A DNA stretch of 64,000 nt, taken from Narcine bancroftii (Eukaryota). Each line of letters begins with the position of its first letter. Position 1 is the first letter of the stretch. The stretch is from NCBI RefSeq assembly GCF_036971445.1, contig NC_091472.1:2852001-2916000 (forward strand), in the 5' to 3' direction. Shown here in pieces: positions 1 to 64,000 of this stretch. Both the position numbers and the translations under genes were made by a program. The notes beneath the pieces were generated by a model. It saw nothing but the letters and a program-made list of their open reading frames with translations, ran no database searches and had not been told where the DNA came from.

Positions 1-99
1 GGGCCAAATGAGCGTCAGTGGGACTAGATGTTCATCCCAGACTGGTAGGGCCAAACTGGTCTGTTTCTGTCCTGTAATGGTTGTATGTTCGTACTAGAA

Positions 100-1985
100 T
101 TGATTGCACAAGATTAGATAAATTGGATTAAGAGTCTTAAACTTTTATAACATTTTGAAGTCAACAGATGTTTTAAACCAACAGACTTTGGAGTTGCCAC
201 ATTTGCTCAGTTACACCACTTTGTTGATGCAAGCGAAGGTGCTTTTGTAACTGCCAGTTACAAACTGAGAAATAACCAAGAGCGAGTAGATTGTGGATTG
301 TAATGGAAAAAGCCAGAATGGCTCCATTAAAGCCAATCACCACACCTCGAATGGAATTGACGGCCGCTACTATGGCGAGCAAAATGGACACTGTGTTAAA
401 AAGAGATTTACAGATGGAGTTAGCAGACTCTATGTTTTGGATCAGTGCTTAAATACATTAATAACAAAACCTTTGTGACTAACAGAGTTAATGAGATTGA
501 GAAGGTTTTCCATGCTTATCAATGGAGATATGTTTAAAACAGTGGATAATCCAGCTGACGTGGCTTCACAAGGATCAAAGGTTCAATCATTTCTGAAAAA
601 AACCAACACATGGGTGTCTGGTCCTCAATTTCTTTTGTGATATCAAGAAGAATGGCCTCAAAATCCAGAAGAATTAAAAGAAATTACTATGGAGCTTCCT
701 GGAATCCAAAGCAATCATGTTAATACTATTCAAATATCTAATGAAAATGCTCTGATCACTTAATTAATTGGCGACCACTCTTCATGGTTTTCTTTTATAA
801 AGGCAGTAGCATGGATTCTGAGGTTAAAACTATGCTTTTAAACCATATCAAAAGAGCTGTTCCCTAACAGTTGACGAGTTGGCGAATGCTGAATTGGAAA
901 TAATTCATTTTGGTCAGAAAGAGGCTTTGATAACGAGATATCAAAATTAAAGAATCTGAATATTACGAAAACAAGTCATGTTTACAAGGTGAATCCTATT
1001 CTGGGAAATGATGTATTGAGAGTAGGAGGAAGATTGGAAAAAGCAATAATGTCAGAAGAAGAGAAACATTCAATTATATTAGCGAAGGAATTTCATGTTT
1101 CTGATTTGATTGTTCGACATATACATGAAAAAATGGGTCAATTTCACAAAGAACTTTGTGAAAGACACAGATGGAAATAAGTGCAATTTATTTTAGATAT
1201 AATTTGGAAAATAAGGATTAAAGAATATATTTCCTTATCATAAGAATGACATAAATGGTCTAAAGCTAAATTTAATTTTGTATGTGGAGACATTGTAATT
1301 ATCATGAACGATTCTGCACCAAGAAATTCTTGGTTGCTGGTGAGAATTGTGGACACAGTTCCAGACAAGAAAGGTTTTGTTCAGCAAGTGCGGATTAAAA
1401 CCAAGACTGGTTACATAAATAAACCTATTACTAACATCTGTTTTCTACATGAATCTGAAAGCTTAGATTTCTAATCTTATACTTTATTTACATTGTACAT
1501 CTGTAATAGTCATGAATACAGATTAGCCATTAATGTCTATTATAATAATTACGGGTCGGAATGTAAAGGTCGACACCTTGCATTTTTAACTCTTAGTTGA
1601 TTTTGTGCCTGTCTCTTTAAGCAAACTATTGTTTGTAATGTTACCATAGTTACTATAATGTAATATGTTGCATATATGACCATGCTAACGGCTCATTGAT
1701 TATTCTACAAGATGTGAAGGAAGCGTGAGCACGAGAAAATTTTCTTTAAAGTTTTTGTATTTTTGTACAGTAAACGTTTTGTAACTCGTCGTTATCAAAG
1801 TCTGAATGCGGAACTATGCAAAATGTTTATCTGTTCTATCAATGAATTAAAACTACATAAAGTAACAGCCACAGAGTTTGATTTGTTGGATTAAAGAGAT
1901 GGAAATTAAGGATATCACAGCTTACGCTTTGGAAGATGATCGTCTGAAATGAAGATATATTAGAATAAGGAAAGTGTCGTCTATA
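100..1985 (+). mobile_element. BEL/Pao LTR retrotransposon 3' remnant (RNase H/integrase fragments plus 3' LTR at about 1562-1985)
   Basis: Pao-type motifs TTPRMELTAA, NPADVAS and LRVGGRL, broken by frameshifts. The LTR starts TGTAAAGGT at 1562. Homologous to the minus-strand copy at 29471-42722. Confidence 0.85.
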
Positions 1986-2039
1986 ATCGGCTTTACCCCA
2001 AGATCCCTCCGTTCATCAGTATTCTCTGGGGGGGGGGCA

Positions 2040-2420
2040 TGTCTTGAATTTATTATATCTCCCAAAATGAATGACCTCATACTTAGCAAGATTAAATTCT
2101 CTCTATCCATCATCCAACTGATCAATACAATTCAATAAGCTACGTTCATCTGCTCACTGTCCACAGTGGTGTTCCACATGGCCTCCTAACTTCTCCACTC
2201 ATTTCTCTGACTGATGGAGGCCAATGTACCGAAAGCCTTTTTGACCACCCGATCTACCCGTGACTCTACTTTCAAGATACCATGTACCTTGGTCCGTCTG
2301 CAACCTCCAGCCTGCTCCCGTCGAGGAAGAGATACAGGAAGATCAGAGCCAGATCCACCACGGTGAGGAACAGTTTCTTCCCACGGGCAGGGAGAATGCT
2401 GATCGACTGTTAAAAACAAT
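2040..2420. mobile_element. Degraded LINE fragments (CR1 on minus, then Rex/Babar-like 3' end on plus)
   Basis: Minus-strand VDRVVKKAFGTLASI (CR1 ORF2). The plus-strand piece resembles the repeats at 3420-3770 and 8980-9380. Confidence 0.6.
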
Positions 2421-2660
2421 TCCCCATGACCCTATTATTTATTAATTAGAGGGAAGACATTCTCGAATATATATAACCAATATCTCGGGCCTGAACGCAT
2501 CTTCAAGGGATAAGCAAAAAGCAGAAAAAGCAGGCAGGTGACAGAATAAAAGACCAGGGAGAGAAACGGGGAGGAATTGGGGGGGGGATGAGAGGGGGAG
2601 GGGGGAGAGGTCCAGGCCAACAAAAGCTGTTAATGGATCTGATAAGAGGAAAGGTGAGAA

Positions 2661-2946
2661 NNNNNNNNNNNNNNNNNNNNNNNNNNNNNNNNNNNNNNNN
2701 NNNNNNNNNNNNNNNNNNNNNNNNNNNNNNNNNNNNNNNNNNNNNNNNNNNNNNNNNNNNNNNNNNNNNNNNNNNNNNNNNNNNNNNNNNNNNNNNNNNN
2801 NNNNNNNNNNNNNNNNNNNNNNNNNNNNNNNNNNNNNNNNNNNNNNNNNNNNNNNNNNNNNNNNNNNNNNNNNNNNNNNNNNNNNNNNNNNNNNNNNNNN
2901 NNNNNNNNNNNNNNNNNNNNNNNNNNNNNNNNNNNNNNNNNNNNNN
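2661..2946. other. Assembly gap (286 N)
   Basis: Run of N. Confidence 1.
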
Positions 2947-3001
2947 GAACAAGCCTGCGTGTAAAGGCTGAGATTCTCCACCCTTATGTCAAGAGACTTA
3001 C

Positions 3002-3123
3002 CTCTGTGAATACGCCCTGGCCGGCTCCAAGGTGCCGACTGCAATCTCTCTTGGGAGAAGGGTCAATGGCGGAGCGCAGCGCCCACCGCCTAGCATGAAT
3101 GTCATGCTGCTTCCACTGGCTGT
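3002..3123 (-). other. Candidate exon of an unidentified minus-strand transcript
   Basis: Unique GC-rich DNA with minus-strand acceptor ctgccctcccctag| and perfect donor CAGAG|GTAAGT. Two frames are open. No recognisable protein. Confidence 0.4.
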
Positions 3124-3414
3124 CTAGGGGAGGGCAGATAACATCACGCAACCCATCGCACTCACCCCTCTCCCTCCATAACCCCTTCAGAATAATGGCA
3201 GCCAATGGGGGCTATCAGGGCAGGGTGGCCGGTAGGAGCCGTGAGGACAGGGGCATATGGTGGGGGCCATCAGGGCAAGCGTGGACAGTGGGGGTCATCA
3301 GTGCAGGGACAGGGGGTGGGGGTCGTCAGGTCAGGGGCAGACAGTGCGGGCCATCAGTACAAGGATGGTCGATGGGGGCAATCAGGGCAGGGGACTCCAG
3401 TTTTAAATTGGAAG

Positions 3415-3775
3415 GGTGAAGACATCACGGGCACCAGACTTCACTCCATCGAATACATCTACAAGAGGCAGTGTCTTAAGAAAATAAACTGAACCCTCAA
3501 AGACCCCACCACCCAGGCCATGCCCTCTTCACTCTGCTACCATCAGGGAAAAGTACAGGAGCCTGAAGACGAGCCCTCAGCAGCTCAAGGACCGCTTCTT
3601 CCCAACTGCCATCAGGTTCCTGAATGATCAATGAACCCAGACACTACCTGACCTTGACTTTCCATGCACTATGTTTATTTATTCTGTAAGGTGGTTTCTA
3701 TAAATGTTCACACTGTGAAGCTGCCGCAAAACAACACATTTTGTGACTTGTCCATGACAATAAATTCAGATCCTG
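3415..3775 (+). mobile_element. Rex1/Babar-like LINE 3' end
   Basis: LHSIEYIYKRQCLKK...HPGHALF.LLPSG-type ORF2 C-terminus plus 3' UTR with aataaa. Related copies lie at 50400-50990 on minus. Confidence 0.6.
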
Positions 3776-3789
3776 ATGGCGATTATTTT

Positions 3790-3940
3790 CGTCTGCTCAG
3801 CCAAATTAACCTACAACCCCTGGAACGTTCTTGAAGGGTGGGAGGAAACCGGAGGCCCTGGAGAAACTCACGCAGACATGGGGAGAACGTGCAAACTCCT
3901 TACAGACAGCGTGGGATTCATACCCTGGTCGGTGTAACCG
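3790..3940 (-). mobile_element. tRNA-derived SINE (V-SINE-like) fragment
   Basis: gggagaacgtgcaaactccttacagacagc core, shared with the copies at 20640-20880, 21770-21965 and 55915-56140. Confidence 0.65.
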
Positions 3941-3944
3941 TGCA

Positions 3945-4345
3945 ACTTTGAAGGACTGATCAACCGGGAAAGGTTGAACAGGTTCGGACTTTATTCCCTG
4001 GAGCAGAGAAGAATGAGGGGAGATTTGATCGAGGTATTTAAAATTTTGAAGGGGACAGACAGAGTCAATGTAGGTCGGCTTCTCCTCTGAGGGTGGGTGA
4101 GAGACAAACCAGAGAACATGAGTTAAATGTGAAAGGGGAACTTGGGGGGAACTTCTTCACACAGAGAATGTGGAACGAGCTGCCAGCTGAAGTGGTGAAT
4201 GTGGGCTCAATTTTAACATTGAAGAAGAATTTGGACAGGTCCATGGATGGAGGGATAGGGACTGCGTGTAGGCCAGTGGGACCAGGCAGAATAATAGTTT
4301 GGCACAGACTAGAAGGGCCAAAGGGGCCTGTTTCTGTGCTGTAAT
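3945..4345 (+). mobile_element. CR1 LINE 3' fragment
   Basis: RGDLIEVFKI...NFFTQR..WNELP ORF2 C-terminus plus CR1 3' UTR. Confidence 0.85.
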
Positions 4346-4616
4346 GTCCTGAGGTCCTGCAGTCTGTGGTTTCAGATTGTTTGATATGTTGCAGGGACTG
4401 GTCAGACGATGATTGGAACATCGGAAGCAAATGAGCACAGGATAGTAGCGCAATATTGCAGAAGAGAAGAACAAAGCTGGCAATTTCTAAAACCTCAAGA
4501 CTTCCTTTTTAGTTAAATTTCTGCATCTTCAGAACAAAAAACAGGAACTCTTTCAGTCTTTTACTTTGTACTTCTCGCTTCTGAAATGTGAAGCATTGAT
4601 TACACAGTTTCTTACA

Positions 4617-4908
4617 ACATAGAACAGTACAGCACAGTCTAGGTCCTTCGGCCCTCAGTGTTGTGCTGGCCTTTAAGGCCACCTACCCCATAACCCTCCA
4701 CTTTAACTTCCTACATTTGCTTGTCCCTTCGTCTCTTGGATTATCCCAATGTACCTTCCTCCACCACTGACCCAGGTCATGAATTCCACGCACCAACCAT
4801 CTCTGGGTAAAAATACTTCCACTAATATCTCCATGAAACTTCCCTCTAATGACCTTAAAGCTGTGCCCTCTTGTATTGAGCAGTGGGGTCCTGGGAAGGA
4901 GGCCTTGC
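4617..4908 (-). mobile_element. CR1 LINE 3' fragment
   Basis: Minus-strand TRGHSFKV...FTQR, with a catagaac tail at the left end. Confidence 0.75.
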
Positions 4909-5698
4909 CCAGAACTGGACACATTACTCCAACTGTGGACTAACCAGTAACCAGAACTGGATAAATTACTCCAACTGTGATCTTAACAGTAACCTGAACT
5001 GGGTAGAATACTCCCATTGTGGTCCAACCAGTAATCAGTAATGGACACATTACTCCAACTGTGGACCAACCATTAAACAGAACTGGACACATTACTCCAA
5101 ATGTGGACCAACCAGTAACCAGAACTGGACGCATACTCAAAATATGGTCTAAGTAGTAACAAGACTGAACACTTTACTCCAAATGTGGTCAAAACAGTAA
5201 CCAGAACTTGACACATTACACCAAATGTGGACCAACCAATAACCAGAACTGGACACATGACTCCAAGTGTGGACCAACCAATAACCAGAACTGGACACAT
5301 GACTCCAAATGTGGACCAACCAGTAACCTAAACTGGACATATTAATCCAAATCTGGACCAACCAGTAAAGAGAACTGGAGACATTACTCCAAATGTGGTC
5401 TAACCATTAAACAGAACTGGACGCATGACTCCAAATATGGTCTAACCAGTAACTAGAACTGGAAACATTACTCCAACCGTGGTTTTCCAGTAACCAGAAC
5501 TGGACACATGACTGGAATTGGCGTCTAACAATTAAACAGAAATGAACACATTACTCAAAATGTGGTTGAACGAGTAAACAGAACTGAGCACATTACTCCC
5601 AATTTGGTCCAACCAGTAACCAGAACTGGACAAATTACTCTAAATGTGGAGCAACCAGTAACCATAATTGGAGAGATTACTCCAACTGTGGTCTAACC
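4909..5698. repeat. 42-bp minisatellite (about 19 units) derived from CR1 ORF2
   Basis: Unit agaactggacacattactccaactgtggaccaaccagtaacc. Its reverse complement matches the CR1 codons for LVRPHLEYCVQFWS. Confidence 0.9.
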
Positions 5699-6279
5699 CG
5701 AATTTTGTGAAGCAGGGTGGTCCCATGCTTGCGAAATGAGAGAACAAAGAACACGTTGTACCTTTATAATGGTGGGTTGTCCTGCCCAGGTCATTAGCAG
5801 GACCTAATGCTTGGTGCCAGGAGGGTTAATCCAATACCACATCTAATGGCCCAAGGCCAAGTACAGGCTTGCTGGAAAGTCCAGTCAAGTTAATTTAAAC
5901 GTTGCGAACAGCAAATAATGCACTATTGGGTTGGGCAGTACCAAGCCTTGGTTGGCAGCTTGTGTGTCCTCCAACTAAGTAGGGGGCAGTGCAGTCACAT
6001 GACAGCCACAACCCTTCCCTATGCACCACCTCACACCCATTACACTGCATTTTCCTTCCACCTGGGTGCATGTCTGAGTCTTTTGAATGTCCCTATTGTA
6101 CCAGCCTCCACAATCACCCCTGGTTCTGCATTCCAGACACCCACTACCCTGAGTAAAAACAAATTTCCCTCCGATATCTCTCCCAAACTTTCCTCCACTC
6201 ACCTTAAATAGATGTCCACTGGCCACCCTTCCCTACCCATACTTCCCATAATCTTATGCCCCTCTCATTCAAACAGAAC

Positions 6280-6760
6280 CCCCCCCCATGCACATTGTCC
6301 TTGAGATGACCGTGGTTTAGAGGAAACAGCCTCCCGCCTCCCCCCCATGTTTGTTGTCCTCGGGATGACCGTGGTGGAGATGAGTCAGCCACCCACCTCC
6401 TCCCTCCCATGCACGTTGTCCTTGGGATGACCGTGTTGGGGTGGAGATAGCCACCAGCCTCCCACCCATGCACATTGTCCTCTAGATGACTGTGGAGGAG
6501 AGGATACAGTTGCCCGCCTCCCCCCCATGCATGTTGTCCTCGGGGTGACTGTAGTGGAGGGGAGACAGCCCCCCGCCTCCTCCCCCCCCATGCACATTGT
6601 CCTTGGGATGACTGTTTAGGAGTGGAGATGGCCGCCAACCTCCCCCACCCCCCATGCACATTGTCCTCGAGATGACTGTAGTGGAGAGGAGACAGCTGCC
6701 CTCCTCCCCCCCCCATGTATGTTGCCCTCGGGTGGAGTGCAGATGACTGCCCGCCTACTT
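6280..6760. repeat. About 59-bp GC-rich minisatellite (about 8 units)
   Basis: Recurring ccccccatgcacattgtccttgggatgac(c/t)gt...gagacagc unit. Confidence 0.85.
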
Positions 6761-7051
6761 GCAGAACACTAATCGGAGAAGGAGACGTCCTGGTCACGGT
6801 TCAGCCCTGGCAGCAATGTGACAGGGGACTCTCTGATCTCCAGGTTGTTTCCAGGGTTGCACTCAGAGACAGACAGCCAGAGCTGCTGGAAGACCATCAA
6901 CTTTGGTCTGCCGGGAACCTGTGGCATTTCAGCTTGTGGAGATGTCGTGGAGTGGATGCTGCCGGCTGGCGCATTCCCTGCTGCAGGTGGATGTGCTGAA
7001 GGATGCAGTGAGACTCGGTGCAGCCAACGCGAGGTCACTGTGGGGAAGGAG

Positions 7052-8082
7052 CACATAGAAACATAGAAACATAGAAGATAGGAGCAGGAGTAGGTCATTC
7101 GACCCTTCGAGCCTGCTCCACCATTCAACGAGATCATGGCTGATCTTAAAGTTCAGTACGCCGTCCTCGCCTTCTCTCCGTAACCTTTAATACCCTTATA
7201 CTGAAGAAAGATCTAATTCCCTCTTAAATATATTTAATGAACCTGCCTCTATTGCCCTCTGTGGCAATGAATTCCACAGATTCACCACCCTCTGGGTAAA
7301 GAAATTCCTCCTCATCTCGGTCCTAAATGGTTTGCCTATTATCCTCAAACAATGGCCATGGGTTCTGGATTTTCCCGTCATTGGAAACATCACATCTGCA
7401 TCCATTCTCTCCAGTCCTGCCAGAATTTTATATGTCTCTATGAGATCCCCTCTCAATCTTCTAAACTCCAGCGAGTACATTCCCAATTTGCGCAATCTTT
7501 CCTCCTAAGTCATTCCTGCCATTCCAGGTATCAGCCTGGTGAATCGCCTCTGCACACCCTCCATTGCAAGAATATCCTTCCTTAGATAAGGTGACCAAAA
7601 CTGCACACAATACTCCAGGTGGGGTCTCACCAAGGCCCTGTACAGCTGCAGTAAGGTATCCTTGTTCCTAGACTCAAACCCTCTTGATATGAAGGCCAAC
7701 ATACCATTTGCCTTTTTAACCGCCTGCTGTACCTGCATGCTCGCCTTCAGAGACTGGTGTACAAGTACCCCTAGGTCTCTCTGCACTTCCCCATCTCTTA
7801 ATCTATTGCCATTCAAATAGTAAGCTGCCCTCCGGTTTGTATTACCAAAGTGGATAACCTCACATTTATCCACATTGTAGTGCATTTGCCATGGATCTGC
7901 CCAGTCCCTCAATTTATCCAAATCACACTGGAGCTTCCTGACCCCCTCTTCCGTGCACACAACCCCTCCTAGCTTAGTGTCATCTGTAAATTTGGAGATA
8001 TTACATCCAATCCCCTCATCCAGATCATTAATGTAAATTGTGAACAGCTGGGGTCCCAGTACAGATCCCTGTGGCACCCCAC
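7052..8082 (-). mobile_element. CR1 LINE, 5'-truncated, relatively young
   Basis: GVPQGSVLGP, FTDDTKL and VRPHLEYCVQFWSP motifs in ORFs 7505-8194 and 7196-7495. (catagaaa)n tail at the left end. Confidence 0.95.
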
Positions 8083-8815
8083 AGTCTAGAGTCCTCCCAT
8101 TACCGGGCACTGAGGGGCTGAGACCGAGGGGAAGTCCTTCAAACCATAGAGAGGGGGGTAATGACAAGGTGTCCCAGGGGTGGGAACGGTGCAAGTGGAA
8201 TCAAATGTAACAAGGAACAGTGACGGGAATGTCTGGGCATGAAATTAAGGGTGGGAATGGACCTGGAACTGTTTCCTTCAGTGAATAATTTCTGTGAGTA
8301 AAGTTTATTTTTAGCAGTATGAGAGAAGATGCCCAGCTCTGCCATCCTTCGCCACTTCCCTTCCTGTGGACTTTTCTCTTCCACAATATCTCTTGATGCA
8401 AATCATTATCAAAACCCAATAGTTCCTTTTATTCAGCACGTATTAAAACATCTCATCAATGAGTTAAACAAAAAAGCATTGACTTCCACAAACCAGACTT
8501 TCTAGTAGTTTCTATTTCCCCAGGTCGGCTGTCCTTGTGGAGGGGCTCAGACCCGAAACGTTGGCATATATATTTTGGTCTTTATGGAGGTTGAGAGACG
8601 GGAGGAGTTCCTCCAGCATTTCGGTGGGTTTTTACGTCCGTCTGTTCTGCTGCCTTAGATCGGATGAACCCCTGAGCCTGCTCTGACTGTCAGAAATCCA
8701 TTTAGTGCCCATCCCTTTTGACACTCCCCACATGCCCATCAACTCCACTCATATTCCACCCATTCACCTCCACACTAGGGGCAACTTACGATGGCTAGCA
8801 ACCTGTCTCACTCAC

Positions 8816-8913
8816 TCCACGTGTCCAATGGAGACACTTTTTCCATCTGATTGAAATCTTCCCTGAATCTGTCGAATTTTGGAAAATTCCGCTTTGATGC
8901 TGTGTCATACCAT
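8816..8913 (-). other. Candidate exon of an unidentified minus-strand transcript
   Basis: Minus-strand acceptor ctttgctgtgactctgttaccag| and donor GGA|GTGAGT. One open frame reads WYDTASKRNFPKFDRFREDFNQMEKVSPLDTW. Confidence 0.35.
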
Positions 8914-8979
8914 CTGGTAACAGAGTCACAGCAAAGGGGCTTTCATGCCTGGCCATGAGGACGGGAAGGGAGAATGTCA

Positions 8980-9380
8980 AGTCAAGTTCATTGTCATCTG
9001 ATTGTAAAAGTACCAGCCGACAAAACAGCGTTCTCTGGTCCTTGGTACAAAACACGCAGACACAAAACCAGACATAACACATATACCGACCAACAATACA
9101 CATGCAGGACAAAGATTTCATCTATACAATAAATAAATAAATATTATTTCATGAATATGAGGGTTTCAGAGGGTGAGTGTGAACAGTTCCTTTCGTCGTT
9201 CACCATTCTCACTGTCCGTGGGAAGAAGCTGATCCTCAGCCTGGTGGCGCTGGCTCTGATCCTCCTGGATCTCTTCCCCGACGGGAGCAGCTGAAAGATT
9301 CTGTGAGCGGGGTGGGAGGGGTCCTCAATCATTTTGCGCACCTTCTTCAGACAATGATCCTGATAGATCAAGTCAATGGG
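8980..9380 (-). mobile_element. Rex1/Babar-like LINE 3' end
   Basis: DPSHPAHRIFQLLPSGKRSRRIRASATRLRISFFP C-terminus. Confidence 0.7.
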
Positions 9381-9499
9381 GGGGTGGGGGGGGGGTGGGG
9401 GGGAGAGACTTGTAAGAACCAATGCATTTTACACTGTTCTCCCACATGAATCAGAAACTTGTGTTTGACCACAAGGGCTGAGTTCACCAAGGGCTCCCC

Positions 9500-9745
9500 A
9501 TGTCTCCAGTCCTCCACCTCGGTGGCCATTGGTGCGCCAAGAGAGATCGGTGGGCTCGAGTTTGGCCATTGGCGATTTTGACGGAGCTTCTCACTTTGCG
9601 AGCGAGTTCCTCTTTCCGCCCCAAGCATTTGTGTTGTAACAAGCATGTGGGAAGTTGAAGAGGACTCAGCTACTTCTGAAATAGTGTCGGCAGCATCGGG
9701 ACTGAACAGGCAGAAATGTGATCTTTTAAAGCCAAGCCTGACAAA
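9500..9745. promoter_or_regulatory. Candidate (possibly bidirectional) promoter upstream of the leader exon
   Basis: Non-repeat, locally CpG-rich stretch with two gccattgg (reverse CCAAT) boxes at about 9524 and 9565 and a GC box ccgccc at about 9616, directly 5' of the leader ATG. Confidence 0.45.
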
Positions 9746-9794
9746 ATGTTTTCTCCGATACTCTCGGGTTTCACACTGTTCCTCTGTGCAGTGG
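9746..9794 (+). CDS. Signal-peptide (leader) exon of an Ig-superfamily VJ-VJ gene: MFSPILSGFTLFLCAV(G)
   Basis: aaaATG at 9746, then 16 mostly hydrophobic codons plus 1 nt, ending at a perfect G|GTAAGT donor (9795). The 49-nt phase-1 structure is typical of Ig/TCR leader exons. It splices in frame to 28815, giving ...LCAVGLKA-TTELIQSP. Confidence 0.8.
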
Positions 9795-10271
9795 GTAAGT
9801 AGATTCCCAGAGTGTGGTCACCCTCTCTGCTTGGGGTTCCTTCTGCTTTGGAGTTGAGTTCACCAATCACAGGCAGTGGTGTGAATCTGGTGAACCAACC
9901 TGACTAAAATTTGAGATGATTTAATTCTTCTTGGCCGCACCTGGGCATTAACGATGCAAATCTAAAAGAAATGGCTCATGCAGATTGATGAGAAATTGGA
10001 GATTTCACAGGCAGAAAAGAGGGGGAGAGAAAAAGTAATGAGATGTAGAATGAGTTTGAAGAATCTTATACTAAAGGGCAAAATGTTTTGTAAAGAGAGA
10101 GAAAACGGCTCTGGGGGAAATGAGGGTTCTATTAAGGGAAAACTGCAGAGCTGGCCTCATTTACCTGTGTACAGTCCCATCGTTCTCTAAAACTTTCCGA
10201 TCCACGGACCTGTCTTTCAAATGTAGTAATTGTTCTTGTTTCTACCGATCACTTCCCTGGTTACTCATTCC

Positions 10272-10660
10272 GTCAGGTTAAACAGGTTCGGACTTGATTC
10301 CCTGGAGTGTGAAAGAATGAGGGGTGTTTAAAATTATGATGGGGTAGACAGAGTAAATATAGGTCGGCTTTTCCCATTGAGGGTGGGTGAGATTTCAACC
10401 AGAGGACATGGATTAACGGTGAAAGGGGAAACGATTTGGGGAACTTGTTCACACAGAGAGTGGTGGGGGTGTGGAATGAGCTGCCAGCTGAAGTGGTGAA
10501 TGTGGGCTCAATTTTAACATTAAAGAGGAATTTGGACAGGTACATGGATGGTGGGGTGAAGGGATATGGACTGGATGCAGGTCAGTGGGACTAGGCAGGA
10601 AAATGGTTCAGCAAAGACTAGAAGGGCCAAAGCGGCCTGTTTCTGTATTGGAATGTTCTC
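10272..10660 (+). mobile_element. CR1 LINE 3' fragment
   Basis: Closely similar to 3960-4345. Confidence 0.85.
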
Positions 10661-10669
10661 TAGTTCCAT

Positions 10670-13600
10670 ATCTGTGTGAAAAATATCCTCCTCAGGTCCC
10701 CTGTAAATCTGTCCCCTCTCACCACAAATCTGTGCTGTTTAGCTTTGGATTCCCCTCCCCTGGGATAAAGATTGAGGACTTTCACTTTATTCATACCCCT
10801 CATGTTTTTATAAACCCTCAATAAGGTCCCTCCTTGATCTGCATCACTCCAGGGAGAAAAGCCCCAGCCCATGAACCAGAAAACCTGCAGTTCCTTGGCA
10901 CGACGTCGTCCCGTACCACACCCTTGAGCAGCAGGATGTACAATTCTCAGTGTACAATCATCCTCTCTCCCTGACAGGGATTGGAATGACTTCCCCACCT
11001 TCCTTCAAGGTCCTTGGATTCAGTTGGTCAGAATCCAGGGATTTATTGAACGTTTCCTCTATCAAGCTGATCAAAATCACCGAATTTCACGACTTCTTCA
11101 TGATACTGATTCCAAAAGTTGCTGATCCAATTTCCCACATTATCAGCCAGATCATTCATATAAACTCAAACAATGGTTTGAGTACCGATCCCTGAGACAC
11201 CCAGCAAAGATCCCTGAGACACCCAGCACCGATCCCTGAGACACCCAGCACCGATCCCTGAAACACCCAGCACCGATCCCTGAGACACCCAGCACCGATC
11301 CCTGAGGCACCCAGCACCGATCCCTGAGACACCCAGTACCGATCCCTGAGACACCTTCTACTGATCCCTGAGACAACCAGCACCGATCCCTGAGACACCC
11401 AGCACCGATCCCTGAGACACCCAGCACCGATCCCTGAGACACCCAGCACCGATCCCTGAGACACCCAGCACCGATCCCTGAGACACCCAGCACCTATCCC
11501 TGAGACACCCAGCACCGATCCCTGAGACACCCAGCACCGATCCCTGAGACACCCAGCACCGATCCCTGAGACACCCAATACCGATCCCTGAGACACCCAG
11601 CACTGACCCCTGAGACACCCAATAACGATCCCTGAGACCCCTTCTACTGATCCCTGAGACACCCAGCACCGATCCCTGAGACACCCAGCACCGATCCCTG
11701 AGACACCCAGCACCGATCCCTGAGACACCCAGCACCGATCCCTGAGACACCCAGCACCGATCCCTGAGACACCCAGCATCGATCCCTGAGACACCCAGCA
11801 CCGATCCCTGAGGCACCCAGCACCGATCCCTGAGGCACCCAGCATCGATCCCTGAGGCACCCAGCACCGATCCCTGAGGCACCCAGCACTGATCCCTGAG
11901 GCACCCAGCTCCGATCCCTGAGACACCCAGCACCGATCCCTGAGACACCCAGCACAGATCCCAGGGACACCCAGCACCGATCACTGAAGCACGCAGCACC
12001 AATCCATGAGACACCCATTTCCGATACTTGAGGCACTCAGTACCAATCCCTGAGACACCCAGCACCAATCCCTGAGGTATCCAACACCGATCCCTGAGAC
12101 ACCCAGCACCGATCCCTGAGACACACAGCACCGATCCCCGAGACACCCAGCACCGATCCCTGAGACACCCAGCTTCGATCCCTGAGACACCCAGCACCGA
12201 TCCCTGAGACACCCAGCACCGATCCCTGAGAAACCCAGCACTGATCCCTGAGACACCCAGCACCGATCCCTGAAGCATCCAGCACAGATCCGAAGGACAC
12301 CCAGTACCGATCCCAGAAGCACCCAGCAACAATCCCTGAGACACCCATTTCCGATCCTTGAGTCACCCAGCACCGATCCCTGAGACACATAGCACCGATC
12401 CCTGAGACACCCAGCACCGATCCCTGAGACACCCAGCTCCGATCCCTGAGAAACCCAGCACTGATCCCTGAGACACCCAGCACCGATCCCTGAAGCACCC
12501 AGCACAGATCCCATGGACACCCAGCACCGATCCCTGAGACACCCAGCACCGATCCCTGAGAAACCCAGCACTGATCCCTGAGACACCCAGCACCGATCCC
12601 TGAAGCACCCAGCACAGATCCCATGGACACCCAGCACCGATCCCTGAGACACCTAGCACCGATCCCTGAGACACCCAGCACCGATCCCTGAGACACCCAG
12701 CACCGATCCCTGAGACACCCAGCACCGATCCCTGAGACACCCAGCACCGATCCCTGAGACACCCAGCACCGATCCCTGAGACACCCAGCACCGATCCCTG
12801 AGACACCCAGCACCGATCCCTGAGACACCCAGTACCGATCCCTGAGACACCCAGCACTGACCCCTGAGACACCCAATACCGATCCCTGAGACCCCTTCTA
12901 CTGATCCCTGAGACACCCAGCACCGATCCCTGAGACACCCAGCACCGATCCCTGAGACACCCAGGACCGATCCCTGAGACACCCAGCACCGATCCCTGAG
13001 ATACCCAGCACCGATACCTGAGACACCCAGCACCGATCCCTGAGACACCCAGCACCGATCCCTGAGACACCCAGCACCGATCCCTGAGACACCCAGCACC
13101 GATCCCTGAGACACCCAGCACCGATCCCTGAGACAGCCAGTACCGATCCCTGAGACACCCAGCACTGACCCCTGAGACACCCAATAACGATCCCTGAGAC
13201 CCCTTCTACTGATCCCTGAGACACCCAGCACCGATCCCTGAGACACCCAGCACCGATCCCTGAGACACCCAGCACCGATCCCTGAGACACCCAGCTCCGA
13301 TCCCTGAGACACCCAGCACCGATCCCTGAGACACCCAGCATCAATCCCTGAGACACCCAGCACCGATCCCTGAGGCATCCAGCACCGATCCCTGAGGCAC
13401 CCAGCACCGATCCCTGAGGCACCCAGCACCGATCCCTGAGGCACCCAGCACTGATCCCTGAGGCACCCAGCTCCAATCCCTGAGACACCCAGCACCGATC
13501 CCTGAGACACCCATTTCCGATCCTTGAGGCACTCAGTACCAATCCCTGAGACACCCAGCACCAATCCCTGAGGTATCCAACACCGATCCCTGAGACACCC

Positions 13601-16600
13601 AGCACCGATCCCTGAGACACACAGCACCGATCCCCGAGACACCCAGCACCAATCCCTGAGACACCCAGCTCCGATCCCTGAGACACCCAGCACCGATCCC
13701 TGAGACACCCAGCACCGATCCCTGAGAAACCCAGCACTGATCCCTGAGACACCCAGCACCGATCCCTGAAGCATCCAGCACAGATCCCAAGGACACCCAG
13801 TACTGATCCCTGAAGCACCCAGCAACAATCCCTGAGACACCCATTTCCGATCCTTGAGTCACCCAGCACCGATCCCTGAGACACTTAGCACCGATCCCTG
13901 AGACACCCAGCACCGATCCCTGAGACACCCAGCTCCGATCCCTGAGACACCCAGCACCGATCCCTGAGTCACCCAGCACCGATCCCTGAGACACCCAGTA
14001 CCGATCCCTGAGACACCCAGCACTGACCCCTGAGACACCCAATACCGATCCCTGAGACCCCTTCTACTGATCCCTAAGACACCCAGCACCGATCCCTGAG
14101 ACACCCAGCACCGATCCCTGAGACACCCAGCACCGATCCCTGAGACACCCAGTACCGATCCCTGAGACACCCAGCACTGACCCCTGAGACACCCAATAAC
14201 GATCCCTGAGACCCCTTCTACTGATCCCTGAGACACCCAGCACCGATCCCTGAGACACCCAGCACCGATCCCTGAGACACCCAGCACCGATCCCTGAGAC
14301 ACCCAGCACCGATCCCTGAGACACCCAGCACCGATCCCTGAGACACCCAGCACCGATCCCTGAGGCATCCAGCACCGATCCCTGAGTCACCCAGCACCGA
14401 TCCCTGAGGCACCCAGCACCGATCCCTGAGGCACCCAGCACTGATCCCTGAGGCACCCAGCTCCGATCCCTGAGACACCCAGCTCCGATCCCTGAGACAC
14501 CCAGCACCGATCCCTGAGACACCCAGCACCGATCCCTGAGACACCCAGCACTGACCCCTGAGACACCCATTTCCGATCCTTGAGGCACTCAGTACCAATC
14601 CCTGAGACACCCAGCACCAGTCCCTGAGGTATCCAACACCGATCCCTGAGACACCCAGCACCGATCCCTGAGACACACAGCACCGATCCCCGAGACACCC
14701 AGCACCAATCCCTGAGACACCCAGCTCCGATCCCTGAGACACCCAGCACCGATCCCTGAGACACCCAGCACCGATCCCTGAGAAACCCAGCACTGATCCC
14801 TGAGACACCCAGCACCGATCCCTGAAGCATCCAGCACAGATCCCAGAGACATCCAGCACCGATCCCTGAGACACCCAGCACCGATCCCTGAGACACCCAG
14901 CTCCGATCCCTGAGACACCCAGCACTGATCCCTGAGACACCCAGCACCGATCCCTGAGACACCCAGCACCGATCCCTGAGACACCCAGCACCGATCCCTG
15001 AGACACCCAGCACCGATCCCTGAGACACCCAGCTCCGATCCCTGAGACACCCAGCACCGATCCCTGAAGCATCCAGCACAGATCCCAAGGACACCCAGTA
15101 CCGATCCCTGAAGCACACAGCAACAATCCCTGAGACACCCATTTCCGATCCTTGAGGCACCCAGCACCGATCCCTGAGACACTTAGCACCGATCCCTGAG
15201 ACACCCAGCTCCGATCCCTGAGACACCCAGCACCGATCCCTGAGACACCCAGCACCGATCCCTGAGAAACCCAGCACTGATCCCTGAGACACCCAGCACC
15301 GATCCCTGAAGCACCCAGCACAGATCCCAAGGACACCCAGTACCGATCCCTGAAGCACCCAGTACCAATCCCTGAGACACCCATTTCCGATCTTGAGGCA
15401 CCCAGCACCGATCCCTGAGACACTTAGCACCTATCCCTGAGACACCCAGCACCGATACCTGAGACACCCAGTACCAATCCATGAGACACCCAGTACCGAT
15501 CCCTGAAGCACCCAGCACCGATCCCAGGGACCCCAGCACCGATCCTAGGGACACCCAGTACTGATCCCTGAAGCACCCAGCACCAATCCCAGGGACACCC
15601 AGCACCGATCCCTGAAGTACCCAGCACTGATCCCAGGGACACCCAGTACCAATCCCTGAAGCACCCAGCACCAATCCCAGGGACACCCAGTACCGATCCC
15701 TGAAGCACCCAGCACCAATCCCAGGGACACCCAGTACCGATCCCTGAAGCACCCAGTACCAATCCCTGAGACACCCATTTCCGATCCTTGAGGCACTCAG
15801 TACCAATCCCAGAGACACCCAGCACCGATCCCTGAGACACCCAGCACCGATCCCTGAGACACCCAGTACCGATCCCTGAGACACCCAGCACTGACCCCTG
15901 AGACACCCAATAACGATCCCTGAGACCCCTTCTACTGATCCCTGAGACACCCAGCACCGATCCCTGAGACACCCAGCACCGATCCCTGAGACACCCAGCA
16001 CCGATCCCTGAGACACCCAGCACCGATCCCTGAGACACCCAGCACCGATCCCTAAGACACCCAGCATCAATCCCTGAGACACCCAGCACCGATCTCTGAG
16101 GCACCCAGCACCGATCCCTGAGGCACCCAGCACCGATCCCTGAGGCACCCAGCACTGATCCCTGAGGCACCCAGCTCCGATCCCTGAGACACCCAGCACC
16201 GATCCCTGAGACACCCAGCACAGATCCCAGGGACACCCAGCACCGATCACTGAAGCACGCAGCACCAATCCATGAGACACCCATTTCCGATCCTTGAGGC
16301 ACTCAGTACCAATCCCTGAGACACCCAGCACCAATCCCTGAGGTATCCAACACCGATCCCTGAGACACCCAGCACCGATCCCTGAGACACACAGCACCGA
16401 TCCCTGAGACACCCAGCACCGATCCCTGAGACACCCAGCTCCGATCCCTGAGACACCCAGCACCTATCCCTGAGACACCCAGCACCTATCCCTGAGAAAC
16501 CCAGCACCGATCCCTGAGACACCCAGCACCGATCCCTGAAGCATCCAGCACAGATCCCAAGGACACCCAGTACCGATCCCTGAAGCACCCAGAAACAATC

Positions 16601-19600
16601 CCTGAGACACCCATTTCCGATCCTTGAGGCACCCAGCACCGATCCCTGAGACACTTAGCACCGATCCCTGAGACACCCAGCTCCGATCCCTGAGACACCC
16701 AGCACCGATCCCTGAGACACCCAGCACCGATCCCTGAGAAACCCAGCACTGATCCCTGAGACACCCAGCACCGATCCCTGAAGCACCCAGCACAGATCCC
16801 AAGGACACCCAGTACCGATCCCTGAAGCACCCAACACCAATCCCTGAGACACCCATTTCCGATCTTGAGGCACCCAGCACCGATCCCTGAGACACTTAGC
16901 ACCTATCCCTGAGACACCCAGCACCGATACCTGAGACACCCAGTACCAATCCATGAGACACCCAGTACCGATCCCTGAAGCACCCAGCACCGATCCCAGG
17001 GACCCCAGCACCGATCCTAGGGACACCCAGTACTGATCCCTGAAGCACCCAGCACCAATCCCAGGGACACCCAGCACCGATCCCTGAAGCACCCAGCACT
17101 GATCCCAGGGACACCCAGTACCAATCCCTGAAGCACCCAGCACCAATCCCAGGGACACCCAGTACCGATCCCTGAAGCACCCAGTACCAATCCCTGAGAC
17201 ACCCATTTCCGATCCTTGAGGCACTCAGTACCAATCCCTGAGACACCCAGCACCAATCCCTGAGGTATCCAGCACCGATCCCTGAAGCACCCAGCACCGA
17301 TCCCAGGGACACCCAGTACCGATCCCTGAGGCACCCATTACCAATCCCTGAGGCATCCAGCACCAATCCCTGAAGAACTTAGCACCGATCCCTGAGGCAC
17401 CCAGCATCAATCCCTGAGACACCCAATACTGATCCTGAGACACCCTGTACCAATCCCTGAGGCACCACCACTAGTCTCAGGTCTCCAATCTGAGAAGCAT
17501 CATCCACCATGACTCTCTGGCTTCTCCTATAGGGCCAATGTGGGATCTATTTGACTATCTCTCCAGAATACCGAGCTTCAGAACCTTCCTGACTAATGGG
17601 CCTTGAGAAAAGTCTTACTAAAGTCCCTGTAGACAACATCAGTGGCCTTTCCTTCATCAACTTTCCTAGTAACTTCTTCCAAAAAACACCATACGATTAG
17701 TTAAACATGACCTACCTGCACAAAGCCATGTTGACTTATCCCTAATCAGTTCCTCTGACTGATGTTAGCCTATAATTGCCCTAATTATTTTCAGAGCCTA
17801 TTTTAAACAACTGACAACATTAGCTCTGCTCCAATCCTCCTTACCTGTGGCTAAGAACATTTTAAATATCTCTGTAAGGCCTGCTGTCATTTCTGCACAA
17901 GCCTACCTCAAGGTCCAAGGGAATACCTCGACAGGCCCCGGGGATTTATCCACCCTTATTTTCTTTACGAGAGCAAGCATGTCCTCCTCTTTAATCTGTA
18001 CAGGTTCCTTGACCTCACTGCTTGTTTTCCTCACTTCCCACAACTCTTCCCATTTCCAGAGTAAATACAGATGCAAAAGATCCCCATCTCTTCTGACTCC
18101 ATACAAAGTTGTCCACTCTGATCTACCAGAGGACCAACATTGTCCCTTGTTGTTCTTTTTGCCCTTAATATACCTGTAGATCCCTTTTGATTTTCCTTCA
18201 CCTTTTCGCCAAAGCAACCTCATCTTATTTTAGCCTCCTCATTTACTTTTTAACATTTTTCCTGCATTGTTTTTACTCCTTCAGTCCTCTTTCGCTCCTT
18301 GTTGCCTGTACCTGTTAAACACCTCTCTCTTCTTCCAAACCCGATCCCCAGTATCCCTCAAAAATCAAGGTTCCCTCGGCCTGCTAACCTTATCTTTAAT
18401 TCTGACAGGAACATACAAACTCTATACTCTCAACATTCCACCTTTTAGGTCGTCCATTTACCTTGCACGTTCTTGTCCAAAAACAACATCCCAATCCACA
18501 CTTTCTCGATCCTTTCTCATTTCCTCAAAATTGGCCTTTCTCCAATTTAGAATCTCAATCCAAGGCCCAGATCCATCCTTCTCCATAATTAACTTGAAAC
18601 TAATGGAATTATGATCACTGGACCCAAAATGTTCCCCGACACATACTTCTGTCATCTGTCTTGTCTCATTCCCTAACAGGAGATCCAGTATTGCCCTCTC
18701 TCTAGTTGGTCCCTCGATATATTGGTTTAGAAAACTTTCCTGAACACATTTGACAAACTCTAAGCCATCCAGCCGTTTTGGGAGTCCCAGTCTCCTACGA
18801 TCACATCTTTGTGTTTCCTGCAGCTGTTTGCTATCTCTCTACAGATTGGCTCCTCCAATTCTCATGGATCTCGGTGATCTATAATACAACCTCATGAGTG
18901 TGGTCATATCTTTCTCGTTCCTCAGCTCCACCCTCAGTAGATGAGCCCTCTCATCTGTCTTGCCTGAGCACAGCTGTGATATTTTCCATGATGACCAATG
19001 CCACTCCTCCCCCTTCCATTCCCCTGCCCATCCCTGTTCTATCACATCTAAAGCAATGGAAGCCCAGAACATTGAGCCCAGTCCTTCCCCTCCTGCAATC
19101 AAGTTTCACTAATGGCCACAGTCATAATTCCATGTGCCAATCCACGCTCTAAACTCGTCTACCTTTCCTACAATACACCCTGCATTGAAATGTTTCCACC
19201 ACATCCAACCCATTGACTCTAACAGTGCATGTAATTTTCACATCATCTTTCCCCTCCTCCACTCCTCTATCTGCTCTGGCATCTGGTTCTCCTCCCCCTG
19301 CAAATCTAGTTTAAACCCACTGGAGCAGCACCAGCAAACCTTCCTGCAAGGATATTAATCTCCCTCCAGTTCCCCTATTCCCTGGAAGAGCCCAATGATC
19401 CAGAAACCTGAAGCCCTCTCTCCTGCACCATCGTCTTTAGCCACGTGTTGAGTTGCATTATCCACCTATTTCTCACCTCACTAGGATGAAGAACAGGCAG
19501 AAATCCTGAGATCACTACACTGGAGGGTCCTGTCCTTCAACCTAGCACCTCATCCTTCCTACCCACATCATTGTTCCCTACATGGACCACACCATCAGGC

Positions 19601-20620
19601 TGTTCACCCTCCCATCTGAAAATGCCATGAACTCAATCTGAGATATCTCGGACCCTGGCACCAGGGAGGCAACAGACCATCTGGGATACTTGATCCATTC
19701 CACAGAATCTCTTATCTGTCCCCCCTAACTATGGAATTCCCTATCACTACAGCTTGCCTCCACTTTTTAGCTACAGGACTAGACTCCATGCCAGAGACAT
19801 GATCTCCATGGCCTGTCCCTGATAGGTAATTTCCACTCGTCCCCCCGCCAACAGTATCCACAGGGTTTCCCCGCACTGCCTGCCTGTTCCCTTCCCCTCT
19901 CCTGTCTGACACCCATCTACCCTCCTCCTGCCTCCTAGTGGCAGTGTCCCCGTAATTCCTGACTATCACCCCCTCTGCCTCCTGAATGATTTAAAGTTCA
20001 TCCACCTCCAGCTCCAATTCGTCAACTTGGTTTGTCAAGAGCTGTAGCTGGATGCACTTGTCACAGATGAAGTTGTGAGGGATATTACTGGCTTCCATGA
20101 TGACCCATATTTTGCAAGTGGAGCATTCCCCTGCCTTGGCTGCCATTCCCACCTGACTATGACTACATGAACAAAATATATAATATCTAAAAAAAACTCC
20201 CATTTTCTGGCAGAGTACCTGTATCCTGTAAATGTTTCTGAGAGATAAATTGGATCAAGGTAGTTACATACAAACCATTTAAAAAACAATCTTCTCTGAA
20301 ATACTGGAGCTCTGGGTAATGCTCGACATATCAGCTCCACAGCTTTTGCAAGATGTTTAACTTGCAATAAGCTCTTCAAAGCTCTTGTTTGTATGTGACC
20401 TACTCGAACAACCCTTTCCCAATTTATCTCCCCAAAACATATCTATACTCTGTCACACTACCTATTGAATCCTTTTTGTGCCTCGAGTAGGGTGGCCATT
20501 TCTGCCTTCAACTCCAACTATTTCTTGCCCCTTACCTATTCTTGCTGAAGCCTATTTAGCTGGAGCCTTACCACTTTGCCTCACCCCACACCGTCGATGA
20601 CCTTTGTCTTCAACTGTTCA
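10670..20620 (-). mobile_element. Degraded near-full-length CR1 LINE hosting a 6.3-kb satellite in its RT domain
   Basis: ORF1 zinc-finger/zipper (CSTCKIW...CDKCIQLQLL, 19991-20203), SGNH-like AVVIGNSIVRG (19712-19969), endonuclease SSDHNSI (18458-18655), KSPGP (17903-18223). The RT flanks continue on both sides of the satellite. Confidence 0.85.
11181..17465. repeat. 22-bp tandem satellite (about 285 units) with higher-order structure
   Basis: Consensus gatccctgagacacccagcacc. Its reverse complement is the CR1 RT motif GVPQGSVLG. Blocks of variant units recur. Confidence 0.98.
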
Positions 20621-20639
20621 ACTCAATTGCCCAATCGAG

Positions 20640-20880
20640 ATTCAACATACATCACGGTGTCAGGCACTTTTGGCCCATGAGCCTGTGCCGCCCAATTACA
20701 CCTAATTAACCTACAATCCCAGTATGTTTTGAAGGGTGGGTGAAAACCGGAGCTCTTGGGGAAAACCCATGCAGACACGGGGAGAACCTACAAACTCCTT
20801 ACAGACCACGCGGGATTTGAACCCTGGTCTCGATTGCTGGTGCTGGTAACAGTGTTGCTTCAATGCTAGAGGAACTGTGC
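20640..20880 (-). mobile_element. tRNA-derived SINE
   Basis: Same core as 3790-3940, with B-box-like gggatttgaaccc. Confidence 0.7.
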
Positions 20881-20884
20881 CACT

Positions 20885-21745
20885 AAGTTTAAGTTCAAGT
20901 TTATTGTAAAATGATTGTATAAGTAAAGCCCGACAAAACTGCGTTCTCCGGTCCTCGATGAAAGATCACACAGTCACACAATCAGATAAAACAGACATAC
21001 AGACAAACGATACAAATGCAGAACTAATACAAATCTATAAATAAATAAATAAATAAATACTGTTTTGGGCAAATGAGAGTCTCGGAGGGTCAGCGTGAGC
21101 AGTTCCTTTGGTCGTTCACCATCCTCACTGCAGCTGTTCCTCAGCCTGGTGGTCCTGGCTCTGATCCTCCTGGATCTCTTCCCCGACAGGAGCAGCTGAA
21201 AGATGGATTTTGGGTGCCCTCTTCAGACAACGATCCCGGGAGATCTCGTCGATGGTGGGGAGGGAGGGATCCTCTCTTATAGTCCTGTGGATTGACATCC
21301 AACCCAATGCTCCACCTATCTGCTCCTCTAACTTCTATTGATTTATTTGTGGACCTGTCGTGCACTCCCAACGAGGAGAACATGCCTTTCATCTTTCTCA
21401 GCTCTACCTGTATAGCCTCACTGCCCAGCCCATCTGTAATGTCGCCTCCAACCTCTGCTGTGACACGTTTCATATGCCAATAACCATGAGACCATAGGAC
21501 ATAGGAGCAGAAATGGGCCATTCAGCCCATCGTGACTGCACTGATATTCAAACATGAGCTGATCCAATCTCCCACTCAGCCCCAGAGCCCAGCCTTCTCC
21601 CCATAACCTTTGATGCCCTGGCTAATCAAGAACCTGTCAATCTCTGCCTTAAATACACCCAATGGCCCGGCCTCTACAACCACCTGTGGGAACAAATTCC
21701 ACAGATTCCCCACCTTCTGGCTGAAGTAATTCCTCTGTATCTCAA
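20885..21745 (-). mobile_element. Cluster of LINE fragments (Rex/Babar-like 3' end, CR1 endonuclease piece, CR1 3' tail)
   Basis: Similar to 8980-9380; SEAIQVELR motif; tail similar to 45790-45985. Confidence 0.65.
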
Positions 21746-21769
21746 CGTAACAGAAAATGTACTGCTATT

Positions 21770-21965
21770 ACCCGGGTTCAAATCCAGCTATTTCTGTATT
21801 GAGTTCGTACGTTCTCCCTGTGTCTGCGTGGGCTTTCCCCAGGGGCTATGTTTTCCTCCCACCATTCAAAACGTACCGGGGGTGTAGATCAATCTGCTGT
21901 AATTGGGAAGCATGGGCTTGTGAGCCAGAAGGGCCTGTTACCGTGCTGTATGTCTAAATTTAATT
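21770..21965 (+). mobile_element. tRNA-derived SINE
   Basis: gggttcaaatcc B box followed by the gttctccctgtgtctgcgtgg core. Confidence 0.65.
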
Positions 21966-22675
21966 TATAAAATTACGAGATATATTGGTAGGATGGACAG
22001 ACAGTATCTTGTCCCCAGGGCAAATATTTCGAGGATTTGCTTTTAAACTGATGGGAGTGGGAGAGTGGAGGTTAACGGAGATGTGCAGGATACATTTTAT
22101 TTACAGAGACAGTGGCAGGTGCCTGGTACGGACGGCCAGGGGTAGTGTCAGAAACAGATAGAGTAGAAGAACTTTTAGATCCACACGTGAATCGTGCAGG
22201 GAGCTGAGGGATAGGGACCGTGTGCAGGCAGAAGGTAGATACGTTAATTTGGGCATATTTTTTGACAAATTAAGTAAAATCCCTGTTATCCAGAATTCAA
22301 GCAATCAGCTGCCTTAAACAACCGACAAAATAAAAAGCGTGGAAAAGAAGTAGGTAAAAAATATGAGAGTTTTAAATTGGCGCCGATCATGCAACATGCA
22401 ATCTCAAGCAACTAGAAAACTCACTTATCTGGTATCTACCAGTGCTGGGTACGGGGGAGGGTGGGGGTTACTGTATTTAGAAGTGCCATTGAATGCTGTA
22501 CATGGCTGCACTGTTCTCTGTAAAATGGCTAGATTTTCTCCTGATTTTCTGCTTTGTATTAACTATAAATTTGGCCAATAAAATATGACATCGAGCAGGA
22601 GGTAAGTGTTCTGGCACCTTCTTGTACCTTTTCGTGGGTTGGTCGGTTCCGTGCTCAGTGAAAGAACTGAGCTCG

Positions 22676-25600
22676 ATTTAATTATAAATTTGGTTACTTT
22701 GTTCTTTTTTCCAGTTTTATCCATGTTTGAATCCAAATTAAGGTTAAAATCCCCTCCTATTAGTATGTTCTCTTGCGTATTTGCGATCTTCAAAAAGATA
22801 TCTTGCATAAATTTTTGATCTTCTTCATTAGGTGGGTATACATTGAGTAAATTCCAAAATTCTGAATATATCTGACATTTTAACATTACATTTCTCCCTG
22901 CTGGATCTATTATTTCCTCCTCTATTTTGATTGGTACATTTTTATTGATTAATATAGCTACTCCTCTGGCTTTTGAATTATACGATGCTGCTGTTACATG
23001 TCCTACCCAATCTCTCTTTAATTTCTTGTCTTCCACTTCAGTTAGATGTGTTTCTTGTACGAATGCTATATCAATATTTTCTTTTTTCAGTAAATTTAAC
23101 AGTTTCTTCCTTTTGATTTGGTTATGTATTCCATTAATATTTAAAGTCATATAGTTCAACATAGTCATTTCATACTTTGTTTATCTTTCCTTTCCGTTTC
23201 CTCATCACCACCTTCCCTTCATATCCATTTCTGCTTTCTTTTTTTGAACACATTATAAGACAACGTTTCTAAAACATAAAATATTTCCACTATTCTCATA
23301 TCTAAAATTCCTTTAACCCCAATAGTCCTTCCCCTTTCTGAGTTGCCTTTTGTCCCTTGTCGGGCAACCACATCTCCCCTCTCCATTTGGATTCGCGAAT
23401 CAGCTCGCAAGCGTCAACTGATTTCGCAGTGACCGTAACTCTTCCCCACCCAGCCCCCCCAGAAAAGATTTTAATCTTCATATATAAAAAGGTCACTCTC
23501 TTAATTCCCTCCTTACTTCCTTTTTTCCCTTCCTTTCCCTTCTTAGTTCTTACTTTATTCTTCTTCTTTATATATAATTTGTTGTCATTTTTGTTCTTGT
23601 TACATCTCTGTCTTTTTTGTAGTTGTTCTGCAAATTTTCGTGCTTCCTCCGGATCCGAGAATAGTCTGTTTTGCTGCCCCGGAATAACTATTTTAAGTAC
23701 TGCTGGGTATTTTAACATAAATTTATAACCTTTTTTCCATAGGGTTGTTTTTGCTGCATTAAACTCCTTCCTCTTCTTCAGGAGTTCAAAACTTATGTCT
23801 GGGTAGAAAATTTTTTTTGACCCTTGTATTCCAGTGGCTTTTTGTCTTCTCTTATTTTCCTCATTGCTTTCTCCAATATATTTTCTCTTGTTGTATATCT
23901 TAGGAATTTTACTAGAATGGATCTTGGTTTTTGTTGTGGTTTAGGGGCTAATGTTCTGTGTGCCCTTTCTATTTCCATTTCTTCCTGTAATTCTGGTCTT
24001 CCTAGGACGCTGGGGATCCATTCTTTGATAAATTCTCTCATATTCTTGCCTTCTTCATCTTCCTTAAGGCCCACTATCTTTATATTGTTTCTTCTACTAT
24101 AATTTTCCATTATATCTATCTTCTGATCTAAAAGCTCTTGTGTCTCTTTAACTTTTTTATAAGATTCTTCTAATTTCTTTTTTAAGTCCTCTACTTCCAT
24201 TTCTACGGCTGTTGCTCGTTCTTCCACCTTGTCCACTCTTTTTCCTATATCCGTCATGATCATTTCTAATCTATTCACTTTTTCTTCTGTACTTTTTATT
24301 TTTCTTTTTATTTCACTGAATTCTTGTGACTGCCATTCGTTTACTGTTTCCATATATTCTTTAAAATTTTTTTTTTCCATGTACTTGCCCTTCCCTTCAT
24401 CTTCCATTTCTCTGTGTTCTCCCTTCTCTTCTTCTGAGTCCACTCCAGGATCTGTGTCCTTTACCTCTGTCTCTTCTGGTTTTCTTGTTGGGTTGTTTGT
24501 TTTATTTTGTTGGGTATTTTTGGTCTTCTTATTTTTATTAGAAGTGTCTTGATGTTGGTCTTCTTCCTCTGGGTTGGTCATCTGTTGTTTCTTTGATTTC
24601 CTATTTTTATTCTCTTCCTTCTTGTTCTCGTTATTTTCTACGTTTTCCTGTTGAGAGTCTTGCTGTCGTGTTGTAGTTGTCTGTTTCAGCTGTGGAGATT
24701 TACTCCTCAGCTGGTCCCCCCTCCCATATAACCATATAACCACTTACAGCACAGAACAGGCCAGTTCGGCCCTACTAGTGTGTTGTTTTTGTCTTGCGCA
24801 TTGGAATCCTCGCGCATGCGCGGTTGCGCACTTTTGTTTGGCTCCGTGAGCCATCTTTGTAGTCCTGAGTTCGGGGTTTCCACTGACCTCAGGGAGCAGG
24901 CTTCTCTCTCCATGGCGGGCCTCCTCGTACAGGTAAGGCCTTCACCTTTCTCTTCCGACATCTTTCCTTCTTCTTTTCTTCTTGTTGTTTTTGGTTTTTC
25001 TTTCTTTGCTGCCATTTTCTCCACACTTTTATTTTTAATTTGTTATGGTTTCTGTTTTTGTGGCTTTGCTTTTTCTTTACTTTTGAAAAAACTTTTCTGG
25101 AGAGGGCTGGTATTTTCTTACCGGTCACTAATTTTAATTAAATCAAATTTATAATTAAATCGATGCAGGAACTGCAACTTTTGGATATATGAAGGAAACA
25201 ACACCCAAAGGAAAAGGAATACTCATATTATTTGGATAGACATAAAACATACTCAGGGATAGACCTATTCCTGTTATCAGCCCACATTCAAGGGAGAGTT
25301 AGGAAAACTGAATATAAAGCTAGACTATTATCGGACCACTCACCCCTGTTATTAGCAATAGAACTGGAGGACATCCTACCCAGAATGTATAGATGGAGAT
25401 TAAAATCCATGCTACTTAAAAGACAGGATTTTAGTGAATCAATTGAGCAACAAATTAAAATGTACTTGGAAATAAATACGGAATCAGTGAAAAATAAATT
25501 TATGCTATGGGACGCAATGAAAGTATTCATCAAAGCGCAGATAAATAGTTATGTAACTAAGATGAAGAAGGACTACAATCAAGAAATAGAACAGTTGGAA

Positions 25601-28600
25601 AGGGAAATAACAAATACAGAAAAAGAATTAGCAATAAAGGAAGATACAACTAAAAGAAGAGAATTGACAGACAAGAAAATAAAATATGAAACATTACAAA
25701 CATATAAGGTGGAGAAGAACATAATGAAGACAAAACAGAAATATTATGAGCTAGGAGAAAAAACGCACAAAATACTAGCCTGGCAGATTAAGACAGAACA
25801 AACTAAAAGAACGGTATTGGCATCAAGGAAAAAGGACAAACAAATTACATATAATCCAACGGAGATCAACGAAAACTTCAGGGAATTCTACTAACAACTA
25901 TATCAAACTGAAAACAAAGGGAAAGAAGACAAAATAGATGAATTTCTAACTAAAATTGAACTACCGAAATTACAAATAGAGGAGCAAAATAAATTAATAA
26001 AACCATTTGAAATAGAAGAAATACAGGAGATATTAAAAAAAACTACTGAACAATAAAATGCCGGGAGAGGATGGACTCCCAATAGAATTCTATAAAACAT
26101 TTAAAGACTTATTGATTCCTCCTCTCCTGGAAATAATGAACCAGATTCATGCAAAACAGCAATAATTACAGTAATACCAAAGACGGGGAAAGATCCACTC
26201 GCACCAGCATCATATAGACCAATATCTCTACTTTACTCAGATTATAAGATAATAGCTAAACGATTAGCAAACAGATTGGCCAACTGTATATCAAAAATAG
26301 TAAAACTAGATCAAACTGGATTTATTAAAAAAAGATGAACAGCGGACAATATCTGTAAATTCATTAACTTAATCCATGCAGTACAAGGAAACAAAACTCC
26401 AACAGTAGCGGTTGCTTTAGATGCAGAGAAAGCCTTTGACAGAGTAGAATGGAATTATTTATTCAAATATCTACAAAACTTTAACCTACCTGAGAAATAT
26501 ATTGATTGGATTAAAGCATTTTATAAGGGACCATTGGCGAAAGTGACAGTAAATGGATATATATCAAAACAATTTAACTTAAGCAGATCAACAAGGCAGG
26601 GATGTCCACTATCTCCCTCACTATTCACATTAGCTATAGAACCACTAGCAGAACTGATAAGAACAGAAAATAAAATAAGAGGGATAAAAATATAAGAGAA
26701 GGAATATAAAGTCAGTCTATTTGCAGATTACGTTATAATATACTTAACAGAACCAGAAATATCAATAAAAGAATTACATAAGAAATTGAAGGAATATGGA
26801 GAAGTATTGGGGTACAAGACCAACGCAAATAAAAGTGAAGCGATGCCAATGAATAATGTGGATTTCACAAAGTTTAAGAAAGAATCACCATTTAGATGGC
26901 AAACACAAGCAATTCGATACCTAGGTATACCACTAAATAATAATCTCGGCCATCTATATAAACTAAATTATCAGCCATTAATGAAAAAATTACAAGACGA
27001 CTTAGAGCATTGGAAAGACTTACCACTAACACTGATAGGAAGGATAAACTGTATTAAAATGAACATTTTCCCAAGGATACAATACCTATTTCAGTCATTA
27101 CCAATTCACCTAACAGAGAAATTCTTCAAGGAGCTAAAGAAAATAATAAGGAAATTCTTATGGAAAGGGGGGAAACCGAGGATACCACTAGATAAATTAA
27201 CAGAATGGTACAAACAAGGAGGCTTACAGCTACCAAACTTTAAGAATTATTATAGAGCAGCACAATTAAGATATCTAACAGATTTTTATCAAACAAAGGG
27301 AAAACCAGATTGGACCAGATTAGAACTAGATTAAATAAGGGAGAAGATACCTGAACATATACTATATACGTGGGATGAAAAGCTGGTGCAACATAGAAGT
27401 TCACCAGTATTGCACCATCTGCTCAACATTTGGAAGAAGATTCATGTAGAAAGGAATAAAATAAATTACCAACTACCAAAATTAATATTGACGCAAGATC
27501 AATTAATCCCTTTCACAATAAATAACCTTTCCTTCAGAGAATGGGAGAGAAAAGGGATCAAAAGAATAGAAAATTGTTTTTCGGGAAATAAATTATTATC
27601 TTTTGAACAAATTAAGGACAAATATAATGTAACTCACTATACAGTGTTTGCATACCACCAACTGAAAACCTACTTGAAGGACAAATTGGGAAACAGTCTG
27701 AGGTTACCAGAGGGAAGTAATTTTGAATATGTGATTACAGACACCATGATAATTAAAAAATTTATAACAAACATGTACATCAAACTGCAAAGAAGGAAAA
27801 TGAGGAAACAAATGGTAAACCTAAACAAAAATGGGAACAAGATCTAAACATAAAGATAAAGTATGAAAAATGGGAAAAGCTATGCTCCGGTACTATGAGA
27901 AATACAATAAACACGAGGTTAGGCGTAATACAATATAATTGGTTACACACCCCAAAAGTTAAATAAATGGGACCCAACAGTATCAGACAGATGTTTTCGC
28001 TGTAAGAAGGAAACGGGAACAACAGAACATGCAATTTGGGCATGTGAGAATGTGGAAAAGTTTTGTGAAGATCTAAATCAGGTATTAAATAAAATCACAA
28101 AAAGCAACATACCAAAAACTCCAGAGATCTTTCTTCTAAGTAGTATAAGAAGTAAAGAATTTGGCCTCGATTTGGATGGAGCACAAAAAAGATTTATTAT
28201 ATAGCCTTAGCTGTAGCAAAATATTGTATAATGTCAACCTGGAAATCAGAAGAGAGCCTGAGAATACAGCAATGGTACATAGAAATAAATAAATGTATTC
28301 CATTAGAAAAAATAACATATAATTTAAGAAATAACATCACAGTATTCGAACAAATATGGGAACCGTACATGGAACACAAGAGAGGGCCTACTGCGGACCT
28401 CCACCACCTCAAATGACAGAAGGAGAAGACAACAAAATGAACTGACTCAGTAAAATTTCTTGTTTATTTTTATTAACTGACAACATTGTTTAACGGGTTT
28501 AATGTATCTTATAGATTGAACTTTAAATAAATGGGAAGGGGAGGGGTGAGGGAGGGGGGAAAAAGGGGAGAAAATGACACTGTATATATTCAAGAGAAAA

Positions 28601-28651
28601 AATATTTTGGTCAGTATGGTTTATAGTGTGAAAAATGAAAAAAATTAAAAA
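22676..28651 (+). mobile_element. Near-full-length L1-clade LINE with 5' inversion (5'UTR/ORF1/endonuclease on minus at 22676-about 25130; rest of ORF2, 3'UTR and A-tail on plus at about 25145-28651)
   Basis: ORF1 L1-type motifs (ENYSRRNNIKIVG, IERAHR), APE endonuclease (NINGI, QETHL, GGDFN, SDH), RT (RQGCPLSP, FAD), A-rich tail. 15-bp TSD aaa(g/t)aactgagctcg at 22661-22675 and 28652-28666. Confidence 0.93.
24724..24779 (-). mobile_element. About 55-bp CR1 3' tail inserted in L1 ORF1
   Basis: Reverse complement nearly identical to the CR1 tail at 45614-45670 (actagtaggg...gtggttatatggttatatgg). Confidence 0.8.
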
Positions 28652-28814
28652 AAATAACTGAGCTCGGGGGCAGACAGCAGCCCTGCAAAGTGATTCGAAG
28701 GTGCAGAATATTCCGAAATATCGAGGAGGTTTTATGGAGCCTTTGGTTTGAAATTATTATCATTATCCTGTGGTTCCTCCTCTGTTCTGATCTCTGGTTC
28801 CTTCCCACCAACAG

Positions 28815-29177
28815 GTCTGAAAGCAACTACAGAGCTAATCCAATCCCCAGCGGCCATGAAGGTGCGTGAAGGTCACACGGTTCAGATACGATGTGTCCTG
28901 AACAGCACCAATGTGAAGGTCACTGTGGAGAAATCTGATGTACACTGGTACAACTCACCTGATAAACTAACACAACGAGGAATAGTACTTAGTCTTTACA
29001 CCGATGGCCATGTTTACAGGAAATGGGGCTTCTCCAAGCGATTTCAGCTTTCCAGGGATATGGCCCACAACAGCTACGTACTGACCATCAATAACGTGAT
29101 GGTTAAGGACTCTGATAATTACATCTGTGGCATCTGGGGCACACTCTTTGGAATGGGAACCAAGCTGAATGTGACCA
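28815..29177 (+). CDS. Ig V-set domain exon 1, germline V-J joined (antigen-receptor-like)
   Basis: Acceptor ttcccaccaacag|G and donor ACCA|GTAAGT, phase 1-1, 363 nt open. Motifs: LIQSP, B-strand Cys (QIRC), VHWY, RF.LSRD, Y.LTI, DSDNYIC, then J-like FGMGTKLNVT in the same exon. The ORF-track start at 28748 is an intronic TTG. Confidence 0.93.
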
Positions 29178-29289
29178 GTAAGTACTCTACCTCAGGGAAA
29201 ACACGAGAGTCTGCATACACCGTGGATGAATTAAAAACACAATGTTGGAGGAACTCAGCAGGTCAAACAGTGTCCTTTATGTAGCAAAG

Positions 29290-29412
29290 ATATAGAAACA
29301 TAGAAAGATAGAAGATAGGAGCAGGAGTAGGTCATTCGACCCTTCGAGCCTGCTCCGCCATTCAACGAGATCATGGCTGATCTTAAAGTTCAGTACCCCG
29401 TCCCTGCCTTCT
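29290..29412 (-). mobile_element. CR1 3' tail
   Basis: Nearly identical to 7060-7175. Confidence 0.85.
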
Positions 29413-31821
29413 AACTAACGTGATACACTATTAATACTTTCCAAAGACTGGAAGTTGCCAGACCACAGGCTATAGACAATACTTTCCTTCTTCTATTATA
29501 TCCTAATTTCATCTTCTAAAGCAGGAGCTGCGATATCCCAAATTTCTATCTCTTTAATCCAACAAATCAAACTGTGTTGCTGTTATTTTATGTAGTTTTA
29601 ATTCATGGATTACACAGATAAACATTTTTCATAGTTTCGCATTAAAACTTTCATAACGATGAATCACAAAACGTTTACTGTATAAAGATACAAAAAATAT
29701 AAAAAGCTTCAAAGAGATAAAATTTGAAGAAACATTTCACATGCTCACATTTCCTTCACATCTCACAGAATAATGAGCAAATTATTAGTCTGGGCAGATA
29801 TTGCAACATGTTACAACTAAGAGTTAAAAACACCATATTTTAACCTTTACATTCCGATCCCTAATTATTATAATACACATTAATAGCTAATCTATATTCA
29901 TTACTATGTACAATGTAAATATGTAAGTATAAGATTAGAAATCTAGACTTTCAACTTCCTGTAGAAGACATTTTAATCCGCACTTGCTGAACAAAACCTT
30001 TCTTGTCTGGAACTGTGTTCCCAATTCTCACCAGCAACCAAGAATTTCTTGGTGCAGAATCGTTCATGATAATTACAATATCTCCACATACAAAATTAAA
30101 TTTAGCTTTAGACCATTATTGTCATTCTTGTAATAACAAAAGATATTCTTTAATCCATCTTTTCCAAAATAAATCTGAATTAAATTGCACTTGTTTCCAT
30201 CTGTGTCTCTCATAAAAATTTTTTGAAATTGACCTTTTTTTTCATGTATATGTCGAACAATCAAATCAGAAACATGAAATTCTTTAGCTAATATAATTGG
30301 ATGTTTCACTTCTTCTGACATTATTGCTTTTTCCAATCTTCCTCCTACTCTCAATACATCATTTCCCAGAATAGGATTCACCTTGTAAACATGACTTGTT
30401 TTCGTAATATTCAGATTCTTTAATTTTGATATCTCGTTATCAAAGCCTCTTTCTGACCAAAATGAATTATTTCCAATTCAGCATTTGCCAGCTCGTCAAC
30501 TGTTAGGGAACAGCTCTTTTGAGTCTTCAGATTATCTTTCTTGATACGATTTAAAAGCATAGTTTTAACCTCAGAATCCATGCCACTGCCTTTATATAAA
30601 AAAAAACCATGAAGAGTGATTGCAAATTAATTAAGTGATCGGAGCATTTTCATTAGATATTTGAATAGTATTAACATTAATGTTTTGCATTTCTGGATCA
30701 TCCATAGAAATTATTTTTAATTCTTCCAGATTTTGAAGCCATTCTGCTTGAGATGGCGAAAGAAATTGAGGACCGGACACCCATATATTGGCTCATGAAG
30801 CTATGTCAGCTGGATTATCTAATGTTTTAATATATCTCCATTGATTAGCTTGCAAAACCTTCTGAATCTCATTAATTCTGTTGGTCACAAAGATACTAAA
30901 CCTTGTGGTTTTGTTATTAATGTATTTAAGCACTGATGTACCATCAGTCCAAAACATAGAGTCTGTTAACTCCATCTGTAAATCTCTTCTTAACACAGTC
31001 TCCATTTTGCTCGCCGTAGTAGCGGCCGTCAATTCCATTCAAGGTGTGGTGATTGGCTTTAATGGAGCCGTTCTGGCTTTTTCCATTACAATCCACAATC
31101 TACTCGCTCTTGGTTATTTCTCAGTTTGTAACTGGCAGTTACAAAAGCACCTTCGCTTGCATCAATAAAGTGGTGTAACTGAGCAAATGTGGCAACTCCA
31201 AAGTCTGTTGGTTTAAACCATCTGTTGACTTCAACAATTTCTAACATCTCAATCCTATTTATCCAATCGTGTGTGATGGATTCTGGTATAGTTTCATCCC
31301 ATCCAAATATCCTTCAGCACAATTCTTCGAGAATTTTCTTGGCTATTAATATTCCCAAAGGATGGTATATTGAGCATATAATTGAAAGAATTCTTCTTCT
31401 TGTTCAAGGCAATTCTTTCAAAACAATTTTGAATTTGGAAACATCAGATTGAACACCCCATTGTGCCCCCAGAATTCGTTCAACAGGTAGAACATCACAA
31501 TCCAAGTCCAGATGTTTTATCTCCTTTGCTCTTTCTGCCTCAGGAATAACGGCCAACACATCTCGACTGTTGCAAATCCATTTCGTAAGGAAGAAACCTC
31601 CTTTATTACAGATCTCCTTTAACTCATGATAAAGATTTATTGCTCCTTTTTGTGAAACCACTGAAGTGAGATGATCATCAACATAGAAATTATTTTTATA
31701 GTTTGAGAATGAAATTGCTCTTCTTCATCTTCAGCACATTTCCTGACACCAAATTTGCACAATTCGGTGATGAAGTTGCTCCCAATAGACAGACTATCAT
31801 TCTGTATTCAATCATATCTTA

Positions 31822-34800
31822 ACTTGAAATAGAAGAAATACAGGGGATATTAAAAAAAAACTACTGAACAATAAAACACTGGGAGAGGATGGACTCCCAA
31901 TAGAATTCTATAAAACATTAAAAGACTTATTAATTTCTCCTCTCTTGGAAGTAATGAACCAGATTCATGCCAGATTCATGCAAAACAGCAATAATTACAG
32001 TAATACCAAAGATGGGGAAAGATCCACTAACACCAGCATAATATAGACCAATATCTCTACTTAACACAGATTATAAGATAATAGCTAAACTATTGGCAAA
32101 CAGATTGGCCAACTGTGTACCAAAAATAGTAAAACTAGACCAAACTGGATTTATTAAAAAAAGATGAACAATGGACAATATCTGTAAATTCATTAACTTA
32201 ATCCATGCAGTACAAGGAAACAAAACTCCAACAGTAGCAGTTGCTTTAGATGCAGAGAAAGCCTTTGACAGAGTAGAATGGAATTAGTTATTCAAAGTAC
32301 TACAAAAATTCAACCTACCTGAGAAATATATTAATTGGATTAAAGCATTTTATAAGGGACCATTGGCGAAAGTGACAGTAAATGGATATATATCAAAACA
32401 ATTTAACTTAAGCAGATCAACAAGGCAGGGATGTCCACTATCTCCCTCACTATTCGCATTAGCTATAAAACCACTAGCACAACTGATAAGAACAGAAAAT
32501 AAAATAAGAGGGATAAAAATATAAGAGAAGGAATATAAAGTCAGTCTATTTGCAGATTACGTTATAATATACTTAACAGAACCAGAATAGGAACAGGAGT
32601 AGGCCAAAAATGGCCCATCGAGCCTGCTCCGCCATTCAATACGATCATGGCTGATCTAATTTATGACCTAACTCCACCTACCTGCCTTCTCCCCATATCC
32701 GCTAATTCTTCTATCATGCACAAGCCCTCCCAAGTCCCTCTGCACAACCACATGCTGGAGTTTTTCACCCTTTAAATCATATTCAGCTCTTTTATTTTTC
32801 TTGCCAAAGTGGATCACCTCACACTGACTAACATTGTACTCCATCTGCCAGACCTTTGCCCACTCATCCAGCTTAACTCGATCCCTCTGCAGACTCTCCA
32901 CATCCTCATTACAATTTGCTCTTCCACTCAATTTGGTGTCATCTGCAAACTTGGCTACACCACATTTTGTCCCCTCCTCCAAGTCATCAATGTAAATGAT
33001 GAACAGTTGTGGGCCTAACACCGACCCCTGCGGCACCCCACTTACCACTCTCTGCCCACCTGAAAAACTCCCATTTATCCCGACTCTCTGCCTCCTGTCA
33101 GACAACCAATTTTCAATCCAGGCCAATAGACTTCCCCGGACTTCACTTTCCTGTAATTTACTGAGAAGTCTCTTGTGCGGCACCTTATCAAACGCTTTCT
33201 GGAAATCCAAATAGACAACATCAACCTGTTCCCCTCTATCCACCACACCCATTATATCCTCAAAGAATCCTAACAAGTTTGTCAAACAAGATCTTCCCTT
33301 TCTAAAACCATGCTGCGTCTGCCTGATTGAACCCTTACCTTCCAAAAGTTTCACTCGTTCATCTTTAATGACGGCTTCAAGCATTTTTCCAACTACAGAT
33401 GTCAAGCTAATTGGCCGATAATTTCCAGTCTTCTGTCTACATCCCTTCTTAAAAAGTGGCGTGACATTTGCTGTCTTCCAGTCTGCCGGGACCTGCCCAG
33501 AATCCAAGGAATTTTGGTCTATGACCACCAATGCATCAACTCTAACTTCTGCCATTTCCTTCAGAACCCTTGGATGCATATCATCAGGACCAGGTGATCT
33601 GTCTGGCTTTAGTCCCATTAGCTTCTCCATCACTACTTCCTTTGTAACAACTATTTTATCAAGGCCCTCTCCAACATTCGCTTCCTTAACTCCGCACTTG
33701 GGCATGCTGGACGTGTCTTCCACCGTGAAGACTGACAAAATATTTGTTCAATGCCTCAGCCATTTCCTCATATTTTGCTACCAGTTTTCCTTTCTCATCC
33801 TCCAAGGGTCCTATGTTAACTCTGGCCACCCTCTTCCATTTTATATCTTTATAAAATTTTTTGCTTTCTGTTTTTATATTTTGTGCCAATTGACTTTCAT
33901 AATCCTTTTTCCCATTTCTTATTACCCGCTTTGTTGTCTCTTAGAATTTTCCCAATCTTCCAGTTTCCCACTGCTCTTTGCAGCTTTGTACACCTGCACC
34001 TTCAATTTTATACTCTCCTTTATTTCCTTTGTTAACCACGGTTGATTTTTCCCTCCCTTCTGCCCCTTTTTCTGACCGGAATATATTTTTGTTGCGCATT
34101 ACAAAATATTTCTTTGAAAATCTTCCACTGTTCCTCAACTGTTTCATCAATGAGCCTGTGCTCCCAGTCCACTCTGCCCAATTCCTCCCTCATCCTATGG
34201 TCGTCACCCCTGTTTAAGGATAATCTATTCGTTTTAGATCTAACTCTTTCCCCTTCCATCTGAATGAGAAATTCAATCATACTGTGATCGCTATTTCCCA
34301 GATGCTCTCTGACTATTACATCATTTACTCTCCCTATCTCATTGCACAACACGAGATCCAGGAGAGCATTTTCTCTTGTGGGTTCCTTAACCTGCTGCTC
34401 AAGGAAGCCATCGCGGATGCATTCTATGAAGTCCTCTTCCAGACTCCCATGACCAACTTGATTTTCCCAATCTATGCGGAAGTTAAAGTCCCCCATGACA
34501 ACTGCCGTATCATTATTACATGCCTCACTTATCTCTCTATTTATTTCCTGTGCCACTAAACTATTGTTATTTGGTGGGCGATAGATAACACCCACCAATA
34601 ATTTTTTCCCTTTGTTATTCTTTATCTCTACCCAAATGGACTCAACATTATGCTCTTTAGATCTTACATCATCCCTCACTACTGCCTGGAGCTCCTCTTT
34701 GATTAAGAGTGCAACTCCACCTCCCTTACCATCCTGTCGATCTCTTTGCACCACCTGATACCCTTGAAAGTTTAATTCCCATTTAGGGTCACCTTGTAGC

Positions 34801-35534
34801 CATGTTTCCGTGATGGTGACCCAGTCATAGGCATGGGTACCAATTTGCGCCTCAAGTTTACTAACCTTATTTCTACATGCAATTTGGGCATGTGAGAAAG
34901 TGGAAAAATTTTGGGAAGATCTAAACCCGATATTAAATAAAATCACAATAAACAACATCCCAAAAAATCCAGAGATCTTTCTTCTAAGTAATATAAGTAA
35001 AGAACTAGGTCTCGATTTGGGTGGAGCACAAAAAAGATTTATTATGATAGCCTTAGCTGTAGCAAAAAAAATGTATAATATCAACTTGGAAATCAGAGGA
35101 GAGCCTGAGAATACAGAAATGGTACATGGAAATGAATAAATGTATTCCATTAGAAAAAATATCATATAATTTAAAAAATAACATCACATTATTCGAACAA
35201 ATATGGGAACCGTACATGAAATACAATAGAGAAATCCTACCACGGACCTCCACTGCCTAAAATGACAGAAGGAGAAGAGAACGAAATGAACTGACCCAGT
35301 GTGTAAAAGTACAAGATAAAAATGTTTTTTTTATATTGAGTGACGACATTGTTTAACGGGTTTAATGTATCTTATAGATTGAACTTTGAATAAATGGGGA
35401 AGGGGGGGTTGAGGGAGGGAGGAAAGGAAGGGAGGTAAAGGGGAGAAAATGACACTATATATTCAAGAGAAAAATGTCTGTATATATTTTGGTCAGTATG
35501 GTTTATAGTGTGAACATTTAAAAAAAAAAAAAAA
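31822..35534 (+). mobile_element. 5'-truncated L1 (same family as 22676-28651) nested in the BEL element and interrupted by a CR1
   Basis: 31822-32587 matches 26005-26757; 34875-35534 matches 28027-28650. Poly-A tail. Imperfect TSD aatcatatctt / aatcctgtctt. Confidence 0.9.
32588..34874 (-). mobile_element. CR1 LINE (endonuclease plus RT, with a 3' internal deletion) nested in the L1
   Basis: ORFs 34032-35165 (ITETW, GDFN, SDH) and 32668-33738 (NYRPISLT, QGSVLGP, FADD). Confidence 0.93.
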
Positions 35535-37074
35535 TCCTGTCTTTACTGTAATCGCCATTAGGCCTTTTATATAATTATTTAAAAATCACGATCTTCTGAT
35601 GGTCCTTTCACTTGATGAACCATCGCTTCAATATCTGCAGTAATTACAATAGGCGCTTTACAGAATCCTATCAGACGCCTATTAAAGTACTGGTTTACAT
35701 TGGACCTTTTAGAAGATGAGAATCAAATGACACTCCTTGAAATGATGCTCCACCATCAAATACTACACGTAGTGTCTCCTTTTGTGGATGTTTAACTCCA
35801 TGATGAGGTAAATGCCATTTTCTACCATCTTTACATTCCAAGATACCTTCAGATACCTTTTCTTCGTATCCCTTGGTTATCATGTCCAACATGACGTTTG
35901 TATAATCCAAATGAAAGGTAGAATTTCTTTTGAATTTTCTCTTCAAATTCAGCACACACTATTCTGCAATTATTTTATTATCTGGCATGCAGATTTCCCT
36001 TTCCTTCAAGGGTAATACTATACAGTAATGACCATCAACACGTTTCACAGAATTTGAAATTAAATCCAGAAACAGCTTGTCCTCCTTCAAAGGTTCTTGA
36101 ATAACTGTGAGATATTCAGGAAAATCAATTTTAAACTGTTGTTCCCACAGATCATAAAGTTTCCCAACTAAAATTCTGTGGACATTCATATTCAACGACC
36201 CCCTGATCATTATTCATTTTTCCTCCTAATGGTCCATGAATTGTCCATCCAAACAATGTTCTCATGGCATAAGGTCCATCATTTTGACTCCTTCTGAGGT
36301 TTGAGAGCTTTGGGTGCATCTAATCCAATTAACATCTCGATCTTGGAATCAATCTTAGGCAAGAGAACGTCTTTTAGATGATCCCACTGTTTGATATCAT
36401 CCTGATAGGGAATATTCTCCTTATTCACGGGCACAGTCTTCTGAGTATATACACTTGGAAGATCCCAAAATTCATTGCTATTTGATCCAGCAATCTGTGA
36501 ATCTGCAACTATATTAGTTTCAATGTTCCTTTCATCATTCACTCTCTTCAGTAAGATCTTTGATCTTTTTCCATGAAGATTAAGTTTATTCATTCATTCA
36601 ACAGTACAAAATGATGTAGTACTCCCTGGATGAAGAAATGTGTAGGTCTTCAGTATGAAGATCACCTTTTTAGCTTTAACCTGCACAGGAACTATTGAGA
36701 GGGCTTTGTCGCCAGCCCCAGTGAGACAGTTTGTCTGAACCAAAGCTGAAGCATCCTCTTTGACTGTGTCTTTAGCCTTGGATTCAGATTGTTTGACTTC
36801 CTTCTCAACTTTACTTCATTGAGTATGCAGTAAACTTGGGATGTTTTAAACTGCATATATCACAACTGGGTCGCTTATTACAAGTTTTGCTGATGTGTCC
36901 TTTACACAAGCAACCAGAACATTTTCCATTCTTCTTTAAAAAGATTAATTTCTCATTATATTATCTTTTCTCCAATTGTGAATATCTTTCTGAAGCATGT
37001 CTATCTTTGCCTTACAACCAGATTCCCCGAACAGTCTGATCTTACTTCTCCTTTGCTTCATTGTTCTTTCCTGT

Positions 37075-37350
37075 GCTTGTATCTGATATCGCCTCAAACC
37101 GTGCATCTTGGCGCCTCACAGTTTGGCGGGCAGCAACCTCCTTTGAAGAAGACCGCAGAGCCTACCTCACTGACAAAAGGCAAAGGAGGAAAAACCCAAC
37201 ACCCAACCCCAACCCACCAATTTTCCCCTGCAACCGCTGCAATCGTGTCTGCCTGTCCCGCATTGGACTTGTCAGCCACAAACGAGCCTGCAGCTGACGT
37301 GGACTTTTTACCCCCTCCATAAATCTTCGTCCGCGAAGCCAAGCCAAGCC
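37075..37350 (+). mobile_element. RTE-clade LINE 3' end
   Basis: C-terminal CNRCNRVCLSRIGLVSHKRAC finger and (gccaa)n tail. Confidence 0.75.
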
Positions 37351-37679
37351 ATCTGACATAACAATAAAGAAGGTCCTTCCCTTTGGTTTCTGTTGAGACG
37401 ATGACTCAGTCTTCTTTACATCTTTTGGAACTATTGAAATATCCTTAATATTTACAATTACTGATGCAGTGTTTACATGCACATGCCATTCCAAAAAATG
37501 TACAGCATTTCTGGGAGGAATCTTAAACTCTGCAACTTTGGTTCTCCAAAAATCCTTCAGCTTATAAGGCAATTTATTTATCATAATTATATCAACCATA
37601 TAGCAATTTACAGTAAGGAAACAGGCCATATCGGCCCTTTTATTCCACACTGATTTTCGTAAAACTCCACTAGTTCCAC

Positions 37680-39163
37680 TATATTGGATAAATATTGGGA
37701 GGAATTTGGTAAAATTAGAGTAGGTTACATACATACACACATTTTGAAACAGATCTTATTTGAAAGACTGAAGAATTCATGTTCAAGAACATTGCAGGAT
37801 CTTTGGAGACTTTTATGCACATTTCAGAAGTAGGTGCTAATTGAAATGATGTCATGAAATGAATAGACCATTGTTTGGAATTGGAGACAGGCTAGATGGT
37901 GTTAGGTCTGCTTTGTTCATGAATGAGTGAGACAAACACCAGACTGAGTCGAAATCAGGGTTCTTTGTTCTTTATTACCGGATTGTAACACTTGCGACTA
38001 ACAAAGTTAGTCGGAGAATGCATTCTGCCGTTATCAGCAAAATGGTGATTTTTTATACCCTTGGATATGTGCTTAGAACATCATCATATCATTACTTGTC
38101 CAATGACTAAAACTGTTGCTATCCTTTCCCTGCTAGCTTCCTGCCTCTCAATCCATCAATGTCTCTCTTATCTTGTAAGTACAAGGATGCATTCACATCT
38201 TGTTACAGCCCTGTACATTCCCATCTCATGATGTTTTACCTAACAGGAGTACAAGGACACCTCCCCTTCTTGTTACTGCCCTGTACAGGGTAACTCCCTA
38301 CACATTCCCATCTCATGATGTTTTACCTTACAATGGTTGGATAACTACAAGGCCTCTGACCTTTCTGCAAAGTGCTCACGGAAAGGTCAACCCTGGGGTT
38401 TGTTTACCTAAGACAACAGTTTGACCAAGAGAGGAGAACTCCTGTGTTTGCTGAAGTAGGTGGGGTTTTTTTACAAGAGAGAGAGTTACATAGGCTTTCT
38501 GGCAGTCTCAGTTGGAGAGAGAGAGAGAAGACAAGTTCAAGAAGTTCACTTAGCTAGTGCTTGTGACATTGGAAGCAGCTGAACAGTGCAAGCCAGGAAG
38601 CTGATTGGAAACAGAAAACTCCAGAGCAGTGGATGGCTGGAAGAGCTATCTGTCTGATGTTTCTCTTGGAATAAGTGGAGAAGAAAAGAACTCTGTGATA
38701 GCCTGTAAGAAAGAGGTTACCATCTGGAGAACCCTGATGGGGCAAGTTCCATCAGAAAGACATTGAGGTGAATAATGGTGGTACCTCAGTTGTGGAAATC
38801 CTGGACAACAAATCTATCTATGGAAACCCTACAAGAACCTTCCTGAGCGGTAAACATTTACCTTTCGAGCACCAAAGCCTGGTGAACTTCATACATGTTA
38901 AATTCAGTGCACAGTATAAGAATTGCCTGGAACCAGAGAATTTGAAACAAGGCGAAGTGAGATTTAAGTGTGAACCAAAAAACTTATCTTAAATATTTAC
39001 ACACATTACATACACGTGCACTTAGAATTAGAAGGGGGTTAATTTGGGTTAGTTACGTATTTTCATGTTTAAAGTTAATTAAAAATAATTTTTGTTTTAA
39101 AAACTACTTGTCTTTGTGACTGTCTATTGCTGCTGGGTTTTGGGGTCCTTTGGGCACGTAACA
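37680..39163 (+). mobile_element. Solo LTR (Gypsy-like) inserted in the CR1 3' UTR
   Basis: Ends ...cgtaaCA. 4-bp TSD CCAC at 37676-37679 and 39164-39167. The 5' TG has decayed to TA. Confidence 0.7.
37900..38332 (-). mobile_element. Second solo LTR nested within the first
   Basis: TG...CA termini. 4-bp TSD ATGG at 37896-37899 and 38333-38336. Partial duplication of its right end. tttatt (AATAAA on minus) at about 37971. Confidence 0.75.
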
Positions 39164-42100
39164 CCACCTACCCAGTCCCTTGCCCATAACCCTCCTAACC
39201 CCTCACATCCATGTACTCATCTAATCTCCTCTTTAATTACAGAATTACCCTGCCACAACTACTTCTTCTGGAGTTCATTCCACTCAGCCACGACTCTCTG
39301 AGTGAAGAAGCATCCTCGTATATTACTTCTAAAGTTTTGCCCCCTGACCCTTAACTTATGACCCCTTGTTCCAGTCTCTCCCACTCTCAGGGGAAGGACC
39401 CTATTCACATCTACTCTATCTATTCCCTTCATAATGTTAAATACCTCTATCAAATCCTCTCTCAACCTTCTACGGTCCAATGAGTAAAGTCCCAGTCTAC
39501 TCAATCTTTCTCCGTATTCAAGATACTGCAATCCAGGCAGCATTTTCGTAAACCTTCTTTGTACCCTCTCAACCTTATTTATATCCTTCCTATAACTTTG
39601 AGAATAGAACTGCAACAAACTTGGCCTCACCAATGCCTTAAACAGTCTCAACATCACCTCCCAGCTCCTATATTCTATGCTATGATTTAGAATACCAAAA
39701 GCCTTCTTCACCACCCTATCTACATGGGAATCCACCTTCAAGGAATGCTGAACCATTATTCTAAGATCTCTCTGTCCCTCTTCTTTCCTCAATCCCCTCC
39801 CCTTCACTGCAAACGTCCTATTTTGGTTATTCTTCCCAAAATGAAGCACCTCACACTTATCTACATTAAACTCCATCTTCCACCTTTCCGCCCGTCTTTC
39901 CAAAGAGTTCAAATCCTTCTGTAATCCATGAAAACCCTCCTCACTATCCACAACTCCCCCTATTTTTGTATTGTCTGCATTTTTATTCACCCAATTTACC
40001 ACTCTGTCATCCAAATTATTAATATAAATGATGAACAACAAAGGACCCAACACTGATTCCTGTGGCACACCGCTCATCACCGGCCTCCATCCTGATGGAC
40101 AATTGTCCACCATAAATCACTGGTGCCCATCTTCCAGCCATCGTTGAACCCATCTGACTATCTCTATATTAATCTCTAGAGACTGAACCATCCTCACTAA
40201 CTTTTCACGTGGAACTTTATCAAAACCCTTACTAAAATCCACATATACCATGCCAGCTGCTCTACCTTCATCAACCTTTCTGGTCACCTCTTCAAAAAAT
40301 TCAACAAGATTCGTTAAAAATGACTTTCCCCTCACAAACCCATTTTGGGTGTCCCTGATCAATCCATGCCTATCCAGATATTTATACATATTATCCCTAA
40401 GAATTCCTTCCATTAGTTCCTCCACCACCGATGTCAAACCTAATGGTCGATAATTGCTTGGCCTAAACCTTGTGCCCTTTGGAATCATGGAATCATGTTT
40501 GCAACCCGCTAATCCCACGGCACCACCCCCTCCTCCAGTGACTGTTGAAAAATCACTGTCAGCGCCTCCACTATTTCCTCCCTGACTTCCCTTAAGGTCC
40601 TGGGAAAAATCCCATCAGGACCAGGAGACTTACCTACCTTTATATACCCCAGAAGTTCTAAAATCCCCTCTTTACTAATCCCTATCTTTTCCATAACTAA
40701 CCTTTTGCCTCACTTATGCTACACAATTCAATATCTCTTTCCCTCATCAACACCAATGAGAAGAATGTATTCAGTATCTCTCCCATCACATATGGTTCTT
40801 CACACATTCCTCTGCTCTGATTTCCAGTGGACCTATTCTATCCTTGAGGTGAATGCAGAAAATGGATTTTGAACTGGTTCTGGAGGTGTAGAACCTTGGG
40901 TTGTAAGTGATGGTATTGTTGGGAATCCTTGGGTTGTAAGTGATTCTCCAGCAACATGAAGAGACATCAATGGTTGCGTATGACCAACTCCCATGGTCAT
41001 TCTCCTTTCAGGAAGATCCATATATTGTGCACTCTGGAGAGATTGAATGTCATAGCCCTTTCCATTGGATTGGTCATTGTCATGTGAGAACTAGCAGTGA
41101 CACCATTGGGTCTTTGCTCGAGTCTAATTATTTCTTGTGGCTACGTTACCCATGGCTCTGCTGGAAGGTGAGATGTGAGCCCCTCGGGTTGGTCACTTTG
41201 AATGACAAATCTTGCAGAAGCCTGAGCTAATAGCACATTGTTCCTCAAGCTCTAGTCTTTTCTTTTATCTGTTCAATAATCTTTTCTGTTCCTCACTCAT
41301 CATTTTCTGTTCCTCACTCACCATTTGTATCTTCAGTTATTGACGTAATTTGTACCCCCTTATCCTCTAAATCATATCTTTTCTCCAAACACTATTGTTG
41401 GGCTCAGACAGTAGACATGTCTGCTTGTGCCTTAACTGGCATAGCTGATCTGCTTGAAGCATGTGAAGTTGTACTTGCTCGAGATGCCTTTGAAGACTTT
41501 GAAGATCTTCCCTAACCTTGGAAATACTATCATCAAGATTACATTTGAACTTTTAGTTACCGCTGAATGAGTCTCTATCTTCAACATTTCACTTGGTACA
41601 GCATCAACGGGACTGAGCAATGTACATTCATCTGTTCCTGTTCCATTAACCTTGAATCCAATGCTGTTACTGAGTCCTCTTCTTGCTTGCTAGTTGAAGC
41701 TGCTTCTTCTTCGGCTACTGGCTCCAACCTCCTGCCAAGCATTGTTGGTCCACCTTGCTGGTTCAACTCAAGATCACACAATTCTTTGAGAGGAGCTGTT
41801 TGTTCAAGGTCTTTAGTCTGACAAGCCTTCTTCTTATCTATCTTGGGATCTTCATGTTGCAGCCTGGCTTCTCCTGGTTCCTGGGAACTGTAAATGAATG
41901 TTCTATCTTACTTGGTCCCTTTAAGAGAGTTGCCGCTGGCTGAATTGACTCTGTGGTTCTGCACACAAGCTTTCTTAGCTGGATGTTTTCTGTTTCTCAG
42001 AACCTATTCTGGGCTTCCTGCCAATTCTGCTACTAAAGCTCTGGCTTATCCTTGTCAAGGTCACAGGTGTCAGGCCAGACCTCAGCTCAATTTCAAACTG

Positions 42101-43029
42101 CAAAATTCACAGACATGTTCCCAAAGACTTCTGGAATATTCTACTATCACAGCGTGGATATCTCTTGACTTTAAATCAAATGGTTAATTCTTTTTTATAA
42201 TTTTTGCAAGCCTTTCTTCCAAATTTCACAATTAAATTTTTCTTTGAATCAAAATATAGATGACACTTTCCTTATTCTAATATTTCCCAATTCCAAAGTA
42301 TCATCTTCCAAAGAGTGAGGTCTGATATCCTGAATTTTGATCTCGTTAATCCAATAAATCCAACTCTGTGGCTTTTAATTCATTGATAGAACATAAAATT
42401 TTGCATAAATTCACATTAAGACTTTCATAATGATGAATAACAAATACTATACGATGATACAAAAGATATAAAAAGCTTTGAAGAAATACACAAGCTTTAA
42501 TGAGATACATAAACGTATTTGAAGAGATACAAATTCAAAGAAAAAAATTCTCGTCCTCACACTTGGTTCAAATCTGGATGAATAATGAGCAAGTGGTTAG
42601 CCTGTGTGGATATTATGACAACATCATAGTTTACCATGGTAACACGACAAATAATAGTTCTCTGAAAGAGACAGGCACAAAATTAACTAAGAATCAAAAA
42701 ACTCAAGGTTTTAACCTTTACACAGGCTTCCGTTCACTGAAGACTGAACATGCACTCATGTTTCTGGCCTGATTCCAGAGTTCATTCTGAAGGAGGGACT
42801 TGGGCATAACCACCTTTATTAGGGAATTGCAAGGGGAGGAGTAACAGGGTGAGACACCAGGGAGGCAGGCCAGCCCAACACAGAGGCAGTAAAAATGGAA
42901 CAATAACATTGCTGTGGTATCACCACATCATGTATAATGCTTGAGCTCTTGGAAGGGTTAAAATATATCTGCTATATACAGTATCATATTTGACCTGCTG
43001 ACTTTCTCCAGCATTGTGCTTTTACTTGG

Positions 43030-43695
43030 ACCCATCAAACATTACAGTCCAGAAACAGCCCCCTTTGGCCCTTATAGTTGGTGCTGAACAATTTTTTGGC
43101 CTAGTCTCAATGGCCTGCACCCATTCCATATCCACCCCCCCCACCCCACTCCCATCCACGTACCTGTCCAAATTTTTCTTAAATATTAAAATTGAGCCCA
43201 CAATCACCACTGCAGCTGGCAGCTCGTTCCACACTCCCTCCACTCTCTGTGTGAAGAAGTTTTCCCTCATGTTCCCCAAATACTTTCCCTTTTCACCCTT
43301 ACCCCATGTCCTCTGGTTTGGATCTCACCCACCCTCAGGGGAAAATCCCGATCTACGTTTATTCTGTATATCCCCCTCATAATTTTAAATACCTTGATCA
43401 AATCTCCCCACATTCTTTTACACTCCAGGGAATAAAGTCTAAACCTGTTCAACCTTTTCCTGTAACTCAGTTCCTGAAGTCCAGGCAACATCCTAGTAAA
43501 TCTTCTCTGCACTCTTTCTATCTTATCGATATCTTTCCTGTAAAATGACCAAAACTGCACACACTACTCCAAATTTGACCTCACCAGTGTCTTATACAAC
43601 TTTACAATAACATCCCAACTCCTGGACTCAATATTTGATTTATGAAGGCCCATATGCCAAAGGGTCTCTTGACAACCCGATCGAACTGTGACACA
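43030..43695 (-). mobile_element. CR1 LINE 3' fragment
   Basis: ORFs 43022-43279 and 43267-43560 (QFWS...ERVQRRFTRMLPG). Confidence 0.9.
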
Positions 43696-43769
43696 CTTTC
43701 GGGGAATTAAATTCTTTACATCAGTTCTATTTCCAGTCATGTTCCTGTGTGAACGTCTCATCAGTTTCT

Positions 43770-45675
43770 TTCTTAAGAAAGAAATTAGAAAGGCCAAAAA
43801 AAGACACGAAGAGGCTTTGGCAGACAGAGTAAAAATAAATCCAAAGGGTTTCTATAAGTACATTAAAAGTAAAAGATTAGTGAGAGATAAAATTGGACCC
43901 CTTGTAGATAGCGAGGGTCGGTTGAGTGAGAAGTCTGAGGAAATGGGGGAAATTTTGAATGATTTCTTTGCCTCGGTATTCACTAGGGAAAAAAATATTG
44001 AACCAGTTGGAGTAAAGAAAAATAGGGGAGAGGTCATGAAGCATATAAGGATAACCGAGGAGGTAGTGATGGCTGTGTTGAAAAAGATAAAGGTGGATAA
44101 ATCTCCGGGACTGGACAAAATATTCCCAAGGACACTCAGGGAGGGTATTGGCAAGTGGGGCCATTAACAGAGATATTTAGGATGTCACTGGCCACAGGGG
44201 TGGTGCCAAAGGATTGGAGGGTGGCGCATGTGGTTCCGCTGTTTAAGAAAGGGTCCAAATGTAAACCTGGGAATTATAGGCCCGTGAGTCTGACGTCTGT
44301 GGTGGGCAAGTTGATGGAAAGTGTTCTGAGGGATGGTATTTACAAATATTTGGAGGTACAGGGATTGATAGGGAGTAATCCGCATGGTTTTGTCAGGGGT
44401 AGATCATGCTTAACAAACCTTATAGAGTTTTTCGAGGGGGTTACAAAAAAGGTTGATGAAGGGAAAGCTGTGGATGTTGTCTATTTAGATTTTAGTAAAG
44501 CTTTTGACAAAGTTCCCCATAGGAGGTTAGGAAAAAAGGTGGAGGCATTAGGTATAGATAAGGAGGTAGTGAAATGGATTCAGCAGTGGTTGGATGGGAG
44601 GTGCCAGAGAGTAGTGGTAGAAAATTGTTTGTCTAATTGGAGGCCGGTGACTAGTGGAGTTCCTCAGGGATCAGTCCTGGGTCCACTATTGTTTGTTATA
44701 TATATTAACGATCTGGATGTAGGGGTGGAGAATTGGATAAGCAAGTTTGCGGATGACACAAAGATTGGTGGTGTTGTGGACAGTGAGGTAGATTACCGTA
44801 GATTAAAAGGTGATTTAGGAAGGCTGGAGGTGTGGGCTGAGAAATGGCTGATGGAATTTAATACAGATAAGTGTGAGGTGTTACATTTTGGAAAGGCAAA
44901 TCTAAATAGGTCATATGCATTAAATGGTAGACAATTGAGGAGTGCAGAGCAACAAAGGGATTTAGGAGTGATGGTAAATAGTACCCTCAAGGCTGATACT
45001 CAGGTAGATGGTGTGGTGAAGAAGGCATTTGGAATGTTGGCCTTCATAAATTGGAGTATTGAATTCAAGAGTAGGGAGGTTATGATGAAATTGTACAAGG
45101 CATTGGTGAGGCCAAATTTGGAGTACTGTGTACAGTTTTGGTCACCAAATTATAGGAAAGATATAAACAAAATAGAGAGAGTGCAGAGAAGGTTCACGAG
45201 AATGTTGACAGGATTTCAGGGTCTGAGTTACAGGGAAAGGTTGTGGAGACTGGGGCTTTTTTCTCTGGAGCGTAGAAGATTGAGAGGGGACTTGATAGAG
45301 GTGTTTAAGATTTTAAAAGGGACAGAAAGAGTAAATGTGGATAGGCTTTTTCAATTAAGAAAGGGGGAGATCAAACTAGAGGACATGGTTTAAGATTGAA
45401 GGGGGAAAATTATAAGGGGAACATGAGGGGAAATTTCTTTACGCAGAGGGTGGTGGGGATGTGGAATGAGCTTCCGGCAGACGTGGTCGAGGTGGGATGA
45501 TTGGTTACATTTAAGGAAAAACTGGATCGTTACATGGATAGGAGGGGACTAGAGGGGTATGGACCGGGTGCTGGTCAGTGGGACTAGGAGGGTGGGGATT
45601 TGCTACGGCATGGACTAGTAGGGCTGAACTGGCCTGTTCTGTGCTGTAAGTGGTTATATGGTTATATGGTTATAG
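43770..45675 (+). mobile_element. CR1 LINE, 5'-truncated, young
   Basis: 412-aa RT ORF at 44155-45393 with FADD; (tggttata)n tail. Confidence 0.95.
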
Positions 45676-45985
45676 TAATGGGGATACCATGTTTAACAAG
45701 AATATCTGCATACCTGGGGTCAAGGGCCTTACACGAATGTGCTGGAGAAACTCAACGAAACGCAATGGCAGCACTGACGCTGGAGATGATCCATTTCCCC
45801 ACTCAGCCCCACTGCCTGGCCTTCTCTCCGTAGCCTTTGATGCCCTGGCTAATCAAGAACCTATCAATCTTTGCCTTAAATACTCCCAATGACCCAGCCT
45901 CCACAACCCCCTGTGACAACAAATTCCACAGATTCACCTCCCTCTGGATAAAGAAATTCTTCAGCATCTCTGTTCTAAGTGGACA

Positions 45986-48900
45986 CATAACATAACATAA
46001 CATAACATAACATAACAATTACAGCACGGAAACAGGACATTAGGCCCTTCTAGTCCGCACCGGACCAAACACCCCTTTCTAGTCCCACCTCCCTGCACAA
46101 TGCCCATAACCCTCCATCTTCTTCTCATCCATATACCTGTCCAACCTTTTCTTAAATAATACAATTGACTCCGCCGCCACTATTTCTCCCGGAAGATCAT
46201 TCCACACAGCTACCACTCTCTGAGTAAAGAAGTTCCCCCTCATGTTACCTCTAAACCTCTGCCCCTTAATTCTTAACTCATGTCCTCTTGTTTTAATCTT
46301 TCCTCCTCTTAACGGAAATAGTCTATCCACATCCACTCTGTCTATCCCTTTCATAATCTTAAATACTTCTATCAAATCCCCTCTCAACCTTCTACGCTCC
46401 AAAGAATAAAGACCCAATCTGTCCAATCTCTCCCCATACTCCAGATGCTTAAACCCAGGCAACATTCTGGTAAACCTTCTCTGCACTCTCTCCACTCTGT
46501 TTATATCCTTCCTATAATTAGGCGACCAGAACTGCACACAGAACTCCAAATTAGGCCGCACCAACGTCTTATACAATCTCAACATCACCTCCCAACTCCT
46601 ATATTCCATGCAATGATTGATAAAGGCCAGCATACTAAAAGCCTTCTTCACCACCCTATTCACGTGAGTTTCTACCTTCAGGGAACGATGTACCGTCACT
46701 CCTAAATCTTTCTGCTCTTCTGTATTCCTCAATGCTCTCCCATTTACCACGTATGTCCTATTCTGATTCTTCTTACCAAAATGAAGCACCTCACATTTAT
46801 CAGCATTAAATTCCATCTGCCATTTTTCAGCCCACTTTTCTAAGCAGCCCAAATCCCTCTGCAATCCTAGAAAACCTTCTTCATTATCCACTATTCCACC
46901 TATCTTAGTATCGTCTGCATATTTACTAATCCAATTCACCACCTCATCATCTAGATCATTAATGTATATAACGAACAACAATGGGCCCAATACAGATCCT
47001 TGAGGCACACCACTGGTCACCGGCCTCCAACCTGACAGACAATTATCCACTACCACTCTCTGGCCTCTCCCTTTCAGCCAATGTTCAATCCATTTGACTA
47101 TCTCAAAATTTATACCTAAAGACTGCACCTTCCTAACTAACCTTCCATGTGGTACCTTATCGAAGGCCTTACTGAAGTCCACATAGACAACATCCACTGC
47201 GCTACCCTCATCCACATTCCTAGTCACCTCTTCAAAAATTCAATCAGATTGGTCAAACATGACCTTCCTCCCACAAATCCATGTTGAGTGCTCCTGATCA
47301 GACCCTGTCTATCCAGATGTTTATAAGTACTATCTCTAAGAATTTTCTCCATTAATTTACCTACCACAGACGTCAAACTTACAGGCCGATAGTTGCCAGG
47401 CTTCCTCCTTGAACCCTTTTTAAATAACGGAACCACATGCGCAATGCGCCAATCCTCCGGCACTATCCCCATATCTAATGACATTCGAAAAATTACCGCC
47501 AGAGCCTCTGCTATTTCCTCCTTCACTTCTCTCAATGTCCTGGGGAAGATCCCGTCTGGTCCCGGAGACTTATCCATCTTTATATTCTTCAAAAGCCTTA
47601 AAACTACACCTTTTGTAATCTCTATATTCCCCATATTTACCCAATTTGCTTTTTTTATCCCACATCTCCCAATATCCTTCTCCTTAGTGAATACTGAAGA
47701 AAAGAAACTGTTCAATATCTCCCCCATTTCTCTAGGTTCCACACACAGTTTTCCACTCTGATTTTCTAAGGGAACAATTTTGTCTCTAGCTTTCCTCTTA
47801 ACATTAACATATTTGTAGAACTCTTTTGGATTAGTTTTCACCCTGCTTGCCATAGTTTTCTCGTACCTTCTTTTAGCTTTCCTAATTCCTCTCTTAAGAT
47901 TCCTCTTACATTCAATGTATCTTTCAAACATCTCCTTAACTCCATGCTTCTTATATCTAATGTACGCCTCCCTTTTTCTTCGAACCAAGTTTCCAATATT
48001 CCTTGAAAACCACGGCTCTCTCAAACCTTTTGCCCCTCCTTTTAACCTAACAGGAACATAAAGCTTTTGCACTCTCAAAATCTGATCTTTAAAAGACTTC
48101 CATCTCTCTACTACATCCTGCCCATAAAACAAATTGTCCCAATGCACACCCTGCAAGTCCTTTCGCATCTCCTCAAATCTAGCTTTTCCCCAATCAAAAA
48201 CCTCAATCCTTGGCCCTGATTTCTCTCTTTCCATAATGACATTGAAGCTGATGGCATTATGATCACTGGACCCGAAGTGCTCGCCAACACTAACCTCCGT
48301 CACTTGACCCATCCCATTTGCCAACAGTAGATCTAACACTGCTCCTTCTCTGGTCGGCACCTCTACATATTGTTGTAAAAAACTATCTTGCACACATTTC
48401 ACAAACTCTAACCCATCCATTCCTTTCACAGAATGTGTTTCCCAATCTATATGTGGAAAATTAAAATCTCCCATAATTACAACCCTGTGCTTATCACAAA
48501 TATCTACTATCTCCCTACAGATTTGCTCCTCTAGGTCTCGGTCCCCTCCGGGTGGTCTATAATACACCCCTACAAGTGTAACCTCTCCTTTCCTACTCCT
48601 CAGTTCCACCCAAATAGCCTCCGTGGATGTGCCCTCTAATCTATCCTTCCTAGGCTCCGCTGTAATATTTTCCCTGACAAGCAATGCAACCCCACCTCCT
48701 CTTGCCCCTCCGACTCTATCACACCTAAAACAACGAAACCCAGGGATATTCAGTTGCCAATCACATCCCTCCTGCAACCATGTCTCACTAATCGCTAACA
48801 CATCATACTTCCAAGTATCAATCCACACCTTCAGCTCATCCACCTTTTTTACAATACTCCTGGCATTAAAATATATGAATTTCAGGGATTTCCCATTTTT

Positions 48901-49620
48901 TAATCCCTGTTTTCCCTCATCTTTAAGAACAACATTATTTACTTTTCCTGACAATTGCCCTTCATCTTCTTCCAGAGCATTTCCCTTCTCTATCACCTGC
49001 CCATCCATATTCAAATACTTACTACAAACTTTCATTGTTTCCATTCTAACCTTCTCCTTACTGCTCTGTACTATTTTGTTCCCTCCCCCCAACCATTCTA
49101 GTTTAAAGGATCCTGAGTAGCCCTAGCAAATACCTCTGCCAGGATTCTGGTCCCCCTGGGATTTAAGTGTTACCCGTCCTTACTGTACAGGTCACATCTC
49201 CCCCAAAAAAGGTCCCAGTTATCCAGAAACTTAAAACCCTGCCCCTTACTCCACCCCTCCACCTCATTCTATTTCTATTCACACTGTCACGTGGCACAGG
49301 GAGTAATCCAGTGATTACCCCCTTTGCGGTCCTTCTTTTTAACTCCCTACCTAACTGCCTGTACTCACTTTTTAGGACCTCTTCTCTATTTCTCCCTATG
49401 TCATTGGTACCTACATGTACCACGACCTCTGGCTCCTGTCCCTCCCACTTTAGGATATCCGGGACACGAGCAGCAACATCCCGGACCCTGGCACCAGGGA
49501 GGCAAACCACCATCCGGTTCTCCTTGCTGCGTCCGCAGAATCCCCTATCCGTCCTCTTAACTATGGAGTCTCCTAGCACAATTGCCCTCCTCTTCCTTTC
49601 CCTCCCTTTCTGAGCTACAA
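45986..49620 (-). mobile_element. Long young CR1 LINE (ORF1 SGNH esterase part plus ORF2 with one frameshift), inserted in an older CR1 3' fragment (45790-45985 plus 49620-49810)
   Basis: GDSIV/VGTND esterase motifs (49163-49620). Endonuclease-RT ORFs 47224-49092 and 46079-47227 (YADD). (cataa)n tail. Confidence 0.95.
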
Positions 49621-49879
49621 TCTTGATGTTGTGCCCTCTTTTCCTAGACTCTCCCACCGTGGGAAACAACTTTTCTACATCTACTCTGTCCAAATTTCAA
49701 AATGTTTCAATGAGATCCCCCCTCATTCTCCTAAATTCCAACGAGTCCAGGCCAAGAGCTGTCAAAAGCTCCTCATTTGATATCCCTTTCATTCCCGGAA
49801 CCATCCTTGCGATGGGACAAATGCAGAGATGATGATTCCTTCACTGAGGCAGAGTCTGGAATTGAGAGATTGCCATGTA

Positions 49880-50990
49880 AATTCAAGTTTATTGTCATCG
49901 TCTTGTACAGCCCGGAGAAACAGCGTTCTCTGGTCCTCGGTGCAAAACACCCAGGCACACACCCAGACAAATCCCACATACAGACACATAATATATGTGC
50001 AGGCAAGTATTTCCTCTCTACCAATCAATCACATTGTTTTGTACATATGAGCATCTCGGAGGGTCAGGGCGAGAGGTTCCTTTGGTCGTTCGGCGATCTC
50101 CCTGCCCGTGGGAAGAGGCTGATCCTCAGACTTATGGCACTGGCTCTGATCTTCCTGGATCTTTTCCCCAACGGGAGCAGCTGAAAGATGCTGCATGTGG
50201 GGTGGAAGGGGTCCTTATTGATTCTGCACACCCTCTTCACACAACAATCCCAAGAGATCACGTCGATGGTGGGGAGGGAGTGATCCTCTCTGCCGCTCTC
50301 GTGGTCCTATGGATTGATCTCCGACCCAATGGTCGACATATTTGCTCCTCTGATTCATTTGACTTACTCGAGAACCTGTTATGCACTCCCATTGAGTACC
50401 TTTCTTGTTTCTCATGAAATTCATTGTTTCGAGGCAGCGTCACAGGGCAAACATTCATATAAACCACCTGACAACAATAAATAAAAATAGCACATGTAAA
50501 GTCAAAGTGAGGCAGCGAGTGGGGTTCATTGATCATTCAGGAATCTGATGGCGGAGGGGAAGAAGCTGTTCTTGTGCCACTGAGGGCTCGTCTTCAGGCT
50601 GCTGTACCTTTTCCCCAATGGTAGTAAAATGAAGAGGGTCATGGGGTGATTGAGACTAGAGGCTGTTTTTTTTAGACACAGTCTCATGTAAATGTCCTTG
50701 CTGGAGTGAAGTCTGTCACAGGCCAAGTTAACGACCCTTTGCAGTTTATTCTTGTCCTGAGAGTCGGCACCTCTATACCAGGCAATGATGCAACCAGCCT
50801 GAATGTTCTCCACAGTACAGGTGAAGAAGTTTACTAATTCTTCAGTGACATACCAAATCTCCCCAAACTTCTCACAAATTCTAGCCACTGGCGAGCCGCC
50901 TTTGTGATTGCATCAACCTGGAAGCTCCAGGACAGATTCTTGGAGACGTTGACACCCAGGAATTTGAAGTTCTTGATGTCCCCACAATAA
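49880..50990 (-). mobile_element. Two Rex1/Babar-like LINE 3' fragments
   Basis: DPFHPTCSIFQLLPLGKR and NFFTCTVENI..GCIIAWY...LQRVVN motifs. Confidence 0.7.
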
Positions 50991-51164
50991 GGACTGGGTC
51001 ATGCTCTGAAGCTTATCCTTGGCCTCACGACGGCAATTGATTCCAGCACCTGGATTTCTTGTGCTTTTCTCTTAGTCCAAGACTTTACCTGTATGCATAT
51101 GTTTTAAATTTAGACATTCAACATGGTAACAGACCCTTTCAGCCCATGAGTCCGTGCCGCTCAT

Positions 51165-52430
51165 TACCATACAACCATATAACAATTACCGCACAGAAAC
51201 AGGCCATTTCAGCCCTTCTCATCTGCACTGAACCAAGTCTTCTCCTCTAGTCTCACCTACCTGTACCTTGCCCATAACCCTCCAATCCCCTCTCATCCAT
51301 ATTCCTATCCAACTTTTCCTTAAATGAAAGAATTGCCTTTTCTGTGACCACCTCTTCTAGAAGGCCATTTCACTCAGCCTCCACTCTCTGAGTGAAGAAG
51401 TTCCCCCTCATGTTAGTTCTAAACCTTTGCCCCTAACTCTTAAATAGTGACGTCTTGTTTGATTCTCACCTTCCCTCAAGGAAAAGAGTCTATTCACATC
51501 TACTCAATCCCCCTCATAATTTTAAATACCTCTATCAATTCCACCCCCCCACCATCCCCAACCTTCTACGCTCCAATGAATAAAGACCCAGTCTACTCAA
51601 TCTTTCTTTGTAATCTGGATTCTGAAATCCAGGCAACATTTTAGTAAATCTTCTCCACACCTTCTCTACCTTATTGATATACTTCCTATAATTTGGAGAC
51701 CAGGATTAAACACAGAATTCCAAATTTGGCCTCACCAATGCCTTGAACAGTCTCAATATCACTTCCCAACTCCGATATTCTATGCTTTGATTTAGAAATG
51801 CCAACGTACCAAAAGCCTTCTTCACCACCCGATCCACATCAGATTTCACCTTCAAAGAATGATGATCCATTATTTCTAGATCTTTCTTTCCTTCTGCATT
51901 CTTCAATGCCCTCCCGTTTATGGCAAATGTCCTGTTTTGATTATTCTCAGTATTAAACACCATCCACCATCTTTCAGCCCACTCTTCTACGCCATCCAAA
52001 TCCTTCTACAATCTTTGAAAACCTACTTCACTATCCACAACTCCACCTATCTTTGTATCGTCCGCGTATTTACTAATCAAGTTACCTTTCCATCATCCAA
52101 ATCATTACTGTAAATGACAAATAACAAGGGACCCAACACCGATCCCTGCGGCACACTGCTCGTCACCGGCTTCCATCCTGACAGACAGTTATCCACTGTG
52201 ACTTTCTGGCATCTACTTTCTAGCCACTGTTGAACGCATTGATTATCTCAAGATTAATATTTAGTGCCTGAACCTCCTTATTAACCTACCTTGTGGAACC
52301 TTATCGAAGGTCTTACTGAAGTCCATATAGTCAACATCGACTGCTCTACCCTCATCAACCTTTCTAGTCACCTCCTCAAAAAATTCAACGTTTTCTCAAA
52401 CATGACCTTCCTCGCACAAACCCATGTTGG
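51165..52430 (-). mobile_element. CR1 LINE fragment (continues at about 55320-55390)
   Basis: RT fragments, e.g. VDRVVKKAFG...LVRPNLEFCV and QHGFVRGRSCL. Confidence 0.85.
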
Positions 52431-55318
52431 AGCAGCAGCAGGTAATAAATAGTGGCCATGGTAACAATTGTAGAGAGGGTGAGAGGCAGAAAGTTAAATG
52501 TGGAAGATCTCTGAGGTGCATTTATTTGAATGCAAGGAGTGTGGTAAATAAATGGATGATCTGATGGTGTGGATTGACACGTGGCCTTATGATGTGAGAG
52601 CAATTAGTGAGACATGGTTGAAGGAAGGTTGTGACTGGCGGTTAAATATTCCGGGATTTCACAGCTTTAGACATGACAGGATTGGTGGGGTATGAGGGGG
52701 AGGTGTGGCGTTGTTTGTCAGGGAAGATATTACAGCGGAGCTGAGGCAAGATAAACTCGAGGACAAATCGCGTGAGGAGGTGAGACTACAAATATAGGGG
52801 TATATTATAGGCTGCCAAAAGAGGATAGGGAACTGGAAGAGCAAATGTGCAGGGAAATAGCTGAAATGTGTAGTAGAAACAGGGTTGTGATAGTTGGGGA
52901 TTTCAATTTGCCGAACATTGATTGGGAAACACAATCAGTGAGAGGGCAGGATGGCTTAGACTTTCTACAGTGTGTTCAGCATTGCTTTTTAAGCAGTATG
53001 TTGAAGTGCATACCAGAGGGGAGGCAGTGTTGGATCTATTGTTAGGTAACAGAATAGGGCAGGTGACGGAAGTGTGCATTGGTGAGAACTTTGGGTCCAG
53101 TGATCATGGGCATGTTAGCTTCAACTTAAATATGGAAAGGGATAGGTCAGGTCTGAGGATGAAGGTCTTCAAGAGGGGGAAGGCCAGATTTGAAGAAATG
53201 AGAAGGGATTTGCAGAAATTGTATGGGCTGATCTTTTTTCTGGAAAGGATGTAGAGGGGATTTGGAGGGTATTTAAAGAAGAGATATTGAGAGTACAGGA
53301 TCTTTAGGTGTCAGTTAGGTTGAAAAGCAAGGACAAAAGTTCAAGGCAACCGTGGTTTTCTGGAAAAATTAGGAAGGTGGTTTGGGATAAGAGAAGGGTA
53401 TTTACTAAATTTAAGAAGCAAAAAATGGATAAGATGTATGGTTATTACATAGATTGCAGAAAAAACCTGAAGAAGGAAATTAGAAAGGCCAAAAGAAGGT
53501 ATGAGGTGTCAATAGCTGATGAGGTAAAAGTGAATCCTAAGGGTTTGTACAGACATGTGAATACTAAAAGGAGGGTTAAGGATAGAATAGGACGGCTGGA
53601 AAATGAGAGCGGTGAACTGTGGGAGGAACCGTATCAGATGGGAGAGATATTAAACGATTTTTTCTCATCTGTGTTCAGGAAGGAAAAGGACATTGGATTG
53701 TGTGAGATAAGTGAGGCAAATGGCTCAGTTATGGAAAAGATTGGAATTAGTAAAGAGAGGGTTTTGGAGCTTCTAAGGTCAGTAAAAGTGGATAAGTCTC
53801 CTGATCCTGATGGGATTTTCCCCAGGACGTTAAGGGAGGTCAGGGAGCAAATAGTGGAGCCACTGTCAGTGGTTTTTCAACGATCACTGGAGGAGGGTGT
53901 TGTGCCGTGGGATTGGAGGGTTGCTAATGTAGTTCCCTTGTTTAAACAAGGCCCAAGGTGTTGGCCAAGTAATTATAGGTCTGTAAGCTTGACTTCAGAG
54001 GTAGGGAAAGTTATGGAGGGTATTCTTAGAGATGGTGTGTATAAATATCTAGATAAGCAGGGATTGATCAGGAACACCCAGCATGAGTTTGTGAAGGGGA
54101 AGTCATGTTTGACGAACCTTGTTGAGTTTTTCGAAGAAGTGACAAGGAAGGTGGATGAAGGTAGGGCAGTTGATGTTGTCTATCTGGATTTTAGCAAAGC
54201 TTTTGATAAGGTTTCACATGAAAGGTTAGTAAGGAAGGTTCAGTCACTAGGGATTAATAGAGAAATAGAAAGATGGGTTCAGGGGTGGCTGAAGGAGAGA
54301 CAGCAGAGGGTCATGGTGGACAACTCTCTGTCAGGATGGAAGCCTGTGACGAGCGGCGTGCCTCAAGGATCGGTACTTGGTCCCCTGTTGTTCATAATTT
54401 ATATTTGGATGATGGGGAGGTTAACTGGGTAAGTAAATACGTGGTGCGTAGCGAGGAAGGTTTTCAGGGATTACAGAGGGATTTGGTTTGTCTGGAGAGT
54501 TGGGCTGATGGAATTCAATGTAGATAAGTGTGAGGTGCTTCATTTTGGTAAAAATAATCTAAATATGTAGTAAAGGGGAGGACATTTGGGAATGCACAGA
54601 ACAAAGAGATCTTGGAGTTATGGTGCAGTGTTCCTTGAAGGTGGATTCCCATGTTGACAGGGTAGTTAACATTTGGTATGTTAACCTTCATAAATTATAG
54701 CATAGAGTATAGGAGCTGGGAAGTGATGCTGCGAATGTTTAAAGTGTTGGTGAGGCCATGTTTGGAGTATTGTGTTCAGTTCTGGTCTCCAAATTATAGG
54801 AATGATGAGGAGAAGGTGGAGAGGGTGTAGAGAAGATTTACAAGGATGTTGCTTGGCTTAAAATACCTTGTGTACAGAGAAAGATTGGAGAGGTTAGGAC
54901 TTTATTAATTGGAACGTAGATGTTTTAGAGGGGATTTGATAGAGGTGTTTAAAATTATGAAGGGAATAGATAGACTAGATGCAAGTAGACTCTTCCCCCT
55001 GAGAGCAGGGGAGGTTGAAACAAGAGGACACAAGTTGAGAGTAAGGGGGAAAAATTTTAGGGGAAACGTTAGAGGATGTTTCTTCTCTCAGAGAGTGGTG
55101 GCTGAATGGAATAATCTTCCAGAGAAAACAGTTGAGGCAGAGTCAATTCTTTCACTTAAGAGGAGGCTGGATATATACATGGATAGGAGGGGGTTGGAGG
55201 GTAATGGGCGGAGAATAGGCAGAGGGATCTAACGGAGTTGTTTGAGTGAACTGGCGTGGACTTGAAGGTATGAGGTGGCCTGTTTCCATGCCATAAACTG
55301 TTATATATGGTTATATGT
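52430..55318 (+). mobile_element. CR1 LINE ORF2 (degraded) nested in the preceding CR1
   Basis: GDFNLPNIDW and SSDH motifs, ORF 53308-54432, 3' tail tggttatat. Confidence 0.9.
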
Positions 55319-55914
55319 TCCTGATCAGCCCCTATCTCTCTAGATACTTATATATGTTATCTCTAAGAATACTTTCCATCAGTTTAATGAACACCGACAG
55401 GATTTGACCCGCGTTGCTGGTGCTTTGAAGACATTGCCCTAACCATTACGCCAATTGCGCTGCCCTAGCCTCAGTAGCACTCCCTAAATGCATATGTACA
55501 CATTTATTAGGATTAAATTCTATCTGCTATTTTTCAGAACATGTCACCCACTCCTTGATATCTCTCTCTGCTGTTTAAGTCTACCCTCCACATGAGGCCA
55601 GTGTCTCCACTGATCTCCGTCTCATGCCTCCTCCATCGACATCCATCGATCGTGTACACTATATAGAGCAAAGGTCCCAGCACTGATCCAGGTGGGCACG
55701 ACCAGTCAATGACATCCAACCAGGAAAACAAATCTCTGCCATCACCTTATGTATTCTACCACAAAGCCAACTTTGGGTTTAGTTTGTATCCCTTAATGGA
55801 TTCCCTGGCCATCACCTTTCAAAACTGTCTCCTTTCTGAGGCCTAGGGCCCTAGATTCCAGCATCAACAATCTTATATCTCTCTTCTATGATGTCTTTCG
55901 TCTTCTACCAACCC

Positions 55915-56140
55915 TAAATGTGACATGGTTAGTATTACAAACCCAGCAACCCGAGCTCGAATCCCGCGCTGTCTGCAAGGAGTGTGTATGTTCTCCCTAT
56001 ATCTGTGTGGGTCTCCCGTGGGGGCTCCGGCTTCCCCCCACCCTTTAAAACATTTGGGAGTTGCAGTTTAATTGCGTGTAATTGGCCAGCATGGGCAAGT
56101 GAGCTGGAAGGGTCGGTTACCGAGCTCTCTGTCTAAATTA
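55915..56140 (+). mobile_element. tRNA-derived SINE
   Basis: A/B-box-like head (tggttag...ctcgaatccc) plus the shared core. Confidence 0.7.
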
Positions 56141-59100
56141 AACTAGAAAATCATCATTTGCCTTCTTAATTGCCTATCACATCTGCATGGCTGACACCTC
56201 TGGCATGGTTCTGGAGGACTGAAACATTGCAAAAGTCACTCCACTATTTAAAAAGGGAGGGAGGCAACAGAGAGGAAATTGGAGACCTGTTCACCCAACA
56301 TCGGTGCTTGGGAAGTCATTGGAGTCGATGGTCAAGGATGGGATTATCGGGTACCTGTAAATGCATGACTAGATAGAGTAATGTCAGCATGGCTTTCCCC
56401 TCTTGGCTTTCGTAACATTGAGTACAAGGTTATTTCTGTGTTACAGAGTTCTGTGTTGTGTATTGGCCTATGCCTTATATGGATTTGTGTTGAAAAGTGA
56501 CAGTTTGCCTTAGAGAGCCAAGGTAAAGGTGGACTGCTGAGAGAGTGGGAGACAGACTGAGCATATGCAGAAAATGATCTTGAAATTTCTGAACTTGGAC
56601 AATAAACACCACTGGGTGGTGCTGTGGAGTGGAAGAAGGCCCAGAGCATGAGTCATGATCTGGAGGACAGTTGAGAATGTTGGGCATTTCATAAAGGGAT
56701 GAACATTTCGAAGGGAGCCAAAAGGATCCGGACCAAGCCAGTAGTTCCTCTCTCTGCAAGCAACACAAGACAACTTCGAATTTTGTGCTCTCTCTCTCTC
56801 AAAGATCTTTTGGCTTCATTTTACCAAACAAACTGAATTTTGTTTATGATCTTTGCTTCGGTTGAGATCAAAGTTTTGTGTGTCTTGTGTGTTTTGTGTT
56901 TGTTTTGTGTCTAAGTATTTCTGTGGGCTGGTTGGAAATATAACTTAGACTTTAATTACATATGTTATATTTAGGCTGGGGAATTTATTCATTTTACACT
57001 GTTATAGAGATGTGCATTGTTATAAAAGTGGACATTGTTATAAAAGGGGGGATTTTGAATTAAAGTTTGAAGGTGAATTTTTTGTTAATAAAGTCATTGT
57101 TCATCTTTACCCCTGTGTGATCTGCCTTCTTTGTGGTTCCTGGTTTGATCTTGTAACATAATTTGGGGGAATCATCCGGGATCAAACCTATTTTGAAGCT
57201 TGAGAGGCGATTGACTTGTGTTTAGTTATCAGTCGTCTGAGTTTGACTCAACCTCCAGCTTGAAATTAAAAATAAACGGTGAGTGTATAAATCAACATCT
57301 GATAAACCAGCAACTATGAATATTGACCAGTTCATCGCGAACCCTTCAGTGGTTAAAATAAAAATGGCTAAAAAATCAGAACTGATGGTTATAGTTGGGA
57401 AGTTAAAACTTCTTACAGTAAAAACTGGGATGAAAAAAAGGAAATTGCCCAAAAGATTGTTAAGCTCTATGTAGGGAAGGGGGTATTTGAAGAAGCTGCA
57501 TTAGAACAGTTTCCAAAGGAGAAAACTTCAGAGGAAGTAAAGTTGGCTTTGAGAAAACTCGAGTTAGAGGAAAAAAGAGAGGCAGGCAGAAATGGAGGAG
57601 AGAGAGAAAGAATGGAAGCATGAGCTAGAACTAGCTAAATTAAAGCTGACCCTATGCAAGGAGAGGGAGAAGCCCAAAACCCACGTGCTGGTCAGGAGGT
57701 GAGGTTTCTGGTCAGTAGAGAAGTGAGGTTAGTTCCTCCATTTGAGGAAGCTGAAATAGACCAGTATTTTCAGCATTTTGAGAAAGTAGCTGTAAATTTA
57801 AAATGGCCTCCAGACCAGTGGTCACTCCTGCTACAAAGTGTTCTTAAAGGGAAAGCCCAACAGGTGGACTCGTGTCTCACTGTAGAACAAGCAGCTGATT
57901 ACGAATTTGTAAAGCAGGCTATTCACCGATCTTATGAACTAATTCCAGAGGTTGACAGACAAAAGTTCAGGAGTTTAAAAAACACAGCAACCCAATCTTA
58001 CCTGGATTTTGCTTATAGGAAGGTTGTGTGTTTTGATCGGTGGTGTGCCACAATGAAGGCAGAAAATAACATTGATTTATTAAGGGAAATCATTCTGATT
58101 GAGGAGATTAAAAATTGTGTTCCTGACGATATTCAAGTGTACTTGGCAGAGAAAAATATAAAAACTTGGCAAGAATTGGCTAAATTCGCAGAGGAATATG
58201 CTTTAACCCACAAGCCTAAGTGGATACCAGGGAAAACCTTTCAAAGGAAACTGCTGTTAATCCAAGTAGAGTAGAAAGAAAATCTTGAAGTGAGGTTAAA
58301 GGAAGAGGTTAAAGGAAGAAAGTTTTCGAGTGTTATTTGCCACTGTTGTAAGAAGCCAGGGCACATAATAGCAAATTGTCCTGTACTGAAAAGGAAGAAA
58401 GAGAAAAGGGTGGTACCAACTGCCTGTGTTCAGAGTGTAGAAAAAATAAGGAAACAGTTTTATTGGATGAAATTAAGAAAGGATGTTGTAAAGTTTTGTC
58501 GAACCTGTCACACTTGTCAACTAGTGGGCACGCCTAATCAAGGACCACCAGTGGCACCTTTACAACCCATTCCTGCTTTTGGGCATCCCTTCTCAAAAGT
58601 GATAGTGGATTGTGTTGGCCCATTGCCAAAAACCAAAGCAGGAAATGAATATTTGTTAACATTCATGTGCACAGCTTCAAGGTTTCCAGAGGCTATTCCC
58701 CTGAGAAACATTAAAGCAAATACAATTGTGAAGGCTATGCTAAAATTTTTCACACTGTTTGTCCTACAAAGGGAAATTCAGTCGGACCAAGGGAGTAATT
58801 TTATGTCTGGAATATTTCAACAGGTGGTGTATAAATTGGGAGCCCATCAAATTGTGTCGTCTACCAATCATCCTGAAAGTCAAGGGGCCTTGGAAAGGTT
58901 CCATCTAACTGTGAAAAATATGATGAGGGCTTATTGTGTGGAAAATAATAAGGATTGGGATGAAGGAATCCATTTGTTATTGTTTGCTGTTAGAGGGGCA
59001 ACTCAGGACTTTAGTCCATTTGAGTTGGTGTTTGGTCATGAAGTCAGGGGTCCATTACTATTTTTGAAGGAACAATAATGAGCTACAAACAAATTTTTTG

Positions 59101-61322
59101 GATTATGTTTTCAAATGTAAAAACAGATTATATCAGGCTTGCGGGATGACAAGAAAAAATTTTAAAACTGCTCAGGGAAAAATGAAAATTCGGTATGATC
59201 AAAAATCAAAAATTAGGGACATTAAACCTGGCGACAAAGTATTGGTTTTGTTTCCAATAGAGTGAAATCCATTGAGAACTCAGTTTTCAGGACTGTATAA
59301 GGTGAAATCAAAAATTAACCAGGTCACCTATGTCGTTGAGATACCTGATCGTCGAAGAGAGACACAGGTCTGTCATGTGAACATGCTTAAACCTTACTTT
59401 GAGAAAATGACTGTGGAGGAGACTAAGATTCCAACCAAGGTGCTAGTTATAGAGGAAAGTAAGGAGCAGATAAGTTTCGTGGAAGGTCATGGAGCACAGA
59501 AAGTGATAAGGCTGGAAAATTCTATAGTTTTGCAAAACTTAGAAACCAAGTTAATGCATTTGACTAAATCAGAAAGGGAAGAAATGAAGACATTACTTAT
59601 GAAATTTAAGGATATAGTCCCAGATGTTCCAAGAAGAACTACTGTGGCTTGTCATGATGTGGAGGTCGGTGATGCTAAGCCTATTAAGCAGCATCCTTAC
59701 CGAGTTAATCAGGGAAAGAGCAGATTGTTGGATCAAGAGGTGGATTATATGCTCAAAAATGACATCATTCGAAAATCAAGTTCAAATTGGAGTTCACCCT
59801 GTGTTCTGGTGCCTAAGCCAGATGGCTCAATTAGGTTTTGTACAGATTATCAAAAGGTAAACATGGCGACAAAGACTGATGCATTTCCAATTCCCAGAAT
59901 AGATGATTGTATAGATAAGGTTGGGGAAGACTAAGTTTCTTACAAAGATTGATCTCTTAAAAGGTTACTGCTATGTTCATTTGACAGAGAAAGGCAGGGA
60001 GATTTCTGATTTTGTTACACCTTCGGGATTGTATGAATATAATGTTATGCCTTTCAGGATGAAAACTGCACCTGGCATATTTCAGTGAATGATTAATGTA
60101 CTAATTCAGGGTTTAGAGCATACAGGAGCCTATATCGATGATTTAGTAATTTGTACAGATACATGGGAAGAACACTTGCTTGAATTAGAGCAGTTATTTC
60201 AGTGACTGGTGGAAGCACACCTCACAGTGAATTTGCACAAGAGTGAGTTTGGATGTGCCACTGTAATTTATCTGGGTTATGTGGTAGGACAGGGACAGGT
60301 GGCACCAGTTGGAGCGAAAGTATTGGCTATCACTGTGTTCCCTATCCCTGGTAATAAGAAAAGTCTTCAGAGATTTCTAGGTATGATTGGCTACTATCAT
60401 AGATTTTGTAAAAACTTTGCAGAAATTGCACTCCCATTAACAAAACTACTTGGAAAGAGAGAAAAAATATATCTGGTCAGATGTATGCCAGGAAGTGTTT
60501 CTGAAGTTAAAGGACATTTTATGCCATCAGCCTGAATTTGTGTCCCCTAACTTTTAAAAGCCATTCTCTTTAGCCGTGGACGTCAGTGATGAAGCGGTTG
60601 GTGCTATACTGTTAAAGAAGAAGGATGGTGATGGAGTGGAACATCCTATTTCATACTTCTCAAAAAAGTTTAACAATCATAAACTAAATTATTAAACCAT
60701 TGAGGAGTTATTAGCGCTTGTTTTAGCATTGCAACATTTTGATGTGTATATTTCTACTGTTCAAAAACCATAAATAATATATACTGATCATAATCCATTA
60801 GCTTTTCTGTCTAAAATGAAAAAGAAAAACAGACGGTTAGTGAACTGGAGCTTACTATTACAAGAGTATGATTTAATTATTACAAACATAAAGGGGACAG
60901 ATAATGTAATAGCAGATTGTTTGTCAAGATATTAATCTGGGTAGATATAAATCTAATCACATACTTATTGTAAAAATAATGGAGTGTTTATTTTATTTTA
61001 TTTATGTCATACTTCCATTAATTGTTAAAAAATTGTTGTTGTGAGCCAATTTCTTTTTAGCAGGTCAGGTGTTACAGAGTTCTGTGTTGTGTTTTGCCCT
61101 ATGTGTTGTGTGGATTTATGTTAAAAAGTGACAGTTTGCCTTAGAGAGCCAAGGTGAAGGTGGACTGCTGAGAGAGTGGGAGACGGACTGAACATGTGCA
61201 GAAAATGATCTAGATATTTCTGGACTTAGACAATAAACACCACTGGGTGGTGCTGTGGAGTGGAAGAAGGCCCAGAGCAGGAGTCATGGTCTGGAGGAGA
61301 GTTGAGAATGTTGGGCATGTCA

Positions 61323-62358
61323 TGTTGGGTGCCGCAGGGTTCAGTGTTAGACCCACAACTGTTCATCATTTACATTGATGACTTGGAGGAGGGGACAAAA
61401 TGTGGTGTAGCCAAGTTTGCGGATGACACCAAATTGAGTGGAAGAGCAAATTGTAATGAGGATGTGGAGAGTCTGCAGAGGGATAGAGTTAAGCTGGATG
61501 AGTGGGCAAAGGTCTGGTAGATGGAGTAAAATGTTAGTAAGTGTTAGGTGATCCACTTTGGCAAGAAAAATAAAAGTGCTGAATATTATTTAAAGGGTGA
61601 AAAACTACAGCATGCTGTTGTGCAGAGGGACTTGGGAGGGCTTGTGCATGAATCGCAAAAAGTTAGGTTGCAGGTGCAGCAGGTTATTAAGAAGGCAAAT
61701 GGAATGTTGGCCTTCATCGCTAGAGGAATTGAATTCAGTGGTAGGGAGGTCATGTTGCAACTGTATAAGGTACTGGTGAGACCGCACCTGGAGTACTGTG
61801 TCCAGTTCTGGTCTCCATATTTGAGGAAGGGTATACTGGCTTTGGAGACGGTCCAGAGGAGGTTTACTAGGTTGATCCCTGGGATGAAGGGGTTGACTTA
61901 AGATGAAAGATTAAATCGTCTAGGATTGTATTCGCTCGAGTTCAGAAGAATGAGAGGAGATCTTATAGAAACATAGAGGATTATGAAGGGTATGGATAGG
62001 ATAGATGTAGTAAGGTTTTTTGAGCTGGCCGGAGAAACAAAAATGAGAGGACACAGTCTCAAGATTCGGGGGAGTAGATTTAGGACAGAGATGAGGAAAA
62101 ATAGTTTTTCCCAGAGAGTAGTGAATGTTTGGAATTCTCTAACCAGGGAAGTGGTTGAGGCTGCCTCATTAAACATATTTAAAATTCGGTTAGATAAATT
62201 TTTACATGATAGAGGAATTAGGGGATCTGGGGAGAAGGCAGGTACGTGGAGTTAGGTCATAAATTAGATCAGCCATGATTGTATTGAATGGTGAAACAGG
62301 CTCAATCGGCCATTTTTGGCCTACTCCTGTTCCTACTTCCTATGTTCCTATGTTCCTA
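61323..62358 (+). mobile_element. CR1 3' fragment inserted in the Gypsy 3' LTR
   Basis: Absent from the 5' LTR. VPQGSVLDP and FADD motifs, ctatgttc tail. Same subfamily as 32588-34874. Confidence 0.92.
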
Positions 62359-62458
62359 TAAAGGGATGAACATTACGAAGGGAGCTAAAAGGATCCAGTC
62401 CAAGCCAATGTTTCCTCTCTCTGCAAGCAACACAAGAAGACAACTTCAAATTTTGTGT

Positions 62459-62530
<72 letters not shown>
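62459..62530. repeat. (TC)n microsatellite in the 3' LTR
   Basis: About 36 TC units, versus about 7 at the equivalent 5' LTR site (about 56787-56800). Confidence 0.95.
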
Positions 62531-63166
62531 AAAGATCTTTTGGTTTCAGTTTACCAAACAAACTGAATTTTGTTTATGATCTTTGCTTCAGTTGAGATCG
62601 AAGTTTTGAGTCTTGTGTGTTTTGTGTTGGTTTTGTGTCTAAGTTTTTCTGTGGGCTGGTTGGAAATATAACTTAGACTTTAATTACATATGTTATATTT
62701 AGGCTGGGGAAATTATTCATTTTACACTGTTATAGAGATTTGCATTGTTATAAAAGTGGACATTGTTATAAAAGGGGGGATTTTGAATTAAAGTTTGAAG
62801 GTGAATTTTTGTTAATGAAGTAATTGTTCATCTTTACCCCTGTGAGATCTGCCTTCTTTGTGATTGCTGGTTTGATCTTGTAACAGCTGTGGCCCCACAC
62901 AACGAGCTGATCGCTCTCCCTCCTGTGCATCCGGGCATCTGCCGGTGACCGTGGTGTCATCTGCAAATCCGTACATGGCATTTGTATCGAGCCCAGTCAC
63001 ACCGTCATGGGTGTAGAGAGAGTAGATTAAGTTGCAGATTCAGATGTAAATGTGATTTTAATCTCAGAAACAAGGAAGTCTTTGCTGTTTCCTGAGACCC
63101 CAGGTCATGAATGTCTTTACATTGACATATTCTGGATTTTAAGTTCTTGATATTCTCCCTTCTCAG

Positions 63167-63511
63167 GTGTGAACGTTCCTGTCCTGATCCAATCCCCAAG
63201 CCTGGAGCGCATCACTGAGGGCCACACAGCACGGTTATGCTGTGCCATGCAAAATGCCTGGCTGGAAAAAACTGACGTCCACTGGTACCGAGAACTACCC
63301 GGGCAGGGGATGGAGTGGGTTTTAACCCACGAGGCAGGAGGCGCCACACGAAGACGGGCAAATTCTCCTGAGCGGTTTGAACCCTCCAGGGACGTCTCCA
63401 ACAGCAGCTTCATCCTGATGGTCTCAGATGTGGAGCCCGGTGATTCTGCCGTATATTACTGCGTCGTGTGGGGAGATATCAGTGGGAACGGAACCCGGCT
63501 CATAGTGACCG
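63167..63511 (+). CDS. Ig V-set domain exon 2, germline V-J joined (antigen-receptor-like)
   Basis: Acceptor ttctcccttctcag|G and donor ACCG|GTGAGT, phase 1-1, 345 nt open. Motifs: LIQSP, RLCC, VHWYRELPGQGMEWV, RFEPSRD, DSAVYYC, then J-like SGNGTRLIVT. Confidence 0.93.
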
Positions 63512-64000
63512 GTGAGTACATTTTGTTTTATTCACCAGCGTGTCACTACGTTGGGTATAATTCCCACACCATTCCCTTCCCTTGGATAGTCACATACTGG
63601 GGGTGTGCAGTGAAGAGTGACCTCTCTGGGACACAATACAAACCACTCAGGGACAGGTGCTGAACATCGAGGTGGTAACTGGTCGTCTGCTCTGTTTGAA
63701 AAATTTGCATTTGGAAAATAAATTTCAAAATTGAGTGTGTTATTTCACGTGGAGAACATTGGAAATATTGTTCAGTGCTCAGAGTGATAGCTGGGTACTG
63801 TTGGGGGACGGGGGTCAGTGAAGATCGACAAGACGGAGACTTGTGTTTGTCCTGGCTTTAGATGAACCAATTCCACCATCTCAGTTAAACGATGTAATGT
63901 TGAATCACGAGTGATGGACATTTCAGAGAGAATCCCACCACCCAGCCCGTGCAGAAAGGTCAGGGATCACGACAGGCCGGGAAGAAACCATACGCAGCAC

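Follow-up and report, generated by a model that had tools for sequence, protein, structure and literature searches.

The light chain sigma-2, also called sigma-cart, type I or NS5, has fixed CDR1 and CDR2 lengths; gar, turtle and coelacanth carry it in germline-joined form, and so do skates, where it is the type I light chain. Its leader is split and, when joined, it has a single VJ exon (PMC5985310 and PMC2193156, each in part). The NITRs of teleosts, gar and bowfin are VJ-exon receptors that lie in clusters, do not rearrange and come in inhibitory and activating versions; next to the membrane they are described as having an I domain in which six cysteines are conserved (bioRxiv 10.1101/2021.06.11.448072, in part). 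UrIg, UrIg2 and PRARP have a single-exon VJ, followed by C1 domains, and a split leader in elasmobranchs (PMC12227049 and PMC10751288, in part), MDIRs are known from skate (PMC3031540, in part), and CEACAM1/CEACAM3-type pairs match an ITIM/ITSM tail with an ITAM-like tail (PMC5112662, in part). We compared with these systems a gene of the electric ray Narcine bancroftii, the first part of which lies in a window of 64,000 nt.

Two V exons in this window, V1 and V2, are the outer pair among the four V exons of one gene, whose spliced product is a type I membrane protein (Table 1). The RefSeq model (599 aa) reads leader-V1-V2-V3-V4-TM-tail, with ITIM and ITSM motifs in the tail, and the P0095/P0006/P0010 gene model maps at 97-100% across the V, TM and last exons. 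Both V exons of the window have open frames and AG/GT borders, and the remainder of the leader is encoded by the opening of the V exon, the same arrangement as in antigen-receptor split leaders; V and J share one exon, rather than being split as in rearranging antigen receptors. Domain scoring of P0095 gave four V-set domains, of which V2 has three cysteines and V1, V3 and V4 two each, and no C1-set domain. An alignment-based model of P0095 (mean pLDDT 75.1, TM helix at 491-525) supported the four V folds and the TM helix but, with a pTM of 0.34, not the packing of the domains. Foldseek matched this model to engineered multi-V antibodies and pIgR at TM-scores of 0.16-0.23, which are uninformative on kinship, and PDB sequence searches returned generic antibody matches. 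A single-sequence fold of V2 was set aside (pLDDT 45.5).

Table 1. Features of the gene. Positions after 64000 use extended window numbering (G000:C9 coordinate = position + 2852000).
Feature	Position	Strand	Description
Leader exon	9746..9794	+	ATG to phase-1 donor; 100% match to P0006 residues 1-17
22-bp minisatellite	11184..17466	n/a	~286 copies, intron 1, noncoding
V1 exon	28815..29177	+	363 nt, phase 1-1; germline VJ domain, type A, membrane-distal
V2 exon	63167..63511	+	345 nt, phase 1-1; germline VJ domain, type B
Intron 3 start	63512..64000	+	gene extends beyond window
V3 exon	70694-71041	+	type C
V4 exon	76696-77040	+	type B
Alternative TM-less last exon	about 86948-87148	+	RefSeq X2 model only
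TM exon	90147-90291	+	
Tail exons	94294-94337 and 101373-101416	+	
Last exon	109965-110081	+	carries IHYADV, TEYAVI and stop

The RNA evidence consisted of contigs from four runs of one study, none of which is recorded as RNA. The V1-V2 joint and the V3-V4 joint (GT..AG) were present in contigs of all four runs, the V2-V3 joint was also present, and in one of the four (X4) the 3' end of the leader was spliced to V2, skipping V1, as in RefSeq isoform X3. The V1-V2 joint ruled out V1 and V2 as two separate genes. Leader-V1, V1-V3, V2-V4 and V4-TM joints were not directly visible among the contigs of the four runs; the leader-V1 stretch could not be reconstructed from contigs because of the minisatellite, and a loose end upstream of V3 in run X4 was mixed (4 contigs, agreement 0.78). 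A sequence-only reading of the window had proposed that skipping of either V exon might stand in for recombination. The form that skips V1 is real and the form that skips V2 had no supporting joint, and such splicing alters domain number among few forms and generates no repertoire.

The same reading had presented V1 and V2 as sister domains with an unusual signature. We confirmed the shared motifs (LIQSP-x4-(V/I)-x-EGHT, EK(S/T)DVHWY, RF..SRD, C-GIWGTL-FGMGT and C-VVWGDI-SGNGT) and the Cys-Trp spacing of 17 residues in V1 and 13 in V2, the CDR1 of V1 being four residues longer. V1 and V2 were 37% identical across 116 aligned columns (E 1e-25), far beyond chance. The surrounding transposon ORFs, presumably of LINE- and LTR-like elements, are fragmented. 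An old exon duplication was supported, as was constraint: the V frames are open in orthologues group-wide, and dN/dS was about 0.4 in a hand count confined to V2 against V4. However, V1 and V2 are not closest relatives, as V2 grouped with V4 (74% identity) and V1-type with V3-type domains in 967 of 1000 trees, and V1 and V2 alone paired in none; a two-exon unit was therefore duplicated. Much of the signature, and largely the CDR3 Trp too, is common to sigma-2 light chains, and its sharing by V1 and V2 is partly coincidental to this species: V1 orthologues read EGGT, EGET or EGQT for EGHT, and DK or NK for EK. The motifs were thus real but the picture incomplete, and its interpretation was partly supported.

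The view that these exons do not rearrange was upheld, in that no V exon had an RSS-like site beside it and only four weak RSS-like sites occurred across 102 kb; no Ig-type octamer or CRE motif was present in 9001-9760. A VpreB-like surrogate chain or a rearranging locus was ruled out by the TM-tail and the absent RSS. Neighbours within 454 kb were CHRNA2/4-like and PAQR genes, not MHC or Ig/TCR genes (Pfam scan of 12 candidate ORFs out of 909 unique ORFs), and IgH/TCR-like clusters lie away from the locus on contigs C11 and C5. Neither a light-chain constant exon nor an RSS relic turned up close to the locus, and no C1 domain on C9 below 203 Mb was among the 133 matches listed (150 of 170 candidates scored).

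The best non-family matches in the genome were joined light chains on contig C12, of a class that we infer to be sigma-2, a label that stands in no database name. Searching back with the V of a shark light chain returned 39 matches, of which 35 were light chains of that type and four were members of the present family, at 45-47% identity. Type B V domains showed 38-47% mean identity to sigma-2; V2 averaged 42% with elasmobranch sigma-2, against 28% with lambda, 26% with TCR gamma, 25% with IgH and 29% with UrIg-like V (the UrIg-like V of this genome being 23-29% identical to family domains), and V1 was just 35% identical to sigma-2. V2 is colinear with elasmobranch sigma-2 V and aligns with it gap-free through the framework up to CDR3. 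V2, V3 and V4 are gap-free in CDR1 and CDR2, and V1 has its four extra CDR1 residues. The motif RF.PSRD.S.NS..L is shared, and V2 retains the V-end Trp and the G-x-I-x-G-x-G-T start of J. Unlike sigma-2, the family has no C1 domain, one to nine tandem V domains, its own TM and tyrosine-motif tail, and a CDR3 reduced to six residues; type B domains have Ser at the J aromatic position and an N-G-T sequon. Residues of the chain interface thus seem to be altered in part, and these domains are unlikely to pair with a heavy chain in Fv fashion.

Trees were built from only 99 columns. In a core set of 43 rows, picked after the outcome with a wider set was known, the family and sigma-2-like rows stood apart from all others in 989 of 1000 bootstrap trees, and the family joined the CD28/NCR3-like outgroup in none. 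With 57 rows, including more family domains, this split was never recovered (0/1000), the family never formed one clade and the outgroup was placed inside it; with 86 rows the deep forks were left open. The single VJ exon might instead descend from the unsplit exon invaded by the RAG transposon, with sigma-2 resembling it as the slowest-changing or earliest-branching antigen-receptor V. The corresponding constraint tree was not rejected by the AU test (p 0.235), and the outgroup's position within the family, the lack of an RSS relic and an exon and leader arrangement comparable to that of UrIg2 (PMC12227049, in part) agree with such an origin. However, named family matches are restricted to cartilaginous fishes, V2 is much nearer sigma-2 than other antigen receptors and as near elasmobranch sigma-2 as is a coelacanth sigma-2-like V (41%), and neither the neighbouring genes nor the missing C1 domain fit, making this origin unlikely. 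We also think it improbable that one joined ancestor within the light-chain radiation gave rise to both the family and sigma-2, or that the exon arose by retrocopying of mRNA from a rearranged sigma-2 gene and not by germline RAG joining. A tree in which sigma-2 is monophyletic to the exclusion of the family was not rejected (p 0.445), sigma-2 genes lie on other contigs, unlinked to this locus, and the join is too old to reveal N or P bases; but elasmobranch and coelacanth sigma-2 grouped together minus the family in just 38 of 1000 trees, and the leader intron, which a retrocopy would have lost, is retained at the antigen-receptor position.

A search for relatives gave 94 matches, of which the 93 named came from 23 species, all cartilaginous fishes; none of the named matches was from outside this group. 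Members from sharks, rays and chimaeras end in either ITIM/ITSM or ITAM tails. Of 101 family proteins, counted with isoforms and partial models, 19 contained YxxL/I-x6-8-YxxL/I and 31 contained TxYxx(V/I); both tail types were present in at least 10 species, and all 25 matches of a tail search among 100 candidates were family members. From these sequences the family is predicted to be of the paired-receptor type, with similar ectodomains and opposing tails within species. This pattern argues against the single fixed ligand of the sequence-only reading, as does the finding that V1-type domains from different species share just 46-69% identity with V1 and that domain number and tail type differ among members. 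A two-V receptor with one fixed ligand and exon-skipping diversity would fit the V1-skipping transcript, the short CDR3, which is similar across orthologues, and the dN/dS value. Nevertheless, it is highly unlikely, given four V exons rather than two, the separate affinities of V1 and V2, the few isoforms possible, and V1-type CDR1 and CDR2 and gene number that vary between species together with opposing tails.

PD-1, BTLA and Siglec tails are of a comparable ITIM/ITSM type, but their ectodomains, like those of CEACAM1/CEACAM3, are unrelated to this one. CD300-type V domains have an extra cysteine pair that family domains lack, and a cluster at C11:250.7-251 Mb, which we take to be CD300-like, was absent from the V1 and V2 match lists at E 0.01. 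The family resembles MDIR, CD300 and pIgR-like receptors in its modular V domains and in having activating and inhibitory forms, and differs in that its domains are VJ and light-chain-like (skate MDIR compared by description only). It resembles NITRs in its single-exon V with a J motif and in combining inhibitory with activating forms; it has no I domain, an ITAM-type tail is built into its activating members, whose TM is uncharged, and its hosts are cartilaginous fishes. Unlike UrIg, UrIg2 and PRARP, no C1 domains follow the VJ, and the locus is outside the MHC and the Ig/TCR complex. The family might already have been described under one of these names (MDIR, NITR or pIgR-like), as NITR-named clusters topped the ESM Atlas feature ranking (0.93), pIgR was among the Foldseek multi-V matches, and the literature searched, in which no description was found, left out most subscription papers and the elephant shark genome immune-gene supplement. 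The lack of the six-cysteine I domain, the absence of CD300-like exons from the V searches, and six family LOC ids that appear in none of the papers examined, RefSeq names being arbitrary, make this quite unlikely.

We consider it probable that this gene, with its four non-rearranging VJ exons, encodes a predicted inhibitory receptor whose V domains came from a germline-joined sigma-2 exon. Before the chimaera/elasmobranch split, RAG would have joined the V and J of a sigma-2 gene in germ-line DNA, and the phase 1-1 VJ exon, detached from its constant exon, would have landed ahead of a TM-tail module. Duplication of the captured exon may then have given the A/C and B types, and a second duplication of the (A/C)-B pair the order V1-V2-V3-V4. 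The distal V1 would bind a putative cell-surface or microbial ligand, with V2-V4 serving mainly as spacer, and skipping of V1 would put V2 at the tip, so that ligand binding would change or disappear. Recruitment of SHP-type phosphatases is established for ITIM/ITSM motifs; judged from the motif match, the phosphorylated tail would recruit them and damp the leukocyte, and ITAM-tailed paralogues would signal via Syk-family kinases. The broader proposal, that a germ-cell RAG coding joint founded this innate family >400 million years ago (the age of the chimaera-elasmobranch split), that its CDR3 of six residues preserves a sigma-2 V-J junction as a fossil, and that sharks, rays and chimaeras made paired ITIM and ITAM receptors out of an antibody gene, seems to us about evenly balanced between true and false.

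Single-exon VJ genes (UrIg, PRARP, NKp30, NITR) are commonly interpreted as remnants of the RAG-invaded gene. The family suggests traffic in the opposite direction, from adaptive to innate. Such capture was proposed by Lee et al. 2000 without a direct example (PMC2193156 and PMC2193153, in part); the family, if our reading is true, would supply that example, and would caution that single-exon VJ genes need not be older than rearrangement. No ITAM-tailed paralogue was found in the Narcine bancroftii genome, so the gene may be unpaired here; the electric ray seems to retain one inhibitory gene, of which one isoform skips V1, and so offers a simple test case. The family adds a candidate activating/inhibitory receptor system, with ITAMs within the receptor chain, to the leukocytes of cartilaginous fishes.

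Both V exons of the sequence-only reading were found where it had placed them, bounded by AG and GT, open and in phase 1-1, and the motifs it had described as shared were present in both, with six-residue CDR3 loops and a Cys-Trp spacing of 17 in V1 and 13 in V2. Pairwise comparison gave 37% identity between V1 and V2 (E 1e-25), and a search of the species' own genome revealed two further such exons, lying 6.7 and 12.7 kb beyond the window end, and no other close copy. The reading of V1 and V2 as sisters was not supported: over the V segment, identity was 32% for V1-V2, 37% for V1-V3 and 74% for V2-V4, and the V1-type (A) and V3-type (C) domains clustered in 967 of 1000 trees, while V1 and V2 alone grouped in 0 of 1000. 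The gene consists of an (A/C)-B pair that was duplicated. Between V2 and V4, 61 of 342 bases differ; counted by hand, roughly 26 of the changes are synonymous and 35 are replacements. Taking a quarter of sites as synonymous, this single pair gives a rough dN/dS near 0.4.

RefSeq models named Narcine bancroftii matched the main exons at 97-100% in a longer-protein search with V2. Pfam found four V-set domains and no C1 domain in this receptor, and structure prediction supported four folds of V type plus a TM helix but not their packing. The tail contains IHYADV and TEYAVI, which match the ITIM and ITSM consensus. Transcript evidence came from contigs of four runs of one study (a series separate from the isoforms X1-X3), which are not on record as RNA. 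Contigs of the four runs included the V2 exon and skipped the intron 5' of it; the V1-V2 joint and the V3-V4 joint, across a GT..AG intron, were each present in 4/4 runs. The V2-V3 joint appeared as a loose end in run X3 and, in runs X1 and X2, in a contig with an initial part that also maps to V4, at 11 differences; a 1035-base contig of run X3 extended beyond V4. The predicted skip isoform proved real, as a leader-V2 joint occurred in contigs of one of the four runs. We consider it very probable that the gene is real and spliced and that it encodes a likely inhibitory receptor belonging to a paired family of cartilaginous fishes.

Features of the receptor gene, its surroundings and related loci (window numbering unless stated)
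Feature	Position	Description
V1 exon	28815-29177	type A
V2 exon	63167-63511	type B
Extra cysteine, V2	63238-63243	adjoins first canonical Cys (LCC)
N-G-T sequon, type B domains	63487-63495 (V2)	in J motif, Ser replacing usual aromatic
Membrane-proximal motif	94294-94337, extended numbering (L024)	TISATI in N. bancroftii vs TVYATV in many orthologues
Minisatellite	11184-17466	22 bp, ~286 copies, 6.3 kb; part of intron 1; the GC-rich block
Broken ORFs, presumably LTR-retrotransposon-like (gag/integrase), and presumed LINE-like fragments	57639-59931 (+); 22566-27844, 32671-35183, 44101-49696, 53308-54429	in introns
ORF with tyrosine motifs	L027:8623-9171 (-)	22 kb past last exon; resembles LIME1/PAG1-type adaptors; no Pfam match
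RefSeq isoform X1		599 aa; leader-V1-V2-V3-V4-TM-tail
RefSeq isoform X2		last exon TM-less
RefSeq isoform X3		without V1
L121	G000:C5, 184.85-184.87 Mb (-)	single VJ exon, then three C1 exons; butyrophilin-like and NCR3-like exons nearby
L065, L132	G000:C27, 11.24 Mb	VJ exon, C1 exon 2.4 kb downstream; PRARP-like architecture
L019, L127, L128	G000:C11, 190.4 and 192.8 Mb	broken sigma-2-type copies, on contig of IgH/TCR alpha-delta-like cluster
L020, L076, L077	C12	broken sigma-2-type light-chain copies

Of 94 family matches, one lacks a species name; the other 93 are spread over 23 species, all sharks or rays apart from a chimaera. The models carry between one and nine V domains, and those at either extreme of length may be fused or partial. 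Among 101 stored family proteins, including isoforms and partial models, 19 end in YxxL/I-x6-8-YxxL/I, in many preceded by a YEN motif, and 31 contain TxYxx(V/I); there is also a third type of tail, with two Tyr motifs. At least ten species have both ITAM-type and ITIM/ITSM-type members with similar ectodomains; the genome search of N. bancroftii found no ITAM-type tail, and its TISATI segment indicates loss of the membrane-proximal tyrosine motif. With domain number and tail type varying in this way, the earlier suggestion of a fixed ligand was not sustained. Divergent members include P0056 (Rhinoraja), with a very long repetitive stalk, P0118, with a single V and a tyrosine-rich end, and a two-domain subfamily (P0113/P0117/P0238). 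An inhibitory-tail search returned family members only (25 matches among 100 candidates). A word-free search with V1 over 1.84 billion representatives placed the family on top, followed by light chains and by other V proteins, TCR among them; beyond family members already named, names were checked for 20 of 150 listed matches, so that absence outside cartilaginous fishes is unproven. The receptor would work in the manner of NITR-type paired receptors. Membership in NITR, UrIg/PRARP or light chains was rejected on the features tested. Within the literature searched, we found neither a description of the family, for which 'undescribed' is provisional, nor a mention of six of its LOC identifiers.

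By its neighbours, the receptor locus is not in the MHC or the Ig/TCR complex. Upstream, about 40 kb before the leader, is a neuronal nicotinic receptor alpha-2/4-like gene; downstream, 108 kb beyond the last exon, is a PAQR gene. Repeats matched within a 454-kb region cover about 69% of the window. No RSS was found beside any V exon at the locus, and no C1 exon near it among the matches listed. Elsewhere in the genome, L121 is likely the UrIg of N. bancroftii. Every intact light-chain V exon inspected (L005-L010, L042, L043, L075; sigma-2-, lambda- and sigma-type) was germline-joined, and several C12 light-chain pseudogenes have a common CDR2 insertion of about 12 residues.

The best non-family matches in the genome were germline-joined light chains on C12. 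We infer that these are sigma-2, because the genome's other light chains look like lambda (C9) and sigma (C8), horn shark light chains are among the relatives of the C12 chains, and type I is listed as sigma-2 in PMC5985310 (Table 2). A reciprocal search of 105 candidates with a whale shark sigma-2-type V gave 39 matches, of which 35 were light chains of this type and 4 belonged to the family. V2 aligned with sigma-2-type chains without gaps as far as CDR3, and common to both were RF.PSRD.S.NS..L, a Trp at the third position past the second Cys, and the J start; the short CDR3 would be the V end abutting the J start directly. A core set (43 rows, 99 columns) separated the family and sigma-2-like rows from all else in 989 of 1000 trees, the family being sister to elasmobranch sigma-2 in 632 and to a coelacanth sequence in 233. 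Addition of ten family domains, mostly divergent, and four reference rows lost this split and put the outgroup inside the family, and an 86-row tree did not settle the deep forks. These trees were built without NITR, UrIg2 and MDIR sequences, and their UrIg-like row is our own identification (a VJ exon then three C1 exons, near butyrophilin-like genes). The AU test rejected neither the pre-RAG tree (p 0.235), in which the family is a relic, nor a monophyletic sigma-2 that leaves out the family (p 0.445). In PMC12227049, UrIg2 is presented as a VJ-C1 relic. Lee et al. 2000 (PMC2193156) suggested that a novel receptor could arise from an Ig gene that had been rejoined, and noted the lack of a direct example; the accompanying commentary (PMC2193153) restates the idea. 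Derivation of the V domain of this family from a germline-joined sigma-2 light chain is the most likely origin, and one that we favor with some reserve.
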